Source: Patescibacteria group bacterium | GTDB taxonomy: Bacteria; Patescibacteriota; Patescibacteriia; JAHJFT01 | NCBI GenBank assembly: GCA_028710985.1 | Contig: JAQTTB010000001.1 | Span: forward strand, 19,280 to 83,279 | Direction of reading: 5' to 3' | Length of the DNA stretch: 64,000 bases | Shown: positions 1 through 64,000 of the stretch, one piece after another | Layout: the number at the start of each line of letters is the position of its first letter | Position numbering within the stretch: position 1 is the first letter of the stretch | Position numbers and translations under genes: made by a program | The notes under the pieces: generated by a model | Databases searched by the model: none | What the model saw: the letters and a program-made list of their open reading frames with translations, nothing else | What the model was told of the DNA's origin: nothing

Positions 1-752
1 TTTGATGAAACCGCGCTTTTTTGCGTCCGCTCAACAAGAGACGCGCCGATTTTAAATCCGCGTGCCGCGAGCGCACTGTTCGCCAGTCCGCCCCCGAGTA
101 TGAGCCAATCCGCTTTTTTAACAAATTTTTTTATCAAATTAATTTTTGTGGAAATTTTCGCGCCGCCAAGAACCACAACAAGCGGACGCTTCGAACCCTG
201 TACCGCGCGCTCAAGATTCTCCACTTCATCCGCCAAATCAAACCCGGCATAACTCGGTAAAAACTTTGTCACCGCGGCCACACTCGCGTGCGCCCGGTGC
301 GAGGAGGCAAAGGCGTCATTCACGAAATAATCAAACGGTCGGGCGAGTTCCCGCGCCCAGTTCGCGCTATTTGCTTCTTCTCCGGCGTAAAAACGAATAT
401 TTTCAAGGAGCGTCACCTGGCCGTCCCAGGTTTCCCAGGCGTTGCCAAAAAATTCTGACCCCGGAATCGGAGCGTCGCAGAAATAAACTGATTTTTTTAA
501 AAGCTTCGAAAGCCGTGCTCCGATCGGCCGGAGCGAATATTTTGGGTTCCGCTTTCCTTCGGGCCTCCCAAAATGAGACACGAGCACCACGCCGCCGCCA
601 CGCGCTGTAAGATAACGAATCGTCTTAAGCGAACGCCGAATCTTAGTGTCATCCAAAATACGGCTGTGCGCAATCGGCACGTTGTAATCAACGCGAACTA
701 AAAAAAGCTCGCCCCTAATTTCTTTAATGTCCGTAATTTTTCTGAGTTTCAT
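1..752 (-). CDS. pgk: Phosphoglycerate kinase, N-terminal about 250 aa; the gene continues past the window start
   Basis: Hand translation from the ATG at 752 shows no stop down to position 3. The product (MKLRKITDIKEIRGELFLVRVDYNVPI...VVLVSHFGRPEGK...ENIRFYAGEE...FVNDAFASSHRAHAS...VVLGGAKISTKI...ILGGGLANSA) carries classic PGK motifs. It is not in the supplied ORF track, presumably because it has no stop in the window. Confidence 0.88.
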   Translation of the reverse strand, partial: MKLRKITDIKEIRGELFLVRVDYNVPIAHSRILDDTKIRRSLKTIRYLTARGGGVVLVSHFGRPEGKRNPKYSLRPIGARLSKLLKKSVYFCDAPIPGSEFFGNAWETWDGQVTLLENIRFYAGEEANSANWARELARPFDYFVNDAFASSHRAHASVAAVTKFLPSYAGFDLADEVENLERAVQGSKRPLVVVLGGAKISTKINLIKKFVKKADWLILGGGLANSALAARGFKIGASLVERTQKSAVSS

Positions 753-767
753 GCTGTTATTATATCA

Positions 768-1688
768 CTAGAAAGAGATATTCAAAACCGAAATTTCCGG
801 CGGATCAAAAAGCCTGGCTCTCGGCCCAATCTCTCCAAGTCCTGGTGTGACAAACATATTTTTGCCCTTCCACTCCAGGAGCCCCCGGGCATAAGTCCGC
901 GGCAAATCGGACGGCAATTCAACCACCGAACCGATATAAGGCAGCCTGATTTGACCGCCATGCGTATGCCCGGAAATCAGCAAATCAACTCGGAGCGGCG
1001 CCGGCAGATACCGCACCACGTCCGGATTATGGGCAAGTAAAATCACGCTTTGGCCCGGCCGCTGACCGACCAGTGCGCGGGTTAAATCCATGTTGCCAAA
1101 CCAGTAATCATCCACTCCGGCGATGTAAAATTCCCGACCGCTGATCTTTATCGTTGAACCCTGATTGCGTAAAAATATAATATTTAATTTTTGCAATTTT
1201 TCAACAACCCCGTCAATGCCCCCGCCCTGATAATCATGGTTTCCGGTAACCGCGAACACGCCGAGCGGCGCCTGGAGCTCTCCAAGTTTGGCAAATTTAT
1301 CAATCTGCCCATTGTCAAAAGAAATAAAATCGCCGACCAAAAAAATAATGTCCGGCCGCACGCGATTTACGCGACGCACGACATTGTCAATCAAATATTC
1401 ATCATTATATGGACCGAGATGAAAGTCTCCCAGCACCACGGCCTTAATCATATTCTCCCCGCTTCCGCTGCTGATCGGATAATCATAGTTGCGCGTCACG
1501 ATAAAACGCGGTTCAACGAAACTGCCATAAAAAACCGTGAGCCACGCAATTGCTAATGACAAAACAAAAAAATGAAATAACGCTCTTTTGTTTTTCTTTG
1601 CCCGATCGCGGAGCTCGAGAATACCGGCGCCCGAGGCGATCAAAAAAAAGAAAATTATTCCGTCAAATAGCAGATTTTCCCAACGCAT
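768..1688 (-). CDS. Calcineurin-like metallophosphoesterase with an N-terminal membrane anchor
   Basis: Contains the metallophosphoesterase signature blocks GDFHLG, GDFISFD, GNHDY and GHTHGGQ. The N-terminus (FFFLIASGAGIL) is hydrophobic. Confidence 0.8.
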   Translation of the reverse strand: MRWENLLFDGIIFFFLIASGAGILELRDRAKKNKRALFHFFVLSLAIAWLTVFYGSFVEPRFIVTRNYDYPISSGSGENMIKAVVLGDFHLGPYNDEYLIDNVVRRVNRVRPDIIFLVGDFISFDNGQIDKFAKLGELQAPLGVFAVTGNHDYQGGGIDGVVEKLQKLNIIFLRNQGSTIKISGREFYIAGVDDYWFGNMDLTRALVGQRPGQSVILLAHNPDVVRYLPAPLRVDLLISGHTHGGQIRLPYIGSVVELPSDLPRTYARGLLEWKGKNMFVTPGLGEIGPRARLFDPPEISVLNISF

Positions 1689-1691
1689 AAT

Positions 1692-2699
1692 TTATTTCCT
1701 GATCGCCTTACCGACAACTAGCGCCATTTCCGCGAGCCGGTGAGAATATCCCCATTCATTGTCATACCAGGCAATGATCTTTAAAAGATCTCCGTCAACA
1801 ACTTCGGTCAGGCTTAAATCAACGATCGAAGAATGATCGTTACCAATAAAATCCGACGACACCAGCGGCTCGTCGGTCACGTCAATGATGCCGCGGTAGT
1901 GCGGAGCCCCGGCCATTTTTTTCAAATGACTATTCACCGCCTCGGCGGTTGCTTTTTTCTTCAAGACGAAAGTAAAATCCGCGAGTGAAACCACCGGAAC
2001 CGGCACGCGAATGGACATGCCATCAAACTTGCCCGCGAGCGATTTTATAACCTTGCCGGTCGCGATCGCCGCGCCGGTTGTGGTCGGAATAATATTCTGC
2101 GGAGCGGTACGGGCGCGGCGCAAATCATTATGCGGACCGTCCACCAGCACCTGGTCCGAAGTCATTGCGTGGATGGTGGTCATATACGCCTTCTTGATGC
2201 CCCACTTCGCCTCAACAATCGCCGCAATTGGAGCGATGCAGTTTGTGGTGCATGAAGCATTATCAATTATATCTTCACCCTTATATTGATGCGCGTTCAC
2301 TCCCTGCATGTATGTATTCACTCCCTCGCCCTTGGCCGGCGCCGAAATAATTACCTTCTTCGCACCCGCGCTAAGATGCATCGCCGCCTGCTCTTTTGAG
2401 CGAAAAAAACCGGTGCATTCAAGCACCACATCAACTCCAAGCTTCCCCCACGGTAATTTACTCGGGTCCTTTTCCATGAATGCCCATACCTTCTTGCCGT
2501 CAACCGCGAGCGAATCCTTAGTGCTTGAAATCCTATGCCCCCATTTTCGATAAACCGTGTCGTATTTAAGCAAATGCGCCAGAGTCGCGGTATCAGTAAG
2601 ATCATTAATCGCCACGAACTCTATCCCCTTTTTGTCCCAGCCGGCCTTGAATGTTGTCCGGCCGATCCGACCGAAACCGTTTATTGCTACTTTTATCAT
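1692..2699 (-). CDS. gap: Glyceraldehyde-3-phosphate dehydrogenase, type I
   Basis: Has the N-terminal Rossmann motif INGFGRIGR and the active-site block SCTTNC. Length is 335 aa. Confidence 0.93.
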   Translation of the reverse strand: MIKVAINGFGRIGRTTFKAGWDKKGIEFVAINDLTDTATLAHLLKYDTVYRKWGHRISSTKDSLAVDGKKVWAFMEKDPSKLPWGKLGVDVVLECTGFFRSKEQAAMHLSAGAKKVIISAPAKGEGVNTYMQGVNAHQYKGEDIIDNASCTTNCIAPIAAIVEAKWGIKKAYMTTIHAMTSDQVLVDGPHNDLRRARTAPQNIIPTTTGAAIATGKVIKSLAGKFDGMSIRVPVPVVSLADFTFVLKKKATAEAVNSHLKKMAGAPHYRGIIDVTDEPLVSSDFIGNDHSSIVDLSLTEVVDGDLLKIIAWYDNEWGYSHRLAEMALVVGKAIRK

Positions 2700-2705
2700 A
2701 ATATT

Positions 2706-3326
2706 TTAGTTATTATTAATAAATGAAAAATTATATAAAACGTTATCGAAAATATCTTGAGAATCTTCGTTCAAAACCCGACTAATTAAATCAACCGACC
2801 ACAATTCGCCGTTCCTCAGGACAAATGCGCTCTGGATTACCGACCCGCCTTCCAAATCGGTTGAGGCTTGGATAATCACCGACGGCAAACCGCCGAGCGC
2901 CGCCGGATGGCGCGCGATGAGTGCATAGCTCGGATCGGATGATATATTCTGATTTAAATATTCGCTCACGTATTCATCGAGCCCTAAATCGGTCGTCACT
3001 TTACCCACCACGAGCCGCAAACCTCTCTCCCCCCGTTCCGGGGTCGTATTTGGATCCCAACTCGTGAATACCAAAAAATCCTCTTCTTGACCCTCAAACC
3101 ATTTGGACGGATGCTTAAATGAAATACTCTGATTTTTATAGCTCACAAATTCAATCGGTTCGAGCTCTTCAGATGGTTCCGAAACCGGCGCCTCGACGGA
3201 CAGGGGGGCCGGCAGCGTCTCCATGGCCGGCTCAAGGCGTGATTTTTGGAAAAAATAAAGACCCAGCGCCATGGCCAAAGCCAGGACGACGATGAATATC
3301 ACTCCGGCTCGTTCCGATCCTTTCAT
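2706..3326 (-). CDS. Hypothetical protein with an N-terminal membrane anchor or signal
   Basis: A 206-aa ORF with one N-terminal hydrophobic helix (VIFIVVLALAMALGLYFF). I recognised no motif. Confidence 0.45.
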   Translation of the reverse strand: MKGSERAGVIFIVVLALAMALGLYFFQKSRLEPAMETLPAPLSVEAPVSEPSEELEPIEFVSYKNQSISFKHPSKWFEGQEEDFLVFTSWDPNTTPERGERGLRLVVGKVTTDLGLDEYVSEYLNQNISSDPSYALIARHPAALGGLPSVIIQASTDLEGGSVIQSAFVLRNGELWSVDLISRVLNEDSQDIFDNVLYNFSFINNN

Positions 3327-3406
3327 AATGCATATATTTTATCATAAAACACCGCTATCGCATATACGCAATGGCGGTGTTTATTTATTTCGTATTTATC
3401 TATTAT

Positions 3407-3991
3407 CTATATCGAAATCCGACAAAATCGACGAATTTCCACTTTCTCCCCAAGCGTCACGATCCGGTCATTGATCAAGTCCGCAATCGTCTTATCTTCG
3501 TCCTTTATAAATACCTGGTTCATAAGGCAAACCTCGCTGTAATACTTGGCAAGCTTGCCCTCCATAATTTTATCCATGATTGCTTCGGGTTTTCCTTCGG
3601 CCACGAGTTCTTCGCGGTACATCTCCTTCTGTTTTTCCAGAATCTCCGCGGGAATATTTTCGGGCTTGAGATACAGCGGCTCGGTTGCCGCAACCTGCAT
3701 GGCAATGTCATGCGCCAGTTCTTTGAATATTTCGTTACGGGCAACGAAATCGGTTTCGCAAAGAATCTCAATCATGGCTCCGACCTTGCCGTTTGCATGT
3801 GTATAAGCGTGCACTATTCCTTCCTTCGTCACCCTTTCGGCGCTCTTTTTCGCCGCCTTGATCTGGCCTTTTTTCTTTAAAATTTTCACCGCTTCGTCGA
3901 TATCGCCAGCGGCTTCATCCAGCGCCTTCTTGCAATCAAGCATGCCCGCGCCAGTAATTGTACGCAATTTTACCACTTCTTGTGTTTCCAT
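3407..3991 (-). CDS. tsf: Translation elongation factor Ts, short form
   Basis: Has the N-terminal UBA-like EF-Ts motif LRTITGAGMLDCKKALDEAAGDIDEAVKILKKKG. It lies directly downstream of rpsB in the conserved rpsB-tsf arrangement. Confidence 0.9.
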   Translation of the reverse strand: METQEVVKLRTITGAGMLDCKKALDEAAGDIDEAVKILKKKGQIKAAKKSAERVTKEGIVHAYTHANGKVGAMIEILCETDFVARNEIFKELAHDIAMQVAATEPLYLKPENIPAEILEKQKEMYREELVAEGKPEAIMDKIMEGKLAKYYSEVCLMNQVFIKDEDKTIADLINDRIVTLGEKVEIRRFCRISI

Positions 3992-4012
3992 ATTTTTTAT
4001 TTTTATTAGTGC

Positions 4013-4732
4013 TTATTTTTTACTCTCCGGAGCCGCACCCCGCTTTGCCTCTTCCCGCCCCTCTTTCACCGCCTCGGCAACATACCGGGTCATGAGCTCA
4101 ATTGATTTAACCGCGTCATCATTTGCCGGTATGCAATAAGCAACGCCGGTTGGATCAATATTCGTGTCACAGAGCGCAACCAGTTTGACGCCGCGGTTAT
4201 CGGATTCGGCGCGCGCGGTTTTTTCGTATTTCAGATCAACCACGAAAATCGCATCCGGAATTTTATTGAGTTCCTGGATACCGCCGATTCTCTGGCGCAA
4301 TGTTTCAATCTCGCGCGCGAAAACCAATTGCTCCTTTTTTGTATATTTCTTAAGTTCGCCTTTTTCCTGGCGCTTCTGCAGATCACGGAACTTCCGGAGC
4401 AATATGAGAATCTCACTAAAATTCGTAAGCATTCCGCCGAGCCACCGCTCGGTAAGATACGGCGCCCCGCATTCAATGGCGTAGCGCTTCACGATATCCT
4501 TGGCCTGGCGCTTCGTGCCGAGAAATAGCACGACTCCGCCGCGCGCCACGGTTTGGCGCACGAAATCCAGAGCCTTCTCCAGGTATTTCTGCGTTTCCTC
4601 CAGATTGATGATGTGTACATTATTTCTCGCGCCGAAAATGTACGGTTCGGCTTTGGGATGCCATCGGCCGGTCTGGTGCCCAAAATGCACGCCGGCTTCA
4701 AGCATCTCCAATATTGTTGGTAGTTTTGGCAT
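4013..4732 (-). CDS. rpsB: 30S ribosomal protein S2
   Basis: The N-terminus LEAGVHFGHQTGRWHPKAEPYIFGARNNVHIINLEETQ is a typical uS2 signature. Length is 239 aa. Confidence 0.93.
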   Translation of the reverse strand: MPKLPTILEMLEAGVHFGHQTGRWHPKAEPYIFGARNNVHIINLEETQKYLEKALDFVRQTVARGGVVLFLGTKRQAKDIVKRYAIECGAPYLTERWLGGMLTNFSEILILLRKFRDLQKRQEKGELKKYTKKEQLVFAREIETLRQRIGGIQELNKIPDAIFVVDLKYEKTARAESDNRGVKLVALCDTNIDPTGVAYCIPANDDAVKSIELMTRYVAEAVKEGREEAKRGAAPESKK

Positions 4733-4897
4733 ATTAAAAAAATATTCCTTTTTACCGCTGTCTCGGACTCGCTAAGGGGCCCCGTGGGGCAGGATCTTAA
4801 CTTACTCGCCCAAAACATGAGAGATTAATTAATTTAATTGTGGCTGTATTATATATATAAGCCCCGACCCTGTCAAGAGAGGGGTTGATATGTTAAA

Positions 4898-4975
4898 ATA
4901 GCTTGTAGGAAGTAGCTTGTAGCTTGTAGGACGCGACCTATTAAGATCCTACAAGCTACAAGCTACAAGCTAATA
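4898..4975. promoter_or_regulatory. Perfect inverted repeat forming a hairpin with a 19-bp-or-longer stem and a 15-nt loop, built from tandem AGCTTGT units, in a divergent intergenic region
   Basis: TAGCTTGTAGCTTGTAGGA at 4913-4931 pairs with TCCTACAAGCTACAAGCTA at 4947-4965. Further AGCTTGT / ACAAGCT units extend both arms. It abuts the ATG at 4975. Confidence 0.6.
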
Positions 4976-7071
4976 TGCTCGTCACCCGCACAACCTATCT
5001 CATTACAATTGCCATCCTGATAGTACTGGAGGCCGTCTTCCAGCTATTGTGGCCCAGCCCGCTCTTCGGACTCCTGATATTTGCCGCCGGGCTCGGTCTG
5101 ATCGGGCTGGTTATCGGCGCGCGCCTCCTTCCGAACTGGCGCCGCGCCGAACAGGTGCTTTGGGGCGCAATGTTTGTTTTTTCAATGATTGCGATCGCGG
5201 TCGCGATTTTTTATTATTTCTGGTCCATGAATCCCTTGGCCCTCTCCCTCGCCTGGCTTCCGCCCGCGGTTGCCGGATTCTTTTCTCTGCCAACGCCGAT
5301 CATGATCAATGACGAAGAAAAGAAAAATTCTATTCTTGTAAAAATTCTTTTGGCCGCGCTTTTTATTATCATCACCGCCATCGTCCTCAAGACCGCCGAC
5401 CTGCTCTGGGATTCCGGCACGCTGGAAGCAATCCGCTCGCCATGGACCGTTGTTCCGAAAAACTTTTTTATTCTTTTTTATCTCGCCACTGCCGCCGCTC
5501 TTATCTTTCTCGCGAAATCCAAATCAACAAAATTCGCCTGGCTTACTGCCGGCGCTCTGACGTTCCTGTTTCTGGGCATCAATCTTTTTATTTACAAAAT
5601 CGGCTACGGCTTTGACCCGTTCATCCATCAGGCCACGGAAAAATACCTAGCCGAACACGGCACTATCACTCCAAAGCCGTTCTATTACATCGGCCAATAT
5701 TCATGGGTTGTGTTTTTAAATTACTTTACCCATCTCGGCATCAATCTGCTCGATAAGCTTCTCCTGCCCATCCTCGCAGCCGCCGCGCTGCCGGCCGCGG
5801 TCTATACCGGCCTGCGTCGGGGATTCGGTCTCGCGGAAAGCAAAAGCCGGCTCGCCGCGCTCCTCATCCTTCTCATTCCCCTCTCCTCAATGATCGCGAC
5901 CACGCCGCAGGGGCTCGCCAATCTTTTTACCCTGATAATCATTTTTCTTTCGCTCGCCCATCTCCGTTCCAAAACCCCGCCGCTCATACTTCTCGTTGTT
6001 CTTGCGGCCGCGACCGTGTTCATCCATCCGCTTTCCGGCATTCCGACCGCCATCTATCTCACCCTGATTGTAATAATTAAAATTAAAAAATCAAAAATCC
6101 GGATTCCGCTCGTTGCCGCGGCCGCGGGTTTAGGCGCCATTGCCCTACCCCTGCTTTTTATTTTGAATTCCCTGCTCTCCGGCACGGCGGTTGAAGCCAC
6201 TACCGCGATCCTCCAAAGTCCGGCCGTACTCTTTAGTAATCTCCAATTGCCGGCGTTTTATACCGCGAGCCACTTTTCAAGTATTTTGGATTTTATCTAC
6301 ATCTACGGATACAATCTCGCCTGGATTATTCCGCTCCTTGCCATACTTGCCATTATTTTTATCGCCCGCAAAAAAATTCCGTACTGGTGGCTCGCGCTCG
6401 TGATGTTTGCCATACTGCTGGTCAACTATTTTTTCTTACAAAATGCGGTTGAATTTTCTTTTCTTATTTCCTACGAGCGCGGCGCCTATGCCGAGCGCGT
6501 GCTTGCGCTCGCGCAATTTTTTCTATATCCGTTTTTCATTCTCGGCGTAATCGCCTGGGTTGGCCGGGCCTGGCGCGGACCGTGGGCCGTACGCGCGGTT
6601 ATTATTCTCTTTCTCGCCGCCTGCCTTAGCGCCTCCCTCTATCTCTCCTACCCGCGGCAAGACGCCCTGGAAATCTCAAAGGGCATTAATGTTTCAAAAA
6701 GCGATTTGGCCGCCGTGCAATGGGTTGAACGCGACGCACCGAATGATGAGTTCATCGCGCTCGCGAATCAAACTGTGGCCGCCGCCGCTTTGCATGAATT
6801 TGGATTTAAAAAATATTTTGGCGACAAATTCTACTATCCCATCCCGACCGGCGGCGAACTCTACCAGTATTATCTCAAAATGTCATATGAATCACCCTCG
6901 GCCGTAACCATGCGCCAGGCAATGGACTTGGTCGGAGTAAATTACGGATATTTTATCATCAACGATTATTGGTGGAATTCGGAAAAAATAATTGAAGATG
7001 CTAAACTCCAGGCCGGCTCGTGGCAGGAGATTGACGAAGGGAAAATTTATATTTTCAAATATAAAAAATAA
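4975..7071 (+). CDS. Large polytopic membrane protein with a C-terminal extracytoplasmic domain; candidate GT-C-type glycosyltransferase
   Basis: A 698-aa ORF with more than 12 predicted TM helices, then about 170 aa of soluble C-terminal domain. This architecture is typical of GT-C enzymes. I recognised no catalytic motif, so the function is inference. Confidence 0.4.
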   Translation: MLVTRTTYLITIAILIVLEAVFQLLWPSPLFGLLIFAAGLGLIGLVIGARLLPNWRRAEQVLWGAMFVFSMIAIAVAIFYYFWSMNPLALSLAWLPPAVAGFFSLPTPIMINDEEKKNSILVKILLAALFIIITAIVLKTADLLWDSGTLEAIRSPWTVVPKNFFILFYLATAAALIFLAKSKSTKFAWLTAGALTFLFLGINLFIYKIGYGFDPFIHQATEKYLAEHGTITPKPFYYIGQYSWVVFLNYFTHLGINLLDKLLLPILAAAALPAAVYTGLRRGFGLAESKSRLAALLILLIPLSSMIATTPQGLANLFTLIIIFLSLAHLRSKTPPLILLVVLAAATVFIHPLSGIPTAIYLTLIVIIKIKKSKIRIPLVAAAAGLGAIALPLLFILNSLLSGTAVEATTAILQSPAVLFSNLQLPAFYTASHFSSILDFIYIYGYNLAWIIPLLAILAIIFIARKKIPYWWLALVMFAILLVNYFFLQNAVEFSFLISYERGAYAERVLALAQFFLYPFFILGVIAWVGRAWRGPWAVRAVIILFLAACLSASLYLSYPRQDALEISKGINVSKSDLAAVQWVERDAPNDEFIALANQTVAAAALHEFGFKKYFGDKFYYPIPTGGELYQYYLKMSYESPSAVTMRQAMDLVGVNYGYFIINDYWWNSEKIIEDAKLQAGSWQEIDEGKIYIFKYKK

Positions 7072-7108
7072 AAAAGTACGAGTCGTCTATATGCAACCCG
7101 TACTTTTT

Positions 7109-8275
7109 TTATTTTACCAACTCCAGCAATTTGCTGATATAATTTTCCAGTCCATATTCCGCCACCGTCTTCCGACAGGCCTCGCTCATGCCCGCAAGCC
7201 GCGCCGGATCCGCTATGAACGGCTTAATTTTCGCAAGCAGCTCGTCTTTCGCCCCCGGCGTAAAAGTCCACCCGTTCTCCCCTTGGCGCACGAGCTCCCC
7301 GGCTCCGCCAATGCGCGATACAAGCACCGGCACTCCGGCAGCCAGGCTCTCGGAGATTACGGCCGGCGAATTCTCGTAGCAAAATGACGGCACGATGGCG
7401 AGATCCGCCCCGGAAAAAAGTCGTCCAATCTCTTCACGCGGCCGCGGACCTAAAATATTTATTCGCGCATCGCCCGCGGCGATTTTTTTTATTTCTCCAA
7501 GATCCGAACCACCACCCGCAACCGCAAGATGCCAATCGCCGGGCAGATCCTTAAGGGTTTCAACCAGCCACCGCGCGCCCTTGTGTTTCTCAATCTGGCC
7601 GAGATACAGCAGATTAAGCCCGGGGTGCAATATTTTTTCCGCCATCCCTGCCAGGGGCGCGGGATTCGGCAAAACCTCAACGCGCGAGTCTTTAAAAAAT
7701 CCCTTATTTTTATAAAATTCCGCGAGCCAGCGCGACGGCGAAACAATGAGCCGCGGCGAACCAAAAAGCCGGCGCGAGTACGCTTCCCAGATCTTCCGCA
7801 CGAACGAACGCTCCGCCTTTGCTTCTTCCCCCCAGAGCATGAGTCCGTTCGGCGCAGAAAGCTGAATGTCGTGTGCCACGTGCACCCAGCGCTCGCTCTC
7901 TGCCTTGAGCGCCAAAACTCCGAGCATGCCCAGGCCCCTAAGATTATGGCTTACGATAAGATCCGGCACTTCTTCCCTAATCGCGCGCCGCATCATGCCC
8001 AAACCCGCAAGGCTCATGGCGTCCAGCGCGTGCCAGATCGCGCGCGCCGCAAAACCGTGCTCTCCGATATTTTTATACCAAAAAATATTAAGCGGAAAAA
8101 AGCGGCAAATTTTAATGCCATCCGCCTTGTCGCAGGCAAAACCGCGCGGACCGCTCGAGAGCACCGCCACCTCGTGCCCGGCATCGCGAAACCCGCGCGC
8201 CTGGAGTTCAGCCACCCGCTCGGCTCCGCCCCGCGCCTCGGGCGGATACAAATTTGAGACAATCAGAATCTTCAT
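7109..8275 (-). CDS. Glycosyltransferase family 4
   Basis: The N-terminus MKILIVSNLYPPEARGGAERV and a C-terminal Glycos_transf_1-like block (GGGSDLGEIKK...LAIVPSFCYENSPAVISESLAAGVPVL) are typical of GT4. Confidence 0.8.
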   Translation of the reverse strand: MKILIVSNLYPPEARGGAERVAELQARGFRDAGHEVAVLSSGPRGFACDKADGIKICRFFPLNIFWYKNIGEHGFAARAIWHALDAMSLAGLGMMRRAIREEVPDLIVSHNLRGLGMLGVLALKAESERWVHVAHDIQLSAPNGLMLWGEEAKAERSFVRKIWEAYSRRLFGSPRLIVSPSRWLAEFYKNKGFFKDSRVEVLPNPAPLAGMAEKILHPGLNLLYLGQIEKHKGARWLVETLKDLPGDWHLAVAGGGSDLGEIKKIAAGDARINILGPRPREEIGRLFSGADLAIVPSFCYENSPAVISESLAAGVPVLVSRIGGAGELVRQGENGWTFTPGAKDELLAKIKPFIADPARLAGMSEACRKTVAEYGLENYISKLLELVK

Positions 8276-9420
8276 AATTTAAAATATTGCCCACGCATCT
8301 TCCCGACGATTACCGGCCAGGTAAATTCCGCCTCAATCCTCTCGCGCGCCCGCTCCCCCATTTCTTTTACACTCTCCGGATCCGCGGCCATATCGTTAAT
8401 CGCCTTGGCAAGGCCGTTAACATCCTTCGGCGCCACCAGCGCGCCGGTTCTGCCGTCCTGCACCACATAGCGCACGCCCGGAAGACTGCTCGCGATCACC
8501 GGTTTTCCGCAGGCGCCGGCTTCGAGCGCCACGAGCCCGTAGGCTTCGGATTTATCAACCGAAGGAAATGTGAGCGCGTCGGCCAAATTATAATATTGCG
8601 GCAATTCGCGGTCATCCACTCCCCCGGCAAAAAATACGCGCTCCCCCAGGCCGGCGGAGGCGACGATCTGCTCAAACTCCGGCCGGCGGTCGCCGTCTCC
8701 CACGACAAGCAATTTAATCTTTTTATCTTTGACTGTCTTTACTGCCTCAATCAATTTATCCAGTCCCTTGAAATAATGCGCGCGGTCCAATCCGCCGACA
8801 AAGAGCAGGACAAAATCGCTGGCTAGAATATTATATTTTACGGCGAGCGTCTCCAGCCGGTGGCCGGGCGAAAAAAATTTCTCGTCCACCCCGAGATTTG
8901 AAACCACGAATTTTTCCGGATCCTGAGCCACGAATTTCGCCAGATCCCCGGCCTGGGCGTAATCAAGCGTGGATACAAAAACCTTATCCGCGGCCGCGAG
9001 AATCCGCCGCAAAAATAACCGCCGGTATAATCTGAAAAACAACCCTATTGCTCCCCTTCCTACCGTATCCATATGATACGTAACAACCAGTTTGTTCTTT
9101 TGTTCTTTTGTTCTTTTGTTCTTTTTCCAAAAAAGAGCCGCTTCCGCTCCGCCAAAAAACGGATAGTGCAAATGAACGACATCAAATCCGTCCAGCATGT
9201 CCGCAAGATGCGGCACCCAGGCGGCATTGCCGTAGCGGATGACCGGCTTAAGATAAATTACGTTAAAATCAAACTTCAGCCGCTCGGCTCCCCGGGGCGT
9301 CGGGCAAAACACCGTCACCTCGTCGCCGAGACGCGCGAGCTCGCGCGCGTGCGCGTATGCCACGTTGCCCATACCGCCGCGATAAGGAGGAAATGTCGAT
9401 GTGATTATCGCTATCCTCAT
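8272..9420 (-). CDS. Glycosyltransferase family 4
   Basis: MRIAIITSTFPPYRGGMGNVAYAHARELARLGDEV is typical of GT4. The C-terminus reads VVGDGDRRPEFEQ...FPSVDKSEAYGLVALEAGACGKPVIAS. It overlaps the downstream GT4 gene by 4 nt, which suggests an operon. Confidence 0.8.
   Translation of the reverse strand: MRIAIITSTFPPYRGGMGNVAYAHARELARLGDEVTVFCPTPRGAERLKFDFNVIYLKPVIRYGNAAWVPHLADMLDGFDVVHLHYPFFGGAEAALFWKKNKRTKEQKNKLVVTYHMDTVGRGAIGLFFRLYRRLFLRRILAAADKVFVSTLDYAQAGDLAKFVAQDPEKFVVSNLGVDEKFFSPGHRLETLAVKYNILASDFVLLFVGGLDRAHYFKGLDKLIEAVKTVKDKKIKLLVVGDGDRRPEFEQIVASAGLGERVFFAGGVDDRELPQYYNLADALTFPSVDKSEAYGLVALEAGACGKPVIASSLPGVRYVVQDGRTGALVAPKDVNGLAKAINDMAADPESVKEMGERARERIEAEFTWPVIVGKMRGQYFKL
9092..9123. 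repeat. Four tandem copies of the octamer TTGTTCTT inside the GT4 coding sequence
   Basis: Visible directly as ttgttcttttgttcttttgttcttttgttctt. On the minus strand it encodes the low-complexity stretch KKNKRTKEQKNK. Confidence 0.7.
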
Positions 9421-9450
9421 AAATTAATCAGCTTCGATGCCTTGTTTGGT

Positions 9451-9581
9451 TTAGTCAAAAGTTAAAAGTCAAAAGTCCAAAGTCAAGTCTAAAATTTTTT
9501 AGTCCAATCTCTCCAGCTGAATGTATCTATAACTTTTTGACTTTTAACTCAACTTTTAACTTTAGACTTTAGACTTTTAAC
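9451..9581. repeat. Long imperfect inverted repeat with about 45-nt arms made of iterated AAAAGTC / GACTTTT units, in the intergenic region
   Basis: The left arm TTAGTCAAAAGTTAAAAGTCAAAAGTCCAAAGTCAAGTCTAAAA runs 9451-9494. The right arm CTTTTTGACTTTTAACTCAACTTTTAACTTTAGACTTTAGACTTTTAAC runs 9533-9581. It sits between the stop of the GT2 gene and the start of the GT4 gene. Confidence 0.65.
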
Positions 9582-9593
9582 TACAAAACAAAC

Positions 9594-10712
9594 CTACCAA
9601 AATATAATTAGTCGTGCAATTAAAAAATAAAGATTAAACAACGGATTAGCGATTTTAAGCGCCCAATTATTAATTTCCTGATACTCAATCTTCCCTGTGA
9701 AATGACGAAGCACTTCTTTATCCCCGATACTTCTCGCGCGCGCGATTCTCGCGTGCTTGACGAAGAGATACGGCCAGTGCCACGGCGCGATCATCCAAAG
9801 ATATGCCTTAAGCTTCTCGCGCCACCAGCCGGACTTGATGGAAAAAATAAACTGCCCGAGCTCCATCGCGAGAAAGGCCGGCAGAAACACGAGCTGGGTC
9901 AGAAATTTATAATCGCAAAAATATAAAATAAAACGATTTCGCTCCATCCAGTAATATTTTGAAATACTCCGGCTGAATTCATATTCGTGATACACAACCG
10001 ACCGCGGCGCGAGCACGTTCACGAACCCGCCAAGCCGGAGCCGCCAGCCCAGATCCAGGTCTTCGTGATACGCAAAAAGTTTTTCATCAAAAAGCCCGGC
10101 ATCGCGCAAGGCGCCGATCTTGTATAAAACCCCGGCTCCGGAGCCGTAAGCAATTTCCGGAAGCCCGATAAAATCGCGTTCGCTCCGCGCCGCGCGCGAA
10201 CCGCCGCAAAATCCGAATCCCAGATAATGAATCATGTTGCCCGACGAATTAATGAGTCCGCGCTCGGGCCAGAGCGCGAGCAGAGACTGCACCGAACCGA
10301 TTTTCTGATTTGATTCCGCCGCATCGACGGCATGGCGCAAAAAATCCGGCTCAACCCGCGTATCGTAATTTATTAAATAAACATAATCAAAACCCTGCAC
10401 CTGCCTGCCGGTAGGCAGGGCCATTGCATACTCAATCGCGCGGTTGTTTCCGCCGGCAAAGCCGAGATTCGTGTTCATGGGCATAAAGTGAATCTTCGGC
10501 AGCCCCTGGGGCGGCGACTGCATTATCTCCAGAATGCGCTCGCGCGACCCGTCGGTTGACGCATTGTCAACAATAACAAGCTCAACCGCCTCCCGCGGAT
10601 AATCCAAGAGCGCGAGCGATTCAATCCAGGCATCTAAAAAACGCCGCGCCTTCCAGAGCACGGCGATAATTGCCACTCGTTTTACATCCTGATTATTCAT
10701 GCTTTTTTGCAT
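9594..10712 (-). CDS. Glycosyltransferase family 2
   Basis: The GT2 A-fold N-terminus reads VAIIAVLWKARRFLDAWIESLALLDYPREAVELVIVDNASTDGS, with a DxD-like region further on. I chose the internal Met (MQKSMNNQ) at 10712 as start rather than the ORF-track start at 10838. That Met is the first after the upstream overlap. Confidence 0.75.
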   Translation of the reverse strand: MQKSMNNQDVKRVAIIAVLWKARRFLDAWIESLALLDYPREAVELVIVDNASTDGSRERILEIMQSPPQGLPKIHFMPMNTNLGFAGGNNRAIEYAMALPTGRQVQGFDYVYLINYDTRVEPDFLRHAVDAAESNQKIGSVQSLLALWPERGLINSSGNMIHYLGFGFCGGSRAARSERDFIGLPEIAYGSGAGVLYKIGALRDAGLFDEKLFAYHEDLDLGWRLRLGGFVNVLAPRSVVYHEYEFSRSISKYYWMERNRFILYFCDYKFLTQLVFLPAFLAMELGQFIFSIKSGWWREKLKAYLWMIAPWHWPYLFVKHARIARARSIGDKEVLRHFTGKIEYQEINNWALKIANPLFNLYFLIARLIIFW

Positions 10713-11037
10713 CTTCACTCTTCTCTCCCACCGCGATTTCGCGGGTAATTTTTGTGATATTTTTTTCGATTGACTGAATTTTAATGAATATTCTGAACGC
10801 GAGATAAAATAACAGCACGATTGAAAGATATGTCGCAAGATCCGCGCCGCGCTCGACTCCGAACCAGGCCGCCGCCACGTCGGTTTTCTTTGGGATTACC
10901 GCCGCCGCGCTGACCGCAATCCAAAACAAAAGCCAAACCGCGAGCCATCCGGCGGTAATGTCTTTTGATCGGTACTTGCGGAACGCTCTCCAGGCCGCAA
11001 TCGCCGCAAATAATATAATAACCGCTTGAATTATCAC
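10693..11037 (-). CDS. Small DUF2304-like membrane protein that partners GT2 enzymes
   Basis: It is 114 aa with 3 to 4 TM helices and a charged C-terminal tail. It lies between two GT2 genes and overlaps both, which matches the DUF2304 family context. Confidence 0.55.
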   Translation of the reverse strand: MIIQAVIILFAAIAAWRAFRKYRSKDITAGWLAVWLLFWIAVSAAAVIPKKTDVAAAWFGVERGADLATYLSIVLLFYLAFRIFIKIQSIEKNITKITREIAVGEKSEDAKKHE

Positions 11038-11705
11038 AAAAATTTATTTAATAAATAATCCCAGACTATTTTTAACGAGCCGAGCGATCTCTGTCCTTTC
11101 GCCAGGCTTTCCGGCGTGTATTTAACCGTTACCGGCACTTCGACATATCTTAATTTGTTCCTTCCGATTTCGTCAAGAATTTCCGAAGCGTGAGCCATTC
11201 TGTCCTGGGTAATTTTAATCTTCTCGGCCGCCTCACGGCTCAATGCGCGGAATCCGTTATGCGTGTCTGTGACCCTAAGCCCGGAAGTCAAACGGGTAAA
11301 AATTATACCACCCATAAGCACGAGCTGGCGCAAAGCCGGCACATTGGATTTTTTTCCCAAAAACCGCGAGCCCAGCGCCACATCCGCCCCGCCAAGAATA
11401 ATCGGCTTCACCATCTCGTCAATCTCTTCGGCCAGATGCTGGCCGTCAGCATCATAATGCACGATAATATCCGCGCCCAGGCTCCGGAGAGTGAATTCGG
11501 TACCCGTGGCAAGAGCCGCCCCCTGTCCACGGTTAATCACGTGACGCAGTACCACCGCTCCGGCCGTTCTTGCGACTTCAGCCGTCGCGTCGGTTGAACC
11601 GTCATCAACAACTACGGCGGCATCAATATGCGGCTTTATATCTTCTATGACTTTCGTGATAGAAGCCTCCTCGTTGTAAGCTGGTATTACTGCTACTATT
11701 TTCAT
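11034..11705 (-). CDS. Glycosyltransferase family 2, soluble DPM1/GtrB-like catalytic domain
   Basis: MKIVAVIPAYNEEASITKVIEDI...VVVDDGSTDATAEVAR...IVHYDADGQH is a classic DPM1-like GT2 signature. Length is 223 aa. Confidence 0.82.
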   Translation of the reverse strand: MKIVAVIPAYNEEASITKVIEDIKPHIDAAVVVDDGSTDATAEVARTAGAVVLRHVINRGQGAALATGTEFTLRSLGADIIVHYDADGQHLAEEIDEMVKPIILGGADVALGSRFLGKKSNVPALRQLVLMGGIIFTRLTSGLRVTDTHNGFRALSREAAEKIKITQDRMAHASEILDEIGRNKLRYVEVPVTVKYTPESLAKGQRSLGSLKIVWDYLLNKFL

Positions 11706-11731
11706 AAAACTACTTTCGCATCAATATTATC

Positions 11732-11961
11732 GTCATTCCCGCGAAGGCGGGAATCCAGAAACAGTATACCTTGCGGATTCGATTTATAAACTGTCACACA
11801 AATCACTCCAAAGCGGATTGCAGTCTTCAATGAATTTAATCTTTTAGACCCTTTCCACTTATTGGAGGATGCAAATATAGAACTGCCGATAATCGGACAT
11901 AGCATAAATAAGTAGCCCCGAGATTAATTGGTTGTGGATTCCCGCCTTCGCGGGAATGACA
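11732..11961. repeat. REP/BIME-like element: two inverted copies of a 26-bp hairpin motif flanking about 180 bp
   Basis: GTCATTCCCGCGAAGGCGGGAATCCA at 11732-11757 and its inverted copy GGATTCCCGCCTTCGCGGGAATGAC at 11937-11961 flank the region. The same motif recurs at 43.24 kb and 57.17-57.25 kb. Confidence 0.7.
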
Positions 11962-11964
11962 GTT

Positions 11965-12978
11965 CTAAATCCCAACCAACCCCTTCTGCACCCTTGAAAA
12001 ATCAATCGTCTTTTGAAGGCCCTCCTCAAGCCGCACGAGCGGAATCCAGTCTAGCCTCTCTTTGGCTTTGGTGATATCCGGAAGCCCAAGTTCGGTCATG
12101 AAAAGAAGCGGGGGTTCATGTTTGATTTCCGAGGATGAATTCACCATGGCGATTATTTTCTTTGCCACGTCGGCGAGCAGGAAATCCTGGTCCGATCCGA
12201 GATTCACGGGCCCGATATCCGCCGGCGCCTGCATCAGGCGCTTCAGCCCGTCAACAATATCCGAGACAAAACACAGGCTTGTTTTAAAACTTTCATCGCC
12301 GTAAATAACCAGTTCTTTGCCGTCAAGCGCGTCGGTGATAAAATCCGGTATCATCTGGCCGTCAAAAAGTTTCATGCGCGGCCCGTAGGTGCGGAAGATA
12401 CGCGCAATTTTCGCGTCGATCCCAAAAACTTGACTATAAGTCGCGACCATTGCTTCAGCGAAGCGCTTTCCCTCATCATAACAGGCGCGAGGCGAAATGG
12501 TTGAAACCCCGCCGATTTCATCTTCCCGAAAAGAAAGATGCTCTTCTTTGCGCCCTCCATAAATTACCGAACTGGATGTAAAGAGAAATTTTGCTTTGTA
12601 CTTCACCGCGATATCCAGGGCGTGCCTTGTTCCGACCGAGTTGGAAAGCGCGGTCTGCAGCTTAAATTCATCAAATCGTTTCGCCGATGTCGGACAGGCC
12701 AGATGATAAACTTCCTGAATTCCCTGAAAACGCAATTTGAACCTCTCAAGCTCGGGAAATGATTCCAGATCAAACGGTTCGTTGGTATCCAGCCGCAGAA
12801 ATTCAAAATCCGGATTCTGCATCAACCGGTCAATGTTTGATTCCGAGCTCGTCACAAAATTATCAATACAAATAACCTTGGCTTCATCCAAAAGCGACTC
12901 GCAGAGGTGTGAACCGATAAATCCGGCCCCGCCGGTGACAAGCACATTTTTCTTCTCAAATATGGGCGAAATTGGCAT
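11965..12978 (-). CDS. NAD-dependent epimerase/dehydratase, UDP-glucuronate decarboxylase (UXS)-like
   Basis: Has VLVTGGAGFIGSHLCESLL, a catalytic YxxxK region (CYDEGKRFAEAM), and extended-SDR length. Confidence 0.7.
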   Translation of the reverse strand: MPISPIFEKKNVLVTGGAGFIGSHLCESLLDEAKVICIDNFVTSSESNIDRLMQNPDFEFLRLDTNEPFDLESFPELERFKLRFQGIQEVYHLACPTSAKRFDEFKLQTALSNSVGTRHALDIAVKYKAKFLFTSSSVIYGGRKEEHLSFREDEIGGVSTISPRACYDEGKRFAEAMVATYSQVFGIDAKIARIFRTYGPRMKLFDGQMIPDFITDALDGKELVIYGDESFKTSLCFVSDIVDGLKRLMQAPADIGPVNLGSDQDFLLADVAKKIIAMVNSSSEIKHEPPLLFMTELGLPDITKAKERLDWIPLVRLEEGLQKTIDFSRVQKGLVGI

Positions 12979-13096
12979 AATTTTTGTATTTATTTTATCA
13001 AGTTTATATGTATATTTTAGACGAAATCACGCTTTTTGGCAAGGAGCGAGAATAATAATAAAACGAGCCGATTAAAGCCCGCTTTGTTCCATTGTT

Positions 13097-13552
13097 CTAT
13101 TGTTTTATTGTTCTCTTAAAAATGAATATTTTCTGAAAAAAGAAATTAATAAAATAGAGAATGGCATACACCACAAATTTTGCCGCCACGTCCCAGATTC
13201 CGAGGTAATGCACCGTGACAAACAGCAGGCCTTCGCCGATCAAAAAAACCACAAGCGCGTTAATCCAATAAACCGCATACTGCCTGACCACGCGCTTATC
13301 CGTATCGCCGAAAGTATAAGTCTTGTTAAACCAATAACCCACGATCGCGCCGAGCGTCATGCTCACAAAATTCGCCAAAAGATAATGTATGCCGAAAATT
13401 TTTGTGAGCAATAGATACGTCCCAAAATCAACGCCGGTCGCCCCGGTCCCCACGATCGTGAACCGCCACAGCTGTTTGATGGTTTGAAAAAGATTTGATT
13501 TTTGAGATATATTTTTGAGATTTGAGATTTGAGATTTGAGATTATCTTCCAT
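13097..13552 (-). CDS. GtrA-family membrane protein
   Basis: It is 151 aa with 4 TM helices. The N-terminal block RFTIVGTGATGVDFGTYLLL and the central block NFVSMTLGAIVGYWFNKTYTF are typical of GtrA. Confidence 0.7.
   Translation of the reverse strand: MEDNLKSQISNLKNISQKSNLFQTIKQLWRFTIVGTGATGVDFGTYLLLTKIFGIHYLLANFVSMTLGAIVGYWFNKTYTFGDTDKRVVRQYAVYWINALVVFLIGEGLLFVTVHYLGIWDVAAKFVVYAILYFINFFFQKIFIFKRTIKQ
13517..13543. repeat. About 3.5 tandem copies of the heptamer GAGATTT within the first 15 codons of the GtrA gene
   Basis: Visible directly as gagatttgagatttgagatttgagatt. The unit length is not a multiple of three. Confidence 0.7.
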
Positions 13553-13613
13553 ACTCTTGAAATTTTATCTAATATTAGTTAATATATGCCCACAAGCACA
13601 TATATTATCTCCT

Positions 13614-14993
13614 ATGACCGACACCATTGTCAAAGTAAAGAAAGCCCTGCTCGTGCTCGGCGACCTCGCGGCCGCCTATTCTTCGCTTTATCTTACCCTG
13701 CTTTTACGCTACCGCGACGGCCTGAATCTTGAAGCCTGGCAGAGCCATCTCGTCCCGTTCACCGCAATTTACCTTGCCTGGATTGTGGTATTTTTTATAA
13801 GCGACCTTTATAACCTGAACACCGCGCGAAACACCGTGGATTTCCGCCGACGCTTCTTCCAGGCTCTGGCAATCAACGCCCTGATCGCGGTCGCCTTCTT
13901 CTACCTCAATCCCGCCGTCGCTATTGCGCCAAAAACCAACCTTATTATCAACATCGCAGTTTTTGCGATTCTCGCCTACTTTTGGCGCGCGATTTTCAAC
14001 CTCGCGGCTTCACATTCAATTTTCGCGAACCGCGTGCTCTTTATTGGTTCACAGAAAAAATTTCAAGACATCATGCCCGACCTCGCACGAGGCGCCTATC
14101 ACGACTGGAAGGTCGTTGCCGTTGTCGACCCGCAGGAGATTAAAGAATACCGCCGCGACAACGTCAGTTTTTATAAAAACACCACCCCGCTTTCCGAAAT
14201 CATTAACCAGGAAAAAATCAGCACCATCGTGCTCGGCCTCTCCCCGGAAGAGCACCCGCGTCTCGGAAGAGAACTCTACGACTGTATCTTTGCCCATTCA
14301 ATCGCAGTCGTGAATTTGCCGAAATTTTATGAAATCGTCACCCAGCGCCTGCCGGCCGATTTGCTTTCAGAATACTGGTTTTTGGAAAATATCAAAGAAA
14401 TGGACAAAAAATTCCACGACTCGGCAAAGGCCATCGCCGATATCGCCCTCTCAATCGCCTTTGGCGCATTTTTCCTCGCCACCCTACCGATTATCGCGGC
14501 CGCGACACTGATCGACAGCGGCTGGCCAATTTTTTACACCCAGAACCGCGTCGGCCGCCGAGGCAAAATTTTCAAAATCATCAAATACCGCACCATGTAC
14601 CGCGATGCCGAGCTCCAGGGCGCGCTCTGGGCTAAGCGCAACGATGCACGCATTACCCGCGTCGGCCGCTTGCTCCGCAAAACCCGGCTGGACGAACTGC
14701 CGCAGATTATCAATGTCCTCAAGACCGACATGAGCTTCATTGGCCCGCGGCCGGAACGCCCGGAATTTGTAGCTGATTTGGAACGCATGATGCCGTTCTA
14801 CGCTCTCCGCCACTTAACCCGGCCCGGACTCACCGGTTGGGCGCAAATCAATTATGAATACGCCGCGAGCTACGAGGAAAATTTGAAAAAACTACAATAC
14901 GATTTATACTATATCAAGAACCGGTCACTCCTCTTGGACTTTAAAATACTTTTAAAGACCGCCGGGATTGTAATAAGCAGGAAGGGGCAATAA
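13614..14993 (+). CDS. Polyprenyl-phosphate sugar phosphotransferase, WbaP/EpsL-type initiating bacterial sugar transferase
   Basis: N-terminal TM helices are followed by a C-terminal Bac_transf domain (TDMSFIGPRPERPEF...LRHLTRPGLTGWAQINYEYAASYEENLKKLQYDLYYIKNRSLLLDFKIL). I set the start at MTDTIVK (13614) rather than 13536. Confidence 0.85.
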   Translation: MTDTIVKVKKALLVLGDLAAAYSSLYLTLLLRYRDGLNLEAWQSHLVPFTAIYLAWIVVFFISDLYNLNTARNTVDFRRRFFQALAINALIAVAFFYLNPAVAIAPKTNLIINIAVFAILAYFWRAIFNLAASHSIFANRVLFIGSQKKFQDIMPDLARGAYHDWKVVAVVDPQEIKEYRRDNVSFYKNTTPLSEIINQEKISTIVLGLSPEEHPRLGRELYDCIFAHSIAVVNLPKFYEIVTQRLPADLLSEYWFLENIKEMDKKFHDSAKAIADIALSIAFGAFFLATLPIIAAATLIDSGWPIFYTQNRVGRRGKIFKIIKYRTMYRDAELQGALWAKRNDARITRVGRLLRKTRLDELPQIINVLKTDMSFIGPRPERPEFVADLERMMPFYALRHLTRPGLTGWAQINYEYAASYEENLKKLQYDLYYIKNRSLLLDFKILLKTAGIVISRKGQ

Positions 14994-15002
14994 AAAAATA
15001 AC

Positions 15003-15036
15003 AAAAAATAGGTGTTTGCAGACACCTATTTTTTTA
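15003..15036. terminator. Bidirectional rho-independent terminator between convergent genes
   Basis: AAAAAATAGGTGTTTGCAGACACCTATTTTTTT has a 9-bp stem flanked by an A-run and a T-run. Confidence 0.75.
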
Positions 15037-15038
15037 CA

Positions 15039-15956
15039 CTATTTATTTTCCAATCCCCACCGTTCAAACAAATCTTTCATCCCGTCGATGAACTTTACCT
15101 GCGGCTCCCAGCCAAGAAGTTCTTTGGCGCGCCGGATGTCCGCCCGCGTATGCTTGGCCTCAATGCGCGGCGGCAAAAATACTTTTTCCCCGCCGAACAT
15201 GGCCGCGATTTCATTGACCGAATGGTTATCTTCGGCACCGATATTTATCACTTCGCCTTTCCCCACCTTCATGGATTCAAGCGCTAGAATATTGGCGTTA
15301 ACCACATCGTTTATATGCGTAAAATCGCGCGTCTGCTCACCGTCGCCGATTATGGTCAAGGGTTTACCGGCGTCATAGAGCTGCTTAAAAATACTCATTA
15401 CCGTCACATAGGCCCCCTTATCCGCCATGCCCTGGCCATAGACATTAAAATAACGTAAAGAAACCGTAGGTAGTTTGTAGATATTGGCAAAAATTTTCGC
15501 GTACAGCTCACCAATGTATTTCTGAAGGCCATATGGATGCATCGGTTGAGCCGGCAGTCCTTCGTGGAGCGGCAATGTCTCCTGCTCGCCATAAGCCGAT
15601 GACGAGGCGGAATAAACTAACTTCTTGACACCCGCATCACGGGCCGCGATTAACACGTTCAATGTTCCACCAACATTTGCTTCGTGCGTCTCCTGCGGCT
15701 TCTCGATTGAAAGCGGCACCCTCGGAAGAGCCGCGACGTGAAAAACCCCCTCAACGCCAGTAAAGTGCGGCTTTATCTCATCAAGTTTAGTTATATCGGC
15801 AAACACAAATTCCGCATCCGGATGCAAATTTTCTTTTTTACCGGTAGACAAATTATCAATAATCTTCACGGCGTAGCCGCGGCTGATTAATTCTTTTACC
15901 AAATTATGGCCGATAAATCCCGCGCCGCCAGTGACTAAAACTTTTTTATAATTCAT
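15039..15956 (-). CDS. NAD-dependent epimerase/dehydratase, UDP-sugar 4-epimerase-like
   Basis: Has VLVTGGAGFIGHNLVKELISRGYAV and a YSASSSAYG / YxxxK region. Length is 305 aa. Confidence 0.75.
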   Translation of the reverse strand: MNYKKVLVTGGAGFIGHNLVKELISRGYAVKIIDNLSTGKKENLHPDAEFVFADITKLDEIKPHFTGVEGVFHVAALPRVPLSIEKPQETHEANVGGTLNVLIAARDAGVKKLVYSASSSAYGEQETLPLHEGLPAQPMHPYGLQKYIGELYAKIFANIYKLPTVSLRYFNVYGQGMADKGAYVTVMSIFKQLYDAGKPLTIIGDGEQTRDFTHINDVVNANILALESMKVGKGEVINIGAEDNHSVNEIAAMFGGEKVFLPPRIEAKHTRADIRRAKELLGWEPQVKFIDGMKDLFERWGLENK

Positions 15957-16054
15957 ATTACCGATCTTTATTTATTTAAATTATTGTAGCATAGACTGAA
16001 TCTTTTGACAAGGGCGGCTAATTCGGATAAAATATTGAATATTCATAAAGACCC

Positions 16055-17308
16055 ATGGAAATCAAATTAATAAAAATCGCTGAAAAATTTTTCAAAACCG
16101 ACATTAATTATTTAATTAAGGGCGGCTTTTGGCTTACTTCCGGGCAAATCCTTACTTCGCTGTCATCTCTAATTTTAGCAATCGCTTTTGCCAATTTGCT
16201 GGAAAGAGAATCTTATGGCACCTATAGATATATTCTTTCCGCAATCGGCATCATTTCGCTCTTTACTCTTCCGGGAATAAATACCTCTTTGATAAGATCG
16301 ATAGCGAATAATTTTTCCGGATCCTACCTGAAGGCAATTAAGACAAAGTTTAAATTTTCACTGATTGCCACTATAGCTTGCTTAATAGTCGGAATATATT
16401 ATTTTTATTGCCAAAATAATGAAATTGCCTTTTGTTTCTTTATTATTGCATCCATTATCCCTTTCAATAAATCATCCGAACTCTATTTGTCTGTACTGAA
16501 CGGCCAGAAAAGATTTAAACTCTATACTATTCTATATGCGAGTTCAAATATTATTGCAACGTTGTCAATAATCTTAACTTTATTTTTCACGGATAGTTTA
16601 GCGCTAATTTTAACGTCGTATTTCTTATCTTATACGATCCTGCAATTAATATTTTCTTTGTACGTAAAAAAATACCTAAACAACAATGAGGCTGATAATA
16701 CCGTTGAATATGGCATTCATTTGAGCATAATGGATGTAATCAAAACGATCGCCGGACATCTCGACAGGATACTCATATTCAACGCAATGGGACCGTTAGA
16801 GGTGGCTATTTACTCTTTTGCCGTTGTCCCGCATAGCCAGGCAAAAAGTTTCCTCGAAAATATTAAAGTCCTCGCTTTCCCCAAACTTAGCGCGTCCAAC
16901 GAGGAGGATATAAGAAAATTTTTACCAAAAAAAATTCTAAAAATGGAGCTCATAATCGCAATCTTGGTAATCATCTACATCTTCGCCGCTCCGACCCTAT
17001 TCCAAATATTTCTCCCGAAATACATGGATTCGGTCCTCTATTCCCAAGTGTACTTTATCTCGTTGATATTTTTCCCAAGAACAATTTTATCTACCGCAAT
17101 GACCGCAAAAATAAAAAAGAAAGAACTTTATTCCATAAGAATCCTCAGTCCAATACTAAGAATTATACTGATGGTCGTCGGATTAAAATTCTTTCAACTT
17201 TGGGGCGTACTCGTCGCGGGTATGGCGGCAAATGCGCTCATGATGTTAATCTACGGCTATTACTTTAAAAAAGCATTCAAGCAAATCACTTATCAATCAT
17301 CTCTCTAG
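16055..17308 (+). CDS. Oligosaccharide flippase, Wzx / MOP superfamily
   Basis: It is 417 aa with about 12 TM helices. The N-terminus KGGFWLTSGQILTSLSSLILAIAFANLL is typical of polysaccharide biosynthesis (Wzx-like) proteins. This is the first gene of the AT-rich block. Confidence 0.7.
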   Translation: MEIKLIKIAEKFFKTDINYLIKGGFWLTSGQILTSLSSLILAIAFANLLERESYGTYRYILSAIGIISLFTLPGINTSLIRSIANNFSGSYLKAIKTKFKFSLIATIACLIVGIYYFYCQNNEIAFCFFIIASIIPFNKSSELYLSVLNGQKRFKLYTILYASSNIIATLSIILTLFFTDSLALILTSYFLSYTILQLIFSLYVKKYLNNNEADNTVEYGIHLSIMDVIKTIAGHLDRILIFNAMGPLEVAIYSFAVVPHSQAKSFLENIKVLAFPKLSASNEEDIRKFLPKKILKMELIIAILVIIYIFAAPTLFQIFLPKYMDSVLYSQVYFISLIFFPRTILSTAMTAKIKKKELYSIRILSPILRIILMVVGLKFFQLWGVLVAGMAANALMMLIYGYYFKKAFKQITYQSSL

Positions 17309-18071
17309 AAAAAAGACTGTTGCGGGGATATATCAGCAAGATCTGAAATAGCAAATATACTATCGAAAAAATGATATATAGACCATACATCCATACTCCA
17401 TATCTAATATCGTACAAGCAAACCAATAATATCAATAAATACCATATCCATACGAAGTCGTAGATCATACTTACCGAATAGTTAAGAAATTTCATAAAAA
17501 CCTTTTTACCCGTAAAGAGGTTTTTATTATAATCCCTGAGGACATCCTGATGATTTTCAAGAGTAACTTTATATTTGATATGATGCCTCAACTTACCTAG
17601 CATTTTATAGTTAGTGAGCAATATGGAAAAAACAATGCTCGAAATTAATATCAGCATGTTCTGCGTAAGAACATAAAGAAAAACGCCCGTAGAAAAAGTC
17701 AAGGCAAACGGATAATAGAAATGAAATAATATCTCGTAATATATTCCCCTCTGAGTATAATGCTCACGATATCGGGCAATACCACCGTCTACCTTATCCA
17801 ACATTGATGATATTCTCATCAAAATAAGCTGGATAAAATATATCCAGAAAGGATCTACGGCAAATAACAGTAAATTAATAAAAAGGGAGATAATCAATAA
17901 CGCCACATTCAAAACGGACACGAAGTTGGGCGAAATTTTTGGAAAAATATTTAACAAAATAAATGTTATATACAAGGCCAGATAGCGTTCTGCGCGGTAT
18001 ATAATACCGCTCTTTTTTATTTTTTCCTGCTTGCCCAAGAAACATTTATCCCTCAGCTCAGAAAATGTCAT
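17286..18071 (-). CDS. Polytopic membrane protein with a partial CDP-alcohol phosphatidyltransferase-like motif
   Basis: DKVDGGIARYREHYTQRGIYYE resembles the D-G-x2-A-R-x8-G-x3 core of the CDP-OH transferase motif, but the final Asp is not evident. It has multiple TM helices and is very AT-rich. Confidence 0.35.
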   Translation of the reverse strand: MTFSELRDKCFLGKQEKIKKSGIIYRAERYLALYITFILLNIFPKISPNFVSVLNVALLIISLFINLLLFAVDPFWIYFIQLILMRISSMLDKVDGGIARYREHYTQRGIYYEILFHFYYPFALTFSTGVFLYVLTQNMLILISSIVFSILLTNYKMLGKLRHHIKYKVTLENHQDVLRDYNKNLFTGKKVFMKFLNYSVSMIYDFVWIWYLLILLVCLYDIRYGVWMYGLYIIFSIVYLLFQILLIYPRNSLFSREMIDK

Positions 18072-19177
18072 ATAAATTTAAATAATTTAATTAGTTTATC
18101 CGTCTGCTGTGATAAGGAAAAATTATCACGGACATGGGAAAATGCCGCCATCCCCATTTTATTTCTAGTTTCACTATCCAGCATTTTCTTTATAGCATTA
18201 CTGATTTGATCTTCATTGCCACGCTCAATAATAAACCCATTCACATTATCAAGCACTATCTTATTTATTCCCCCTACGGCAGTTGAAATAACCGGCAATC
18301 CACATGACATGGCCTCCAGTACGGCATTTGGACAACCCTCATTTTTAGAGTATAAAATAAAAATATCGGCCAATAGATACTGTTCTTTTAATTCCTCTCT
18401 ATCCAATAAACCGGTAAAAATAACTTTTTCTGCCAGCCCTAAATCAAGCGCAATTTTTTCGAAATGCTGCCGCAATTGACCCTCGCCGACGAGAACAAGT
18501 CTGGCGATAGGCAGACCCCGATCCACCATTTTTTTAAAAAAATAAATTAATTGTTCCTGGCCCTTGTTCTCATTTTTCATCGAGCCCACATTCAATAACG
18601 TTACCCGGTCAATTTTTTTACCTTTTCTTAATTCCCCCAATGCTCCTTCGGATATTTCAATTTCGACTCCATTATTAATAACAATCATCCGGTTTCGATA
18701 GAATGGCTGATACTTGACTAGGCTGTTCATTACTTCTTCTGAAACGGCGATTATCCTATAGCAACAAAAATTTAAAAAAACATCGATTATCCTTAAAAAC
18801 AAACTCTTTCGATCCGCCATCCCCGATTCTCGAATTAAAACCCTCAGCCTCGGATTAAAAATTTTCAAAAGTCTAGCAACGACGTTCGCCACATCTAGGG
18901 TAGAATAAACAAATTTTATATTGTTAGTTTTCACAAAAAGCAGGGTTCGATAAAATGATCTAACGTCAAATAAATACTTAAAATTAAAACTCACTACTTC
19001 ATTTTTTATTCGTAATTTGGAAACGAAGGTCTGTTCGGCGCGAAAAATCGTAGCAAAAAAAATATTAAATCCCTGCGCCGATAAATAGTTAGCCTGTTTT
19101 ATAAAATAAGTTTCGGCGCCGCCGACACCCAATCCGTTTATCAAAAGTAATATATTTTTAGTTGCAGATTCTTTCAT
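18068..19177 (-). CDS. Glycosyltransferase family 4
   Basis: LLINGLGVGGAETYFIKQANYLSAQG is typical of GT4. The C-terminus reads VLVGEGQLRQHFEK...ILYSKNEGCPNAVLEAMSCGLPVIST. Confidence 0.8.
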   Translation of the reverse strand: MKESATKNILLLINGLGVGGAETYFIKQANYLSAQGFNIFFATIFRAEQTFVSKLRIKNEVVSFNFKYLFDVRSFYRTLLFVKTNNIKFVYSTLDVANVVARLLKIFNPRLRVLIRESGMADRKSLFLRIIDVFLNFCCYRIIAVSEEVMNSLVKYQPFYRNRMIVINNGVEIEISEGALGELRKGKKIDRVTLLNVGSMKNENKGQEQLIYFFKKMVDRGLPIARLVLVGEGQLRQHFEKIALDLGLAEKVIFTGLLDREELKEQYLLADIFILYSKNEGCPNAVLEAMSCGLPVISTAVGGINKIVLDNVNGFIIERGNEDQISNAIKKMLDSETRNKMGMAAFSHVRDNFSLSQQTDKLIKLFKFI

Positions 19178-19178
19178 A

Positions 19179-19847
19179 TCAGTTACACCGCACCACGGCC
19201 CATATTTCCCCCCAATTTATTTTGTAATCCGATATAGACATTCCGGCTGAATTCAGCTCTTCGGAAAAGTCATTAAAAGTATATTCAATAAAATGATTCC
19301 GATCCAATCGATATTCAAGTCCAAGCTCTTTTTTATACGGCACTAACCAATCCCGATTAATCATCGGCACGCGTATTAAAGCGATATCGCAAATATTTTT
19401 TATTTGCTTTAAAAGAGAAGTCCTATCATCTATATGCTCCAGTACATTAGATACTACGACGCGATCAAATTTTTCATTAAAACTATACTGTGTCGCATCG
19501 GCGACAATATATTCAACGTTTGGCAACGCGCAGTGCGATTTTGCATACTCAATACTGGTTTTATTCATATCAATCCCCACGACTCTTTTGGCCTTTTTGG
19601 CAATCTCGCGGGTCAAAATACCATTACCGCAGCCAATATCAAGGACGGTGTGCGATGGCTCGATATTATTTAGAAAAAAATCGTGATATTCAGTGAGGCG
19701 ATGCTTTGGATGTATCCCCCCCTCTCGCAATGAAGCGACCGTGACAATTTTATGCAATGCCCAATCGTGCAAATAAAATAATCGCCTCAGGATCCAGAGG
19801 GATAAATTTTTATTTTTAAACGCTCTTTTTAATAAATCCTTTAGCAT
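19179..19847 (-). CDS. Class I SAM-dependent methyltransferase
   Basis: Motif I is VLDIGCGNGILTREIAKKAKRVVGIDMN. Confidence 0.75.
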   Translation of the reverse strand: MLKDLLKRAFKNKNLSLWILRRLFYLHDWALHKIVTVASLREGGIHPKHRLTEYHDFFLNNIEPSHTVLDIGCGNGILTREIAKKAKRVVGIDMNKTSIEYAKSHCALPNVEYIVADATQYSFNEKFDRVVVSNVLEHIDDRTSLLKQIKNICDIALIRVPMINRDWLVPYKKELGLEYRLDRNHFIEYTFNDFSEELNSAGMSISDYKINWGEIWAVVRCN

Positions 19848-20775
19848 ATTCTTTTAATGTGGAACTAATAATACTTTTTTTCTTTGAAAAAATCAGCATC
19901 TTTTCAAACAAATCATAAAAATGTTCCAATTCCTGTTCATTTTTCACATAAGGGCTTCCGCCGATCATCAGCTCGCTTGAATGCACCATAAAAACAGCTA
20001 CGGGAAAATTTTGTCTGAGTAAAGCTTCGAGCACAGACCTTATTTCATCAAAACTTGAGTTTGAGAATATCCTCAACCACCGCTGTTTAAAAAATAATTT
20101 ATTTAATACTTTTTTCAATAACGAATCCGGCAATAAAGCAAATGACCTAGAAATATATGAGGCCTCTCCAACGAAAGGTGAGGTAAACGCAACTGTCATC
20201 GGCACCTCCAATACCCCGTCCACTACCGAGGGCATCAGCGACGAACCGCGAAAATCCGGTCCCCGTCTATCGTGGCCGCCGGAAGAATTATTCTTCCATG
20301 ATATCTTTGGGGTTACCGAGCTGTCGGCGATATAGCCCAATTTATTCAAAAATCGCATTATCCGAATATCATAACCCCAGCGTCCGGCTCGATGAGTCTT
20401 TGGACTTATGCCAAAATTTTCCGCAATCGCCTTTGTTAAAGATGATAATTTTTTGTACAGCTCTTCGTCTTCAAGCTCATTAGGAAAACGATGCTTCAGC
20501 ATTTCCCATTCCCTGTCCTTCACACAAGGCGGTGTTGTCCAAGGATGCAAATGAGCCCCAACTTCCGCTGACCCGGAATCCTGAAAAGGCTTAAGAATAT
20601 TTACCGATTCTCTATCTACCGCAACCTCATAAGTTATAAAATATGTCGGTTTAAAGCGATATTTTTGGCAAAGCTCCTGGAAGCGAGGCAGAAATTTAAT
20701 ATTTTCAAGTGTAATTTCCTCAGATCTTTTCCACTGGTTGTCCGCCTCAACATCAACGGTTATTATTAATTTCAT
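19816..20775 (-). CDS. Polysaccharide deacetylase/deformylase-like protein, CE4 / ArnD-like
   Basis: MKLIITVDVEADN and a His-containing block (VGAHLHPW) resemble CE4-type deacetylases. The similarity is weak. Confidence 0.35.
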   Translation of the reverse strand: MKLIITVDVEADNQWKRSEEITLENIKFLPRFQELCQKYRFKPTYFITYEVAVDRESVNILKPFQDSGSAEVGAHLHPWTTPPCVKDREWEMLKHRFPNELEDEELYKKLSSLTKAIAENFGISPKTHRAGRWGYDIRIMRFLNKLGYIADSSVTPKISWKNNSSGGHDRRGPDFRGSSLMPSVVDGVLEVPMTVAFTSPFVGEASYISRSFALLPDSLLKKVLNKLFFKQRWLRIFSNSSFDEIRSVLEALLRQNFPVAVFMVHSSELMIGGSPYVKNEQELEHFYDLFEKMLIFSKKKSIISSTLKEYAKGFIKKSV

Positions 20776-22406
20776 ACATTTTTAAAACCCCTGATTCGCA
20801 TCCAATATTTGATAACGCTTGAATACACCTTGTAATAATAGTAACATTGTTTTCTTTCACCGCCAAATGCTTCCTTGAATTCAGCGATTGACCTGAGCCC
20901 CCTCTGATTTGAATCCGGACTTATGCCGCCTAAGTCAAAAATTTCATGATCCGTTAATTTCGCGTATCGAATTGCCTCCCAAACGATCATCCGATTTGCC
21001 TGCCCCACAATCTCGCACTGCTGGCTATCGGAAAAACGCAGTGAGGAAAGAGCCCAAGCACGAATATTCCTAGTATCGCTGATAAAAATACCGCCGGCGA
21101 TCATTTCGTTTTTATAATAAGCGGAAAAAAGTAAGCCGTTTTCTAGATAATGGTTGACTCTTTCGATGGGCAAACCTTTTTCTGAGCGAAAAATACTATA
21201 AATTCTTCTAAATTCCTTATGATTTAGGTCATTTTTTACGATAATCCCATTTCTTTCCCCTCTTTGAATCTGTTTACAGATATAATTTTTCCTCATCTTG
21301 CTCCAAATCGTTTCAATGCTCTGTCTTAAATCAATTACCGTGGTTAAACCCGCTCGTTTATGAAAATCTGGCTTATCAATATTGTGATAGGAAAAAAAAT
21401 TGATCATTCCAACGCCTGGAATGTCTTGCGGATCCTCAAACCATCGCCAGCACTTTTTTAAAAAATTAGTGTCAAATAAACCATAGCAAATCCGGCTAGA
21501 AATTACCGGCTTATGCGCCTTTATTAATATAAGATGTGAAAAACCTCTGATTATCGGCAAGTGTTCAGCGAGGCGAAAAAGCGTTGGATAAATTTTTTTT
21601 AAAAAACCCATCCTCTGTTCAAACGGAAGCGCTATGTCAATGAAACTAACATTGTCGATAAAAAAATTTTTGTTAAATAAATTTATTATATCTTTCGCGG
21701 AAAAATAATAATAATAAATACCCGAAGGATGAACTCCCTCTTTTGGTAATTTCTTTAATCTCCTCCTTAAATCAAGATGATACGCCGATAAAATCAACGG
21801 CTTGCCCGGCGCAAGGGTGAAATTAATGTTTTGGAGAAACTGATTACGATACGCATCGGATGGCAAATGCTCTAAGACTTGGGCAGAGAAAGCAATATCA
21901 AAAAAACCTTTTGCTGTTTTAAACGACGTTACGTCAGCCCAGACCAAACCAACATTATTGGATTTTAATTTGCACGAAAGTATCTCCAGCGAATTAAACG
22001 AGATATCCACCCCCAATAAACAACTATAATCAACAAATTCCTCTGTAAAACGACCTGTTCCGCAGCCATACTCAATTATTTTTTTTCCCGATACGTCGCC
22101 GACTTGCGCAAGCGTTGAGGGAATTTCCCTATCATGCCTCGCAGACAATCTAGCGTCATAACCGCCAGCTTGCGCATCTCTAACGGCTATCTCAGAACCT
22201 ATTTTTTCATCATTGACCGTCTGCTCCGGCAATATAAACAAAATCCCATTTTTAATTTGATATGCTTTCCCACAACGAACGCATTTTAGAAAACCATTAA
22301 ATATTGCCTCGTCATTGCCGCTTTCCATGCCACCAATTTCAAGACGAGCGTTATCAGATTGACAGACCAGGCAAGCAATAAGTTTTTTCGAAAATCCTAT
22401 CCTCAT
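20772..22406 (-). CDS. Fusion protein: Trm112-like zinc ribbon, class I SAM methyltransferase, and a FemAB/Acetyltransf_6-like acyltransferase domain
   Basis: A CxxC...C..C ribbon (CLVCQSDN...CVRCGKAY) is followed by IIEYGCGTGRFTEEF (motif I). The C-terminal roughly 250 aa resemble the FemAB-like GNAT fold (GLLFSAYYKNEMIAGGIFISD...EFKEAFGGE). Confidence 0.55.
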   Translation of the reverse strand: MRIGFSKKLIACLVCQSDNARLEIGGMESGNDEAIFNGFLKCVRCGKAYQIKNGILFILPEQTVNDEKIGSEIAVRDAQAGGYDARLSARHDREIPSTLAQVGDVSGKKIIEYGCGTGRFTEEFVDYSCLLGVDISFNSLEILSCKLKSNNVGLVWADVTSFKTAKGFFDIAFSAQVLEHLPSDAYRNQFLQNINFTLAPGKPLILSAYHLDLRRRLKKLPKEGVHPSGIYYYYFSAKDIINLFNKNFFIDNVSFIDIALPFEQRMGFLKKIYPTLFRLAEHLPIIRGFSHLILIKAHKPVISSRICYGLFDTNFLKKCWRWFEDPQDIPGVGMINFFSYHNIDKPDFHKRAGLTTVIDLRQSIETIWSKMRKNYICKQIQRGERNGIIVKNDLNHKEFRRIYSIFRSEKGLPIERVNHYLENGLLFSAYYKNEMIAGGIFISDTRNIRAWALSSLRFSDSQQCEIVGQANRMIVWEAIRYAKLTDHEIFDLGGISPDSNQRGLRSIAEFKEAFGGERKQCYYYYKVYSSVIKYWMRIRGFKNV

Positions 22407-22408
22407 AT

Positions 22409-23521
22409 TTATCCTAAAATCTTCATTAAATCATTATAAAACCGATCGGGGTTATACTGATTCTTTATCAATTCAAAGCCGGCATTTCCCATTTTTATTA
22501 AGTTGTGCTGATCCGAAATAGTCAGGCGAATCTTATCTATTAAATCGACCAAATTTTTACTTTCAAAGATGTAACCATTCACGCCATTCTCAATATATTC
22601 CTTCGTTCCATTTTCGCTCGAACTAATAACCGCCAGTTTGCAACTCATTGCTTCAACTATCGAAAAAGCCGCGGCTTCACCATAGCTCGGTAAAATGAAT
22701 ACATCATTTACTTTATATTCTTCATAAACATCCTTCCAATTAATATCAAATTTCACCTTCACAATTTCCGATAAATTATTAACTTTAATGTACTCTAATA
22801 ATTCATTTGTATATTCATTCTCATCCCTTTCGCCGACTAATGTAAGATTAATATTAAAATTATCTTTTAATTTTTCAACGGCCTTAACTAATAAAATCTG
22901 ATTCTTGCGCTCTTGGAATTTACCTACGCAGATAATATTAACCCATCCGCCAATAAAATACTCCTTGTTGAAGTCAAGCGCTTCATGAACAAATGGAATA
23001 TAAAAAAGATTCTTATTCTTACTTGCATAAGCGTCGTTACCCCTCAATGGAGTAATTACCGACGCCTTCCACAAAAAACCAACCAGCCAAATCGAGAAAC
23101 TCTTGATTTTTTTTCTAAATTTTTCAATTTGAATTAAAAAAATAATTTTTTTAACACCCAGGAACCGACTTAGAAGCGCGCCAAGGATTGAATAAAGACT
23201 ATCAATATTTTTTATCAGCACAACGTTCGGCCGATATTCCTTTATCAAATGATATAGTGAAAATATGGGTGGATAGCTATATCGTATCTCGAACCGATTC
23301 TTAATTGTGCGTCCACCCCGCTTATTGAATATTCTATTAAATAGCTTAAAAATATTCGAATATCCAACAACTCGCGGTTCTAGAATATCATAGCATTCTG
23401 ATTTTCCGCGATACATAACAAACATGGCCACTTCGTGTCCAAATGACTGAAGGGCCTCAATCATGTAGAAAAAATTTGTATGATATCGCGGGGTAAGAAA
23501 TAAAAATTTCATTGATTTCAA
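22409..23521 (-). CDS. Glycosyltransferase family 4
   Basis: The C-terminal block LTLVGERDENEY...FILPSYGEAAAFSIVEAMSCKLAVISS...NGVNGYIF is typical of GT4. Confidence 0.75.
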   Translation of the reverse strand: MKSMKFLFLTPRYHTNFFYMIEALQSFGHEVAMFVMYRGKSECYDILEPRVVGYSNIFKLFNRIFNKRGGRTIKNRFEIRYSYPPIFSLYHLIKEYRPNVVLIKNIDSLYSILGALLSRFLGVKKIIFLIQIEKFRKKIKSFSIWLVGFLWKASVITPLRGNDAYASKNKNLFYIPFVHEALDFNKEYFIGGWVNIICVGKFQERKNQILLVKAVEKLKDNFNINLTLVGERDENEYTNELLEYIKVNNLSEIVKVKFDINWKDVYEEYKVNDVFILPSYGEAAAFSIVEAMSCKLAVISSSENGTKEYIENGVNGYIFESKNLVDLIDKIRLTISDQHNLIKMGNAGFELIKNQYNPDRFYNDLMKILG

Positions 23522-25224
23522 ATTTTTAAAATTTTATAATCCTTATTACTGAAAACTTCCTCCAGTCCGTCTGCTGAATTCGAACTATAGTATAAATCCA
23601 TATATTTACCGCGCGGCAAAAGAATATATGAACAATCAAGCCTAACGGCAAAATTTACAATCTCTTTGAAGTCAGCCGCTTTTTCAACGATCTGATTATA
23701 TGCCTGTCTCTCCTCATACCATCTTTTAGCATTTTCGAAATTTGAAGTAACCCAAATAGAACCTTCTTTTTCAGTCAGATTAGTATTCTGCCTACTTAAT
23801 ACTTTGAATTTAAATTCATTTTGAAAGTCATCAAAAACAAAAATCCGGTTCTCACTAACGGAAAGCGCGCTTTTTGCCCAAATTGCCGCCTCATAAAGAT
23901 TGTTAAAGTTATTTGTATTCGATTCATCCACCACGGGGGCTAAATTATATTTTATTCTTATGCCTTCGGGCACCAATGCCCTTACTACCGGCCTAATAAC
24001 GGGCGCAAAAAAATAAATTGGCGTAACCACAACGATCAAAGATAATGCTACGGACAGCCATTTTTTATTCATCCTAGAATAAAGCAAATAAACAACTAGA
24101 GCGAACTGCATGATTAGAATGAAGCCCAACACCCTCATTAGCCGAATGTGCTCCACGAAAAATGGCAGCTCTCCATTTTTCATTAAAAAATAATTAGTAA
24201 CATCAACACCGATAACGAATAAAATGGTTATAATCATCAGTATGGTGCTGATTTTATGAACTGCCCGTTTCTCCGAATCTAATGAGGACCCGTAGATACG
24301 CATGATAAAAAACGATAAAAAAAACATTAAGATCATTGTAAAACTATCCCACATCGAACGTTTAATTCTGGCCAAGTCGACTGTCGCGAGAAAACCGTTC
24401 GCTTCAAACCTATATTGAACAATTTCAGAATGCAAAGCAACGTCCTCGGCGCTCAAATACTCCTCGGCCGGAATCATGCCGGTACTCGAATTAGTAAAAT
24501 GGTTTATCAAAAATGGCAAAGCTACTATAAAATAAATGACAGCAAAAATAATTATCGGCTTGAAATATGCCCTATGTTGCTTCGCATAAAAAATCAAAGC
24601 GCCCAAGATAAATAAACCGATAACTACGCTTCCGACGGGCGGATATAAGTAAAGCAAAATGCCGGCAGATATTGCCAATAAAATATTATATTTATTATTT
24701 TTTAAACCATAAATTATCCAATAGTAGCTAAGCAAAAAATAAAAAGGAAAGGCGAATGTATTGCCGCGCAAATTCCCAAGATCGAGCAAGCCAATTCTTG
24801 TAAAGAATACATTACGCGGTACTACGCACAAAAGTCCCACCAATGCCGCTAGGGACCAGCTTTTAAATATTTTTTTAGCAATTAATCCGCTCGCAAGATA
24901 GGTTATGGCAATTATAAGAATAGTAAATAGATGATAGCTCACTAAATCATACTTCAAGCCTGGATTGAAATAATAAAAAACCGGGAACGCTGCATATAGC
25001 TCCTCCTGATTATAAGCCGACGGCACGTCTGTCCATACTCCATCATTTTTTTGTATCATCAATAATTGATAACACCAAAGATCGCTGCTCAAATCGCCAA
25101 GATTACTACCATAATTAGTAAAAATATAATAAAAAATTATGACTACAAGTATGATAGTAAAAAAAAGTTTAGAATTGAAAAATTTTAACATTTTATTTAC
25201 GTTGTTTAAATAGAAGATCAGCAA
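23518..25224 (-). CDS. Large polytopic membrane protein; candidate O-antigen polymerase or GT-C-like enzyme
   Basis: A 568-aa ORF with more than 10 TM helices, then a soluble domain of about 150 aa. It is embedded among GT genes. I recognised no motif. Confidence 0.35.
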   Translation of the reverse strand: MLIFYLNNVNKMLKFFNSKLFFTIILVVIIFYYIFTNYGSNLGDLSSDLWCYQLLMIQKNDGVWTDVPSAYNQEELYAAFPVFYYFNPGLKYDLVSYHLFTILIIAITYLASGLIAKKIFKSWSLAALVGLLCVVPRNVFFTRIGLLDLGNLRGNTFAFPFYFLLSYYWIIYGLKNNKYNILLAISAGILLYLYPPVGSVVIGLFILGALIFYAKQHRAYFKPIIIFAVIYFIVALPFLINHFTNSSTGMIPAEEYLSAEDVALHSEIVQYRFEANGFLATVDLARIKRSMWDSFTMILMFFLSFFIMRIYGSSLDSEKRAVHKISTILMIITILFVIGVDVTNYFLMKNGELPFFVEHIRLMRVLGFILIMQFALVVYLLYSRMNKKWLSVALSLIVVVTPIYFFAPVIRPVVRALVPEGIRIKYNLAPVVDESNTNNFNNLYEAAIWAKSALSVSENRIFVFDDFQNEFKFKVLSRQNTNLTEKEGSIWVTSNFENAKRWYEERQAYNQIVEKAADFKEIVNFAVRLDCSYILLPRGKYMDLYYSSNSADGLEEVFSNKDYKILKI

Positions 25225-26050
25225 TTAGAGAAATGAAAAATATGAGCACGGCGCTTAACATGAGGAATATGCTGAAATTACCAACAAAATTATCGCCTAC
25301 AAGATCATATATACCCTTGGCGAAACCGACTGTAAAGAATGCAATTCCAAACGGTATTAAAAATTTTAATGGTTGAAAATAGAAGGCAATTTTAAAAATT
25401 AAATTTATGTAAGTAAAAAAATTCCACGGCCTAATACCAGACTCGCCCACCCTTTTGTGATAGTCGATTGGCAGGAATTTGACTAAGTAATCATTCTTTA
25501 AAAACGCCATAGTAATGGTTGACGTAAATGAATATCGGCTGGGATACAATCCCCAAAACTCAAAACAGATATCTTTTTTGAAAAGCCTCATCCCCGAATT
25601 CAAGTCAGGTATTTTTCTATTGACAAGCCATCCCGCAAACCAATTTACAAATTTTTTCGGAACCCGTCTAATAAATTCGGTATGGTTAACCTTCGTCACT
25701 CTTGCACCGACAATCATGTCATAAGAATCCATGAACGGAAAAAAATCCGATAGCTTCTCTACGGGATAAGTGCCATCGGCATCGATAATAAAAATCCACT
25801 TGCCGGCTGCGGTTTTAATCCCCCTTTTCAAGGAGGCTCCGTAACCTAAATTATATGGATTGCGAATAATCTTTATATCTGATCGTGATTCTAATGTTTT
25901 CAGAGTGCCATCCTCGCTCTTATCATCAATGGCAATTATTTCAAAAGTATGTGATGTACACTTTTCGGCAACTCGTGCCAGTCCATCCAAAACATTCGCA
26001 ACCGTCGCTTCTTCGTTATAACATGGGATAACAATTGAAATTTCACTCAT
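25193..26050 (-). CDS. Glycosyltransferase family 2, GtrB/DPM1-like with C-terminal TM helices
   Basis: ISIVIPCYNEEATVANVLDGL...IIAIDDKSEDGT...FIIDADGTYP is typical of GT2. It has 2 C-terminal TM helices. Confidence 0.8.
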   Translation of the reverse strand: MSEISIVIPCYNEEATVANVLDGLARVAEKCTSHTFEIIAIDDKSEDGTLKTLESRSDIKIIRNPYNLGYGASLKRGIKTAAGKWIFIIDADGTYPVEKLSDFFPFMDSYDMIVGARVTKVNHTEFIRRVPKKFVNWFAGWLVNRKIPDLNSGMRLFKKDICFEFWGLYPSRYSFTSTITMAFLKNDYLVKFLPIDYHKRVGESGIRPWNFFTYINLIFKIAFYFQPLKFLIPFGIAFFTVGFAKGIYDLVGDNFVGNFSIFLMLSAVLIFFISLIADLLFKQRK

Positions 26051-26054
26051 ATAA

Positions 26055-26981
26055 TTATTTATTTATTGCAATTATTCGAATATTGGAGGTGGCATATAGA
26101 GCCCCGAGAACAAAATCAATTAACGAAAAAAATAGTGTTAAAAATAAATTATTTATATTAAACCAACCGGCAATTTTTTTATGTTTGTCATCGAAATAAT
26201 GATGCAATGACTGAATCCAGAAAGTCGGGCTCAGCAAAAATTGAATTCCAATAACAGCGAAATTGCACTCATTCAACAAACCCACGAGGATATTTTTATT
26301 AAAAATATGCCAATGTCGTGGTATATGATAGCCTCCCCAATATCTCTTTCTAAAAATTCTCGCATCTAGAGAATCGTAATTTGGGGTTTCGATAATAAGC
26401 AAGCCGTTCCGTTTAAGCATCCTCCTGGCCTTTAAAATAATTTCGCGTGGATTATGAAGGTGCTCAATCGTTTGATTCAAAATGATTGCGTCAAAATAAT
26501 CATAATAACCCCCCATTTCTTCGAATCTTCCTGCAATGAATTCGATACCATGCCGATTTAATATATCACCAGTTGCAGAATTAATATCATTGCCATACAA
26601 TTTCCATCCGCTACCCCTGTGTTTCTTAATAATTCTGAGCAATTCTCCGTTGCCGCACCCACCGTCGAGAATTCTAGCATCATCCGAAAGATTAGCAAGC
26701 AAAGGACGAACCTTCAATCTTTGCACAAAATTCCGCGCAATCTTTGTAATAAAATTTAACCCCTCTTCAAATTTATAAGGAAAATAATTTGCTGGATAAA
26801 TCTTTTCAATTTCTCCGACGGTCGGATTGGGATTTAGGTATATCACACCGCACTTTAAACACTTTACGTAACAATATTCCTGATCGGATGTGTGATATTC
26901 AAAATCTTTTCCATGCGCCCAAACTTTGTACAGATCCGATCCGCATACACCACGACAAGCTTTTTGGGTCCTTATTTCCAT
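26055..26981 (-). CDS. Class I SAM-dependent methyltransferase with an N-terminal Cys-rich region
   Basis: ARILDGGCGNGELLRIIKKH is motif I. The N-terminus reads CRGVCGSD...CYVKCLKCG. Confidence 0.7.
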   Translation of the reverse strand: MEIRTQKACRGVCGSDLYKVWAHGKDFEYHTSDQEYCYVKCLKCGVIYLNPNPTVGEIEKIYPANYFPYKFEEGLNFITKIARNFVQRLKVRPLLANLSDDARILDGGCGNGELLRIIKKHRGSGWKLYGNDINSATGDILNRHGIEFIAGRFEEMGGYYDYFDAIILNQTIEHLHNPREIILKARRMLKRNGLLIIETPNYDSLDARIFRKRYWGGYHIPRHWHIFNKNILVGLLNECNFAVIGIQFLLSPTFWIQSLHHYFDDKHKKIAGWFNINNLFLTLFFSLIDFVLGALYATSNIRIIAINK

Positions 26982-27080
26982 ATTTTTTTATAATCCACCG
27001 GAAACTGCTTCTCATAAATTGGCAATAAATAATCAAATTTTCCCCACTGATATCCGAATCTCTCTTCAGAACCCATACAT

Positions 27081-28913
27081 TTATAATTCAAGCTTATTTT
27101 TACGGTAAAATTTTACAAAACTTATCAAACCCCACAACTCTCTACTATAATCTTTCTTATTCCCCATATGATCCGCAACCATTTTTTCAATCGCTTTACC
27201 ATTTAAAAATGCTATATCCGCAATATTCTTTTTATCTAAAATATCCATCATGAAATCCTTTAATTCATTCTTCAGCCAATCCGCGATCGGAAAGCTGAAT
27301 CCCTGCTTCTTTGTATAAATTAACTTTTTCGGTAAATACCTCTCTAGAAGCTTTTTTAAAATATACTTAGTGGTGATACCGCGAATTTTTAATCCCGGCG
27401 CCAAGGAATTGCTAAACTTTATTACTTCGTTGTTCAAGAAAGGAACACGTACCTCTAAAGAATTAGCCATGCTCATTCGATCGACCTTGACTAAATACTC
27501 CCCTTCCAGCACGGTTTTCTGATCAACATACAATAGCTGATTCAGCACATCTTCCCCCTCCACGACTTTAAAATACTCTGCAAAATCGTCGCAAACATTG
27601 TTAAAAAAATCTTCAACTAGGATATCCGCATTATGCATTATTCTATAATAAAAATGAGATTTTGTAAATGGATACTTGGCCGCATAAACAAACCTTTTTA
27701 ACTTATAATCAAAGCTCATTTTTCTGTAAGAAGACGGCAAATAATGAACCATTTTTTCCACCAATGTTTTTATGGGCAGGTGGCGATAAATTTGACTAAT
27801 TCTAGGCAAATAATAGATAGGGTAACCCCCAAATAACTCATCCCCGCCGTCGCCGGATAAGCAGACTGTCGCTCGCTCTTTTGCAAAATGGCACAAGAAA
27901 TATGTGGGAATCGCGCTGCTGTCACCAAAAGGCTCCTGAAAATAATCAAAAATATCCGGAATGGCATTTATGACCTCCCTCTTCTCTAGATAAATCGAAT
28001 TATGATTAGTGCCAATAATCTTTGCGATTTTACTGGCGTTCTTTGATTCGTCATAAGAATTCTCACCGAAATTAAATCCAACCGTAAATGTATTCAGGTT
28101 TCCTACATGCTCCTTGGCGATGGCGGTGATTAAACTAGAATCAACGCCGGAGGATAAGAATACCCCCAATGGCACATCGCTGACCAAGGATTGTTCGATT
28201 GATTCATCGAGCACGCACCGTAGGGCATCGATTGAATTATTAAGATCTTGATAATTATTTGTAAATGTCGGTTTCCAATATTCCTGAATATTAATTTGCT
28301 CTTTCTGCAAATCAAAAATCGCAAAACTAGCCGGTGGCAATTTAAAAACGTTTTCAATTATGGACTCATTGCCATAAATGTAATTTTGATAAAAAAATCT
28401 TCTGACTGCCCTTAAATTAATTTTTTTGTTGATCTGGAGCGATGCCAGCTCAGAGGCGAATTGAAATATCCCGTCATGAAAACTATAGTAAAGTGGTTTT
28501 ATTCCCATTCGATCTCTGGCCAAAATTAATTGATTTTTAACTTCATCGTAAATTGCCAGGGCGAACATGCCATCGAATAATTTGAAGGCTTCTGGTCCAT
28601 ATTTAATATAGGCCCTTAATACAACCTCCGTATCGGAATCGGAGAAATAGTCACCGGGCAAATCTTTTTTTAATTTTTTAAAATTATATACTTCACCATT
28701 GTAGACAATCGCATAGGCGCCAATTCTCATGGGTTGGCTCGCCCTTTGAGAAAGATCAATGATAGAAAGACGCCGGTGTCCTAATTTGACCCTCTGATCT
28801 TCGGATATAAAAAAACCTGCCGCATCCGGACCGCGGTGGAGCATTGAATCTCTTCTCTTCAAAAAAATTTCCTTATCAAATTTCGATGAATATTCTCCGA
28901 TAATTCCGCACAT
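27081..28913 (-). CDS. asnB: Asparagine synthase (glutamine-hydrolysing)-family amidotransferase
   Basis: The N-terminal nucleophile is MCGIIG, and the synthetase domain carries the PP-loop SGGVDSS (LSSGVDSSLITAIA). Length is 610 aa. Confidence 0.85.
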   Translation of the reverse strand: MCGIIGEYSSKFDKEIFLKRRDSMLHRGPDAAGFFISEDQRVKLGHRRLSIIDLSQRASQPMRIGAYAIVYNGEVYNFKKLKKDLPGDYFSDSDTEVVLRAYIKYGPEAFKLFDGMFALAIYDEVKNQLILARDRMGIKPLYYSFHDGIFQFASELASLQINKKINLRAVRRFFYQNYIYGNESIIENVFKLPPASFAIFDLQKEQINIQEYWKPTFTNNYQDLNNSIDALRCVLDESIEQSLVSDVPLGVFLSSGVDSSLITAIAKEHVGNLNTFTVGFNFGENSYDESKNASKIAKIIGTNHNSIYLEKREVINAIPDIFDYFQEPFGDSSAIPTYFLCHFAKERATVCLSGDGGDELFGGYPIYYLPRISQIYRHLPIKTLVEKMVHYLPSSYRKMSFDYKLKRFVYAAKYPFTKSHFYYRIMHNADILVEDFFNNVCDDFAEYFKVVEGEDVLNQLLYVDQKTVLEGEYLVKVDRMSMANSLEVRVPFLNNEVIKFSNSLAPGLKIRGITTKYILKKLLERYLPKKLIYTKKQGFSFPIADWLKNELKDFMMDILDKKNIADIAFLNGKAIEKMVADHMGNKKDYSRELWGLISFVKFYRKNKLEL

Positions 28914-28919
28914 AGATAC

Positions 28920-29399
28920 TTAATTCTCTTTAAAGCAAAAAACGAATCTTTTATTAATTAAAAATGTAAAAAAGGACATTAATAATCCGACCAGGGCAAC
29001 GGATAAAAGGTAATAAAAACCTAAAATAGTTGTTAGCAAATAGACCAAAGTGAAGGTAATTAATCCTATTGCGCCATATATCGCGAGATAACCAAGGTAC
29101 CTTGCAACATAACCTGATTTTCCATGACCAGAAAATGTAAATAATGAATTCATTATAAAACTAAAAGTCCAGGTAATAAAAGTTGCGATTACAAAAGATA
29201 ACATGTACCAAAAATGCAGTGATTCAGTAAAAATGAAAGTTAATAATAAATTCAACAAAAAAGAACTGACTCCAATGATGAAAAATATCGGATATCTCCT
29301 AAAGATATTTATTATATTCAAAGCCATCTTGAAAAAATTAATAAAGTCACGCTTCAACAATTTTCTTTTTACGACCTCCGAATTTCCATGAATTGCCAT
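28920..29399 (-). CDS. GtrA-like small membrane protein
   Basis: It is about 135-159 aa with 4 TM helices. The true start may be the internal Met at 29327, which would remove the 53-nt overlap with the upstream gene. Confidence 0.5.
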   Translation of the reverse strand: MAIHGNSEVVKRKLLKRDFINFFKMALNIINIFRRYPIFFIIGVSSFLLNLLLTFIFTESLHFWYMLSFVIATFITWTFSFIMNSLFTFSGHGKSGYVARYLGYLAIYGAIGLITFTLVYLLTTILGFYYLLSVALVGLLMSFFTFLINKRFVFCFKEN

Positions 29400-30783
29400 T
29401 TCTCATCTGAATATAAATTGAATTCAAATCAATTTCTGAATTACTTCTCAACCATCGTTCGATAAGATCCCTTGATAAATATGTAGTTGTTGGCGTTACC
29501 AATTGGTCAAAAACAATGTGGTGAAAAAAAATAAAGTTCTCCTCGGAAATCCAAACGGTATATTGATATAATGGTAATTTTTTTACAAAAGAAATACTTT
29601 TAAGTATATTGATTATTTTAGAGTAAAGAAAAAATAAAATAGCCAATGGGCCAGCGATAAAATATTTATTTAACCACCATGGTGTATGACAAACAATGCG
29701 ACGAAGTCGATCGATGACGTTTATTATTATCCAATTGCCTTCTTCCGCATAAACCCAGCAATGAAAACGACCGCCGGGTATAGTATTTTTAATTACAAAA
29801 TTAAAACCCAACTCCGGCTCCTTTAAATGATGGAGAACGCCAATACAATAAACAACATCGAACCCACCTTCGCTGAATTGTAAAATATCATCCTGAATAA
29901 TCCTATATTTTGTATTTTTGATATCTTCTAAATTTTTTCTCGCCGAATCGACGGAAGCACCTAAGTCAACCCCAACCATTTCACGCGGCTGCCAATTTGC
30001 TAAATGCACCATCAGGCTGCCATTGCCGCAGCCGAGCTCTAATATTTTATTTCCAGAAAAATCATTCTTGGTCAGTGGATGCATCCAATCCTCGAACTGT
30101 TTAAATGTATATATTGAACCAGCGACCAGATGATTCCACGATTTGGCAAATGCATCTGCCGTACCCTGATCCGGACTAGCAATAGCTTCATTCAGCTCCT
30201 TGGAGTGTGATTTTACACAAACGAATTCAAACGAAATCTCATCAAATCCCCCAACCCAAAAGCACCATATTCTGCTGCAAAAAACCTGGTTAAAATTAGC
30301 TAAACCGCTAATAAATTTATCTACTATTTTCAGTAGTTGCGTGGAAATTTCGCCATAACCCAAATATTGCAATAAATGCGGAAAAGCCATCCACCGCAGT
30401 TCCATTCTTTTCAGCCTAAATTCGACGCCGATATATCCAGATGAAGTATACTTTTCATTAAAGTAAAGGGGGAAAGCAACATCAAAACCGTGTGCATGTT
30501 GAGCGTGCGTAAAGCCGCGAGAAAAATGCGGCACTTTCAATTTTAAAATGCCGCCGTCTCTTAAAATTCTGTGCATCTCTTTCATCACCTCGAACGGTTT
30601 ATCGAGATGCTCCAAAACATGATAAGCCTCAATCAAATCAAAGCTATTCGATTCAAATGGATAAGGCAAACTGTTCAGGTCATGGATAACATCCGGTGAA
30701 ACTAACGGATTGATGTCAACATTGATATAATCGCTCTTTTTTGACGCACCGCATCCTAAATTTAATTTGTTCGTACTTTTCAT
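29347..30783 (-). CDS. Tandem double class I SAM-methyltransferase protein
   Basis: There are two separate motif-I regions: LNLGCGASKKSDYINVD...LIEAYHVLEHL in the N-terminal half and ILELGCGNGSLMVHLAN...VVYCIGVLHHL in the C-terminal half. Confidence 0.65.
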   Translation of the reverse strand: MKSTNKLNLGCGASKKSDYINVDINPLVSPDVIHDLNSLPYPFESNSFDLIEAYHVLEHLDKPFEVMKEMHRILRDGGILKLKVPHFSRGFTHAQHAHGFDVAFPLYFNEKYTSSGYIGVEFRLKRMELRWMAFPHLLQYLGYGEISTQLLKIVDKFISGLANFNQVFCSRIWCFWVGGFDEISFEFVCVKSHSKELNEAIASPDQGTADAFAKSWNHLVAGSIYTFKQFEDWMHPLTKNDFSGNKILELGCGNGSLMVHLANWQPREMVGVDLGASVDSARKNLEDIKNTKYRIIQDDILQFSEGGFDVVYCIGVLHHLKEPELGFNFVIKNTIPGGRFHCWVYAEEGNWIIINVIDRLRRIVCHTPWWLNKYFIAGPLAILFFLYSKIINILKSISFVKKLPLYQYTVWISEENFIFFHHIVFDQLVTPTTTYLSRDLIERWLRSNSEIDLNSIYIQMRNGNSWKFGGRKKKIVEA

Positions 30784-30800
30784 AACTGGATTTAAAATGT

Positions 30801-31754
30801 CTAAAAATTAATTTTAGATTTTAAAACGTACGGTTTCTCCCCTCGCGATTCATAATAAGTGCGCATGATCAATTCCGCTAAAACACCCATGGCGATAAGC
30901 TGTATGCCGACAATGATAAATAAAGCAGTCAATATCGGCAATGGAGTCTCCACGAAACTTCTTAATCCAAAAATTTTAAGCACAATCGCAGATAGGCCGG
31001 CCATAATCCCGACAAAAAGCGCGATAAACCCCATCCCTCCAAAAAAATGCATCGGCTTATTCAAATACTTTTCAAAAAATTTTATAACTACCAAATCCAG
31101 TAAAACTCTAAAAATTCTAGATAAACCATAATTGCTCCGACCGGCTTTTCTTGGACGATAGTTTACCTCCACTTCTGTCAGATTAGCGCCTTGGCGTACG
31201 GCATAAGCCGGTATAAACCGATGCATTTCTCCATAGAGGGAAAACCCGTGTAATATTTTTTTTCTATATGCCTTCAATGTGCATCCATAGTCATGCAACT
31301 TAACATTAGTAATTCTTGAAATCAACCAGTTCGCCATGAGGGAGGGCAGTCTACGACTTAATTTATTCTTTTGCCAACGCCCGCGACGCCACCCGGAAAC
31401 AACGTCATACCCGTTATTAATACGCTCCAAGAGCCTTGGAATATCGGCCGGGTCATTTTCTAAATCACTATCCATGGTCACGATTATATCACTGCTCGCA
31501 TATTCAATCCCGGCTTGAAGCGCGGCGGTTTGTCCGCGATTTACCGCAAAACTTAAAACCTTAATTTTATTATTATCGCCCGCTAGTGATTTTAACACGG
31601 CCAAAGAATTGTCGCTCGACCCATCGTCAACCAGAATTATTTCATAATCATAACTATTCCTCTCCATTACGGACACGATCTCTCGGACCAATTCCAATAA
31701 ATTTTTTTCCTCATTATAGACTGGTATAACAATCGATAAATGCATATTTCCCAT
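30801..31754 (-). CDS. Glycosyltransferase family 2, GtrB/DPM1-like with C-terminal TM helices
   Basis: LSIVIPVYNEEKNLLELVREI...IILVDDGSSDNS...VTMDSDLEND is typical of GT2. It has 2 C-terminal TM helices. Confidence 0.82.
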   Translation of the reverse strand: MGNMHLSIVIPVYNEEKNLLELVREIVSVMERNSYDYEIILVDDGSSDNSLAVLKSLAGDNNKIKVLSFAVNRGQTAALQAGIEYASSDIIVTMDSDLENDPADIPRLLERINNGYDVVSGWRRGRWQKNKLSRRLPSLMANWLISRITNVKLHDYGCTLKAYRKKILHGFSLYGEMHRFIPAYAVRQGANLTEVEVNYRPRKAGRSNYGLSRIFRVLLDLVVIKFFEKYLNKPMHFFGGMGFIALFVGIMAGLSAIVLKIFGLRSFVETPLPILTALFIIVGIQLIAMGVLAELIMRTYYESRGEKPYVLKSKINF

Positions 31755-33418
31755 TAAAATTTAATTAAAACAAAATATTCATTTTGCGATATGGGAAGAT
31801 CCCCTTGATCCCCTTCTTTCACCACTCCGGCTAACGCTGAGTTCGAACGCAATAGCGCATAATTTGCCCCATATTTACGACCAAAATCTATCAACTTAAC
31901 GATATCGTCACCGTGTAGGGCATTGTTTTGTTCTTCAAATACTCTGCGCCATTCTACCAATTGATTCTTGCCCGACATTAAATATGCGGATCCCTCTTCA
32001 AAGGAAGTAACTATATTAACCCTGCAGAAATAACGCAAATTAAAATCATTACTAATCACGGTATCCCCGTCGCCGACACCGCCGTTTTTAAGTTGCTGGC
32101 AAACTATATTATATATCTTTTCCTGGTCTTCAAACACCTTATTTTGAAATACCCTGGGTATATATTCCTCCTGATAATTCTCATAACCTAATAAAAATTG
32201 AAACCATTCGAAGCCAAAGGAGGAGCTCAAAAAGCCCAAAATGAGCAGGGCGGATAAGAAAATTACTCGAACTTTTTTTTGTAAAAAATATCTATTGCGT
32301 CTAAATAATTCTTCCAGTGAAACAGCCACTAATAAAAATATACCAAAGTAAACAAATTTAAAAAATCGACTAGTTTGCTGAAAAATAAACGGACCATCCA
32401 AATGGATCATCGCTATTTGTAGTATTGGAAAAAATACACTAAAAAATATTGAGAGCAGTATAAATAAAATTGACCACTTTGCGATAAGATAATCCAAGGA
32501 TTCTTTTATGATTAACCTCTTTTTCAAGAGGTACAAAACATATGCAACGAATGGCGCAAAGAAAACAAGAATAATTATCATATGCCGTATCCACATAAGG
32601 CTCTCCGGCGGATAATCCCATGGCGTCCTAAAAATTATCGCTTCCAAGAAGTCTAAGCTTGAGTATTCAACATTAGATAAAAATTTGGAATTTATTGCAT
32701 CTAAACGAAAAATTATTTCATACAACAGCAAGGATGAACCAAGAATAAATGCAGCTGACGCTGATGCGGTCTGTTTCAAAACACCAAAAAAATTATTGCG
32801 CCAAAATAAAAGAAATAAAGATATTACGAGAGCTAGAAAAGTAAAAAATAATATGCTTACCGGATGAATATAAGAGACTATACCGAGCAATAAGAACAAC
32901 GGCCAAATTTTCTTATTGTCGTAAATAAATTTAATAATTAATGCACCGATTATCCATAAGAATGGCATCGCCGTCGAACGTCCCAAAACTTCATAATTCG
33001 TGAGAACTCCGAATATTTCGTTCCCGACCGAAAAGCGCGGGGCAAGGGCTACTATAGCTACAACGATCGCGATTGAACGCCGTATGCCCAATATTCTAAG
33101 CGCAATATACGCCGAATAACCAGTAAAAAAAACCATAGAAAATAATAGTATATTGCGGCTGGTAAATGGATCAAAGAAATAACTCAACGCATTAATAATA
33201 TATGGATAAACGTAGTATCGATACGTCATCGTGGACAATAATTCATTTCCTGGATAAGAACTATCCATTAAAGCCCGGTTAGACGCCATAATGGCAATCT
33301 CATCGCCATTGAGTCTAAACGGCAGGGAAAAATTATAAACAACCGACAGAGCGGCAATAAACAAAAAAATCAATATTACACATAAATTGACGATTCCAAC
33401 ATTTTTACGCTCTGACAT
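31754..33418 (-). CDS. Large polytopic membrane protein; candidate GT-C-like enzyme
   Basis: A 554-aa ORF with more than 10 TM helices and a soluble C-terminal domain of about 150 aa. I recognised no motif. Confidence 0.35.
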   Translation of the reverse strand: MSERKNVGIVNLCVILIFLFIAALSVVYNFSLPFRLNGDEIAIMASNRALMDSSYPGNELLSTMTYRYYVYPYIINALSYFFDPFTSRNILLFSMVFFTGYSAYIALRILGIRRSIAIVVAIVALAPRFSVGNEIFGVLTNYEVLGRSTAMPFLWIIGALIIKFIYDNKKIWPLFLLLGIVSYIHPVSILFFTFLALVISLFLLFWRNNFFGVLKQTASASAAFILGSSLLLYEIIFRLDAINSKFLSNVEYSSLDFLEAIIFRTPWDYPPESLMWIRHMIIILVFFAPFVAYVLYLLKKRLIIKESLDYLIAKWSILFILLSIFFSVFFPILQIAMIHLDGPFIFQQTSRFFKFVYFGIFLLVAVSLEELFRRNRYFLQKKVRVIFLSALLILGFLSSSFGFEWFQFLLGYENYQEEYIPRVFQNKVFEDQEKIYNIVCQQLKNGGVGDGDTVISNDFNLRYFCRVNIVTSFEEGSAYLMSGKNQLVEWRRVFEEQNNALHGDDIVKLIDFGRKYGANYALLRSNSALAGVVKEGDQGDLPISQNEYFVLIKF

Positions 33419-33430
33419 ATTTTATGAAAA

Positions 33431-34159
33431 TTATTTTCTACATATCGCCATCAACGAAACGCCGAATGGAAAATTAAAACGCTTCAATACAAACGCTTCC
33501 AGGGAAAACACCCAAAATAATATACGAGATAAGGGGCCGCCGCTGCCGACAAATTCGATTTTCTTAACAGAAAAAAAAGCTTTTTCGAAAAAACGGAAAA
33601 ATAATATTGGCAAAAATAAAATGGTATTAAAATACGAAGAACGTACAACGTGCAAACCCAAACTCCGTAATTTTACAAAAATTTGATTGTAGGTATAACG
33701 GCGAAAATGATGTCCCGCCTCATCGGCCCAGCCCCACAAAAAATTAAAAGCAGGAACAAAAATAATAATTATTCCTTCTTTTTTTACTACACGTTTCAAT
33801 TCACTAATAGCTTTATTATCATCAGACACGTGTTCTAATACATCGAGGCAAATCACAACATCAAAAAAATTATCTGGAAATTGAATATTCGTAATATCTC
33901 CCAAATCGACATTCTCTAAAAAATTTTGTTTACAAAAATTAACGGCCAACGGGCTATTATCAACGCCATAACAAACACCGAATTTTTTGAGCTCCTTCAT
34001 CAGCATACCCGTGCCACAACCGACATCGAGCATCTTCAATGCACCACTATGGTCAGAAAAAAAATTACTGATTATATCAGCTACAATTCTTCGCCTCACC
34101 CTATACCACCAATTATCTTTTTCAGCTGTATAAATTAATTTATAGACGTCAGATCGCAT
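33431..34159 (-). CDS. Class I SAM-dependent methyltransferase
   Basis: MLDVGCGTGMLMKELKKFGVCYGVDNS and LDVLEHV are methyltransferase motifs. Confidence 0.75.
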   Translation of the reverse strand: MRSDVYKLIYTAEKDNWWYRVRRRIVADIISNFFSDHSGALKMLDVGCGTGMLMKELKKFGVCYGVDNSPLAVNFCKQNFLENVDLGDITNIQFPDNFFDVVICLDVLEHVSDDNKAISELKRVVKKEGIIIIFVPAFNFLWGWADEAGHHFRRYTYNQIFVKLRSLGLHVVRSSYFNTILFLPILFFRFFEKAFFSVKKIEFVGSGGPLSRILFWVFSLEAFVLKRFNFPFGVSLMAICRK

Positions 34160-34166
34160 AACTTTA

Positions 34167-35237
34167 TTAAATATTCTTATCTGGATAAAAATTATCCATC
34201 AAACGCTCAATTAAAAAATCCAAACTATGCTCGCGGATTATAATTTCTCTCAATCCCTTGCCTAACGCCACCCGCCTGTCTACATCCATAGTCAATAAAT
34301 TTATCAATTTATTCTTAAAATCATTCACGTCATCCTCCTCAAAAACCATCGGCTCAGGCAAAACATCCTTTAGCGCCCTATTTGATACCAGCACCGGCAT
34401 TTCACAGGCCATGGCTTCAAAAATTGTCTTATCCATGCTCCCGCTCTGTGTAAAATTAACATAAAGCGCGTGTTGGTTATAAATGTTCGATGTCTCACGA
34501 TATGGCACGCCAGGATAAAAAGAAAGCATTCCTGCGCCCTCCAGCTCCTTGCCCGCTCCCCTGACTCTTTGATAATATTCCGCATCGGAATCGGTCGGAT
34601 CGCCATAGATACTCGCCGTAAAGCCAATTCCTTGGCCATGCAGATCAGACAAAGCGTTAACAAACATTTCGACTTTCTTAACTGGCGATATTCTCCCCAG
34701 AAACAATACGGATTTTTCATATTTCGCCGATGGATCGAAACCTTTAAATATATCTGTGTCGATCCCAACGGGCATAATCCTTGCTTTTTTATACCGCGAG
34801 CAAAACGAATTTGGTGAAGTGTAGAATACGTTATTGGAAAATAAGACGCCAAACCTAGTTATGATATTACCAATCTTGTGATTGTGCCATAGAAAAATTT
34901 TTTTATTAAAAATTCTCCACAATATACCGGCCATAACAATATATTCCGGATTCATATGGACAAAAATAACGTCGTAATCCCTAATTAGAAAAATAATATT
35001 TTTATAAAATTCGATAATATAGCCAACCCGACTCTTCCTTTTTTCCTTTTCCAGGGATATAACTCGCACATTGTTTGGCAAATTATATTTTCCTGACTCT
35101 AGACAAACTACGTTAACAGTATCAAACGATGGGCTAATCTTCATAATCCAGTTATGAAAAAATCCAAGCACTTTATCGTCCCTGTCAACCTTCTGAGTAA
35201 TAATTAGCAGATTTATTTTTTTATCGCCTTGTCCCAT
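34167..35237 (-). CDS. Glycosyltransferase, GT4/GT1-like Glycos_transf_1 domain
   Basis: The C-terminal block LFLGRISPVKKVEMF...TQSGSMDKTIFEAMACEMPVLVSN is typical of this domain. Confidence 0.7.
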   Translation of the reverse strand: MGQGDKKINLLIITQKVDRDDKVLGFFHNWIMKISPSFDTVNVVCLESGKYNLPNNVRVISLEKEKRKSRVGYIIEFYKNIIFLIRDYDVIFVHMNPEYIVMAGILWRIFNKKIFLWHNHKIGNIITRFGVLFSNNVFYTSPNSFCSRYKKARIMPVGIDTDIFKGFDPSAKYEKSVLFLGRISPVKKVEMFVNALSDLHGQGIGFTASIYGDPTDSDAEYYQRVRGAGKELEGAGMLSFYPGVPYRETSNIYNQHALYVNFTQSGSMDKTIFEAMACEMPVLVSNRALKDVLPEPMVFEEDDVNDFKNKLINLLTMDVDRRVALGKGLREIIIREHSLDFLIERLMDNFYPDKNI

Positions 35238-36337
35238 GTTTCGTTATAAAGTTTTAATGTCGCCTCCTTGCCCGGAAGTCGCTCTAACGCGTTCTTGGCA
35301 TTTTGACTAAACTTCATTTTTAATTCAGGGTTATTCTTTACTTTGACCAATGCGTCAGAAATCGCACTTATATTATTTACCGGGACCACGATACCATTCT
35401 CATAGTTTTTTACCACCTCTCCGGCGCAACCGACGTCGGTCATGATAACTGCGCAGCTGCAAGCCAGGGATTCAATAGCCACCCTGCTCCATCCTTCGTA
35501 TTCAGAGGTCAATAAAACACAATCCGCTCCCTTAAAAAAACTCACAACGTCCTGGGTCCAGGGAATGAAAATCACCGATTCACCCAAGCCCAATTCGCCT
35601 ACCAATCTTTTTAATTCTTTTTCCTGACTCCCCTCGCCAACAATGAGCAAGCCGCTCTTAGGACTTTTTTTTAAGAACATTAAAAATGCTTTTAAGGCAA
35701 CGTCTATTCTTTTTACCCTCTCCAATCGCCCCATAACCAGAGCGATAAAATCAAATTGTGAATATTTTTCCTTTAGATTAAAATCCGGCTCCTTTAATTC
35801 CAGACTTTTCCAAGGTGTGCAAATCGGCAGAACCGTTATCTTTTCTTGATTAATCCCTCTCTTGATTAAGTCCCGCTTGATTCTCTGACTAACCGCTCTG
35901 ATAGAATCGGCCTTTTTTATAATTCCCAAGCCAAGATACCATCGTAGATTGTTCAAAAAATTTTCTCCGCGCCAATGAGGATTACTAAAAAAATCGCCAT
36001 GGAGTTGAATATTCAAACCTAAACCGAATTTTCTTTTAGCGAAATATCCGATTAACCCGATGGCAAACGGGTCTTGAACCGAAACGACATTAATATTGCT
36101 GCGCTTAATAATGCTGGCTGCTTCCCTCCACAATTTTAACCAGCCAAAAAATTTATTATTAACTCCCACGGATCGTACGAATACGTTGTCGGTTAATTGT
36201 ATATTCGTGCTACAACCAGCCGGCAGCAAAATATAAAATTTATTACCAATAAAATTGGCGTAACTCTTAAATCTCTCCTGTGTCTCGCTACCCGACTTTA
36301 AAATTCTTGCATCGGTGCCAATTATCAAAATGTTCAT
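35213..36337 (-). CDS. Glycosyltransferase family 4
   Basis: MNILIIGTDARILKSGSE and the C-terminal block LLIVGEGSQEKELK...LLTSEYEGWSRVAIESLACSCAVIMTDVG are typical of GT4. Confidence 0.75.
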   Translation of the reverse strand: MNILIIGTDARILKSGSETQERFKSYANFIGNKFYILLPAGCSTNIQLTDNVFVRSVGVNNKFFGWLKLWREAASIIKRSNINVVSVQDPFAIGLIGYFAKRKFGLGLNIQLHGDFFSNPHWRGENFLNNLRWYLGLGIIKKADSIRAVSQRIKRDLIKRGINQEKITVLPICTPWKSLELKEPDFNLKEKYSQFDFIALVMGRLERVKRIDVALKAFLMFLKKSPKSGLLIVGEGSQEKELKRLVGELGLGESVIFIPWTQDVVSFFKGADCVLLTSEYEGWSRVAIESLACSCAVIMTDVGCAGEVVKNYENGIVVPVNNISAISDALVKVKNNPELKMKFSQNAKNALERLPGKEATLKLYNETWDKAIKK

Positions 36338-37338
36338 TTCAGCTTCAAATTAATTGCTTTAATTATCGGCTTATTGGCAATGCTGCAGTTTTTGCATACC
36401 GGCAATTCCTGCTCAATGACTGCTCTTCTGATTTTTGCGTATTTATCGCTCTGCCAAATTTTATTAAAACTTCTTTCTTCAAAAACATTACCAACCACGA
36501 TGCTCCCCTCAAGATCGGTGCAGCATACACCCACATCACCGTTCCAAAGTATCACACTGCGCCAAATCCAGGGGCATGTCTTTGGCTTATCTATATTCAC
36601 GAGTCTACCCTCCTTCAGGCGATAGCGACTATTTTTTAAATCCGTTGGCAGAAACTCCAAGGCATTTGCTAGAAGCTTTTCCTGAAGTTCGGCCGTTGAC
36701 CCGATATTGAAAGAAGCGCTTTTAAACCACAGGGCGTCAACTCCGAGCTTGCGGCCCAAATCCTCAATCGCTCCCATCTCACGCTCATTGAACTTCATTA
36801 CCAAGAATTGAATAATAATCCTTGTCTTGCGGTTTTTGATGCCCGCTATCTGCCGCAGGGTTCCAACTATTTTATTAAAATCGCTATTGACACGATATTT
36901 CTGCTGCGTCTCGGCCGATGCTCCGTCCATGGCAAAAATCAAATTATCAATTCCATAGCCGACCGCCTCGCGATACCTTTCAACCGGCATGGTCCCATTA
37001 GTACTAACTGTCAATATATAACCGTGGTCTTTGAGATACTTCACCATCGCCGGAAACTCAGGATTGGCGAATGATTCGCCGGAAAAGTGCAAAGTAATTT
37101 TTTTGATGCTCCTGGGCAAATAACTTTCTATTTCCTCGAGCTGTTTCAAGGTTAAAAATCCTCTCGGCTTGGTTGACGTTCTCTGAATGCAAAACGGACA
37201 ACGCAAATTACAAAAACTCGAGGCCTCAATAATTATTTCTTTAAGCGGCCTAACCCTCCGAATCCAGGCATCTGGAAGCAATAACAGCGCTCTGTTGAAC
37301 AGAGTCGATTTACTTATTTTATCTTTCAGCCAATACAT
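36334..37338 (-). CDS. Radical SAM protein with a C-terminal SPASM/twitch-like Cys-rich domain
   Basis: CNLRCPFC is the CxxxCxxC radical-SAM cluster motif, and GESF is the SAM-binding GGE-like block. The C-terminus reads CPWIWRS...VGVCCTD...CKNC. Confidence 0.75.
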   Translation of the reverse strand: MYWLKDKISKSTLFNRALLLLPDAWIRRVRPLKEIIIEASSFCNLRCPFCIQRTSTKPRGFLTLKQLEEIESYLPRSIKKITLHFSGESFANPEFPAMVKYLKDHGYILTVSTNGTMPVERYREAVGYGIDNLIFAMDGASAETQQKYRVNSDFNKIVGTLRQIAGIKNRKTRIIIQFLVMKFNEREMGAIEDLGRKLGVDALWFKSASFNIGSTAELQEKLLANALEFLPTDLKNSRYRLKEGRLVNIDKPKTCPWIWRSVILWNGDVGVCCTDLEGSIVVGNVFEERSFNKIWQSDKYAKIRRAVIEQELPVCKNCSIANKPIIKAINLKLK

Positions 37339-38449
37339 ATCGTTTTATTATATTCAGGGTATCGGTCGCCGTATCTTTCCACGTGCGGTTTAATTCACCT
37401 TCTTTTATATCTGGACAAATTCTTTCATAATCAGATTCCTCGGCCAAACGAGCAATGTCTTTTTTTATTTCTTCGCGATCCATTGGATTAGTCAAAGTGG
37501 ATCTACCTTCAAAAATTTCTTCCATACCATTATCCCTGGTAATAATCAGGGGTTTCCCGAGTTTCATGCATTCCATGCCAAAATTCGGGCTGATTTCCGA
37601 AAACGAAGGCAGGATGCAGGCATAGGCCAATTTTATCCTTTCAATAACCCCTTGATGCGGAATGCCGTCAAATATTTTTATATATTCATCTGACCGGCTC
37701 TCTCGAACAATTCGTTTTAAATTATCTTTTTCGGGACCATCGCCATAAACACTCAAAAAAATCTTTTTTCCCTCGGTACGAAGCTCGACAAAAATTTTAA
37801 TTAAATCAGCCAGATTTTTTAATTTTATCAATCTGCCAGCAAATAAAAATATTTTATCCGGTTCAGCGTAACTCAATGACTGCCCTTTTAAAATCTGAGG
37901 GAATGGATTTAAAATAACGCTGCTCTTGGCCTCAATGAAAGGAAATACTTTCAAATAAATATTTCTCTGAAAATCGGTAGAAAAAATAATATGGGAACTG
38001 CGTGTTAAAACCAATTTAATAAGACGAAAGGCCATGCCACGCGTATATAAGTTTCTGCCGTAATATTCCGATAGCGTAACCCTTTGGCCGGATTCAGCCG
38101 CTTTCTCCCAAAGATAATCTCCACCGAGACGCAAAAATATTTTTTTTCTTAAATATACATTGGCAATTGCGGTTGGCAAACCAGCGCTCAATATATCAAA
38201 TGTATAAATGAGATCCGCCTTTCGTCCGTGTCGCAAGACATTAATAAAAAAGGTGAAATATCTAATATAAACACACGGCTTTCTTGAAACACCGTGGATT
38301 CTCATCCCCTCCACCGCATTTGGCTGGCCATATGTAATTATTTCGATCTCATGGCCTAATTTTTTTAGCTCCGCAGATAAATTTTCTACATACGTTGCTG
38401 GCCCGCCAATATCCGGTGGAAATATGCCCGTTGTGATCAATATCTTCAT
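37319..38449 (-). CDS. Glycosyltransferase family 4
   Basis: MKILITTGIFPPDIGGPATYVENLSAELKKLGHEI is typical of GT4. The C-terminus reads FLSVYGDGPEKDNLK...ILPSFSEISPNFGMECMKLGKPLI. Confidence 0.78.
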   Translation of the reverse strand: MKILITTGIFPPDIGGPATYVENLSAELKKLGHEIEIITYGQPNAVEGMRIHGVSRKPCVYIRYFTFFINVLRHGRKADLIYTFDILSAGLPTAIANVYLRKKIFLRLGGDYLWEKAAESGQRVTLSEYYGRNLYTRGMAFRLIKLVLTRSSHIIFSTDFQRNIYLKVFPFIEAKSSVILNPFPQILKGQSLSYAEPDKIFLFAGRLIKLKNLADLIKIFVELRTEGKKIFLSVYGDGPEKDNLKRIVRESRSDEYIKIFDGIPHQGVIERIKLAYACILPSFSEISPNFGMECMKLGKPLIITRDNGMEEIFEGRSTLTNPMDREEIKKDIARLAEESDYERICPDIKEGELNRTWKDTATDTLNIIKRYVLAER

Positions 38450-39558
38450 TTTAAATATTTATCATATTCCCCGCTCACTTGCCGAACAACCTTATCCCAG
38501 TTGAATCTTCCCAACCCCTGAAAAGCATTATTTCTTAATCGTTCGCGCAGTTCCTGGTCGCTAAGAAGACGCTTTATGGCCGCAGCGATGGCTTCCGAAT
38601 CTCGCGGCGCAATTAAAAGCCCGGTTTGATTATCGGAAATAACATCCGGAATTCCGCCGACTCGCGTTCCTATAACTGGCGCCCCGCACGCCTGGGCTTC
38701 AATAAAGACAATACCTAAACCCTCAGCGAGCGATGGACAAATAAATATTTGAGCCTTGCCCATCTCCCTAAGTGTCTCTTCGTGCGGCAGTTTACCCAAG
38801 AGCGTAACCCTGCTCCCCAAATTCAATTCCTTTATCATCCGCTCAATTTCCTGTCTTTTATTTCCCTCCCCAACCATAACCAAATGAGCATTGGGAAATT
38901 CTTGAAAAACCGAGGGCAACGATTTTATTAAATAATCCAATCCTTTTTCCCAGGAGAGTCGCGCCACGCAGACGATTCTTCCCGGGATCGGTTCGGCCTG
39001 ACTTTGTTTTGCCAGCTCAAGGTCAACCCCATTCGGAATAATTACAACCTTGCCCTGATCGGTCCTCAATTTCTTCGCGCGTTCAGCAAGCGACGAGCTA
39101 ATCGCAGTTACAAGATCGGGCGTAGAGTGAATTCTTTTCCAAAGAAATGCGGGAATTTTCTTGCTCGGATCGTCCAGATCGCCGCTTTGTAAAGTCAGGA
39201 TTGTTGTAATTTTTTTATTAAAAATTGAAAAAAGCCACAACGCGATGCCGGCATAGCTCTCCATAACTGCATGAACCAAGTCCGGCTTTAATTTTTTGGC
39301 TAAAATTACAGCAAAAATCGGATACAGCCATTTATCAAAAGAACTGCCGATTCCAACGCGGTAGTACTTAAACTTGTCCCGCTGTTCAAATTTTGGCAGT
39401 TTCTTATCTAATCGAGCGCTGATGATTGTAAAATCATATTCTCCAGCCAGCCGTTCAACCACTTCTTTCACAAACATCTCCGCACCGCTGATAAATGGGT
39501 CGTAAAAGCAAGAAAAAATTACAATTTTTTTTTGTCCATTCATTCTATAAAAAATCAC
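38446..39558 (-). CDS. Glycosyltransferase family 4
   Basis: CFYDPFISGAEMFVKEVVERL and the C-terminal block LVMVGEGNKRQEIE...ICPSLAEGLGIVFIEAQACGAPVIGTRVGGIPD are typical of GT4. Confidence 0.8.
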   Translation of the reverse strand: MIFYRMNGQKKIVIFSCFYDPFISGAEMFVKEVVERLAGEYDFTIISARLDKKLPKFEQRDKFKYYRVGIGSSFDKWLYPIFAVILAKKLKPDLVHAVMESYAGIALWLFSIFNKKITTILTLQSGDLDDPSKKIPAFLWKRIHSTPDLVTAISSSLAERAKKLRTDQGKVVIIPNGVDLELAKQSQAEPIPGRIVCVARLSWEKGLDYLIKSLPSVFQEFPNAHLVMVGEGNKRQEIERMIKELNLGSRVTLLGKLPHEETLREMGKAQIFICPSLAEGLGIVFIEAQACGAPVIGTRVGGIPDVISDNQTGLLIAPRDSEAIAAAIKRLLSDQELRERLRNNAFQGLGRFNWDKVVRQVSGEYDKYLK

Positions 39559-40265
39559 TTAATTACTTTTTCCTGAATTGAACTATATTGACTACTCTTC
39601 AAAGCCTCCAGCCCCTTCATTTCGTTCTCCAGTCTTTTTATCATTTCCGGATGGGCATAGGCCTTATCAATTAACTCTTTCCATCGAGGCTCCTGCTCGA
39701 TTAATACATCTTCCGCGGAAATGAAATCCACGTCGACATCGCTATATATTGGATTGTCTTTCTGAAACTTTTTACAAAAAGCTTCCGATCTCGGAACATG
39801 ATAAGCATTCGTAACGATTAAAATATGGTTCCAAAAATTTTCCTTTGCTATCCTGAATAGTTCTTCAAAATTCTGCTTGGTATTTTTGGAAACTTTTTCA
39901 ACAAAAATCGATTCTTCCGGTATTCCTCTTCCCACTAACTCTTTTTTCATCAACTCACTTTCCTCCGGCGTCTCCGGTGGCTCGCTTTCAAGATAGTTAG
40001 GCTTTCCAGTGACAGTCAAAACGTTCTTTGCCGTGTCGCCCTTTTTAAAGAGATACTCCGTGGCAATAACTCTAATCCGGCCACCTAAGGCGCCGAATGC
40101 ATCGCCTTCGGAATAGGCCGTCGTGCGCCATCCGAATTTTTCATGCTTTCTCATTGCGCCACTCAACGTGATAATGGCGTCATAGCGATATTTATTTTCC
40201 TTTTCAACGTTAGTCTCATCAAATATTTCGCCGGTCACCGATGAGACTCCTTCGGATAATGGCAT
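39555..40265 (-). CDS. DUF218 (YdcF/ElyC/SanA-like) domain protein
   Basis: The central block YDAIITLSGA...VTNAYHVPRSEA is consistent with the DUF218 fold. This family is often linked to envelope biogenesis. Confidence 0.45.
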   Translation of the reverse strand: MPLSEGVSSVTGEIFDETNVEKENKYRYDAIITLSGAMRKHEKFGWRTTAYSEGDAFGALGGRIRVIATEYLFKKGDTAKNVLTVTGKPNYLESEPPETPEESELMKKELVGRGIPEESIFVEKVSKNTKQNFEELFRIAKENFWNHILIVTNAYHVPRSEAFCKKFQKDNPIYSDVDVDFISAEDVLIEQEPRWKELIDKAYAHPEMIKRLENEMKGLEALKSSQYSSIQEKVIK

Positions 40266-40267
40266 AT

Positions 40268-41254
40268 CTATGTTGCCGAATTATTATAGATACTTTTATA
40301 CCACTCATAAGTACGCCGCAATCCTTCGTCCAGTCCGACTTGCGGCAAGAAATCCAAAAGTTCCTTCATGCGCGTTACATCCGGACAGCGATAACGGATA
40401 TCAGCCCTTTTTCCTTCAACGAACACGGGTTGAAGATCTTCACGGCCCGAAATTTTGATAATCTTTTCCGCCAAATCCAATATCGTGGTCTGCCGACCCA
40501 TTCCAATATTTATAACCTGACCATTTGTCTTTTCCGTAAGAAGCGCCCGAACTTGTGATTCAATATTATCATCAATATAAATAAAATCACGCGTCATCAT
40601 ACCATCACCATAAACTGTGGGCGATTTACCATCCAAAACCTGACGGATAAACACTCCGGTTACAAATCCATAGGCCGAGGACTCTTGGCGCGGTCCGTAA
40701 ACATTAAAGAAGCGCAGGGCTGTGGCCGGCAGATTAAACTTATCGTTATATCCTAAAAACATATTCTCACCAATTAGCTTGGTCAATGCGTAAGTATCGC
40801 GCGAACGCGGATTATGCACTCCGTCCTCTTTCTCCGGCAAAGTCACCGGCTCACCATAAGCTTCGGATGACGATGAAAAAACAATCTTCTTAACACCCTT
40901 AATGAGCGACAACTCCAAAATATTTTTATATCCATCGATATCACGAAGCGGCAAAAGCGGATTTTCTTGAACTCGCTTCACTCCGACCACGGCTGCTAAA
41001 TGAAAAACATAATCAATCGGATTCATCAAAAAAACATCCCTGAGTTCTTCGTAGACGCAAACATCGCCTTCAATGAATTTAAAATTCGGATTTTCGCGAA
41101 AACTAGAAAAATTTTCCAGTTTGCCCGTGCTCAAATCGTCAATAACTATTACCTTAGCTCCTTCACGGAGCAAGCGATCCGTCAAGTGTGAACCCACGAA
41201 CCCGGCCCCGCCGGTCACAAGAACACTCTTGTCTTTTAGTTGAGAATAGTCCAT
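40268..41254 (-). CDS. NAD-dependent epimerase/dehydratase, UDP-sugar epimerase-like
   Basis: Has VLVTGGAGFVGSHLTDRLLREGAKVIVIDDLSTGKLENF, SSSEAYG and YALTK (YxxxK). Confidence 0.78.
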   Translation of the reverse strand: MDYSQLKDKSVLVTGGAGFVGSHLTDRLLREGAKVIVIDDLSTGKLENFSSFRENPNFKFIEGDVCVYEELRDVFLMNPIDYVFHLAAVVGVKRVQENPLLPLRDIDGYKNILELSLIKGVKKIVFSSSSEAYGEPVTLPEKEDGVHNPRSRDTYALTKLIGENMFLGYNDKFNLPATALRFFNVYGPRQESSAYGFVTGVFIRQVLDGKSPTVYGDGMMTRDFIYIDDNIESQVRALLTEKTNGQVINIGMGRQTTILDLAEKIIKISGREDLQPVFVEGKRADIRYRCPDVTRMKELLDFLPQVGLDEGLRRTYEWYKSIYNNSAT

Positions 41255-41396
41255 ATTTTGAGTAGAATTAGCTGTTTTATTGACTTGAAATTAATATAAC
41301 ATTAGACTATTATATATATATTGAGTATAATCGTCAAGAACGAATTTTTGGCTATATCAAGAGAAAAAACAAAAAAAAGAAATAGAGAAAAAGACT

Positions 41397-41789
41397 ATGG
41401 GCGAAACTATCAAATCATTTGAGGACTTGCTCGTTTGGCAAGAGTCGCACAAGCTCATGATTGACGCTTATGGGTTCGCGGACCGCTATTTGCCGCCGGA
41501 AGAAAAATACAATCGCATTTCTCAAATAAAACGCTGTTCAAGCTCAATCCCTGCCAATATCGCCGAAGGTTATGGTCGATTTCATTTCTTGGAAAATATC
41601 CAATATTGCCGGCAAGCCCGAGGTTCACTTGATGAACTTAAAAACCACATCATCGCCGCCCGAGACCTAAAGCAGGCTCCTCCGGAAGAATGTGCCAAAT
41701 TTATCCAAAAATGCAATTATGTACGGGCTATCCTAAATAACTACATTAACAAAACTCATGATCTCTATATTGAAAATAAGCAAAAATAG
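41397..41789 (+). CDS. Four-helix-bundle protein of the 23S rRNA intervening-sequence protein family
   Basis: LLVWQESHKLMIDAY...IPANIAEGYGRFHFLENIQYCRQARGSLDELKNHIIAARDL matches the four-helix-bundle family often encoded in 23S rRNA intervening sequences. Here it stands alone among GT genes. Confidence 0.8.
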   Translation: MGETIKSFEDLLVWQESHKLMIDAYGFADRYLPPEEKYNRISQIKRCSSSIPANIAEGYGRFHFLENIQYCRQARGSLDELKNHIIAARDLKQAPPEECAKFIQKCNYVRAILNNYINKTHDLYIENKQK

Positions 41790-41854
41790 TATATCACCCG
41801 TTTGACCACATTTTTCTTCTTTTCTCTTTTTCCTTATTTCTCAATACAACCCTC

Positions 41855-43021
41855 ATGCCACCAAATTCCCCAAAAAAGAAATTATTGCATCTCATTACTC
41901 AACCAACGTGGGGCGGCGCCCAGCGCTATATTTTTGATTTGGCCTCAAGCCTCAAGGACGAATTCGACATCACGGTCGCGTCCGGCCCGCTTCGCCAAAG
42001 CGAAAGCGAGGCGAGCGAAATTAAGGATGGCCGCGAGCTCCTTGACCGTCTTGAGGCCCAGGGCATAAAGACACGTGTTTTCCCTCACCTTATCCGTGCC
42101 ATCAATCCAATAAGAGATTTGCAGGCTTTTATACAAATCTTCGTATATCTATACGCCAATAAATTCGATACCATCCACTTAAATAGCAGCAAAGCCGGCG
42201 TCCTCGGCTCCATCGCCGCTAATATTCAGTCGGTTCCGAAAATAATTTATACCGCACATGGCTGGGTTTTTAATGAACCCATGCCAACCTGGAAAAAGAG
42301 ATTCTATAAATGGGCCGAACGCCTGAGCGCCAAACATAAAACAAAGATTGTCACCCTTTCCCGTTTAGAAACCGAGATCGGGGTACTTGAGCGCATTGCG
42401 CCGGCTGAAAAATTTGTACAAATCTATCACGGCGTAAAACCGATTGAATTTCTTTCATCCGATCAGGCCCGCGACGAACTAAAAATACCGCGCCAGATTC
42501 CGGTAATCGGTTGCATTGCCAATTTTTATGAAACCAAGGGCCTGGAATATATCGTCAAAGCCTGGCCGCAAATCATCGCCGCAATTCCTGACGCCCAGCT
42601 CGTGATTATCGGCGATGGCGCGCTTCGAAAAAAACTTGAATCGCTGATTAAAAAATTAAATCTTGATGAAAACATTGCGCTTGCCGGCTCCCGGCCCGAT
42701 GCTTCAAAATATTTAAAAGCTTTTGATGTTTTCGCGCTCCCGTCGGTTAAAGAAGGCCTTCCCTACGTGATTCTTGAGGCCATGCAAGCCGGTGTTCCGA
42801 TCGTGGCGACGCGCGTCGGCGGCATTCCAGAGATGATTGAGGACGGCGCAAGCGGCCGGCTCGTCCCGCCGGCTGATTCGGCCGCCCTTGCAACCGCGAT
42901 TATAAAAATTCTGCAAAACAAAAATCTCGGCGAGTCATACGCCGAGAACGCGCGCCAAACGCTGACGCAAAAATTCAGCTTTGAAAGAATGATCGAACAA
43001 ACCCGATCGTTATACAACTGA
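41855..43021 (+). CDS. Glycosyltransferase family 4
   Basis: KKLLHLITQPTWGGAQRYIFDL and LVIIGDGALRKKLE...FALPSVKEGLPYVILEAMQAGVPIVATRVGGIPEMI are typical of GT4. Confidence 0.82.
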   Translation: MPPNSPKKKLLHLITQPTWGGAQRYIFDLASSLKDEFDITVASGPLRQSESEASEIKDGRELLDRLEAQGIKTRVFPHLIRAINPIRDLQAFIQIFVYLYANKFDTIHLNSSKAGVLGSIAANIQSVPKIIYTAHGWVFNEPMPTWKKRFYKWAERLSAKHKTKIVTLSRLETEIGVLERIAPAEKFVQIYHGVKPIEFLSSDQARDELKIPRQIPVIGCIANFYETKGLEYIVKAWPQIIAAIPDAQLVIIGDGALRKKLESLIKKLNLDENIALAGSRPDASKYLKAFDVFALPSVKEGLPYVILEAMQAGVPIVATRVGGIPEMIEDGASGRLVPPADSAALATAIIKILQNKNLGESYAENARQTLTQKFSFERMIEQTRSLYN

Positions 43022-43050
43022 GCATCAATAAAATCCCTCTCTGCCTCTCC

Positions 43051-43264
43051 CTTCCTGCCTGCCGGCAGGCAGGTTGCATACTTTTGGTTACAAAAGTATG
43101 TCCTGCTGAAAGCAAACAAGAGTGGTGCTAGAAAAGATAATTATTGCCCAGACAGGTGGCAGGCAAGAACTTAAAAATCCCAATATTAAAACAACTTGTA
43201 CGATAATATATAATAGGATTCCCCCGGTACATTGAACCTGGATTCCCGCCTTCGCGGGAATGAC
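43051..43264. repeat. Copy A of a 214-bp structured three-hairpin REP/BIME-like repeat
   Basis: It contains the palindromes CCTGCCTGCCGGCAGGCAGG, ATACTTTTGGTTACAAAAGTAT and GGATTCCCGCCTTCGCGGGAATGAC. It is about 90% identical to 56984-57198, judged by eye alignment. Confidence 0.8.
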
Positions 43265-43370
43265 AAAAGTAAGGCAGGAATGACAAATGGCGCTAAGATT
43301 TTTATAGCAAGATTCCCGCCGGAGCCTGCCCTCATGCAAATGGGGGGGGTGGCTAAAAATATCGTCAACC

Positions 43371-43405
43371 AAAAAACCACTCCGACGTTACGTCGAAGTG
43401 GTTTT
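43371..43405. terminator. Bidirectional rho-independent terminator
   Basis: AAAAAACCACTCCGACGTTACGTCGAAGTGGTTTT has a 13-bp stem with one mismatch and an A-run and T-run on either side. It is immediately 3' of the 43417 minus-strand gene. Confidence 0.7.
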
Positions 43406-43416
43406 GAATTTTAATC

Positions 43417-45660
43417 TTATTGCCCCGCCTTCGCTTCTTTCTCGTCAATCATTTTCAGAAACTCATCCGTATCCGCGGATATTGAGGGATCCAACTGTTT
43501 GGCAATATTCGCGTACAACCGCGCGAGCTCATACTCCCCGACTTCAAAATATGCCGCCGCAATACCGGCATATAACCGCGGATCGTTTTCATCAATATTG
43601 TCAATCGCAAAATTATAAAGTTCAATCACCCTCGGCATATTGCCGGCTTTAGCATTAAGTTCAACCATCGCCGCCACTTCCGGAAGATTTACCGGATGTC
43701 CGCCGATTGATGCCGATTTTTCAAATGCCTCAAGTGCTTTATCTTCCCACTCGGCCTCATAGTATGCAATACCTAAATTCCACCATGACTCCGTGACATT
43801 GGGATCGAGGTTCACTGTCTCCAGATAATACTGGACAGCCTCATCGGTGCGGCCAAGATTCAAGAGCGCCTTACCGCGCACAAAACGCAACTGCTGACGA
43901 TCGGGAGAATACCTTAGCGCCTCATCAATGTCCGCGAGCGCCTGTTCATGGTGCGTCGGATCAATCTTACCAAGCTCGAGCTGAATCAAGCTCATGAGAT
44001 AATAATTATATATATTCATGGGATGAAGCGGCACAGTTGCCTTTAGCGCATCGTATGATCGCTCAAGATACTCAGCGAGCTCATCGCTTGGCATTTGCAT
44101 TGAGCGGCTAATTTGCGCCATCTCTCGGCTATAGTAAAGAGGAACCAAATCCGGATATTGGTTTGAGATAGCCATGCCTTTTTCAAATGCTGCGGCCGAA
44201 CCTTTATAATCCCCTGCCTGTGACGCAATCACTCCGCTCCGCACCCAGGTGGAAGCAAACGCGGTCCGAAAAGTAAATAAATACAAAACCGCAAACGAAA
44301 AAATTATCAAGACCGCGAGCCACGCTCCGGCAACGGCTGGAGTATTGATAAACAATCTTCCCTCTTTTTTCGGTTCGGTTGTCTCGCTCTGCCACCAGGC
44401 CAGGCAGAAATAAAACATAATCAATGCATTCGGCTGGTCAAAGATAAAAAGATTTTGCACGAAATATCCGATCAGAATTCCAATTGAGCCGCAATAAATA
44501 TGGGTATCGATTTTACCGCCCTTGAAGGCTTTGGTGAGCTGAATGATTATGAGAGCGAATAAGGCGAGATATGCCGCCGTACCGACCACGCCCGTATTAT
44601 TCAGCATATCCATCATCTGGTTATGCGCATGGTCAAACCATGTTTCGTAGAACGAAAACTCCAGTGACTTTGGATTGTAGTATTTATTGAAAGTATAAAA
44701 ATAATTTTCCGGACCCCAACCAAAAACCGGACGCTCCAAGAATCCCTTCCACGCGATTTCCCAAGCAATAAAGCGCGTCGCCGCCGTGCCACCGGTTAAC
44801 GAAATATCTCGGAAGCGATTGAGGCCGGGAACCTGCGCGGTCCAGGCCTGATCTTTAATCAGCCAAAATCCAGCCGACGCAAGGATTATTGCCAAAAATA
44901 TACCCGCGGAAATTATGCGGATCTTTTTATTATTTTTAAGTATTGCGTAAAGCGCGAGATACACGAGCCCGGCGAGAAAAACTCCAACCATTGCGCCGCG
45001 TGTTTCGGCGAAAAGAAAAGCCAAGAACTGTATTGCGAGCATGGCTCCCCACATTGCCTTGGTTGACCACCGCACGGCTTTTTGCAGAAGAACGAGCGTA
45101 ATGAACATAGTGAAAATCAAATACGCAGCCAAGAAAATCGGATTATTCATAAACGCGCCGGTACGAGCGCCGGTTTGCAGCACCAATTCCGGCGCCACGC
45201 GCTGGATAAAAGCGACAAACGACAGCGCCACGCTCACACCCACATTGAAAATTAAAACTTTTTTCCATTCGCGCCAGCCGCGGAAAACCGAAATTGCCAT
45301 AAAATAAAACAGGAGATAATGGAGAAGCGGCCAAAAACCGGTCATACGTTCGTGATAACTCCAGAAGCTGCGATTCGAATCAACGCCAAAAATCACGGCT
45401 AAAAAAAGTCCGATGAAATACGCCGCAAGCCCGTACATAATAAGCGACCGCCGCGGCCGGTATTCCGGCTTGCGCGCGAGAAGATATATATACCACGGCA
45501 ACGCGCTCATGAGCACGATCATAAGATAGACCGTCTTGCCAAAAATATACGGGTAAACCGTCCATGGCAAAAAAATAAACGGCATCACGAGAGCCGCATA
45601 TACGCTAATTTTTACCCACCAATATGCGATGCGGTCCATTGTTTCAAGATTGTTATTCAT
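43417..45660 (-). CDS. O-antigen ligase family (Wzy_C) membrane protein with C-terminal TPR repeats
   Basis: About 12 TM helices. RFIAWEIAWKGFLERPVFGWGPENYF matches the Wzy_C ligase loop motif (R..W....P.GxGxxxF). The C-terminal roughly 300 aa carry TPR-like repeats (AEWEDKALEAFEK..., RTDEAVQYYLETVNLDPN...). Confidence 0.75.
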   Translation of the reverse strand: MNNNLETMDRIAYWWVKISVYAALVMPFIFLPWTVYPYIFGKTVYLMIVLMSALPWYIYLLARKPEYRPRRSLIMYGLAAYFIGLFLAVIFGVDSNRSFWSYHERMTGFWPLLHYLLFYFMAISVFRGWREWKKVLIFNVGVSVALSFVAFIQRVAPELVLQTGARTGAFMNNPIFLAAYLIFTMFITLVLLQKAVRWSTKAMWGAMLAIQFLAFLFAETRGAMVGVFLAGLVYLALYAILKNNKKIRIISAGIFLAIILASAGFWLIKDQAWTAQVPGLNRFRDISLTGGTAATRFIAWEIAWKGFLERPVFGWGPENYFYTFNKYYNPKSLEFSFYETWFDHAHNQMMDMLNNTGVVGTAAYLALFALIIIQLTKAFKGGKIDTHIYCGSIGILIGYFVQNLFIFDQPNALIMFYFCLAWWQSETTEPKKEGRLFINTPAVAGAWLAVLIIFSFAVLYLFTFRTAFASTWVRSGVIASQAGDYKGSAAAFEKGMAISNQYPDLVPLYYSREMAQISRSMQMPSDELAEYLERSYDALKATVPLHPMNIYNYYLMSLIQLELGKIDPTHHEQALADIDEALRYSPDRQQLRFVRGKALLNLGRTDEAVQYYLETVNLDPNVTESWWNLGIAYYEAEWEDKALEAFEKSASIGGHPVNLPEVAAMVELNAKAGNMPRVIELYNFAIDNIDENDPRLYAGIAAAYFEVGEYELARLYANIAKQLDPSISADTDEFLKMIDEKEAKAGQ

Positions 45661-45661
45661 A

Positions 45662-47620
45662 TTATTTTATTTCAACGGCATTAATATTGTCAAAAACGCC
45701 ACTGATAAAGCGCAGATTAATTTTATTATTATAAATTTCCGCGATGGCGATTCTCACCTCTCCGACAATATAGTCATAAAATGCTTTCAAGTCAAACTGA
45801 TTCGCCTGCGTCGCCCAGTTTGCGCTGCGGAGGAACGCGCCATTCCGATCGAATGATTTTATATATATATTTCCGTCTGTTTTATAAGTAACCAGTATCT
45901 CTTCTTCTTCGCCCGTATCCAAATTTTGCGTCGCAACGAATATTGGCCCCGTGATTTTCTCTGCCGCTTGAAAATTTGAAACCAAGACGCCACTCTTCCT
46001 AAATATCTTAATATGCAAAACACCGGCATCAATAAATCCCACGATTATTTCATCCGTGTCATCGGCATCAATATCTCCAGCCGTGACCGTAACGCCGCCG
46101 CGAAAACCAGAAGTATACGCCATAAAATTACCCTGAATTTCCCCTCTTTCATTAAACACTAGTATATGCGGACCGCCGCCCGGACCCGGCGCGGTGATAA
46201 TTTCATCGTTCACCGTCCGGCTGTCCACATTTCCGACGGCGATATTCACGCCACCGCGGAAAAGCGAATTATACGCAAAAAATTGTCCGTACAATTTCCC
46301 TGTCTCGCTAAAAATACGCACCTGCGGACCGCCGCCCGGACCCGCGCCGACCACAATTTCTTTTTGACCGTCATTATTTACGTCGCCGCTCTGAGCCGTG
46401 AACCCCTTTTTGAAACTATCCGGAAACACCGCGAAGCTATCTTTGACTTCCCCGCCGCTCCCAAGCTCACGGACAACCGGCGTAAAACCAAGCGGCGCAC
46501 CGATTACAAGCGATGAACCGCTCTTTGCCGCTTCAAGCGCCAACTCAAGCGCAGCGCGCGCATCCACGCGCGTTCCCAAGCCTCCGGCAAAATCCGGATT
46601 GATCCCGTCAATTATCACGCCGCTTTTTACCAAAATTTCATTGATTTCACGAGCCGAGAGCCCGGGCGCGATTGATTTCACGAGTGCGGACACGCCGGAA
46701 ACAATCGGCGCCGCAAACGAAGTGCCCGACCAATCGTCATCATAGAATGTATCAAAATCCGCAATTGCCGAGTTATAAACACGCGCGCTCCATATATCCA
46801 TGCCCGGTGCCGAAACATCAACGCAGGCTTTGCCAAAATTTGAAAATTTCGCTTTTTGATCCAACGTGTCGGTTGCCGCGACTCCAAGTACGTATATTTC
46901 ATTCTCATATTGATCAATGCACACCGGAAATTCATCGTACATATCCAAGTTCGAGCCGCCCGATTCGTCCGGCGTATTGCCGGCCGCCGCCACTACTACT
47001 ACTCCCGCTTCCCAGGCGCGGCGCACCGCAGTTGACATATCCTCGCTAAAATTAAAACCTACAAAACTCAAATTAATCACATCCGCACCATTTCGAATGG
47101 CGTAATAAATCGCTTTTGCCACATTGTCCGAGAATCCGTTACCCGTGGCATCGAGCACCTGAAGCGGCATTATCTTGCTCTCCCAGGTGATTCCGGCCAT
47201 GCCGTTCCGATTATTCCCTTCGGCTGCGATGATGCTCGCCACCGCCGTGCCATGGCTAATTCCCTCTTCCGCATATCCGTTGGAAAAATTCGGCAATATA
47301 TTTCCGTTATTATCCGAGAAATTCCATCCATTCACATCATCAATATAATCATTCTTATCATCATCGATTCCGTTTGCCGGAATTTCATCTTCATTGATCC
47401 AAGCATTGCCATCCAATTCCGGATGCGAAATATCCACGGCCGTATCAATCACTGCGACAATCACCTTCGGACTGCCGGTCGAAATATCCCAGGCGCGTTC
47501 GGCATCAATCTGACGCAAATACCACTGACGCGAAAAATCCGTATCGTTTGGGGTGAAAGCCTGCGCGCCTTGAACCGCAACGAATACAAAAATTATTGTG
47601 CAGAATATAAACTTTTTCAC
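45662..47620 (-). CDS. S8-family (subtilisin-like) serine peptidase with C-terminal FG-GAP-like repeats
   Basis: A signal peptide is present. The catalytic-triad contexts are VAVIDTAVDISHPEL (Asp), HGTAVASIIAA (His) and GTSFAAPIVSGVSALV (Ser). The C-terminus repeats GDxNxDGxxEIVVGAGPGGGPQVRIF. Confidence 0.85.
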   Translation of the reverse strand: MKKFIFCTIIFVFVAVQGAQAFTPNDTDFSRQWYLRQIDAERAWDISTGSPKVIVAVIDTAVDISHPELDGNAWINEDEIPANGIDDDKNDYIDDVNGWNFSDNNGNILPNFSNGYAEEGISHGTAVASIIAAEGNNRNGMAGITWESKIMPLQVLDATGNGFSDNVAKAIYYAIRNGADVINLSFVGFNFSEDMSTAVRRAWEAGVVVVAAAGNTPDESGGSNLDMYDEFPVCIDQYENEIYVLGVAATDTLDQKAKFSNFGKACVDVSAPGMDIWSARVYNSAIADFDTFYDDDWSGTSFAAPIVSGVSALVKSIAPGLSAREINEILVKSGVIIDGINPDFAGGLGTRVDARAALELALEAAKSGSSLVIGAPLGFTPVVRELGSGGEVKDSFAVFPDSFKKGFTAQSGDVNNDGQKEIVVGAGPGGGPQVRIFSETGKLYGQFFAYNSLFRGGVNIAVGNVDSRTVNDEIITAPGPGGGPHILVFNERGEIQGNFMAYTSGFRGGVTVTAGDIDADDTDEIIVGFIDAGVLHIKIFRKSGVLVSNFQAAEKITGPIFVATQNLDTGEEEEILVTYKTDGNIYIKSFDRNGAFLRSANWATQANQFDLKAFYDYIVGEVRIAIAEIYNNKINLRFISGVFDNINAVEIK

Positions 47621-47701
47621 AGGCTAAAAATTCATAAGTTATACGGATATGATACCATTTTTGCGCAAAAAATACACACTCATGCCATCCATCCCCAACC
47701 T

Positions 47702-47739
47702 AAATCCCGCCCCCGGGCGTCCCCAGGGGCGGGATTTTT
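47702..47739. terminator. GC-rich hairpin downstream of the giant-protein gene
   Basis: AAATCCCGCCCCCGGGCGTCCCCAGGGGCGGGATTTTT. The stem CCCGCCCC/GGGGCGGG is flanked by an A-run and a T-run. Confidence 0.55.
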
Positions 47740-47777
47740 GAGTTACTGAATATTGCCGATTACTCGGCCAGTCAAGA

Positions 47778-50700
47778 CTAGAAGGTCAATACCACGTTTT
47801 CGGTGAGATCCTTGACGAGATACTCGTCAGTCCAATCACCGGTTGACAACGTATCTAATTGAGCGTTGTGCGGTATTGCCGCCTTGTCTGACCAGACAAG
47901 GTAAGCAGCAACTTCGCCACCCACTACACCGGTTGCATCCAAGTTCGGACCACGTACGGTGCCGACCGCGGCTGCATTCAGGTGATAGGTGTAGATGGTT
48001 GAGCTGCCAGTCTTAATAGTTACGTTAAGCGACTCGCTGGAGCCTGCACCGCCAACCGTACCCTTGAGGGTAAAGATGTGGCCGGAGCCAGAAATGCTCT
48101 GCTCTGTGCCGCTCGTGTAACTAATAAAGATTGTGCCCGAGGCATCGGTTGCGCCTTCAACAGTATTGCCGAGGTTATCAGTGATGGTAACCAAATCGGA
48201 AATATCTGTACCGTCCTGGAACCACTTCAAGGTATCAACCGTGAACGCACCGCTCTTAGTGAATTCGAATGTGAGTTTCGCGACACCCGCATCGCCTGCA
48301 CTGTCTGCGGTAACCTTGGTCTTGTAGAGTTCAATCGTACCGTTGGCCAGGCTCGAGCTAGCTAACGCTTGCTTGGCAAAAGTAAGCTTGGTCTTGCGGA
48401 TAACCATTGGGTTGCCCGCGAGGACCGCCGAGGCCGCCGCGTACACGCGCTCGCCGGACATGGCGCCCGTGCCCTTCACATTGTAACTATTGGTATAGTT
48501 CGCATCCCACTCGCCGGTCGTAACATTGTATTCAACCGCGAGTTTCGGGTTGTTGCCCGAGGTTGCGCCTGCGTCAATCGCGTTCAGCTTGCCAACCACC
48601 TGGAAGGTCACACTGCCGTCAGCCGGCACGGTGATCGGGGTGGAAAGCGTGATGTCGGTCGCCGTCGCCGAACCCGGGAACACATCCGTGCCCGAGGAGA
48701 CGATTACGCCGTCCTTCTGAATCGCGAGGTACTTGAAGTCACTATTTGCGCCGCCGCTATAGCGTTGCAGGCGGATCTTGTCAACGGAGATATTTTCGTA
48801 CTGTGAAGTAATCTTGGCTTGGGCAAAGGTTGTCCAAGCATCCTTACCGGCAATGACAATGTCGGTTGACGGATTTGATTCCGCCGCGATTGTCAATGTA
48901 CCGGAATTCTTCACAGTCTGGAAGATTGTCGGACCGTTGTTGATCGGATTGCTCCAAGTCACGTCGCCGTCAGTCGCAGTAACTGAATTGGCATCTGCGT
49001 CTTCGGCCGAAATATCGGTTTCGAGAGCAATACCGACCCAGAATGTGTCATCCGTACCGCCGGAAGTCGCCACTGAATCAAGTATTGCCTTGACAACCAA
49101 TGTCTTGGTTTCACCCGCCGGAATGCTATAGCTGAGACCGTCAAATGTGGCGGTACCCGCCGTTGCATCCGGGCTCTCGGCCGTGCCGAGCTGAGTCGTG
49201 CCATCCCACAGCGTAAGCTGGGTAATGACATCGTCCAGTTGAGCCGCGGTATAACCCGCACCGTTCACATTGCCCTGACCAGTGACTTTAACGCTCGTCA
49301 CTTTGATTGCGCTCTGTGAACCAGCTGTGAACACAAAACCAGATGAAGCAACATCTGATGTCTTCTTGACATAGGTGTCACTCACCGGAGTCGCGGCCAG
49401 CTGAACTGTCAGACTCGATGTCTTGACCGTCATGGTGTTGCCGGTAATAACCGCATTCGGCACGATTTGGGTTACAGCGAGATATTCGCCTGTGGCATTG
49501 TTCTTCACATAATCGGCAGCAAAGGCATTCAACTTGGCCACATATTGGCGATCGCTGTTGAACCAGGCGTTGTTTGCCACATCGGCCTTGAGGGCCAAAT
49601 TCTTGGTTGTGCCCGCGTTCACATAAAATGAATCGCTAACCACCCAAGTGCAAGTAGTTGCATCCTCACCACAGGCGGGACTTCCGCTTGAAAGTTGAGT
49701 CGGACCGGCGACAACTTCGCCGGAATCGGTATCAACTAATTTGATGTCAGTGAACAGATCTGTGGTGGATGCGTCAATGTAGTCATCACCATTGATACCT
49801 GCCAGTGTGAAGCTGATCTTGCGGACCTCGAGAGTGTTCTCGGCCGCAGTCATGCCAAACTGGAAGAAGATCTGATCCTGGCCGGCCTTTGGCATAGTGC
49901 CAGTCGCCGGACCATTGTAAGCGATCGTCAATTGACCGCCCTCGGTATTCGTGGTTACTGAATCGCCGCTATCAAAATCATCAATGTTCACTGCCGCGCC
50001 CCAGCCATAGGTATTATCTGTGGCATCGACATCGGTAGTGTACTCAAGATAGGTAATGATAGAGCGGCCGCCCTTGCCCACGACATCGGCCTTGACATAA
50101 AGAGTCTTGGTTGTGCCGTTGGAAATGAGATAAGGCGTGGCGAGGATAAAGTTTATCTTATCGCCGACAATTGTCGCTGTTTCGGCCACTAATTCTGTAC
50201 CAACATACAGCTTCAGGTTGGTAACGTCGCTGTTCACGACCGTACCGGCCTGAGCGATGCTGATTTGATTAAGCTTAATATCCGCGCTTGCGGCAGTAAG
50301 CTTAAATGAAGAAATCGTGGCTGCAAGTGATCCAACTGTTACGTTGGCCGGATCTGAACCTTCATTCACCGTCAGAGTGGCGGCATCCTGTGCACCAACC
50401 GTGAAGGTGTTGCCGCGTATCGGGAAACTGCCCGAAACCGTGGCGGTTGTGCCAACCTTACTCGTCGCAACGAGCTCTAGGGCATGTTCATCCGCAGCTA
50501 TTGCGGTTGAACTCAAATCGCCGCGGACCGTGAGATACTTGGTCGTGCCGGCGGTAATCGTCAAGTTCAGGTTGTTGAATTGAGCCTCGTTTGAGCTGGT
50601 ATTGATACTGCGACCGCTCGTCAGTCTTGTTGAACCCTCATAGAGGTAGACGTTCGTGAAGTCGCTCGCTGTACCAACGCCAAGGCGATGGAATGTCAGG

Positions 50701-51557
50701 GTATTAAGAATGACATTGCCGTCCGAGCTCGCGGTCACAGCGACCTTAATAAGCTGCACGCTTGACGAACCCTGGGCGACAGTTGCGCCCGCCGGGGTGT
50801 CAGAGGCCAAGGCCACGGCAAGACCGGTGCCTGTGCCGGAAACGCCGGCTACAAGATCCGTAATGCCCGCTTCACCGCCGGTAACCGCGGTTCCGTCCGC
50901 ATAAGTTACATCGGCCGCGACTGGGCTAATTACGAAACGCCATTGGAACATGTTGGCATCAAATGCCGCCTCGTTCGCAATTGCGCGCTTCTGACCATCC
51001 TGAATGTAGTAGACGGATGCACCAGAAGCATACTTAATCAAGCATCCATTCGGATGCACATAAGTGCTGATTGAGGTGCCGATTGAATAGTTGGTGAAGA
51101 ATGAATCCGGAACGTCAACTACCCAGCTGGCCCAATTTGTTCCCCAGAGTTTCTGGGCAACGGCCTCGGTCTCAACCCAATGCAAAACACCGCCGGTCGT
51201 CACGGCATAAACCTTGGGATCGGTGGTAATTTTGATTAGGAATGTACCTGGGCGGATTGTGATATTTCCGCCGATAGAGACTGCCGCGAGTTCCGCGTCA
51301 GTGATCTCTTTCAGGGTTGAGAAATCGGGGTACCATGAATAATAGGTGTTCTCGTTCGGGAAAACGTATCTCTTACCATCTGCTGCGTAATAATACACCG
51401 CCGGTTGGCTGGCCTTAATAAGGTCGCCTGCGGACAAGGTCGCTGCTTCCGCTGCCAAAGGCATTATGAAAGCCGCAAAACCGATTGACCACGCCATGGT
51501 GGTGATAACTACGCCAACGGTAAGGATCCTCTTTGAAATGCGTAGAACTTCAGTCAT
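47778..51557 (-). CDS. Giant (1259 aa) secreted Thr/Ser/Gly/Ala-rich beta-rich surface protein; putative S-layer, adhesin-like and possible glycoprotein
   Basis: It has an N-terminal signal/TM (ILTVGVVITTMAWSIGFAAFIMPLAAEA) and a roughly 200-aa N-terminal domain with repeated aromatic blocks (YYYAADGKRYVFPNENTYYSW / YYIQDGQKRAIANEAAF). Then come about 1000 aa of Ig-like low-complexity T/S/G/V repeats. GC content is higher than in the surrounding genes. Confidence 0.6.
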   Translation of the reverse strand: MTEVLRISKRILTVGVVITTMAWSIGFAAFIMPLAAEAATLSAGDLIKASQPAVYYYAADGKRYVFPNENTYYSWYPDFSTLKEITDAELAAVSIGGNITIRPGTFLIKITTDPKVYAVTTGGVLHWVETEAVAQKLWGTNWASWVVDVPDSFFTNYSIGTSISTYVHPNGCLIKYASGASVYYIQDGQKRAIANEAAFDANMFQWRFVISPVAADVTYADGTAVTGGEAGITDLVAGVSGTGTGLAVALASDTPAGATVAQGSSSVQLIKVAVTASSDGNVILNTLTFHRLGVGTASDFTNVYLYEGSTRLTSGRSINTSSNEAQFNNLNLTITAGTTKYLTVRGDLSSTAIAADEHALELVATSKVGTTATVSGSFPIRGNTFTVGAQDAATLTVNEGSDPANVTVGSLAATISSFKLTAASADIKLNQISIAQAGTVVNSDVTNLKLYVGTELVAETATIVGDKINFILATPYLISNGTTKTLYVKADVVGKGGRSIITYLEYTTDVDATDNTYGWGAAVNIDDFDSGDSVTTNTEGGQLTIAYNGPATGTMPKAGQDQIFFQFGMTAAENTLEVRKISFTLAGINGDDYIDASTTDLFTDIKLVDTDSGEVVAGPTQLSSGSPACGEDATTCTWVVSDSFYVNAGTTKNLALKADVANNAWFNSDRQYVAKLNAFAADYVKNNATGEYLAVTQIVPNAVITGNTMTVKTSSLTVQLAATPVSDTYVKKTSDVASSGFVFTAGSQSAIKVTSVKVTGQGNVNGAGYTAAQLDDVITQLTLWDGTTQLGTAESPDATAGTATFDGLSYSIPAGETKTLVVKAILDSVATSGGTDDTFWVGIALETDISAEDADANSVTATDGDVTWSNPINNGPTIFQTVKNSGTLTIAAESNPSTDIVIAGKDAWTTFAQAKITSQYENISVDKIRLQRYSGGANSDFKYLAIQKDGVIVSSGTDVFPGSATATDITLSTPITVPADGSVTFQVVGKLNAIDAGATSGNNPKLAVEYNVTTGEWDANYTNSYNVKGTGAMSGERVYAAASAVLAGNPMVIRKTKLTFAKQALASSSLANGTIELYKTKVTADSAGDAGVAKLTFEFTKSGAFTVDTLKWFQDGTDISDLVTITDNLGNTVEGATDASGTIFISYTSGTEQSISGSGHIFTLKGTVGGAGSSESLNVTIKTGSSTIYTYHLNAAAVGTVRGPNLDATGVVGGEVAAYLVWSDKAAIPHNAQLDTLSTGDWTDEYLVKDLTENVVLTF

Positions 51558-51782
51558 AAATAATTTATATCCTTTTGAATTTAATTCTTATCACGCAAGC
51601 GGCCATTGGCCCCGACCTTTTAGCCTGCGCGTTAATTAACTCTGGTACAAGTTCCGACGCCCCAACATAAAGTTGGCGGTCGGAATCCCGACTTCCGCCT
51701 GCGGCGGAATGTCGGGACATCAGCCCATACCCCGGAAACGGCTTCCATAAAAACCGCCTTCGGGGTATTTCCGATGATTAAT

Positions 51783-52991
51783 TTAATTCGTTACCGCTTT
51801 TGTCGTGGTTGCGGCTCCAGCCACTGCTGGCGTAGATGAAGTCTGAATTACGGGAATGATTGGGTCAGTCGATGAAACCCCAACCGGTTCGGTTATAATC
51901 GGCGTCTCGCTTGCTTCACTCTGATTTTCGGCTCCAACCGCCGAAGCCAGGGTATTCACTTCTTTTACCGCCGCAATCGCCCCGACTAAATCATTATTTT
52001 CCAAAAGTTCCCGTGCCTCCACAACTTTTTCCGCCAGTTGATCGGCAGTCGCGGTTGATGCTCCCGTTACCCCGATAACTTCACCCGTGCCGCTCGCCGC
52101 ACCAGTAATCACCTCTCCGGTCGAAGACGCGGCCTCCGAACCCACCGGGGTAGAAATTACCTCCGCGGTACCCGAAGCGCTCGTTACTCCAACCAACGCT
52201 GCCGCGGCTTCGGCTCTTTCCAGCTTGCTCGTAATTTTTTCAATTACTTCTTCCTCGGTGATTCCTTCGGCCTGACCCTGGGCGTGTTTCTCTACGATGA
52301 CTTCAACGGCCTTAACTGCCGTTACCTCAACAACCGCTTTCGCTTCTTGGACATCATTCTTATTGACATCGGAAAGCTTGTCCATGGTTTCCTGCAATTT
52401 ATTTTCAAACTCTTCAGATTTTTCATCAACGATTTTCGCCACCTCAACCGCCTTCTTTGAAGAACTTTTTTGTTTAATTTCTTCCAGATCATCCTGAACT
52501 GTTTTCATGCCTTTTTTAAAATCCGCCATGGACTTGGTTAGCTTTTCTTCCTTCCTTATATCGGGTTTCTCAATCAACTTAGTCGCTTCTTCCAGCCGCC
52601 GTCCGGCAAAATCAATGCGCAGTTTTGTTTTAACTTCCCGGGCCGGCGAAAGGGTTATTTGCGCGCCTTCGGAAAATAATTTTACGCCGTAAAGCGCATC
52701 ACCCGGCAAGCTGCCAAAAGACGCACTCACTGTCGCGGTCCAGCTGCCAAATACCAGAAATACGATAACCATGGCTGCGACAACCGGACGAAACGCCTTA
52801 GACCAGCCGGTGCTTACATCCACTGCCAATGAAAAATTTTCAAGCAGACTGCCGGTTTTCTCCGCCGCCGGCGCGTCCTGTCTTGCGTGAGCAAGCATGC
52901 TTTCGCGCGTTGACAATACCCAAGCCTCACGCGCTTTGCCGCCCGCTTTCGTCTTACCGAGATTATTCAATTGTTCTACCAATTTATCCAT
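51783..52991 (-). CDS. Membrane-anchored putative anti-sigma factor / regulator
   Basis: It lies immediately downstream of the ECF sigma gene. It has a single TM helix (VVAAMVIVFLVFGSWTATV), then a segment GDALYGVKLFSE and a long coiled-coil, Ala/Glu/Lys-rich region. The anti-sigma role is inferred from position only. Confidence 0.4.
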   Translation of the reverse strand: MDKLVEQLNNLGKTKAGGKAREAWVLSTRESMLAHARQDAPAAEKTGSLLENFSLAVDVSTGWSKAFRPVVAAMVIVFLVFGSWTATVSASFGSLPGDALYGVKLFSEGAQITLSPAREVKTKLRIDFAGRRLEEATKLIEKPDIRKEEKLTKSMADFKKGMKTVQDDLEEIKQKSSSKKAVEVAKIVDEKSEEFENKLQETMDKLSDVNKNDVQEAKAVVEVTAVKAVEVIVEKHAQGQAEGITEEEVIEKITSKLERAEAAAALVGVTSASGTAEVISTPVGSEAASSTGEVITGAASGTGEVIGVTGASTATADQLAEKVVEARELLENNDLVGAIAAVKEVNTLASAVGAENQSEASETPIITEPVGVSSTDPIIPVIQTSSTPAVAGAATTTKAVTN

Positions 52992-53000
52992 TTATCGGGT

Positions 53001-53546
53001 TTATTTATTGTCTTGCTGCTCCATAATTTCACGTAATGCCGCGAGCGAGCGGTGAAGCAGAACCCGCACATTGTTTCCGCTTTTCTGCAAAATACTCGCG
53101 ATTTCGCCAGCTGTCATATTATCCAGATACTTCATCACCACAATCTCGCGATACTCATCCTTTAGTTTATTCAGCGCACGGTAAATCCTCGCCAAGTCAG
53201 ACTGCTTCTCCAGTTCCGCCAGTCCAACGATGTCCACTTCTCCGGCCGTCTCTTCCATGAGCTGAATATCGCTCTTTCTCTGCCGATAATGGTCAATGAC
53301 CAAATTCCGCGCAATTGTGTAGAGTAGGGCTCCCACACTTTTCACCGGCTGGCTGCCTGCAAGATAATCCCAGGCTTTTAAAAAAACCTCTGAACTCAAG
53401 TCTTCAGCTTCTTGTTCCGAGGATACTTTAAAAAAAATAAATCTATATATCTTGGCGCCGTAATCATCATATAACTCTGCAAATGCCCCTGCGTCCTGCT
53501 TCGCCTTGATCTTATAGACCAGTATTTTTTCTTTGAATTTATTCAT
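53001..53546 (-). CDS. RNA polymerase sigma-70 factor, ECF subfamily
   Basis: Region 2 reads FLKAWDYL and region 4 reads EYREIVVMKYLDNMTAGEIASILQKSGNNVRVLLHRS. Length is 181 aa. Confidence 0.85.
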   Translation of the reverse strand: MNKFKEKILVYKIKAKQDAGAFAELYDDYGAKIYRFIFFKVSSEQEAEDLSSEVFLKAWDYLAGSQPVKSVGALLYTIARNLVIDHYRQRKSDIQLMEETAGEVDIVGLAELEKQSDLARIYRALNKLKDEYREIVVMKYLDNMTAGEIASILQKSGNNVRVLLHRSLAALREIMEQQDNK

Positions 53547-53638
53547 CTATATTGACGATAAGATGATACGAATGTTACACAATCCGCCTTCATTTGTAAA
53601 GTCTTTTAGTCTCAAATTCGGTTAAATCACCCGTTTTC

Positions 53639-53667
53639 TTGACAAACTTTCAAGCTGCACATATAAT
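53639..53667 (+). promoter_or_regulatory. Consensus sigma-70-type promoter (TTGACA-17-TATAAT) upstream of the HTH gene
   Basis: ttgacaAACTTTCAAGCTGCACAtataat has both hexamers perfect and the optimal 17-nt spacer. It sits about 35 nt upstream of the 53703 ATG. Confidence 0.55.
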
Positions 53668-53702
53668 AAGTCTAAACTAGCCTAGACTTTTAATATAAGC
53701 CC

Positions 53703-53999
53703 ATGTCTTCATCCATTCGCTTATCCGTATCCGAAGCCGCCCGGCTTTTTGGCATTAGTGAAAAAACCCTGCGCCGCGCCATCATTAATAAGGAAATCAA
53801 CTATATCGTGGTTGCCGGCCGGTACAAGCTAAATTTTGAAAGCCTGGTCAAGTGGTCCCAGCAAAAAACCACGGTGCGCCGCAAATCCGAAAAATACGGC
53901 ATCGACCAATTTGTGGATAAATGGCGCCTCTCCGCCACCCTCTACTCCCCCAACCCACCCGCCACGGAACAAGAGAACAATTCAACAATACAACAATAG
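53703..53999 (+). CDS. Helix-turn-helix (excisionase/MerR-like HTH_17) DNA-binding protein
   Basis: SVSEAARLFGISEKTLRRAIINKEINYIVVAGRYKL is a typical HTH_17 or excisionase-family DNA-binding helix. Confidence 0.6.
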   Translation: MSSSIRLSVSEAARLFGISEKTLRRAIINKEINYIVVAGRYKLNFESLVKWSQQKTTVRRKSEKYGIDQFVDKWRLSATLYSPNPPATEQENNSTIQQ

Positions 54000-54061
54000 A
54001 ACGACCTATAAAAAAACAAGCGTTTTACCTATGCTTGTTTTTTTGTTGTATTGTTGAATTG
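53978..54061. terminator. Nested inverted repeats forming a bidirectional terminator between convergent genes
   Basis: The outer arms CAATTCAACAATACAACAA (53978-53996) and TTGTTGTATTGTTGAATTG (54043-54061) enclose an inner hairpin AAACAAGC-11nt-GCTTGTTT, which is followed by a T-run. Confidence 0.7.
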
Positions 54062-54074
54062 TTGCGTTGTCCGC

Positions 54075-55229
54075 TTACGCCGTTTCCAGCGCGAACTTGC
54101 ATTCCGGCTTCAGATCGAAATAAAGTCCGGAAATGTCGCGGCAGATGTCTTTCCAGTTATATTTTTCATTCACGAAAATCTTCGCGCGCGCGCCCAGCTC
54201 TTTCAGATTTTCGGTTTGCGGCAAATACGTCTCAAGCTTACGGATTAAATCTTCAACATTCTTATTTTCAAAACTGATTCCCGCTTCACTCACGACTTCC
54301 ATATTTTCCGGGATATCGCTCGCGATCACCGGCAAACCCCAGCCCATCGCTTCAAGCAAAGCGATCGGCAAACCTTCGGATTCGGACGGATGAACCAGCG
54401 CGTAAGCGTTGCCAAAAAGCGCATTCAACGGCTCGCCGTTCTGAAAACCGGTAAATACAATAGATTCGTCGCCGGCCGCCATCTCATGAAGTTCTTTCAC
54501 GTAATCATCTGTAAAAGCCGAGTCGCCGACGATCACGAGTTTTTTATTGCCAATTATCTCCGGATTACGGAATTTTAGAGTTTTATAAGCATCAATCAAA
54601 TAATGGGCGCCCTTATGACGCACCAGCCGCGAAACCATAATAATATACTCTTTAGGCTCAAGACCAAACTTTTTAAGATACTCGGTGTCGGCCGGATTCT
54701 GCATCCTAACGCCGTTCGGAATATATTGAGTCATGGAATCATAAGCTTCGGAGCAATACTGATTCAAAGTACGCGAAACCGTAATGGTGCGGTCCGCGAA
54801 ACGGCACGCTGACCATTCGCCAAGGCGAAGCATAGCGCGGGCAATAAATCCCCATTTTTGATGCTTGCGATCAATGCAGTGAAAAGTCACCACCACTTTG
54901 GTGCTGGGTCGCAAAATTTTCGGAAGCCACGAGAGTAGCGCCGGCCCGACGCCGTGAATGTGGATAATCTCAAAACCGCTCCGGCAGGCATGAATAATGC
55001 TCAAGAAAGTATGGCTAATGGCATCAAGATGCTTGGTCTTAAGGCTCGGGGTATAAATAAGATGCACCCCGTTAATCTGTTCCTCGTGGCCCTTTGAGTA
55101 CCACGGGCGACAGTATACAAAAACCTCCAGGCCGAGTTCAGCCAGGCCGCGCGAAAGCTCATCCACGTGGCGTTCAATACCACCGAAGATAGCCGGGATG
55201 CCTTTTTGTCCGATCATTGCTATTCTCAT
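54075..55229 (-). CDS. Glycosyltransferase family 4
   Basis: MRIAMIGQKGIPAIFGGIERHVDELSRGLAELG and LVIVGDSAFTDDYVKEL...VHPSESEGLPIALLEAMGWGLPVIASD are typical of GT4. Confidence 0.82.
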   Translation of the reverse strand: MRIAMIGQKGIPAIFGGIERHVDELSRGLAELGLEVFVYCRPWYSKGHEEQINGVHLIYTPSLKTKHLDAISHTFLSIIHACRSGFEIIHIHGVGPALLSWLPKILRPSTKVVVTFHCIDRKHQKWGFIARAMLRLGEWSACRFADRTITVSRTLNQYCSEAYDSMTQYIPNGVRMQNPADTEYLKKFGLEPKEYIIMVSRLVRHKGAHYLIDAYKTLKFRNPEIIGNKKLVIVGDSAFTDDYVKELHEMAAGDESIVFTGFQNGEPLNALFGNAYALVHPSESEGLPIALLEAMGWGLPVIASDIPENMEVVSEAGISFENKNVEDLIRKLETYLPQTENLKELGARAKIFVNEKYNWKDICRDISGLYFDLKPECKFALETA

Positions 55230-55413
55230 ACCATGATTATTTGTAATGCGATTAATTTGTTATGTAATCTCATTAAATCCTCGTCTTGCCCGCCGAAATC
55301 CCGACCGAACGAAGTGAGCGTCGGGACGAAGGAGGGTCATTGCTATTCTCATATTAAACAACCCACTATACCACATTTTTGCGTTTTTGTCAACTCTCGA
55401 GTCCGGCCAGCTC

Positions 55414-55442
55414 TTGACAAAACCCGCAATTTATGATATACT
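55414..55442 (+). promoter_or_regulatory. Near-consensus sigma-70-type promoter (TTGACA-17-TATACT) upstream of the GC-rich lipoprotein gene
   Basis: ttgacaAAACCCGCAATTTATGAtatact. A GGAGG ribosome-binding site at 55652-55656 lies 8 nt before the ATG at 55665. Confidence 0.5.
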
Positions 55443-55664
55443 TTACCGTTAAAGTCAAAATGGAACAGTCGTATCTTATGACAAATTTTGGCTAAAGCAA
55501 GCCCTTTACAACCTTCTCCCAAGCGTCGAATCTACATTTTCTGGCTATTTTCAGCAATGGTTGGCACACAGTTCAACCCCACCTGCTCGGCTTATATTAT
55601 GCAGATTCATCGCTTAGGAGAAGCAAAACAACCTAAACGCAAAAAACACCGAGGAGGGTGTAAA

Positions 55665-56699
55665 ATGAAGAACTCCAGGATAGTGCTGATTCTCTGCGCC
55701 CTGGTACTGATGGCCTGCGAGACGAGGTACGTGGACGTGGGCGGCGAGCCCGACACCTCCATCGACACCGCGTCCGACAGCGTGGAGCTCTGCTCCGACG
55801 GCCTGGACAACGACATGGACGGCCTGGTCGACTGCAACGACAACGACGGCGACGAGAACTGCCCGCCGTGCGCGGACGCGTCAACCGACGCCGTGGCCGA
55901 CGAGATCGAGGACAGCGCAGAAACCGACGTCCCGCCCGTGGAGCTCTGCTCCGACGGCCTGGACAACGACTTCGACGGACTCGTGGACTGCAACGACGGG
56001 GACGACTGCTGCGATGAAGCAGTGTGCGTTACGAGCGAGCACTGCGCTTCGGAAGACGCTTCAAGCGACTCCGAAGAGGAAGCCGACGCAGTCTCCGACT
56101 CGGGTGCGGATTCGGATCCCGCCGAGGACCCCGTGCCTGACACTGATCCCGACACCGCCTCCGACCCGGATAGCGCAAGCGATCCGGACGCGGTCTCTGA
56201 CCCGGACGTGGTGGACGCCGAAGCCGACGCAGCTGACATCCTCCACTCCGGCCTGGCCACGTTCAAGTGGTGCCGGCCCATGACCATGGCGCGCCCCGAC
56301 CACATTCTCGCGGAATGCTTTGTCTGGGGAAGCCTCTATGAAAGCTGGGATGACTCCTGGGAGCTGGCAACCGGCTCTCCGGACTTCGTCGCACCGGCCG
56401 ACAGCGACTGCATCGAGTTCACCCTGCCAGATCTGGATTACACGCTCCTCGGAATAAGCGTAGAGTGCAACATCACTGCCTATTCCGACTCGGCGTACGG
56501 GCCGTGGGGACGCATCTACGCTCTCGGCGAGTGCACGTGCGGCGGCAGCTGTGTCGTAAAAGGCACGCTTACCGTCCGTTCCGGTCCCGACGCTGATGAC
56601 GCAACCGCCTTGGATCTCACGAGCCTAGTCGTGCAGAATCCGCGATGCGCGTCCCTGAGCGACCAGGCCGGCAACTACGTCCTCTCACCTATTCCATAG
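55665..56699 (+). CDS. Acidic secreted lipoprotein with Cys/Asp-rich calcium-binding-like repeats; strongly GC-rich gene
   Basis: The start is set at [18 protein letters not shown], a signal peptide with lipobox L-M-A-C, preceded by GGAGG. There are two copies of [22 protein letters not shown] plus long D/S/E/A-rich tracts. GC content of about 65% contrasts with about 35-50% elsewhere. Confidence 0.65.
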
Positions 56700-56807
56700 G
56701 GGGTTCGTCTCTCCCCATGGGCAGGATAAGCAAGGTCCCCCCCTACCTTGCCCCTGCCCGCCTTTTTTCAGCGAATCATGCAAATGATTCATTGAAAAAA
56801 GGCAAAA

Positions 56808-56845
56808 ATAAAAAACGCCCCGTGTTTACCGAGGGCGTTTTTTTG
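56808..56845 (+). terminator. Rho-independent terminator of the lipoprotein gene
   Basis: AAAAAACGCCCCGTGTTTACCGAGGGCGTTTTTTT has an 8-bp GC-rich stem and a 7-T run. Confidence 0.75.
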
Positions 56846-56983
56846 TGCATCTTAGTCAGAACATGGGGTTCGGGGGCGCAACTGAGCATGGCGCTAGGAA
56901 GCAGTGAATTGCCTATTTGCCGAGAGCGAACCCGCCTGCCAACGCCTGGCGTAGGCCTGGCGGGCAGGTTTGCGACCCCGAAA

Positions 56984-57400
56984 CTTCCTGCCTGCCGGCA
57001 GGCAGGTTGCATACTTTTGGTTACAAAAGTATGTCCCGCTGAAAGCGAACAAGAGTGATGCTAGAAAACAATAATCAATACCCAGACAAGCGGCAGGCTG
57101 TGGCTAGAAAATCCCAATATTAAAACAACTTGCACGAAAATATTTAATAGGATTCCCCCGGTACATTGAACCTGGATCCCCGCCTTCGCGGGGATGACGA
57201 AGAGAGCACTTTGCCACTTACCGTCATTCCCGCGAAAGCGGGAATCCAGAAACAAAGCCCCTCCAAAATCCCTCTCTGACACGTCGCTCGCGAGCGACGT
57301 GTCTCTGTCTCCCCCTTCCTGCCTGCCGGCAGGCAGGTCAGCCACCCCGAAACTTTTTGGTTACTTTTTGGTTACAAAAAGTAACGCGCCGGAGGCAAGA
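56984..57400. repeat. Copy B of the 214-bp structured repeat (56984-57198), followed by further hairpin modules: a BIME-like array
   Basis: 56984-57198 aligns base-for-base with 43051-43264, with about 20 substitutions and small indels. Downstream modules are an inverted REP (CGTCATTCCCGCGAAAGCGGGAATCCAG), a perfect 13-bp palindrome (GACACGTCGCTCG/CGAGCGACGTGTC), a second CTTCCTGCCTGCCGGCAGGCAGG copy and ACTTTTTGGTTACAAAAAGT. Confidence 0.8.
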
Positions 57401-57459
57401 GACCAGAGGTAAAAAGATGCAAGAAAAAAATGGGAGGCCCAAACGATTGTAGGAGGAAC

Positions 57460-57490
57460 AAAAAGACGTGCCTTTAAGCACGCCTTTTTA
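57460..57490. terminator. Bidirectional rho-independent terminator 3' of the 57499 minus-strand gene
   Basis: AAAAAGACGTGCCTTTAAGCACGCCTTTTT is a short stem-loop flanked by an A-run and a T-run. Confidence 0.6.
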
Positions 57491-57498
57491 TAATATTT

Positions 57499-59394
57499 TT
57501 ATGGACGGACTTTTCCAAGACCCGCCGCCCGCGTGTCATGCGCAAGCTCGGTCGTAATCAACGGAGTGGCAAACGACAAATCTTTACCGATAAATTCATC
57601 ATGCGCCGTCACCTTTATCCAGTCAACGAGCGACGCCGCCGTGCCCGCCTGATCCGCGGTCGGCACAATTTCCACCTCAAAGCTCAGGCCGATCACGGCC
57701 CCGGATTCAGCTGTGGCCGAAAGCTCTTTAAGCGACCAGGTTATCATTCCGGTGTCCGGATTATAATTAATGCTGTCCCCGGCCGTCACGCTTGAAAGCC
57801 CGGCATATGTAACATTCGGGGCAAGTTTTGCCTGCAGAAACATGTTGGTCAGATCGCTTGTGGTTTTTGGCAAATTCCAGAAAACCCAATACTTGGTCGG
57901 TCTCTCGACCTTGGGCGGCATGGAACCACGGCCAAGCTGATCACCGGTTTCGGCCCAATAACGCGCGAATGCCTGACTCGCGAACGGCGTTATCATTTTT
58001 ATATCAATACGTCCAGTTTTATAAACCGCAGCCCCTTCTTCCCCTTCAACGCGGTAACTCGCCAAAACCGCGACAGGCATTGTTATATTCTTCTGCGACT
58101 CGAGCTGTGAAAAATCCGGATTACTTTTTAGATATAAGGCGCCGGATACTTTTTTTGTCTCGCCCGGCGCAAGGCCTGCCGCACTTTCTTTAAAATAAAA
58201 TCTTCCATCGCGAAATTCCATTCCCTCGATGCGCGCCGTATTTATTAAATAAGCATCGGCTTCAACCGCGAGAGCGACGTCGGAAAGCGCAAAGTCGCCA
58301 ATATTTTTATACGATACCACGACATCCATTTTCTCGCCCCAGCCGGCAACCGGTTCGGATGTATCATTTATACGTATAACCGCTTCAATCTGCGGCGGAA
58401 CAATCTGCGCCGAAGCGGCTAAAATCTCCTGGCGCGCTTTCTCTTCACCCGCGGTTACGTATGTTTCGAAATAAAAATTCGCGCGGCTGTCCGGACAGGC
58501 AAGATAGCCGCGAATTGTAATCTCACCCTCTTTCCCGGCCTCAAGGTCGCCAATTCTAAAAACATTTTCTAACATAGGGAGCGATGAACTCAAGTATTCA
58601 AACCCGGCGGGCCAATACGCGTGAACCTCAGCATTCACGAGAGCGGCGCTTCCTGTATTTTTATATTTAATCTTAACATCAATATCCTGATTATTTATCA
58701 GCTTTTCCGGAGCCTCAAGCTCGGCCCAGAACACGGAATCATCTATAGTATAGCTTGCGGTGAACGGCTTCTGCTCATTCTTGCCGTTCTCGGCCTGTGT
58801 GAATCCGAGCGTTGACCAGACGGTTTGTGAATCTCCAACCGTGCCCCAAACGCGTCCATGCAAACGCAGTCTCCCCTCTCCCCCTGGGGGCAGGGTTCCG
58901 ATATCCACAATATTTTTTGTTGCGTCGGTCTGCGCCGGAATCGTATCTAAAAGTTGAAAATTATTCGGCAGCCTGAAACTCCAATAAGCCTCGTCAAGTA
59001 TTGATTCCGAATCGTTCCGGTAAACCCAGACCACGCTCACTTCTCCGCCGCTCACGATCTCCTGCGGCATAACTGCGGTATCAATATGAATCTTGTCGGC
59101 AATCGAAGGCTTGTAAAAATAAATAAGTGTGACAAAAACCGAGAGCGCAATAATGAGTCCTAAAAGCGCCATATCCACCCAGAAAAGAATTTTGGCGCGC
59201 TTGTATTTGCCTTCATAGCGCGTTTCATAATGATCGCGAAGCCGCGAGGTAATGGCTTTCGCCGGCTGTAAGGCCACATTCAGTGTCCCAATAAAAATAT
59301 TACCTCGTCCTTTGTCGGCCGCGGATTTAAATTCCTGCGGAGTCATAACATCTTCCGACACATTGGTTAAATCAGTTGTTTTTTCTTCTGGCAT
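57499..59394 (-). CDS. Large membrane-anchored extracytoplasmic protein of unknown function
   Basis: It is 631 aa. An N-terminal cytoplasmic segment of about 60 aa is followed by one TM helix (ILFWVDMALLGLIIALSVFVTLIYF) and a large beta-rich ectodomain. I recognised no motif. Confidence 0.5.
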   Translation of the reverse strand: MPEEKTTDLTNVSEDVMTPQEFKSAADKGRGNIFIGTLNVALQPAKAITSRLRDHYETRYEGKYKRAKILFWVDMALLGLIIALSVFVTLIYFYKPSIADKIHIDTAVMPQEIVSGGEVSVVWVYRNDSESILDEAYWSFRLPNNFQLLDTIPAQTDATKNIVDIGTLPPGGEGRLRLHGRVWGTVGDSQTVWSTLGFTQAENGKNEQKPFTASYTIDDSVFWAELEAPEKLINNQDIDVKIKYKNTGSAALVNAEVHAYWPAGFEYLSSSLPMLENVFRIGDLEAGKEGEITIRGYLACPDSRANFYFETYVTAGEEKARQEILAASAQIVPPQIEAVIRINDTSEPVAGWGEKMDVVVSYKNIGDFALSDVALAVEADAYLINTARIEGMEFRDGRFYFKESAAGLAPGETKKVSGALYLKSNPDFSQLESQKNITMPVAVLASYRVEGEEGAAVYKTGRIDIKMITPFASQAFARYWAETGDQLGRGSMPPKVERPTKYWVFWNLPKTTSDLTNMFLQAKLAPNVTYAGLSSVTAGDSINYNPDTGMITWSLKELSATAESGAVIGLSFEVEIVPTADQAGTAASLVDWIKVTAHDEFIGKDLSFATPLITTELAHDTRAAGLGKVRP

Positions 59395-59411
59395 ACAAGT
59401 ATGATACCAAT

Positions 59412-61574
59412 TTATTTAATCATGGACAATGTAAAAACCCCGGTTGTCTCGGCGATAATCTCATCGCGTCCATCATTGTCAATATCCGTCGCCGCAACGC
59501 CGACTCCGGAATTATCGTGCACATCATAAGCAAAAAATCCGCCGCCGTCGAGCGCCTGCCCTTTTTCGTTGAACACGCGCACATGCGGACCGCCGCCCAG
59601 GCCCGGACCAGTGATTATTTCATCCGCGCCATCGCCATCCGTATCCCCGGCCGCGACATTCACTCCGCCACGAAAATTTTTATCATAAGCGAAAAATCCC
59701 GGATTGATCAGGCGTCCGTCCAGCCCAAAAACGCGCACATGCGGACCCCCGCCGACTCCGGCTCCGGCAATTATCTCTTTCCAGCCGTCGCCGTTCAAAT
59801 CTCCGATCGTCACATTCACCCCGCCACGAAAATTTTTATCATAAGCGAAAAATCCCGGATTGATTAAAACGCCATCGCGGTTAAAAATTCTAATTTGCGG
59901 ACCGCCGCCATTTTCCGTTCCGGTGACGATTTCCATAAAACCATCCTTGTCCAAATCTCCGGCTGTGATATTTATGCCACCGCGATATTTATCCGTATAG
60001 GGATAGAACTGGGCATGCACCTTGCCGGAGGCATCATAAATCGTCACGCGATTTATATCACCGACCACGGTTTCGTCCTGACCGTCACTATTCAAGTCAG
60101 CAATCGCCACATTACTTCCGCCCCGGTAATCCGCTTCGTAGGCAAAAAAACCGGTGCGATAAACTTCGCCGTAACGGTTGAATATTCTTACAAAACTTCC
60201 GTTTGTGAATGTCGTGTTGGCAATTTTTTCGATCGGCCGAATCAGCACAATGCCGTCGCGCGGCGCGACAACTGTGCCGCTCACGATGGACCCGTCGTTT
60301 TTTTTCGGATCCTGGACACCGTGAATTTTTTCATATTCTCCAAAAAATTCGGTTGACTGGTTGCTGTAAGTAGAATTCACCAGCACCAAGCCGTTTTGAA
60401 ATTCGCGCTTCCACAAACCCTCCATTAAATCCGAACCGGAAGAAGTGAGGTTTTCCGCCGGACCCTTGGGAGCGCCGAGATATGCACCGTATTCATCATA
60501 CCACCAGGTTTGGCCGTGATCCTGGTCACCGAAATCAAAACTGTAATATCCGTCAAAAAGCATAGCGCTCGTATAACCGAAACGCATTGTCTTGTAATCA
60601 TTCTGGCTGCCGGTATTGTTCGTATTGGAATTTAGAATATTGGACGATGGCTGCTGCGATTCCGTGACGGCATCGCGGTAGTTTTTAAGCGCGTACGTCC
60701 AATCTTTGCTCGAAAAATTCTCAACCGTCACACCGTCGGTATGGTTTGCGTAATACGGGCCATCATTCAGCATCACGAGATATTTGGAGCCAATCGCACT
60801 CGCGGTTGCATCTAATGCTTTCGCGATTCCTTCTTTCCACAGGCGATTTGCGTCGCTTGATCCCGCCGGCTGACCGTCGCGGTTAAAATCAAGATTTCCG
60901 CCGGCAAAATATGTTACATCCTCCCAGCCATTATCAAAAAAAACACCATCCCATTTTCCCGAAGCGATAATTTCATTCTTAACAAAACTCGGCAAATAAT
61001 CATTCCAGCGTTGACCGGCAACCGAAAGGCATTCGTTCGTGATATTCATTATCCAATTGCCCTGCCAGAATGATCTTTTGTTTCCGGATGTATCAACGAG
61101 GTACCATTCATTTTTAATTCCCTGGGCCAATTTACGCCGCAGCGAACTTGAGGCCAGGCCGTCAATACTTTGTCGCACTTCAACGAGCGGAATATAAGCG
61201 AATATTTTTATATCCGGATTGATTCGCCTCATCGTGTCAATGGCGGAGGGATTGGATGTCTGGATATCCATGTCCAAAATCACCACATCCCATTCTGCAA
61301 GATCTCGCGCCTTGTCGTCTGCCACGCTCCAATGCAAAAAAATATTGGCCAACCGCGGCGCGTCCGTATTCAAAGGCGCACTTGCCGCCAAACCAGGCCA
61401 ACTAATAAATATAATTAACAAAATAAAAAAGCCTTGAACCCAAAACTTTAATTTACGGAGAATTTTCATTTTTGAGTTTAAGCGATGACTCATATATCTC
61501 AAATATTTTTTTATAGTGATCCGCCGCGCCGTTTTCTTTCTCCACCCTCGCCCTCCCCTGTTTTCCGAACTCAA
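59412..61574 (-). CDS. Secreted protein with an N-terminal glycoside-hydrolase-like TIM-barrel (GH114/GHL-type) domain and C-terminal FG-GAP-like repeats
   Basis: A signal/TM is present. The N-terminal domain (WDVVILDMDIQ...IKIFAYIPLVEV) weakly resembles GH114/GHL-like hydrolases. The C-terminus holds at least four FG-GAP-type repeats (GDLNGDGWKEIIAGAGVGGGPHVRVF), including an internal tandem duplication of about 150 bp at the nucleotide level (59663-59863). Confidence 0.4.
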   Translation of the reverse strand: MSSENRGGRGWRKKTARRITIKKYLRYMSHRLNSKMKILRKLKFWVQGFFILLIIFISWPGLAASAPLNTDAPRLANIFLHWSVADDKARDLAEWDVVILDMDIQTSNPSAIDTMRRINPDIKIFAYIPLVEVRQSIDGLASSSLRRKLAQGIKNEWYLVDTSGNKRSFWQGNWIMNITNECLSVAGQRWNDYLPSFVKNEIIASGKWDGVFFDNGWEDVTYFAGGNLDFNRDGQPAGSSDANRLWKEGIAKALDATASAIGSKYLVMLNDGPYYANHTDGVTVENFSSKDWTYALKNYRDAVTESQQPSSNILNSNTNNTGSQNDYKTMRFGYTSAMLFDGYYSFDFGDQDHGQTWWYDEYGAYLGAPKGPAENLTSSGSDLMEGLWKREFQNGLVLVNSTYSNQSTEFFGEYEKIHGVQDPKKNDGSIVSGTVVAPRDGIVLIRPIEKIANTTFTNGSFVRIFNRYGEVYRTGFFAYEADYRGGSNVAIADLNSDGQDETVVGDINRVTIYDASGKVHAQFYPYTDKYRGGINITAGDLDKDGFMEIVTGTENGGGPQIRIFNRDGVLINPGFFAYDKNFRGGVNVTIGDLNGDGWKEIIAGAGVGGGPHVRVFGLDGRLINPGFFAYDKNFRGGVNVAAGDTDGDGADEIITGPGLGGGPHVRVFNEKGQALDGGGFFAYDVHDNSGVGVAATDIDNDGRDEIIAETTGVFTLSMIK

Positions 61575-62694
61575 TAAGTTTTTTCGGATTTTTTTCCGCG
61601 TCCAGGATTCTTGCCGCTAAATCGTCCGGATTTCTTGGTTCATAGAGATAACCGCTCATACCGTGCTCAACCATTTCCGGAATTCCACCAAGCCGCGACG
61701 CGATTATCGCCTTGCCGAGCGCTTGGGCCTCGAGCACGCCATATGGATAATTATCGTGCATGAGCGTCGGCACGATTACCGCGCGGCATCCGCCAATTTC
61801 AGCCTTGAGCGCGTCCGGCGCAAGATGTCCGAAAAATTCAATATTTTTCGCGCCGCTGGTTTTTACAAAATCCTTAAGTCCGTTCTCGAGCGGTCCGGAT
61901 CCGGCGATCTTCAATTTAATATTCTTGTGTTTGCAAAAAACGCTTACCAGATCGGAGACTCCCTTTTCGTGCGCCAGCCGCCCGGCATAGAGATAGTAGT
62001 CTCCGACTGCTTCGTGCGGCTCATATTCATCAAGGAAAACAAAGTTCGGCACTACCTCAATGCGCTTCACCCGTACCCCCCAATCCTTAATTTTTTTGGT
62101 AAAGAAACGGCTTGGGCTAACGTAGCAATCTACCACATTTTCGTATATTTGTCTAGTCTTGGCAATGGCCATTTCCGCGGCCGCGAGAGCGCTCGAGGCC
62201 AGCGAATTCTGCGCGCATCTGTAAATAATGGCATTGTAATATTTGTGTTTGAAACACCTCTCGCAGATTCTGCCGCGGGTGAATAATTTATAATTCGGAC
62301 AAATGAGTTTATAGTCATGGAGGGTCAGGATTTTTGGCGCCGGCGAATCGCGGAGCGCATCCAGCACCGATGTACTCAGCTGATGATAGATATTATGGAG
62401 ATGCACAATATCGGGTTTAAAATCCGCGAGCAGTTTTTTCAAATTACTGCGCGCTTCGAAATTATATAAATACCCTGCCGCCTTGCCGGCTTCTCTTAAG
62501 ATTCCTTCGCGGCGGGTGTAATCAACTTCGGAAACAAAATACTTGCTCCATACGGATTTATCATTTTCACGGCCCTTCATGGAGAAGAATGCGACTTCGT
62601 GGCCCTGCCGCTTCAGGAGCTCCGCTAGGTCAAAAAAATAAGTTTCCGCTCCGCCGCGCCGGTAAAAAAATTTATTAATTAATAATATTTTCAT
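61453..62694 (-). CDS. Glycosyltransferase family 4
   Basis: MKILLINKFFYRRGGAETYFFDLAELLKRQGHEV is typical of GT4. The C-terminus reads LKIAGSGPLENGLK...VPTLMHDNYPYGVLEAQALGKAIIASRLGGIPEMV. The ORF overlaps the upstream gene by about 120 nt, so the true start may be an internal Met. Confidence 0.8.
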   Translation of the reverse strand: MKILLINKFFYRRGGAETYFFDLAELLKRQGHEVAFFSMKGRENDKSVWSKYFVSEVDYTRREGILREAGKAAGYLYNFEARSNLKKLLADFKPDIVHLHNIYHQLSTSVLDALRDSPAPKILTLHDYKLICPNYKLFTRGRICERCFKHKYYNAIIYRCAQNSLASSALAAAEMAIAKTRQIYENVVDCYVSPSRFFTKKIKDWGVRVKRIEVVPNFVFLDEYEPHEAVGDYYLYAGRLAHEKGVSDLVSVFCKHKNIKLKIAGSGPLENGLKDFVKTSGAKNIEFFGHLAPDALKAEIGGCRAVIVPTLMHDNYPYGVLEAQALGKAIIASRLGGIPEMVEHGMSGYLYEPRNPDDLAARILDAEKNPKKLIEFGKQGRARVEKENGAADHYKKIFEIYESSLKLKNENSP

Positions 62695-63773
62695 AATTTT
62701 GTATACAGAGACTGGTATTCATACGCCATTTTCTGGATTGAAAATTCCTTCTCCGTGTAATCCTTGGCCTCTCTTGCCATAAAGAGCGCCTCGCTCGGAT
62801 GCTCGATCATCCATTCAATCGCCTTGGCAAGCGCCGCCTCGTCGCGCGGCGGAACAAGCAGGGCGTTCTTTTTATCTTGAAAAATATCTGCGAGTCCGCC
62901 GACCGCGGATGCGATTATCGGCAGGCCGCTCGCCGCCGCCTCGATCGCCGCGAGTCCCATGCCCTCCCAGAGCGACGGAAAAATAAAAATATCCGCTTGA
63001 GCAAGCAAACTCGGTACATCCTGACGGGCGCCCAGTAATTCGATACGATCCTCGAGACCTAATCCCCTCACGTCGGCAATAATCTTTTCCCGCAGTGCGC
63101 CCTCTCCGACAAGCCACAGCATCCACGGCGTGTCTTTTATTTTATAAAGCGCGCGCACCAAATATTCATGCCCCTTTTGCGGCTCAAGCCGCGCCACATT
63201 GATAAGAACCGGCGGTGATGAAAAGTTTTGTTTTTCCTTTTTTGAAAAACGCGAAAAATCAATACCGTTATATATAATTTTAATTTTATTACGCGGTGCG
63301 CCCTCATGCACCACGGCGTAATCCGCCACGGCCGGCGAGACGGCAATAATTTTTTTGAATATGCCGACCGTCATTTTTTTTATAATTTTCTTTAACATGC
63401 CTTCATTCAAATTCAAATTGTGTTCGGTCTTCACGATCGCCGGAACGCCGGCAAACCGCGCCGCGAGCCCGGCCCAGATATCCGCGCCAAAAAGATGCGT
63501 ATGCACGATTGCCGGTTTTTCTTTTTTGAATAACAGATACAGCGATAAAAAGACTCCAAGCCCCAGCCTGGTGCGCTTAACTAAAACGAGCGGCCTGATA
63601 CCCGCTGCGATAAAATCTTTTTCCAGATTGCCGCCGCGCACCATTGAAACGACTCTGACTTCAAAGATATTTTTATCCAATTTGGAAACCAAATCCAAAA
63701 CCAGCCGCTCCGCGCCTCCGTAGCCAAGAGTCGTAATCACCTGAATAATTTTAATTTTATCCCTCTTTTCCAT
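62691..63773 (-). CDS. Glycosyltransferase family 4
   Basis: IKIIQVITTLGYGGAERLVLDLVSKL is typical of GT4. The C-terminus reads LWLVGEGALREKII...IFPSLWEGMGLAAIEAAASGLPIIASAVGGLADI. Confidence 0.82.
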   Translation of the reverse strand: MEKRDKIKIIQVITTLGYGGAERLVLDLVSKLDKNIFEVRVVSMVRGGNLEKDFIAAGIRPLVLVKRTRLGLGVFLSLYLLFKKEKPAIVHTHLFGADIWAGLAARFAGVPAIVKTEHNLNLNEGMLKKIIKKMTVGIFKKIIAVSPAVADYAVVHEGAPRNKIKIIYNGIDFSRFSKKEKQNFSSPPVLINVARLEPQKGHEYLVRALYKIKDTPWMLWLVGEGALREKIIADVRGLGLEDRIELLGARQDVPSLLAQADIFIFPSLWEGMGLAAIEAAASGLPIIASAVGGLADIFQDKKNALLVPPRDEAALAKAIEWMIEHPSEALFMAREAKDYTEKEFSIQKMAYEYQSLYTKL

Positions 63774-63834
63774 TTTCTAGTATGGGTCGCATATATGCGA
63801 CCCCTTCCTTATTTCGTTTTTTTCGTTATTTCGT

Positions 63835-64000
63835 TTTTTCCTCTTTTCTTTTTTTCTTCTCCAGATGCGGCCGCTCTTCGTGACGAAAAACTTTGGTCGC
63901 CGCGAGCGCCAAAGCGAGCGGAATCCATAACTTTGGGCTGTAATAATTTGTATTAAATAATTGATAAGTCATACTTCCCGCGGCCATCACGAGGCACGAA
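63835..64000 (-). CDS. C-terminal fragment of a membrane protein whose gene begins beyond the window end
   Basis: The minus-strand frame reads ...MAAGSMTYQLFNTNYYSPKLWIPLALALAATKVFRHEERPHLEKKKRKEEKTK* with a stop near 63835. The palindrome GGGTCGCATATATGCGACCC at 63787-63806 lies just downstream. Confidence 0.35.

Follow-up and report, generated by a model that had tools for sequence, protein, structure and literature searches.

An AT-rich block in the genome of a Patescibacteria (CPR) bacterium, available as a MAG, is probably the variable central part of a large locus for cell-surface glycans. The block lies within the 64-kb stretch of DNA that was analysed (the window), on a contig of 744.5 kb, and is likely a replacement-type surface-glycan island whose core was acquired from a Parcubacteria-like donor of low GC. 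The observations behind this explanation concern composition, replacement at a fixed site, cassette synteny, and domain and fold assignments (Table 1).

Table 1. Features of the glycan locus, by position in the window (L numbers designate loci of other genomes)
Feature	Position	Strand	Basis or remark
Priming phosphoglycosyl transferase (Bac_transf), conserved left anchor	13536..14993	+	PF02397, E=7e-62; GC 0.50, native
NAD-dependent sugar epimerase/dehydratase	15039..15956	-	Native GC 0.48
Spacer, 98 bp, with divergent promoter-like sites	15957..16054	.	GC profile and consensus matches
Wzx-type oligosaccharide flippase	16055..17308	+	PF01943/PF13440; first low-GC gene, GC 0.356
CDP-alcohol-transferase-like membrane protein	17286..18071	-	PF01066, weak: 23.0 bits, cutoff 22
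GT4 glycosyltransferase	18068..19177	-	Pfam; 41-42% identity to L073/L074
SAM-dependent methyltransferase	19179..19847	-	Pfam; 47% identity to L073/L074
Polysaccharide-deacetylase-like protein	19816..20775	-	PF01522 (Polysacc_deac_1), weak: 24.5 bits, cutoff 23.1
Fusion of Trm112-like ribbon, methyltransferase and FemAB-like domain	20772..22406	-	Domain matches; FemAB-like assignment weak
GT4 glycosyltransferase	22409..23521	-	Pfam; 48-51% identity to L072-L074
568-aa polytopic GT-C-fold glycosyltransferase candidate	23518..25224	-	Rare CPR-only family
GT2, GtrB/DPMS-like catalytic domain	25193..26050	-	PF00535; PDB GtrB 8e-15, DPMS 4e-13
Methyltransferase	26055..26981	-	Pfam
AsnB-type glutamine-dependent amidotransferase	27081..28913	-	PF00733, E=3e-94
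GtrA-like small membrane protein	28920..29399	-	PF04138
Protein with two methyltransferase domains	29347..30783	-	Two matched stretches
ArnC/GtrB-type polyprenyl-phosphate glycosyltransferase (GT2 plus C-terminal TM helices)	30801..31754	-	
554-aa GT-C-fold candidate	31754..33418	-	Right end of collinear cassette
Methyltransferase and two GT4	33431..36337	-	GC 0.35-0.40
Transition zone: radical SAM/SPASM, GT4, GT4, DUF218	36334..40265	-	GC 0.38-0.44
Epimerase/dehydratase, start of conserved right anchor	40268..41254	-	80-81% identity in L026, L028
Four-helix-bundle (23S_rRNA_IVP family) gene and GT4	41397..43021	+	GC back to native
Wzy_C (O-antigen ligase/polymerase family) plus TPR membrane protein, conserved anchor	43417..45660	-	PF04932 + TPR

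Composition and edges of the AT-rich block

The GC content of positions 16001-36337 is 0.367, compared with 0.494 at 1-16000 and 0.492 at 41255-64000, and an intermediate value of 0.421 was found at 36338-41254. When measured in 1-kb windows, the island (mean 0.367, sd 0.024, max 0.417, n=20) and the flanks (mean 0.496, sd 0.037, min 0.439, n=37) showed zero overlap (Mann-Whitney U=0, p=6e-10). Mean GC3 is 0.377 (0.31-0.44) in the island versus 0.557 (0.52-0.63) in 13 glycan genes of the flanks; the RSCU of these flank glycan genes correlates at 0.94 with that of the other flank genes, and the island correlates with the flanks at 0.26-0.28. Composition-normalised tetranucleotide usage also deviates across 16-36 kb. 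Because the flank glycan genes are of native composition, the shift is not explained by gene function. Altogether, the island is compositionally foreign to its flanks, far outside their variance in the 64-kb window, and both the AT-rich block of about 20 kb and the A/T-ending codons described in a sequence-only reading of this DNA are confirmed. The long A/T runs of that reading are indeed commoner in the island than in the flanks; however, they never exceed 8 nt, and their enrichment over shuffled sequence is no higher than in the flanks.

The left edge is sharp, with GC falling inside the 98-bp spacer before wzx, and the spacer carries promoter-like sites, identified as consensus matches only, that face wzx (TTGACA-17-TAAAAT, 11/12) and the epimerase gene (TTGTCA-17-TACAAT). 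On the right, the edge is formed by a mosaic gradient with no clean junction at 36337: GC stays at ~0.42 up to ~41.9 kb, beyond the ~36.3 kb at which the low-GC zone had been thought to end, and the best solution of a two-boundary fit to GC is 15760-41900. The flanks are not free of glycan genes: the low-GC block is nested in a wider region of glycan and envelope genes that begins at ~7 kb and reaches 64 kb or beyond. The pgk gene that had been named for the flanks was not seen among the annotated ORFs.

Gene content and the two GT-C-fold proteins

The gene inventory proposed earlier, when checked against Pfam, stood for Wzx, four GT4, two GT2, GtrA, AsnB and two polytopic proteins, but six methyltransferase domains in five proteins were counted rather than five domains. 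The deacetylase-like and CDP-OH-transferase-like calls also stood, albeit on weak Pfam matches. The CDP-alcohol-transferase-like protein retains half of its signature, with D92xxDGxxAR intact and GxxxDxxxD replaced by GxxxExxxH, and has syntenic homologues at 37-41% identity; the deacetylase-like protein is 50-52% identical to its counterparts in L072-L074, in which the neighbouring fusion is two separate genes. The AsnB-type protein (59-64% identity to L072-L074) exceeds the cutoff of TIGR01536 (434 bits, cutoff 267), and its best NCBIfam match is TIGR03108 (E=4e-141), at a score of 472 that is far under the cutoff of 817. The ArnC/GtrB-type GT2 has predicted TM segments and full-length PDB matches to ArnC (7e-52) and GtrB (2e-35), and is 57% identical to the L073 protein, and the GtrB/DPMS-like GT2 is 56% identical to the product of a Vogelbacteria gene (L075).

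Neither of the two polytopic proteins matched a sequence family in Pfam, NCBIfam or PDB. For the 568-aa protein 16 homologues were found, and its family has ~20 representatives among 1.84 billion proteins; only 4 homologues were found for the 554-aa protein. The AF2 model of the former (pLDDT 85.6) has AftA, PglB and ArnT as top Foldseek matches (probability 0.97-1.0), and that of the latter (pLDDT 77.7) matches AftA, AftD, STT3, AftB, ArnT, AglB and Pmt4, with TM-scores for these candidates of just 0.36-0.50. An S47-D48-x-W50 motif following TM1 is invariant in the 568-aa family, as is G38-D39 in the 554-aa protein, and hhalign of the 554-aa protein against the 568-aa family gave 98.2%. The two proteins are remote paralogues in a very rare GT-C-fold family, and they are accompanied in the cassette by ArnC/GtrB-like synthases and a GtrA-like protein.

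Conserved anchors, relatives and origin of the cassette

The loci of relatives were compared within 10 kb on either side of the anchors. Family-level relatives keep both anchors, with unrelated AT-rich glycan genes in between, and do not carry the genes found here at that position. The conserved left anchor comprises GT2 genes, a GDP-mannose-dehydratase-like gene, GtrA and Bac_transf; left-flank orthologues are 55-80% identical (62-65% for Bac_transf in L029-L032), and unrelated genes follow directly after Bac_transf. Conserved epimerase genes had been proposed as the borders, which holds at 40.3 kb but not at 15.0 kb, where Bac_transf takes this role: the left epimerase has no copy after Bac_transf in L030 and L066, and its positional counterpart in L073/L074 is 43-44% identical and reversed in orientation. 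On the right, the order is epimerase, four-helix-bundle gene, GT4 and Wzy_C-TPR. Right-flank orthologues other than the epimerase are 50-72% identical, including 55-62% for the four-helix-bundle gene and GT4 in L024, L026 and L028, and 56-66% for Wzy_C-TPR in one group of relatives.

Inward from the 40.3-kb epimerase, identity to relatives falls (70/34%, 33-34%, 45-48%, 35%) until unrelated genes are reached, namely sulfotransferases in L024 and HTH plus GT4 in L028. The radical SAM and DUF218 genes of the transition zone were not found in relatives, and the GT4 of 38446-39558 has an orthologue at 70% in L028. The methyltransferase and GT4 genes of 33431..36337 have positional homologues at 35-48% in relatives, and a GT4 of L073 reaches only 33%; judged by these identities, their origin appears ambiguous.

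Cassettes collinear with the core (16.0-33.4 kb) occur in L072, L073 and L074, which are more distant Parcubacteria of low GC (0.34-0.365), at 40-64% protein identity. Over its C-terminal stretch, Bac_transf, a proxy for host distance that itself belongs to the glycan locus, is 77-79% identical to relatives versus 54% to L073, and Wzx ranks in the opposite order (45-47% to L073/L074 versus 36-38% to L030). Furthermore, a Vogelbacteria copy of the cassette core has a host-like GC of 0.42, indicating that low GC is not an inherent property of the cassette. No donor of near-identical sequence was found, the best identities being 40-64%, which is only moderately below the 50-80% identity of the flanks to relatives. 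A 'serotype' island, as proposed in the sequence-only reading, would imply exchange inside one species; clusters of flank and island proteins at 90% identity each hold this population alone, and no genome with flank-protein identity above ~65% was found in the collections searched. As the relatives are only distant, replacement is seen solely across long evolutionary spans, and the pattern could also stem from a gradual turnover of genes.

From this comparison we infer the direction and timing of transfer. The core, possibly extending to 36.3 kb, would be a cassette of 15-18 genes that was most likely acquired via recombination within the locus and not through a mobile element, and 36.3-41.8 kb would be a mosaic of ancestral and divergent genes. 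An unlikely alternative is that the cassette is ancestral and vertically inherited, that closer relatives lost or replaced it, and that its low GC is a locus-specific AT bias arising from weak codon selection and low expression. The variable regions of relatives are AT-shifted as well (GC falls from 0.43 to 0.31 in L024 and from 0.40 to 0.34 in L028), cassette identities are not far under those of the flanks, and the linkage of Bac_transf, epimerase, Wzx and cassette is common to L073/L074, so the gene arrangement is old. However, the 13 flank glycan genes of the same classes are native in GC3 and codon usage, the left transition is confined to the 98-bp spacer, the Vogelbacteria core resembles its host in GC, and other genes adjoin the anchors in the loci of at least four relatives.

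A self-mobile island that inserted site-specifically (an integrative element, transposon or prophage remnant) is very improbable, the contrast in composition and the discreteness of the left edge being all that speaks for it. Neither a tRNA nor any Rfam match was found in the 64 kb, and a search for flanking repeats, direct or inverted, gave nothing but AT-rich matches at chance level. All ORFs of at least 100 aa at 16.0-41.8 kb are glycan-pathway genes or the four-helix-bundle gene, and with 292 nt of intergenic DNA in total the gene-filled island leaves no room for an integrase or transposase; in addition, relatives carry other genes at this site, bounded by the same anchors. A chimera of assembly or binning, in which low-GC foreign DNA was joined to a contig of 49% GC, is hardly credible, despite the MAG origin of the sequence and the abrupt step in composition. 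Logan contigs from three independent assemblies (SRR22315506, SRR22315508 and SRR22315509) match the window at 100% identity and span both the left junction (13515-25956) and the right transition (31855-43080). Moreover, the pathway continues logically across the edges, with Bac_transf and Wzy_C encoded outside the block and Wzx within it, and relatives have the same architecture.

Known systems and the proposed pathway

Replacement flexible genomic islands of aquatic bacteria and archaea occupy a fixed position between conserved borders, hold unrelated clusters of similar function in each genome, encode exposed glycosylated structures, and show no particular association with integrases or IS; exchange via border recombination was proposed (Lopez-Perez et al. 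2014; PMC4033161). The locus described here is similar in its conserved anchors, differing glycan genes between them and lack of mobility genes; however, the definition of those islands rests on strains of a single species and includes SNP peaks at their borders, whereas only family-level relatives are available here and the host is a CPR bacterium. A targeted literature search found no published account of an island of this type in CPR bacteria, although this does not prove that none exists.

Similar to enterobacterial Wzx/Wzy O-antigen and capsule loci, the region encodes a priming transferase, Wzx, a Wzy_C-family protein, serial GT4/GT2 and sugar-nucleotide epimerases, and has a low-GC centre between conserved genes; dissimilar from them, Wzy_C bears a TPR domain and is placed in the conserved flank, and no chain-length regulator (Wzz) was identified in the window. 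The GtrA-like protein, the full-length ArnC/GtrB-type GT2 and the neighbouring polytopic GT-C-fold proteins, in which an Asp after TM1 is conserved, resemble the three-component systems GtrABC, ArnC/ArnT and CsbB/GtcA/YfhO, but the GT-C-fold proteins fall outside known sequence families, their structural matches are low in TM-score, and two such modules occur within one Wzx-type cassette. The joint presence of the AsnB-type amidotransferase, FemAB-like domain and deacetylase-like protein recalls PEP-CTERM/XrtA exopolysaccharide loci; however, the FemAB and deacetylase matches are weak, and neither XrtA nor any PEP-CTERM component is present in the window.

From these assignments we infer the sequence of pathway steps and the nature of glycan and acceptor. 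The repeat unit would be started on polyprenyl phosphate by Bac_transf, extended in the cytoplasm by the GT4 enzymes, and decorated by the methyltransferases, the AsnB-type amidotransferase with the FemAB-like and deacetylase-like proteins, and the CDP-alcohol-transferase-like protein. Wzx would then flip it across the membrane, and the flank Wzy_C-TPR protein, which is likely a polymerase or glycan-to-acceptor transferase, would polymerise it or transfer it to the acceptor. The two GT-C-fold enzymes may add side-branch sugars outside the membrane from lipid-linked donors made by the two ArnC/GtrB-like GT2, with the GtrA-like protein presumed to aid translocation of these lipid-linked sugars. 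To our knowledge, this Patescibacteria/CPR lineage has no LPS, and the acceptor is therefore probably a protein or cell-wall polymer, not lipid A-core. For the same reason the O-antigen label of the sequence-only reading is wrong and 'surface-glycan island' fits, although its proposal of horizontal exchange is supported by composition, replacement and Parcubacteria synteny. Taken together, these data point to a familiar type of swappable surface-glycan island, here in an unusual lineage and with a very rare enzyme family.

Composition and edges of the AT-rich block

The sequence-only reading had proposed that the stretch from the wzx gene to about 36.3 kb is a compositionally distinct island of glycan genes acquired by horizontal exchange. 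Sliding-window GC, codon-usage, and tetranucleotide analyses were performed, and all of them set 16-36 kb apart from the flanks. GC content was 0.494 at positions 1-16000, 0.367 at 16001-36337, 0.421 at 36338-41254, and 0.492 at 41255-64000. When measured in 1-kb windows, the island (n = 20, mean 0.367, maximum 0.417) and the flanks (n = 37, mean 0.496, minimum 0.439) did not overlap (Mann-Whitney U = 0, p = 6e-10). Mean GC3 was 0.377 in 18 island genes versus 0.557 in 13 flank glycan genes (U = 0, p = 3e-6), and pooled RSCU of the flank glycan genes correlated with that of other flank genes at 0.94, versus 0.26-0.28 for the island against the flanks; tetranucleotide usage normalised for base composition likewise deviated across 16-36 kb. 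These data demonstrate that the compositional claim was correct and strong, as GC, GC3, and RSCU each separate the island from its surroundings. Furthermore, the GT4, GT2, GtrA, and epimerase genes of the flanks have native composition, and therefore gene function does not produce the shift.

The left edge, which had been placed at 16055, is indeed sharp, with GC falling from about 0.50 to 0.33 within the 98-bp spacer between the epimerase gene and wzx (15957-16054); the region's best promoter-like sites also lie in this spacer; they are divergent and were identified by consensus matching only. On the right the change is graded, and an edge at 36337 was not sustained: genes from 36334 to 41789 have a GC content of 0.38-0.44, and a two-boundary model fits best at 15760-41900, indicating that 36337 closes the most AT-rich part and that low GC continues to about 41.9 kb. 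Runs of A/T are commoner in the island, as had been noted by eye; however, none exceeds 8 nt and their enrichment over shuffled sequence is no greater than in the flanks, and phase-variable homopolymer tracts within 15.9-36.3 kb were rejected on these grounds. Local duplication was also rejected as the source of the island, the best island-to-flank paralogue identity being at most 37%. Separately, the right flank contains a 403-aa ORF with the opposite anomaly, for which no Pfam match, Rfam match, or tandem repeat was found; tandem repeats were also sought throughout the compositionally odd 47-57.6 kb, and none were found.

Gene content and the same site in relatives

Pfam searches of the island found Wzx, GT4 at 18068, 22409, 34167, and 35213, GT2 at 25193 and 30801, GtrA, AsnB, and weak matches to a deacetylase and to a CDP-alcohol transferase, and left two membrane proteins of 568 and 554 aa with no match. 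The gene list drawn up by eye was thus borne out apart from its five methyltransferase domains, of which Pfam gives six, spread over five proteins. Past 36337, the same operon-like run goes on to encode radical SAM/SPASM, GT4 (two), DUF218, and epimerase proteins. The left flank encodes GT4, GT4, GT2, GT2, a GDP-mannose-dehydratase-like protein, GtrA, and the priming transferase Bac_transf, and the right flank GT4, Wzy_C-TPR, an S8 peptidase, a 1259-aa Thr/Ala/Gly/Ser-rich protein, DUF5667, an ECF sigma factor, and additional GT4 proteins. As the flanks also carry glycan and envelope genes, the island lies within a larger locus spanning at least 57 kb.

Both a priming transferase (PF02397, E = 7e-62) and a flippase (PF01943, E = 8.5e-16) are encoded in the window, together with a Wzy_C (PF04932) and TPR protein; PF04932 does not separate polymerase, ligase, and O-oligosaccharyltransferase. 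No Wzz-family (Wzz/PCP chain-length regulator) match was found among the 50 window proteins scanned, and no lipid A or core genes were found in the window; to our knowledge, CPR bacteria, the host lineage, lack LPS. The CDP-alcohol-transferase-like protein scores barely over its Pfam cutoff (23.0 versus 22) and keeps D92-K-V-D-G-G-I-A-R, with G-x3-E-x3-H in the second half where G-x3-D-x3-D is expected; the full CDP-alcohol phosphatidyltransferase signature, D-x2-D-G-x2-A-R ... G-x3-D-x3-D, was not found in it. The 1259-aa protein, which adjoins the S8 peptidase and Wzy_C-TPR, has no Pfam domain and is 52-67% identical in relatives; it is a possible surface or S-layer protein and a candidate glycan acceptor. 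A 698-aa membrane protein of the left flank may be a further uncharacterised envelope-glycan enzyme.

Coordinates of features in the window and, where a locus is named, in related genomes
Feature	Position	Strand	Remarks
698-aa protein	4975-7071	+	Very hydrophobic, about 15 predicted TM segments; no Pfam match; native-GC left flank, adjoins GT4 genes
REP-like repeat	11746-11770	-	GGATTCCCGCCTTCGCGGGAATGAC
REP-like repeat	11936-11960	+	GGATTCCCGCCTTCGCGGGAATGAC
REP-like repeat	43240-43264	+	GGATTCCCGCCTTCGCGGGAATGAC
REP-like repeat	57174-57198	+	GGATTCCCGCCTTCGCGGGAATGAC
REP-like repeat	57237-57261	-	GGATTCCCGCCTTCGCGGGAATGAC
REP-like repeat, longer shared unit	about 43205-43265 and 57139-57199
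Bac_transf	13536-14993
Methyltransferase/FemAB-like fusion	20772-22406	-	544-aa ORF, N-terminal Trm112-like ribbon
568-aa protein	23518-25224	-	Polytopic
554-aa protein	31754-33418	-	Polytopic
Epimerase	40268-41254
Four-helix-bundle gene	41397-41789	+	23S_rRNA_IVP family
Four-helix-bundle gene, L024	13659-14039
Four-helix-bundle gene, L026	13920-14306
Four-helix-bundle gene, L026, second copy	7559-7936
Four-helix-bundle gene, L028			Absent
Wzy_C-TPR	43417-45660
1259-aa protein	47778-51557	-	N-terminal signal or anchor; rich in Thr, Ala, Gly, Ser; tetranucleotide outlier
403-aa ORF	55488-56699	+	TTG start; GC 0.61, GC3 0.74, 14.6% Asp; 232-aa ORF overlaps on other strand
564-aa protein, L073	2213-3907		Polytopic; adjoins two GT-C-like genes; no BLAST match among window proteins

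A cluster look-up of ten flank and island proteins found no variants at 90% identity or more, all 90%-identity clusters holding this population only; a GTDB genome scan with Bac_transf found nothing closer than 46%, and the relatives of Wzy_C-TPR form a group of their own, 56-66% identical to it. Three right-anchor loci of family-level relatives (L024, L026, and L028) have in common the order ECF sigma factor, DUF5667, a protein of about 1260 aa, S8 peptidase, Wzy_C-TPR, GT4, (four-helix-bundle gene), and epimerase, with the right-anchor genes at 50-72% identity and the 40.3-kb epimerase at 80-81% in two of the three. Inward from this anchor, identity was 70% or 34% for the GT4 at 38446, 33-34% for that at 37319, 45-48% for that at 35213, 35% for that at 34167, and about 35% for a methyltransferase, beyond which the genes are unrelated (sulfotransferases in L024; an HTH gene and a GT4 in L028). 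Compared with these three loci, this genome alone has the radical SAM and DUF218 genes. The four-helix-bundle gene, which edges the variable region, occupies the same spot in two of the relatives at 61-62% identity.

On the other side, the left anchor is conserved at 44-80% in four loci of relatives (L029-L032). The JGI left loci encode Bac_transf (62-65%), GT2 (55%), GT2 (65%), the dehydratase-like gene (77-80%), and GtrA (44-63%), and other genes follow straight after Bac_transf, including in L030 a Wzx at 36-38%. L030 and a further left-anchor locus, L066, contain mostly genes without a homologue in the window, and the annotated replacement genes in the relatives are all of glycan type; the relatives' variable parts are AT-shifted too (GC 0.30-0.39). 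Two conserved epimerases had been suggested as the borders, and this was correct for the one at 40.3 kb; however, the 15.0-kb epimerase is present in neither L030 nor L066, and Bac_transf is the left anchor. Taken together, these data demonstrate that conserved anchors enclose different, non-homologous sets of glycan genes among the relatives compared.

A shared cassette and the origin of the island

Among the loci with a homologue of the 568-aa protein, three from more distant Parcubacteria (L072, L073, and L074; GC 0.348, 0.365, and 0.338) are collinear with the window from 33.4 to 13.5 kb. Their shared order is GT-C-like (41%), ArnC-like GT2 (57%), AsnB (59-64%), GT2, methyltransferase, GT-C-like (50-52%), GT4 (48-51%), methyltransferase and FemAB-like (40-57%; two adjoining genes there, fused in the window), deacetylase-like (50-52%), methyltransferase (47%), GT4 (41-42%), CDP-alcohol-transferase-like (37-41%), Wzx on the opposite strand (45-47%), epimerase (43-44%), and Bac_transf. 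When Bac_transf is compared along one common stretch of 173 residues, identity to the window is 77-79% for the family-level relatives and 54% for L073, indicating that the cassette is shared with more distant genomes and absent from nearer ones. A Vogelbacteria genome carries GtrA, AsnB, a methyltransferase, GT2 (56%), GT-C-like (42%), and GT4 genes adjoining its own Wzy_C-TPR. This related core has a GC content of 0.38-0.46 (mean 0.42), in a genome whose bin name, by the usual naming convention, implies about 44% GC. At 0.42 in Vogelbacteria, the cassette is not intrinsically AT-rich, and its GC of 0.367, against 0.49 for the genome, points to a donor of low GC; no near-identical one was found.

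The main rival is that the cassette was inherited vertically and has been subject to an AT bias specific to the locus. We consider this unlikely, and it keeps some weight because the comparison covers distant relatives and 10-kb flanks only. The window proteins belong to an NCBI MAG that carries the label "Patescibacteria group bacterium", and lie on a contig of 744,538 bp. An assembly chimera is very unlikely, as both transitions are bridged by Logan contigs, assembled from three sequencing runs separately, that match the window at 100% identity over 13515-25956 and 31855-43080.

In these assemblies the island lies on 28.4-kb contigs and one flank gene on 1.6-kb contigs. The intergenic spacers of the native-GC flanks contain a REP-like hairpin repeat, an 11-mer of which occurs 8 times versus about 1.9 expected. 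One copy sits exactly at a recurrent Logan unitig break (11,932-11,936), and hairpins lie near 43,050-43,100; a reading of the contig breaks at 13,514/13,515 and 43,080 as strain-variable junctions was dropped because of these repeats. An integrative mobile island was also rejected, since the ORF inventory and the Pfam, tRNA, repeat, and Rfam scans found no integrase or recombinase, att repeats, or tRNA target: the window yielded no tRNA and no Rfam family, the island boundaries had no meaningful repeats, and intergenic DNA in the island totals 292 nt, which leaves no space for an integrase.

Replacement flexible genomic islands encode the glycosylation of exposed structures at a fixed site with gene content that differs by genome, have no tie to integrases, and have been proposed to be exchanged through recombination at their borders (PMC4033161). 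They are the closest framework for this locus, which resembles them in position, replacement, function, and lack of mobility genes, and differs from them in scale: the framework describes variation between strains of a single species and a peak of SNPs at the island borders, and replacement is seen here among family-level relatives. Altogether, the reading of a horizontally exchanged glycan island is supported, with its boundaries, left anchor, and terminology corrected.

GT-C-fold proteins, proposed pathway, and significance

The 568-aa and 554-aa proteins had no Pfam match at E up to 5, no NCBIfam match, and no PDB sequence match, and neither was found to belong to a described GT-C sequence family (PMT_2, ArnT, YfhO, STT3, and similar). 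The 568-aa protein has 16 homologues at 41-52% identity, all in Parcubacteria-type CPR genomes, and a profile of its type, run against 1.84 billion proteins, found 20 representatives; for the 554-aa type, 5.8 billion clusters yielded four homologues. The two are full-length remote homologues of each other (hhalign 98.2%, 17% identity), each with 11-12 hydrophobic segments in a polytopic core and a soluble C-terminal domain. AlphaFold (AF2) models (pLDDT 85.6 and 77.7, respectively) matched only GT-C structures at probability 0.87-1.0 (AftA, AftB, AftD, PglB, STT3, ArnT, AglB, Pmt4, and ALG3), with modest TM-scores of 0.36-0.50, and non-GT-C folds scored at most 0.21; by these predicted folds, both proteins are candidate members of the GT-C superfamily. 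Both families have the conserved acidic residue expected of GT-C enzymes in the first loop after TM1, an invariant Asp (D48 in S-D-x-W, 16 sequences; D39 in G-D-E, 5 sequences) that hhalign aligns between them. The NCBI call for the 568-aa ORF, PHW53_00200 (312 aa), covers only its C-terminal 55% from an internal Met start and drops the N-terminal helices and the conserved Asp; the atypical composition may have led to a wrong gene call here. A third polytopic protein, in L073, is possibly another divergent representative of this GT-C-like family.

Each GT-C-like protein adjoins a GT2. Residues 6-312 of the GT2 at 30801-31754 align to ArnC (7e-52) and GtrB (2e-35), with TM segments at 234-299, and by these alignments it is a predicted full-length ArnC/GtrB-type polyprenyl-phosphate glycosyltransferase; the GT2 at 25193-26050 matches in its catalytic part alone (8e-15), with no TM detected. 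The pairs, together with the GtrA-like gene, resemble GtrABC/ArnCT systems, as two modules for extracytoplasmic glycan decoration.

In the pathway that we propose, Bac_transf would prime polyprenyl phosphate and the GT4 enzymes would extend the unit, which may be modified by the methyltransferases, by the AsnB-type amidotransferase together with the FemAB-like and deacetylase-like proteins, and by the CDP-alcohol-transferase-like protein. Wzx would export the unit, the conserved Wzy_C-TPR would polymerise it or pass it to an acceptor, for which the Thr/Ser-rich 1259-aa protein encoded nearby, a possible surface protein, is a candidate, and the GT-C-fold enzymes would attach side sugars. On this proposal the locus would work like Wzx/Wzy O-antigen or capsule clusters, but no Wzz was found in the window; PEP-CTERM EPS loci have a similar AsnB, FemAB-like, and deacetylase-like trio, but the scores here are under their cutoffs.

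A low-GC variable glycan locus is of a well-known kind, and the advance lies in the host lineage and gene content, not in the principle: what is added is a CPR host, a portable cassette, and a rare GT-C-fold family. The genomes of CPR/Patescibacteria are very small, and these bacteria are believed to live attached to other cells. A glycan block of foreign composition takes up about 26 kb (about 3.5%) of the 744.5-kb contig, within the glycan and envelope region of at least 57 kb, which points to a variable cell surface in which the organism invests heavily. This CPR group, too, follows the replacement-island logic of free-living bacteria, at one fixed site. The analysis also defines a conserved portable cassette found among Parcubacteria, and flags a very rare GT-C-fold family and likely lipid-linked donor synthases for biochemical study. 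We tentatively suggest, as a possibility that we think somewhat doubtful, that the cassette serves as a modular "glycotype" unit, specific to CPR, which moves blockwise among Parcubacteria lineages and is centred on an undescribed GT-C family (two paralogous subfamilies) and ArnC/GtrB-like synthases, and that its swap re-codes the surface glycan. If this were true, a swap would change the glycan that ultra-small episymbionts show to hosts and phages.

Follow-up and report, generated by a model that had tools for sequence, protein, structure and literature searches.

A Trm112-like, methyltransferase, and Fem-type fusion protein of Patescibacteria with a probable role in adding an amino acid or other acyl group to a surface sugar and methylating it

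The fusion gene and its cassette

The central gene of the locus is one unbroken reading frame with an ATG start (20772..22406, minus strand). It codes for a 544-aa protein in which a Trm112-like ribbon is followed by a class I SAM methyltransferase and then by a short Fem-like transferase; HMM, profile, and structure tests agree on all three assignments, as the sequence-only reading of this single ORF had proposed. Database records of the identical protein bear the title 'class I SAM-dependent methyltransferase [Patescibacteria group bacterium]'. The window, by which we mean the whole 64-kb stretch of DNA analyzed, also carries an initiating sugar transferase, Wzx, Wzy_C, about 10 glycosyltransferases, and several methyltransferases, and the placement of the gene in a glycan locus was thus correct.

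Directly upstream, 2 nt before the fusion ATG, lies a GT4 glycosyltransferase gene (22409..23521, minus strand; Glycos_transf_1, E 9e-30), whose orthologs with 37–50% identity occupy the same position in six related loci (L010, L011, L012, L014, L015, and L021). The cassette continues with a 568-aa polytopic membrane protein with nine hydrophobic segments (23518..25224, minus strand), which has no Pfam or NCBIfam match and has orthologs with 41–51% identity in five of these loci (all except L012). On the other side, the start of a CE4-like (NodB-type) deacetylase-family gene, hereafter DeAc (319 aa, 19816..20775, minus strand), overlaps the fusion stop codon (ATGA). On the same strand are a second class I methyltransferase of 222 aa (19179..19847; assigned by Pfam, 44–50% identity in seven cassette loci), another GT4 glycosyltransferase (18068..19177; assigned by Pfam, conserved at 37–42% identity), and a CDP-alcohol phosphatidyltransferase-like membrane protein of 261 aa (17286..18071; PF01066, E 1.2e-4, 23 bits versus a cut-off of 22), which has at least four hydrophobic segments and is conserved in the cassette. 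A Wzx-type flippase gene (16055..17308, plus strand; Pfam Polysacc_synt) is convergent with the cassette, and its orthologs (40–49% identity) retain both this position and this orientation. Between 15.5 and 29.5 kb, the promoter and terminator scan gave 58 and 15 hits, respectively, versus 52.9 and 11.0 in shuffled sequence; since these counts were regarded as no higher than in shuffled sequence, no operon boundaries were taken from the scan.

Separate adjacent genes encode the two halves of the fusion in most related genomes, and it could be supposed that an assembly or sequencing error joined two neighbors into a long ORF. The chance of this is negligible. Identical copies of the 544-aa protein occur on three contigs from different sources (NCBI and Logan), the largest of 744 kb; both domain junctions can be aligned end to end in 17 relatives with 37–49% identity to the fusion; about 20 distinct clusters (37–51% identity) are fused in the same way, with a linker that can be aligned; and fused forms are present in Magasanikbacteria, Saccharibacteria, and Vogelbacteria loci. 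The fusion is confirmed as a genuine three-domain enzyme and not a sequencing artefact, and the merging of two genes by a frameshift, which the sequence-only reading had named as its possible undoing, is contradicted by the relatives that span both junctions.

The domain combination had also been called atypical. The fusion is real, but it is one arrangement among several and is evolutionarily labile. In 17 of the 24 related loci with resolved ORFs, the Fem-like module (FemL) stands alone beside a separate Trm112-MT or GT4 gene, and the other arrangements include GT4-FemL fusions and a GT4-MT-FemL fusion. The earlier question of whether the fusion is conserved or split in relatives therefore has a twofold answer: it is fused in about 20 clusters, yet most related genomes keep the modules as adjacent genes. 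Because the modules are separate in most genomes and fused to GT4 in others, the notable unit is the gene cassette rather than the fusion, and the order of the cassette genes is conserved across several candidate phyla. The nearest relative of the Fem-fused GT4 domain within the window is the GT4 protein 18068..19177, with 25–30% identity. The upstream GT4 protein 22409..23521 was rejected as its ortholog (about 28% identity, partial match), being outscored by 18068..19177 and by two non-cassette GT4 genes, which themselves reach only 25–30%.

Domains of the fusion and its deacetylase partner

The Trm112-like zinc ribbon comprises residues 1–62 (22221..22406, minus strand). For Trm112/UPF0434 membership we looked for homology to Trm112 over about 60 aa and, in ribbons that still bind zinc, for a CxxC...CxxC pattern. 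Single-sequence scores lie below the cut-offs: Pfam Trm112p (PF03966) gives E 0.23, and the NCBIfam Trm112_arch match covers 54 of 59 model positions with E 1e-6 and 28.8 bits, versus a cut-off of 77. The profile built from 18 family ribbons matches solved Trm112/UPF0434 chains with E 9e-13 to 4e-4 (6zxw_H, 9e-13; 9xac, 8e-7; 6f5z_C, 2e-5), and it is through this family profile that the ribbon is placed in the group. The four cysteines noticed earlier, C12, C15, C42, and C45, are present in the fusion. Among the 18 family members, C15 and C42 are invariant, C45 is found in 12, and C12 occurs only in the 544-aa protein; judging by these aligned sequences, no other member has all four.

Residues 67–298 (21513..22208, minus strand) form an N-terminal lid helix and a class I SAM methyltransferase Rossmann domain, according to Pfam and fold matches. 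Class I membership was judged by motif I of the form E/DxGxGxG, an acidic residue ending β2, and a Pfam score above the gathering threshold. The translation places the previously noted SAM-binding motif I EYGCGTGRF at residues 112–120 (22047..22073, minus strand); E112, G114, G116, G118, and D134 are invariant in all 18 family members; and five Pfam models (Methyltransf_23, 25, 11, 12, and 31) score above their gathering cut-offs with E 3e-12 to 4e-7. The domain thus belongs to class I, as had been read from the motif. By fold it resembles class I methyltransferases that act on small molecules (3bkw, phosphoethanolamine N-methyltransferases, Hvo_0019, and RebM). The fold search with the full-length AlphaFold2 model of the fusion (pLDDT 88.9, pTM 0.77) pointed to no specific substrate class, the neighbors of the methyltransferase fold being generic. 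A PBECR1 nuclease match in the Pfam scan of the fusion (E 0.059) was discarded as noise.

The ribbon profile matches chain C (Trm112) of the Haloferax Trm112-Hvo_0019 complex (6f5z), and the methyltransferase fold matches chains A and B (Hvo_0019), so the N-terminal part of the fusion looks like a covalently linked Trm112-methyltransferase pair. The substrates of the Trm112 partners known so far are tRNA, rRNA, or release factors, whereas this pair sits in a glycan cassette.

The C-terminal module, residues 305–544 (20775..21494, minus strand), was assigned as a short Fem-type GNAT by the domain model, Foldseek, and a PDB profile. In the domain model (pLDDT 94.4), three N-terminal strands, the remnant of lobe 1, are followed by one complete GNAT lobe. 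The module has about 240 aa, and most of the first GNAT lobe, about 100 residues, is absent; accordingly, matches to FemAB and FemX models or chains of 330–337 positions begin only at position 105–170. It does not have the two tandem lobes of FemABX proteins, and it does have their catalytic lysine with a preceding aromatic residue, F510-K511 (20874..20879, minus strand), which the HMM alignment to 1xe4 and 1ne9 places with the catalytic Phe304-Lys305 of Weissella FemX. These positions are F and K in 17/17 family members reaching the column, and 103 of 116 library representatives carry the motif [FYW]K..[FWY]G. With a median pI of 9.8, compared to 8.9 for the methyltransferase half, the module is strongly basic, although a high pI is common among CPR proteins.

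Pfam describes the module poorly. FemAB (PF02388) reaches 16.3 bits (E 0.0046) on the fusion versus a gathering cut-off of 24, and matches 14 of the 18 family members at E up to 0.1 (best 2.7e-6). Acetyltransf_6 (PF13480) has no match on the fusion at E up to 1, and matches 13 of 18 members at E up to 0.1 (best 7.2e-5). Hence, the HMM scan proposed with the sequence-only reading (PF13480, PF08241, and PF03966) succeeded for the methyltransferase, which exceeds its cut-offs, and failed for PF13480 and Trm112p on the fusion itself. The structural comparison proposed alongside it was favorable, since the fold search with the AlphaFold model led to Fem-type enzymes including FemX and to no unrelated fold. 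What stands of the suggested FemAB/Acetyltransf_6-like C-terminus is the Fem-type fold; what does not is a full FemAB or PF13480 protein, as the form is short and one-lobed. The library contains 113 representatives of this family of about 240 aa when matches with E up to 1e-30 are counted, and 1355 with E up to 1e-10. No curated model captures it, and the current labels are 'hypothetical' or, mistakenly, lipid II glycyltransferase. The module has no paralog within the 64-kb window.

The deacetylase assignment of DeAc is tentative; for CE4/NodB membership we looked for a PF01522 match and an Asp/His-His metal triad, and added a PDB profile. PF01522 gives a weak match (24.5 bits versus a cut-off of 23.1, E 2.9e-5) and matches 11 of 18 orthologs. 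The profile matches only CE4 deacetylases in the PDB, again weakly (E 0.004–0.1); it was used instead of the single-sequence search, which returned chance matches to iodotyrosine deiodinase and TDP-43 with E 0.27 or weaker. D8, E10, D12, H75, and H77 are invariant, with H-x-H spacing versus the usual H-x-x-x-H. Each of the 25 close loci, which come almost entirely from Patescibacteria, has a DeAc ortholog that adjoins the Fem-like module or lies one gene off. Neither the fusion nor DeAc has transmembrane segments, which indicates that both are cytoplasmic, where aminoacyl-tRNA is available. No tRNA genes were found within the 64-kb window.

Known relatives and the nature of the transfer reaction

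In the Foldseek search with the domain model, the best PDB matches were Sbb17/Sba18 (E 1e-15, TMq 0.66), FemX (4e-12, TMq 0.60), and MprF (1e-10, TMq 0.55). Ranks 1–26 are all aminoacyl-tRNA-dependent transferases (Sbb17/Sba18, FemX, MprF, and FemA; E 1e-15 to 2e-8), and acetyl-CoA GNATs appear from rank 27, with E 6e-8 or weaker and TMq of at most 0.48 in most rows. The profile of the domain gives the same order (Sbb17, E 1.5e-7; FemX, E 0.003). On these predicted structures and profiles, the module is confirmed as a short Fem-type GNAT, a relative of tRNA-using Fem enzymes.

The best profile and fold match, Orf11/Sbb17 with Sba18 of the BD-12 pathway (9wqw, 9wqx, 9wqy), shares 21% identity and the F-K..FGG motif with the module. 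Orf11/Sbb17 and Sba18 are Fem-type GNATs that transfer glycine from Gly-tRNA to the free amine of an amino sugar (PMC12945691), and aminoacylation of an amino-sugar amine by a Fem-like enzyme is thus already established for Orf11. The differences are also clear: Sbb17 and Sba18 act in an actinomycete streptothricin-analogue pathway on a soluble small-molecule acceptor, have two lobes and about 290–310 aa, of which about 90 N-terminal residues are without counterpart in the module, and show neither fusion to a methyltransferase or GT4 nor a Wzx/Wzy locus. Two lobes are found in every characterized aminoacyl-tRNA-dependent Fem-type enzyme (PMC12945691). In FemX the acceptor site is built by lobe 1, most of which is missing here; the partner domain, methyltransferase or GT4, therefore probably completes the acceptor pocket, and this would account for the repeated fusions.

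Weissella viridescens FemX resembles the module in its lobe 2 fold, in the Phe304-Lys305 pair aligned with F510-K511, and in its basic surface. Its catalytic residue is Lys305, which corresponds to Lys329 of DhpH-C, an essential residue there (PMC12945691). This weak similarity to FemX models, together with the automatic JGI name 'lipid II:glycine glycyltransferase' on P0071 and on fragments of the P0093 cluster, might suggest a lipid II:glycine glycyltransferase building peptidoglycan interpeptide bridges. Such a role is very improbable. Lobe 1, which holds the UDP-MurNAc-pentapeptide site in FemX, is reduced to three strands in the module; scores of at most 31 bits compare to a FemX equivalog cut-off of 500; and the gene always lies amid GT4, Wzx, and Wzy-type genes and occurs fused to GT4 or methyltransferase, with no example among mur or fts genes in the loci examined. 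The context of FemX is peptidoglycan, whereas that of the module is surface glycan.

The identity of the donor is a more serious matter. An acyl-CoA-dependent N-acyltransferase acting on the amine exposed by the deacetylase, with the methyltransferase acting separately on the sugar, is consistent with the GNAT fold, with the acyl-CoA GNATs found from rank 27, with the PF13480 matches in 13 of 18 family members, and with the loss of lobe 1, by which the module comes to resemble single-domain GNATs. In addition, a G-x-A element (G468-Q-A470) lies at the β4-α3 junction, the position of the pyrophosphate-binding loop in acyl-CoA GNATs, which would be compatible with CoA use, although the canonical Q/R-x-x-G-x-G/A motif is absent as such. 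A related case is HfsK of the Caulobacter crescentus holdfast, a FemX-like GNAT of a Wzx/Wzy-type pathway that needs the cytosolic deacetylase HfsH; HfsK is proposed to acylate the amines of the EPS precursor exposed by HfsH, and its authors explicitly left its acyl donor open (PMC5362036). Against CoA stand the best 26 structural matches, all aminoacyl-tRNA users with E and TM values clearly better than those of any CoA enzyme, and the invariance of the Fem-specific Phe-Lys pair; besides, removing an acetyl group to put a simple acyl group back would be less economical, though cases are known. Overall, we consider an acyl-CoA donor somewhat unlikely, but not to be neglected.

The third question is the bond formed. 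An aminoacyl-tRNA-dependent, MprF-like enzyme could instead esterify a sugar hydroxyl or a phospho-alcohol (e.g., glycerol phosphate) supplied by the CDP-alcohol phosphatidyltransferase-like protein, leaving the deacetylase to serve another step and giving a decoration that alters surface charge, as on teichoic acids. MprF and aminoacyl-PG synthase domains are strong fold matches (E 1e-10), and the CDP-alcohol phosphatidyltransferase-like protein belongs to the conserved cassette. Relatives of about 253 aa in Lachnospiraceae have no DeAc ortholog nearby, which also means that deacetylation is no universal prerequisite. However, the amide-forming Sbb17 and FemX surpass MprF in TMq, linkage to DeAc is seen in every one of the 25 close loci, with translational coupling to the fusion in this genome, and the CDP-alcohol phosphatidyltransferase-like gene is absent from several GT4-FemL-DeAc loci, e.g., L025–L028. 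Both the ester and its teichoic-acid-like product therefore seem quite unlikely.

Proposed role in surface-glycan assembly

The reading we prefer, to which we give a probability of about 0.45, is that the fusion is a soluble tri-domain tailoring enzyme of the cytoplasmic stage of a Wzx/Wzy surface-glycan pathway, in which glycosyl transfer by GT4, deacetylation, aminoacylation, methylation, and export follow one another. A GT4 enzyme would put an N-acetyl-hexosamine on a lipid-linked oligosaccharide, and the co-translated CE4-like enzyme would strip the acetyl group and leave a free amine. The Fem-like module would then move an aminoacyl group from charged tRNA to the exposed amine, by the chemistry that Orf11/Sbb17 performs on the amino sugar streptothrisamine. 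The fused methyltransferase would methylate the product, possibly at the new α-amine or at a nearby hydroxyl, with the Trm112-like ribbon as a putative built-in activator or stabilizer, and Wzx would flip the finished unit across the membrane. We infer the donor (aminoacyl-tRNA or acyl-CoA), the acceptor, and the methylation site. The aminoacylated or N-acylated and methylated sugar proposed in the sequence-only reading is, on the gene content, the best-supported reading, and the invariably linked CE4-like deacetylase gene strengthens it.

More generally, we tentatively suggest, as a proposition slightly less probable than even, a minimal one-lobe Fem-type enzyme that would transfer amino acids from charged tRNAs to a lipid-linked polysaccharide repeat unit, methylated at once in the fused forms, in Patescibacteria and possibly Lachnospiraceae. 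In our search of the literature on FemAB proteins and glycans, tRNA-dependent aminoacylation of a polysaccharide was not described in any paper. If the suggestion is true, tRNA-dependent aminoacylation would be seen for the first time on a cell-surface glycan besides peptidoglycan or a lipid head group, and the module would represent a new architectural class of Fem enzymes whose acceptor site is supplied by the partner methyltransferase or GT4 domain. With aminoacyl-tRNA as the donor, non-ribosomal aminoacylation would reach surface polysaccharides, beyond peptidoglycan, membrane lipids, and antibiotics, and glycan decoration would be tied to translation in organisms with tiny genomes. CPR episymbionts meet their hosts at the surface, where a charged, methylated amino-acid decoration, if present, would matter biologically.

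Fem-like GNATs are present in many exopolysaccharide loci (HfsK, PEP-CTERM 'FemAB'), and to our knowledge none has a known donor or product. The CPR cassette, with its conserved gene order, GT4 and methyltransferase fusions, and coupled deacetylase, would be an unusually clean test case. By its description, HfsK/HfsH comes nearest in function to the logic of the cassette, the action of a FemX-like GNAT and a deacetylase on an EPS precursor having been proposed there (PMC5362036); HfsK differs in that it is proteobacterial, has tandem GNAT domains and a c-di-GMP-binding C-terminal extension, and is fused to neither methyltransferase nor GT4. The best NCBIfam match for the module and its standalone relatives is TIGR03019 (FemAB, XrtA/PEP-CTERM-associated), with E 2e-3 to 3e-9; the scores, 17.4 bits for the fusion and 15–36 for the standalone relatives, are far below the cut-off of 260, and the matches span only about positions 105–290 of the 330-position model. 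In proteobacterial EPS loci, TIGR03019 genes lie beside polysaccharide deacetylase, GT4, and asparagine-synthase-like amidotransferase genes. The window likewise contains an AsnB-like gene, whose best match is the PEP-CTERM amidotransferase TIGR03108, with 472 bits versus a cut-off of 817.

An uninterrupted three-domain frame

The ORF at positions 20772..22406 of the minus strand encodes 544 aa in a frame without interruption. An identical copy of the protein, which NCBI names 'class I SAM-dependent methyltransferase [Patescibacteria group bacterium]', is recorded from three contigs, the longest of 744 kb. Seventeen relatives (37–49% identity) align with it end to end, including both inter-domain junctions; therefore the possibility that a frameshift or sequencing error merged separate genes fails, and the chance of an assembly artefact is practically negligible. 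The fusion described in the sequence-only reading, a Trm112-like ribbon, a class I SAM methyltransferase (MT) and a FemAB-like acyltransferase, is thus a real protein.

The first 66 residues contain the four cysteines on which the ribbon assignment had been based, C12, C15, C42 and C45. The support from single-sequence HMMs is weak (Pfam Trm112p, E 0.23; NCBIfam Trm112_arch, E 1e-6, below cut-off), and a profile of 18 family ribbons (alignment A4) searched against solved chains recovers Trm112/UPF0434 proteins (6zxw_H, E 9e-13; 9xac, 8e-7; 6f5z_C, 2e-5; yeast Trm112, 3e-5). It should be noted that the full Cys4 set is peculiar to the window protein: C15 and C42 are invariant among the 18 members, C45 occurs in 12 of them, and C12 is found nowhere else. 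In the MT domain, the SAM-binding motif I EYGCGTGRF occupies residues 112–120. The domain exceeds the gathering thresholds of five Pfam class I models (E 3e-12 to 4e-7), and the SAM-binding residues are invariant across the family. The fold neighbours of this domain (3bkw, phosphoethanolamine N-methyltransferases, Hvo_0019, METTL6 and RebM) are generic small-molecule MTs, from which no substrate class can be read.

The C-terminal Fem-like module is a short form

The likeness of the C-terminus to FemAB and Acetyltransf_6 held at the level of the fold and only partly at the level of Pfam matches. On the window protein, FemAB stays below its cut-off (16 bits, E 0.0046, cut-off 24) and PF13480 gives no match; among 18 relatives, FemAB matches 14 and Acetyltransf_6 matches 13. 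A profile of 21 modules (alignment A2) identifies Sbb17/Sba18 (E 1.5e-7 and 2.7e-6) and Weissella FemX (E 0.003) among solved structures. The module-only AlphaFold2 model (pLDDT 94.4, pTM 0.90) was compared with the PDB by Foldseek, and ranks 1–26 are all aminoacyl-tRNA-dependent transferases: Sbb17/Sba18 (E 1e-15, TMq 0.66), FemX (4e-12) and MprF/aa-PG synthases (1e-10), along with S. aureus FemX and FemA. In the HMM alignment, Phe304-Lys305 of FemX corresponds to F510-K511 of the fusion, a pair that is invariant in the family; FemX relies on Lys305 for catalysis, and the counterpart of this residue in DhpH-C, Lys329, is essential (PMC12945691).

Acetyl-CoA GNATs appear in the Foldseek list only from rank 27 on, and a G-x-A element of the module lies at the position where CoA-GNATs bind pyrophosphate. 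An acyl-CoA-dependent N-acylation, to which the latter feature would belong, is the next most probable reading after the tRNA-dependent one proposed below.

The module differs in extent from its structural relatives. Matches to FemX, the PEP-CTERM FemAB model and Sbb17 start at position 105–170 of these 310–337-residue proteins or models, and the module model has three strands at its N-terminus and then one complete GNAT lobe, with about 100 residues of lobe 1 missing. In FemX, lobe 1 forms the acceptor site. When 1.84 billion representatives were searched exhaustively, 113 relatives emerged at an E-value of at most 1e-30 and 1355 at one of at most 1e-10, and the length is 230–270 aa in 106 of 141 newly retrieved top matches; the short form therefore constitutes a separate family, whose members mostly stand alone. 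Among the curated NCBIfam models none covers it (TIGR03019 comes closest, with 15–36 bits against a cut-off of 260), and its members are publicly named 'hypothetical protein' or, automatically, 'lipid II:glycine glycyltransferase'. This uncurated family, conserved across Patescibacteria (CPR), offers a direct route to testing tRNA-derived aminoacylation of surface polysaccharides.

A distant branch (23–30% identity) was observed in Lachnospiraceae MAGs from gut and rumen (loci L030–L064) as standalone proteins of about 253 aa, so the short form is not confined to CPR. In every locus inspected, these proteins are encoded directly downstream of a GT4 gene; of the 36 distant loci scanned, 11 have AsnB-like genes in the vicinity.

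A conserved CPR cassette and the proposed aminoacylation

A protein search found the Trm112-MT-Fem architecture in about 20 clusters, GT4-Fem in eight and GT4-Trm112-MT-Fem in one (P0012, 904 aa); about eleven further proteins, each of roughly 300 aa, consist of Trm112-MT only. Scanning one genome per species gave 22 close loci at 39–60% identity, almost all from Patescibacteria (Parcubacteria, Saccharibacteria, Magasanik-, Falkow-, Vogel-, Lloyd- and Taylorbacteria). According to the ORF analysis of 24 loci, the module is standalone (about 240–270 aa) in 17, joined to Trm112-MT as in the window in five (L001, L006, L014, L015 and L021) and joined to GT4 in L004, while L012 has a broken frame. 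In L005, the gene next after an MT-only gene encodes a separate protein of 247 aa that is 55% identical to the window module. The fusion is one labile variant of a conserved gene neighbourhood, and the conserved unit is a CPR cassette.

Two MAGs labelled 'uncultured Gammaproteobacteria' (L016 and L022) carry the CPR-type order of Trm112-MT, short Fem-like gene and deacetylase-like gene at 52–54% identity, which reflects either mis-binning or mislabelling, or horizontal transfer. In L008 (3570-4880), L017 (4253-4976) and L020 (4032-4970), about 0.7–1.3 kb that match no cassette query separate the GT4 or Trm112-MT gene from the Fem-like gene and may hold an additional partner gene.

Loci of Parcubacteria, Saccharibacteria and Vogelbacteria show the whole window cassette with its gene order unchanged: a membrane protein of 568 aa, GT4, the fusion, the 319-aa deacetylase-like gene (DeAc), MT, GT4, a CDP-alcohol-transferase-like protein and a convergent Wzx. 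In the window, the upstream GT4 stop codon lies 2 nt ahead of the fusion ATG, and the fusion stop and DeAc start overlap as ATGA. With the window counted in and duplicate contigs merged, DeAc has an ortholog (39–54% identity) in 25 of 25 loci, adjoining the module or one gene away, and 18 of these loci also have Trm112-MT, so that methylation looks like an optional addition to a GT4, Fem-like and deacetylase-like core. The Fem-like module is tightly linked, genetically and by fusion, with GT4, MT and the CE4-like protein.

DeAc (19816-20775, minus strand) scores just above the cut-off of Pfam Polysacc_deac_1 (24.5 against 23.1 bits), a model that matches 11 of 18 orthologs, and the ortholog profile finds only CE4 deacetylases among solved structures, weakly (3rxz, E 0.004; 3qbu, 0.028; 7bly, 0.1). 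Residues D8, E10, D12, H75 and H77 are invariant; a deacetylase function is tentatively suggested. Hydrophobic segments were found neither in the fusion nor in DeAc, so both proteins are cytoplasmic.

We propose, with a probability of roughly 0.45, an aminoacyl-tRNA-dependent N-aminoacylation, in which the GT4 enzyme would add an N-acetyl-hexosamine, the CE4-like enzyme would free its amine, the Fem-like module would move an aminoacyl group from aminoacyl-tRNA to the exposed amine, the MT with its built-in Trm112-like ribbon would methylate the product, and Wzx would finally export the unit. The aminoacylation of an amino sugar has a precedent in Orf11/Sbb17, which transfers Gly from Gly-tRNA to streptothrisamine (PMC12945691). 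The pairing of a Fem-like GNAT with a deacetylase has one in Caulobacter HfsK; this FemX-like GNAT is proposed to add acyl groups to the amines that the deacetylase HfsH uncovers on EPS precursors of the holdfast, and its authors leave the acyl donor open (PMC5362036). The PEP-CTERM EPS loci of proteobacteria have a 'FemAB-related' gene directly adjoining polysaccharide deacetylase, GT4 and asparagine synthase genes. That Fem-like GNATs occur in EPS loci and that enzymes of this kind aminoacylate amino sugars are both known ideas, and the cassette is therefore not categorically new.

Several observations weigh against this model: all known aminoacyl-tRNA Fem-type enzymes are two-lobed (PMC12945691), the G-x-A element occupies the pyrophosphate-binding position of CoA-GNATs, the deacetylase assignment is weak, and no DeAc ortholog was found near the Lachnospiraceae relatives in the 36 distant loci scanned. 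The lack of most of lobe 1, together with the recurrence of fusions, suggests that a partner domain may complete the acceptor site; the longer FemX alignment obtained with the full-length model (277–285 columns against 242–253 with the isolated module) is a hint in the same direction. Overall, the acylated and methylated sugar of the sequence-only reading is supported in a refined form, with a short Fem module of one complete lobe, a labile fusion and the cassette as the conserved unit.

The surrounding surface-glycan locus

The surroundings of the fusion bear out its glycan setting: besides an initiating sugar transferase of the Bac_transf type (13536-14993), they hold about ten glycosyltransferases (GT4 and GT2), GtrA, a Wzx flippase, a Wzy_C/TPR protein (43417-45660), sugar epimerases/dehydratases and a radical SAM/SPASM enzyme. 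The locus is of the Wzx/Wzy surface-glycan type and not one for peptidoglycan; peptidoglycan bridge formation, the role implied by the automatic glycyltransferase names, is very improbable. The fusion gene lies in a low-GC island (about 16000-42000; 35–42% GC against 46–56% in the flanks), and the glycan-tailoring genes coincide with this island. The window has a negative GC skew throughout, as fits a stretch in which nearly all genes are on the minus strand.

Four further class I MT genes in the island (19179-19847, 26055-26981, 29347-30783 and 33431-34159) point to a heavily methylated product; one of the four, of 478 aa, has two MT stretches. A CDP-alcohol phosphatidyltransferase-like membrane protein (17286-18071; 23 bits, cut-off 22) is conserved in the cassette, and L006 has a small cytidylyltransferase nearby as well, a hint that the glycan may be decorated with a phospho-alcohol in the manner of teichoic acids. 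This gene would favour an MprF-like O-aminoacylation of a sugar or phospho-alcohol hydroxyl, which we nevertheless judge improbable.

The locus also holds an AsnB-like (asparagine-synthase-like) amidotransferase (27081-28913), for which the XrtA/PEP-CTERM EPS amidotransferase TIGR03108 is the best NCBIfam model, at 472 bits and so short of its cut-off of 817; in L024, the one gene separating DeAc from the Fem-like gene is likewise AsnB-like. Two membrane proteins (23518-25224 and 31754-33418) are polytopic, with about 555–570 aa and nine hydrophobic segments each; neither has a Pfam or NCBIfam match, and both are candidate polymerases, ligases or GT-C-type enzymes of a novel kind. The former is kept in the CPR cassette at 41–51% identity. 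The radical SAM/SPASM enzyme (36334-37338) stands among GT4 genes, with a tungsten-cofactor oxidoreductase maturase as its best, sub-threshold model, and may carry out radical chemistry on the glycan or on an attached peptide. The related glycan locus L004 also has a B12-binding radical SAM gene.

Three ORFs have no family match at the thresholds used: 4975-7071 (698 aa), 39555-40265 (236 aa, in the island) and 47778-51557 (1259 aa), the last of which adjoins a subtilase (45662-47620) and the Wzy_C/TPR protein.

Follow-up and report, generated by a model that had tools for sequence, protein, structure and literature searches.

Between two genes for GT4 glycosyltransferases in the genome of an uncultured member of the Patescibacteria, a gene is located whose product is probably a BtrN-like radical SAM enzyme. 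It has an auxiliary domain of the twitch type and would, together with the flanking GT4 enzymes, tailor one of the sugars in a glycan of the cell surface. The stretch of DNA analysed, referred to as the window, comprises 64,000 nucleotides (GenBank assembly GCA_028710985.1, contig JAQTTB010000001.1, positions 19,280 to 83,279). An unusual sugar modification had been considered for this gene in the original prediction, which was made from the DNA alone, and it is the best-supported reading, because the synteny with GT4 genes is conserved, fusions to glycosyltransferases exist, and BtrN and BlsE are the nearest solved relatives. From this we infer a sugar as the substrate class of the enzyme.

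The gene and the parts of it that are discussed below are located on the minus strand:

36334-37338, minus strand: radical SAM enzyme with twitch-type auxiliary cluster domain, ATG-started open reading frame of 334 amino acids
37189-37212, minus strand: CNLRCPFC, the CxxxCxxC motif, residues 43-50, read directly from the sequence
36385-36576, minus strand: twitch-like auxiliary-cluster domain, residues 255-318, C255-x11-G267-x4-C272-C273 ... C315-x2-C318, invariant in 18 homologues
36520-36522, minus strand: codon of C273, the fifth (spare) conserved cysteine, Cys in 150 of 154 family representatives

The CxxxCxxC motif provides the three cysteines for the [4Fe-4S] cluster which binds and cleaves SAM. 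Its earlier assignment to the radical SAM enzymes was confirmed by the Pfam model PF04055 (Radical_SAM), which matched residues 39-176 with 60.6 bits (cutoff 29.5). C43, C47 and C50 were invariant in the 18 homologues and also in all 145 of the 145 aligned representatives. In total, the protein contains exactly eight cysteines, three in this motif and five in the C-terminal part, and all eight are unchanged across the 18 homologues. The AF2 model (pLDDT 82.5) consists of six alternating β-strands and helices in the core, followed by a hairpin, predicted at residues 261-270, and further helices, while N-terminal helices were predicted at residues 2-29; the top Foldseek matches were all radical SAM structures. 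By its motif, its Pfam score and the predicted barrel core, the protein is a member of the radical SAM superfamily. The ATG start is supported by the N-terminus M-x-YWLKDK, which is conserved among the homologues. These reach an E value of 1e-117 and 52% identity, a similarity far beyond chance, and an identical protein has already been deposited as 'radical SAM/SPASM domain-containing protein [Patescibacteria group bacterium]' on a 744-kb contig.

No curated family claims the protein. In NCBIfam, 52 families matched it, all with scores far below cutoff, so that no equivalog applies. A prokaryotic viperin (pVip) was also considered; here, NF038283 gave 31.8 bits (cutoff 180), and the PADLOC pVip model gave 40 bits over the core only (residues 41-187), which is a generic viperin-core match, and the defence reading was therefore rejected. 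C-methylation, which had been listed among the conceivable sugar modifications, is unlikely, since Pfam identified only the Radical_SAM and SPASM domains and no N-terminal cobalamin-binding domain (PF02310).

For the C-terminal part, a cysteine-rich SPASM domain had been proposed, and the Pfam model PF13186 (SPASM) indeed matched residues 255-318 with 51.6 bits (cutoff 21.5). The two-cluster SPASM motif consists of CX9-15GX4C, a gap, CX2CX5CX3C, a second gap and a last C, with seven cysteines for two auxiliary clusters. In the window protein, the CX2C part is present but the CX5CX3C extension is absent, and five C-terminal cysteines were counted instead of seven or eight, so that a second auxiliary cluster is not expected. 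The proposal therefore holds for the domain family but has to be changed to the twitch type with one cluster, twitch being defined as a truncated SPASM domain with a single auxiliary cluster instead of two (PMC9012708). Among 154 family representatives, the pattern C...GxxxxCC...CxxC is 97-100% conserved, and 99 of the 154 contain exactly five C-terminal cysteines. C255, C272, C315 and C318 align with the four cysteines C169, C187, C232 and C235 of BtrN (by our own count in chain 4m7s_A). This sequence pattern fits a BtrN-type twitch domain with one cluster and one spare cysteine, rather than the two-cluster SPASM domain of the peptide maturases.

The spare cysteine is C273. Its position is occupied by Phe in BtrN and aligns with Asp277 of anSMEcpe, a residue which we take to have a catalytic role in anSME. 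C273 is a candidate for a hydrogen-atom donor or an active-site thiol. In NeoN, Cys249 has been described as a hydrogen-atom donor (PMC10991966), and the title of a study cited in the same paper states for HygY that a single cysteine separates the twitch epimerase from a dehydrogenase.

Comparisons to solved structures also pointed to enzymes acting on sugars. The best match of the family profile was BtrN (E value 5e-27, 98 bits), which aligned over both domains and with all four auxiliary cysteines, followed by BlsE (1e-18). With the profile of the twitch domain alone, BtrN was found with 6e-15, compared to 0.023 for SuiB and 0.3 for anSME. Among the top Foldseek matches, the sugar-acting enzymes were represented by BlsE as the top match, by BtrN, and by DesII within the top 10, and the peptide maturases SuiB, anSME and CteB ranked about level with them, all with TM-scores of 0.5-0.6. 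The single-sequence match between the window protein and BtrN is weak (1e-4), so that the gene is not an orthologue of btrN; its context consists of GT4 genes in a Wzx/Wzy glycan locus and not of the 2-deoxystreptamine aminoglycoside genes expected for a DOIA dehydrogenase. The 25 NCBIfam families listed for the window protein did not include the BlsE model TIGR04466, which gave 54.7 bits (cutoff 400) on the homologue P0010.

The gene is embedded in a locus for glycan assembly, in which the following features were identified by Pfam scans:

37319-38449, minus strand: GT4_up1, the GT4 glycosyltransferase directly upstream (Glycos_transf_1 and Glyco_transf_4), 20-nt overlap with the start of the radical SAM gene
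38446-39558, minus strand: GT4_up2, the second upstream GT4, 4-nt overlap
35213-36337, minus strand: the downstream GT4, 4-nt overlap with the stop of the radical SAM gene
34167-35237, minus strand: GT1_356, a GT1-type glycosyltransferase, last gene of the conserved block
13536-45660, no strand assigned: the surrounding glycan-assembly locus, with the initiating phosphoglycosyl transferase (Bac_transf) and Wzx at one end and a Wzy_C/TPR protein at the other

The coordinates bear out the 20-nt and 4-nt overlaps with GT4 genes on both sides that had been noted before. Between 17.3 and 41.3 kb, the minus-strand genes are tightly packed, with overlaps or gaps of at most 17 nt and a single gap of 99 nt as exception. 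The locus further codes for about 10 glycosyltransferases, six SAM methyltransferases, AsnB, GtrA, a DPM-like GT2, SDR epimerases and a DUF218 protein.

The most constant partner of the radical SAM gene is GT4_up1, in which an E-x7-E motif (EISPNFGME) is visible. Orthologues with 34-46% identity are located directly upstream in the related loci L001, L086, L087/88, L089, L092 and L093, and in L006 it was found as a 110-aa fragment about 1.4 kb upstream. Orthologues of GT4_up2 (41-45%) occupy the same position in L001 and L086, and those of GT1_356 (32-38% identical) were identified in L001, L086, L087/88 and L092. Wherever downstream sequence is available, the gene after the radical SAM gene is a GT4 gene, of one of two sequence types. 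Altogether, the radical SAM gene lies directly beside GT4 genes in nine of nine further loci with 43-79% identical homologues, usually with overlaps of 4-16 nt in which the stop and start codons overlap. In the locus of an archaeal homologue (38%), genes for Wzx, glycosyltransferases, AsnB and a methyltransferase were found. The related locus L002 contains cobalamin-dependent radical SAM enzymes as separate genes. A DegT aminotransferase, a nitroreductase, a B12-dependent radical SAM enzyme and a second radical SAM paralogue, all known from related loci, are absent from the window and are therefore not obligatory partners.

In relatives with about 33-35% identity, the radical SAM enzyme is fused to other domains, as GT1/4-rSAM (P0043), GT2-rSAM (P0116) and rSAM-methyltransferase (P0068). 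The glycosyltransferase domains of the fusion proteins gave no specific match to any one of the flanking glycosyltransferases. The next clade out is found in the Bacteroidota (30-35% identity, at least 590 matches among GTDB species-representative genomes), as a stand-alone gene with non-conserved neighbours unrelated to glycans. A link to glycans thus does not extend to all members of the family, which limits the extrapolation beyond the close clade. The original prediction had made its reading depend on C-terminal cysteines with SPASM or twitch spacing and on a grouping apart from housekeeping radical SAM enzymes without a glycan context. The outcome was mixed, since the cysteines fit the twitch spacing and the close clade is embedded in glycan loci, but the Bacteroidota clade lacks such a context. 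A metagenome scan for more close relatives revealed one useful locus, L089. The genome scan was dominated by the Bacteroidota clade, and its sole functional lead was a cassette in Ignavibacteria with genes for a 32% identical radical SAM homologue, LPG_synthase_TM (UPF0104) and a GT2/Glyco_transf_21-like protein. It was found in five Ignavibacteria-type genome loci and also in L004 and L005, two loci from metagenome assemblies.

For the proposed sugar tailoring, a mechanism in three steps can be considered. The [4Fe-4S] cluster at the CxxxCxxC motif would reductively cleave SAM, and the resulting 5'-deoxyadenosyl radical would take a hydrogen atom from an unactivated C-H of the sugar. This sugar might be the nucleotide-sugar donor of the neighbouring GT4, or part of a lipid-linked oligosaccharide formed by the upstream GT4s. 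In the favoured course, C273 would then give a hydrogen atom back on the opposite face, resulting in a redox-neutral epimerisation, as for HygY and NeoN. In the other route, an electron would pass to the single auxiliary [4Fe-4S] cluster and a keto-sugar would be formed, as for BtrN. The preference for epimerisation by C273 over oxidation to a keto-sugar, like any assignment of the reaction outcome by analogy, is speculative. If the enzyme does tailor a sugar, an epimerase would be the most plausible type, though tentatively so; other radical sugar chemistry, such as dehydration, decarboxylation or C-C bond formation, would come next as a real possibility, and a dehydrogenase would be the more doubtful assignment. 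A more far-reaching version, in which the enzyme acts between two steps of glycosyl transfer on a sugar already attached to the lipid-linked oligosaccharide, and would be the first recognisable member of such a family, is unlikely on present grounds; the edit could then be a radical epimerisation at an unactivated carbon by the conserved cysteine of the CC pair.

Taken as an explanation of the gene as a whole, a BtrN-like two-electron dehydrogenase, which would convert a sugar C-OH to the ketone and pass the electron to the auxiliary cluster, is rather improbable. In both domains, BtrN is the nearest relative with a solved structure, and for twitch and SPASM oxidases the auxiliary clusters have been proposed as electron acceptors (PMC9012708). 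Other enzymes of the locus would then transaminate the ketone, methylate it or reduce it to the epimer, and C273 would be a structural residue or a redundant ligand. In L001, L086 and L087, a DegT aminotransferase is encoded two to three genes upstream, which echoes the BtrN/BtrS pair; however, it is missing from the window, no follow-up enzyme for a keto-sugar is conserved across the loci, and the extra cysteine, 97% conserved in the window family, is absent from BtrN. Modification of a lipid or glycolipid rather than of the glycan chain, for example of the polyprenyl carrier or of a membrane glycolipid head-group, appears quite unlikely. It would agree with the UPF0104 cassette of the 32% homologues, with the archaeal lipid enzyme GDGT-MAS among the profile matches (5e-16) and with the predicted helices at residues 2-29, which could be membrane-peripheral. 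The cassette recalls HpnI, HpnJ and HpnL of hopanoid synthesis, but HpnJ belongs to a different, B12-binding class, the match to GDGT-MAS covers the radical SAM core only, and in the close clade the neighbouring genes on either side invariably code for soluble GT4s, in a locus of the Wzx/Wzy type.

The maturation of a peptide, which had been the second proposal of the original prediction, was not supported. Here, a peptide or protein would be cross-linked or oxidised and then glycosylated by the neighbouring glycosyltransferases, as in the GG-Bacteroidales system (TIGR04148/04149/04157), or processed as by anSME. The Pfam SPASM model matches, the fold and profile matches include SuiB, anSME, CteB and SkfB, and the flanking GT4s match TIGR04157 weakly. 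These latter matches reached 46-64 bits against a cutoff of 400, however, and TIGR04148 was not among the 25 NCBIfam families listed for the radical SAM protein. The five C-terminal cysteines do not provide for the second cluster of a full SPASM domain, the part before the core is just 33 residues long, Pfam found no PqqD or RRE domain, and no sulfatase is encoded in the window. Since the gaps between genes are at most 17 nt from 29.3 to 41.3 kb, no peptide gene fits there, in line with the earlier remark that no precursor peptide was obvious nearby. No conserved small open reading frame was found in the window or in related loci, the only small ones being located in a convergent gap 5.7 kb from the radical SAM gene. 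Such a maturase is therefore highly improbable. Slightly less credit still is given to a maturase for a metallo-cofactor or metalloenzyme that is present in the glycan locus by accident. The best NCBIfam match was TIGR04317, a family of putative tungsten-enzyme maturases, over the full length with 114 bits, followed by TIGR04311 with 78 bits, but the cutoffs, 380 and 400 respectively, are missed by a wide margin in both cases. The window contains no gene for a tungsten enzyme or an aldehyde oxidoreductase, and the adjacency to GT4 genes is kept in the nine further loci, in addition to the fusions with glycosyltransferases.

The carbohydrate-acting radical SAM relatives identified here (BtrN, BlsE and DesII) and the two cases taken from the literature (NeoN and HygY) all belong to antibiotic pathways. 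If sugar tailoring is the correct reading, a family located between glycosyltransferases for envelope glycans would bring radical sugar chemistry into the primary assembly of surface glycans, and would point to unusual sugars on Patescibacteria. According to PMC8080830, a symbiotic life with other organisms is assumed for these bacteria, so that their surface is presumably central to their lifestyle. If editing on the chain occurs, surface sugars out of reach of the usual 4-keto chemistry of nucleotide sugars would become available to anaerobic CPR bacteria and, by extension, to DPANN archaea and Brachyspira. The signature C...GxxxxCC...CxxC and the GT4-rSAM-GT4 triad make such loci easy to search for, and the five-gene block at 34167-39558 is a small unit for reconstitution.

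Among the known systems, BtrN shares most features with the window protein. Both consist of a radical SAM core and a C-terminal twitch domain, in which four aligned cysteines bind, or in the window protein are predicted to bind, a single auxiliary [4Fe-4S] cluster and a G-x4-C hairpin is aligned. BtrN, the 2-deoxy-scyllo-inosamine dehydrogenase of the butirosin pathway (PDB 4M7T/4M7S), acts on a carbohydrate-type substrate (PMC9012708). It is much smaller, with 269 residues in chain 4m7s_A compared to 334 in the window protein, and its gene is part of an aminoglycoside antibiotic cluster, whereas the window gene is located between the glycosyltransferase genes of a Wzx/Wzy glycan locus. HygY from the hygromycin B pathway and NeoN from the neomycin pathway are sugar epimerases, which abstract a hydrogen atom and return one from a cysteine thiol (PMC10991966). 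By its published description, HygY is a twitch enzyme in which one cysteine decides between epimerase and dehydrogenase, and the window family has a twitch domain and one spare conserved cysteine; the substrates of HygY and NeoN, however, are antibiotic pseudo-oligosaccharides. BlsE, a cytosylglucuronate decarboxylase, and DesII, a TDP-4-amino-4,6-dideoxyglucose deaminase, convert nucleoside- or nucleotide-linked sugars. Their matches cover mainly the radical SAM core, and both are from antibiotic pathways.

The SPASM maturases anSME, SuiB, CteB, PqqE and MftC resemble the window protein in the match to the Pfam SPASM model, in the hairpin half C-x(n)-G-x4-C and in their similar folds. In contrast, they bind two auxiliary clusters by seven or eight cysteines including CX2CX5CX3C, and in many cases an RRE/PqqD domain and a peptide substrate are present or required; none of these features was identified for the window protein.

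In searches of the literature, no characterised radical SAM enzyme was found for O-antigen, polysaccharide or CPR glycan loci. That such enzymes are not standard in polysaccharide loci, as had been stated before, is nevertheless too strong, since similar twitch-type genes are present in glycan loci of CPR bacteria, of archaea and of a Brachyspira plasmid. The latter, plasmid pBHWA1 of Brachyspira hyodysenteriae, contains an rfb-like locus coding for six uncharacterised radical SAM proteins of 330-406 amino acids, among glycosyltransferase, rfbC, rfbF and epimerase genes. These proteins share the layout of the window protein, with CxxxCxxC near residues 36-53 and C...GxxxxC...CxxC from about residues 240-277; GxxxxCC is present in three of the six. 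They are only 19-27% identical to it, and their genes form a tandem radical SAM array instead of the GT4-rSAM-GT4 sandwich. The rfb-like gene block of pBHWA1 has been associated with colonisation and virulence (PMC4267127), and a function defined for the window family would therefore read directly onto this pathogen.

The radical SAM (rSAM) gene of the window codes for a protein of 334 amino acids and overlaps with a glycosyltransferase gene on either side. The coordinates given in the original prediction were all correct:

36334-37338, minus strand: rSAM reading frame with ATG start, 334 aa
37189-37212, minus strand: CNLRCPFC (residues 43-50), SAM-cluster motif read in the sequence
Residues 39-176: Radical_SAM domain (PF04055), Pfam 60.6 bits against a cutoff of 29.5
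Residues 255-318: SPASM domain (PF13186), Pfam 51.6 bits against a cutoff of 21.5
37319-38449, minus strand: upstream GT4-type glycosyltransferase (Pfam), 20-nt overlap with the rSAM frame
35213-36337, minus strand: downstream GT4-type glycosyltransferase (Pfam), 4-nt overlap with the rSAM frame

The start codon is backed by an N-terminus conserved among homologues. An identical protein is already public as a "radical SAM/SPASM domain-containing protein" on a 744-kb contig of a Patescibacteria MAG.

The protein contains exactly eight cysteines, none of which varies across 18 aligned homologues. Three form the SAM-cluster motif, and the other five are arranged as C255-x11-G267-x4-C272-C273 ... 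C315-x2-C318. Over a set of 154 sequences, made up of the query, three additional homologues and 150 representatives of clusters formed at 50% identity, conservation was 100% for C255 and C272, 97% for C273 and 99% for C315 and C318; exactly five cysteines were present in the C-terminal domain of 99 of them. Five cysteines, with CxxC standing alone where CX2CX5CX3C would be needed, are too few to ligate two [4Fe-4S] clusters. When the family profile was compared to solved structures, the butirosin dehydrogenase BtrN was by far the best match (E 5e-27, 98 bits), with both domains aligned; C169, C187, C232 and C235 of BtrN (our own count in chain 4m7s_A) lie opposite the four auxiliary cysteines. 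With a profile of the C-terminal domain only, BtrN was matched at 6e-15, versus 0.023 for SuiB and 0.3 for anSME. From these sequence comparisons it was concluded that the protein belongs to the BtrN type of twitch enzymes and has one predicted auxiliary cluster and one spare conserved cysteine, C273. The original label "SPASM" is borne out by the Pfam model, but the five C-terminal cysteines and the likeness to BtrN make "twitch" the appropriate term.

In the domain alignment, the position of C273 is occupied by Phe in BtrN and by Asp277 in anSMEcpe, a proposed catalytic residue of that enzyme; if Asp277 is catalytic, the C273 position would face the active site. The AF2 model (pLDDT 82.5) consists of a six-stranded radical SAM core, followed by a beta-hairpin with G267-x4-C272 and then helices. 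Foldseek gave similar ranks to the sugar enzymes BlsE, BtrN and DesII and to peptide maturases (SuiB, anSME, CteB), all with TM values of 0.5-0.6, and the modelled fold alone cannot separate the two readings.

Close homologues of the protein are few. Gene neighbourhoods were read for homologues of 43-79% identity at L001, L086, L087/L088, L089, L092, L093, L094 and the Saccharibacteria contig L006, and all readable loci repeat the GT4/rSAM arrangement of the window. Wherever upstream sequence exists, the rSAM gene is directly preceded by a GT4 gene orthologous to the upstream one of the window (34-46% identity), usually with an overlap of 4-16 nt; the exception is L006, where only a 110-aa fragment of this GT4 was identified, about 1.4 kb upstream. 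A GT4 gene directly follows wherever downstream sequence exists, and several loci also retain the second upstream GT4 and a GT1-type gene farther downstream. Among the family set of about 200 clusters (E < 1e-30), fusions were identified of GT1/GT4 to rSAM (P0043, 692 aa), of GT2 to rSAM (P0116, 632 aa) and of rSAM to a methyltransferase (P0068). The conserved adjacency, the stop/start overlaps and the fusions to GT domains tie the rSAM enzyme to glycosyl transfer. Four other members (P0133, P0143, P0147 and P0162, 444-547 aa) are extended at the N-terminus by about 150-250 aa that have no Pfam match.

A 38% homologue was identified at L002, from a probable archaeon with a TFIIB gene nearby, in a locus holding Wzx, GTs, AsnB, methyltransferases, a nitroreductase, three B12-binding radical SAM genes (180-1664, 4792-6267 and 14022-15476) and a second rSAM/SPASM paralogue. 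This paralogue, about 25% identical to the window protein, is present in both archaeal and CPR glycan loci, at L002:12968-14020 and L001:15523-16560. The additional genes suggest that these anaerobes modify their glycans extensively by radical chemistry.

The next clade out, 30-35% identical, is abundant among Bacteroidota, with at least 590 matches in GTDB species-representative genomes. Here, the gene stands alone with varying neighbours, for example SusC/D-like, OmpA-like and other unrelated genes in Chryseotalea. Among the distant relatives a conserved cassette was identified only in an Ignavibacteria subgroup (L004, L005, L015, L038, L055, L056 and L084; 32% homologue, match at about 10001-11017 in L004), consisting of rSAM, LPG_synthase_TM (UPF0104) and a GT2/Glyco_transf_21-like gene, divergent from bshC. 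The cassette recalls the hopanoid genes HpnI/HpnJ/HpnL. Since the Bacteroidota genes lack conserved neighbours, the glycan link holds for the close clade and the fusions and is not proven family-wide.

In the window, the rSAM gene is part of a very large glycan-assembly region, for which Pfam identified an initiating Bac_transf, Wzx, a Wzy_C/TPR protein, about ten GT4/GT2 genes, six SAM methyltransferases, AsnB, GtrA, a DPM-like GT2, DUF218 and SDR epimerases; two large putative membrane proteins lacking a Pfam match also belong to it, and further GTs lie farther out. The G+C content of 16000-41300, which includes the rSAM gene, is 0.378, versus 0.494 and 0.493 in the left and right flanks, and this segment may be a variable glycan island, either acquired horizontally or evolving fast, within the larger GT-rich region. 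Further features of the region are:

27081-28913, minus strand: AsnB homologue, 32% identical to its archaeal counterpart at L002:8060-9916; it may amidate a uronic acid
31754-33418, minus strand: 554-aa frame without Pfam match, after the DPM-like GT2, hydrophobic and multi-pass in appearance
23518-25224, minus strand: 568-aa frame without Pfam match
41397-41789, plus strand: 130-aa "23S rRNA-intervening sequence protein" (PF05635, 98.7 bits), alone between divergent glycan operons and adjoining a plus-strand GT4
47778-51557, minus strand: 1259-aa frame without Pfam match
45662-47620, minus strand: subtilase with FG-GAP repeat, adjoining the 1259-aa frame; the pair lies just past the Wzy_C/TPR gene

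The 554-aa and 568-aa proteins could be GT-C-type glycosyltransferases using lipid-phosphate sugars. A second CxxxCxxC string, CYVKCLKC at 26873 (residue ~36 of the methyltransferase 26055-26981, minus strand), probably arose by chance or marks a zinc site and not a radical SAM enzyme; Pfam gives methyltransferase domains only.

Sugar modification, as originally proposed, is the best-supported reading of the rSAM gene, based on its genomic context, with GT4 synteny, GT fusions and the relation to BtrN. The SAM-cluster motif, the BtrN-type cluster site, the spare cysteine and the GT4 partnership suggest that the enzyme would abstract a hydrogen from a sugar carbon, either in a nucleotide-sugar that serves a neighbouring GT or in a lipid-linked oligosaccharide built by the upstream GTs. 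As to the outcome, we speculatively favour redox-neutral epimerisation, in which C273 would supply the hydrogen. The main rival is a BtrN-like oxidation of the sugar, which gains some support from DegT genes in three related loci; however, BtrN has no counterpart to C273, and no keto-sugar-consuming enzyme is conserved with the rSAM gene. Both points argue for epimerisation, as do two precedents in PMC10991966: loss of one cysteine is reported to turn the twitch epimerase HygY into a dehydrogenase, and Cys249 of NeoN serves as hydrogen donor.

Two further options of the original prediction were set aside. C-methylation is unlikely, since Pfam shows no B12-binding domain in the protein. Peptide maturation was rejected on the cysteine count, the absence of a PqqD/RRE protein from the window and the gene packing: from 17.3 to 41.3 kb, minus-strand genes overlap or are separated by at most 17 nt, except for one 99-nt gap, leaving no space for a peptide gene, in agreement with the earlier remark that no precursor-peptide frame was obvious. 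Metalloenzyme maturation was likewise rejected; no curated NCBIfam model was passed, the best, TIGR04317 (putative tungsten-enzyme maturase), scoring 114 bits where 380 are required, and no tungsten oxidoreductase is present in the window. Membership testing was also negative for an antiviral, viperin-like role. Genes for a sulfatase, DegT or a nitroreductase are absent from the window, and the rSAM gene is the only radical SAM gene in it.

Literature searches on polysaccharide, O-antigen and CPR loci yielded no described function for such radical SAM enzymes. The view that they are not standard in polysaccharide loci meets a precedent in Brachyspira hyodysenteriae plasmid pBHWA1 (NC_012226.1, 5141-24082), where genes for an SDR epimerase, a HAD hydrolase, an ATP-grasp ligase and a GT, together with rfbF and rfbC, are accompanied by seven uncharacterised radical SAM genes, five of which stand in tandem. 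Six of the seven proteins share the twitch layout of the window protein (330-406 aa), three with GxxxxCC, and a correlation of the gene block with colonisation and virulence is described in PMC4267127. The rSAM finding is real, testable and, from its gene context, suggestive. What is rated as new is a predicted twitch sugar-type enzyme with a five-cysteine signature in a GT4-rSAM-GT4 triad. The carbohydrate-acting relatives or literature examples BtrN, BlsE, DesII, NeoN and HygY all belong to antibiotic pathways, so that the new aspect is the setting in a cell-surface glycan assembly line.
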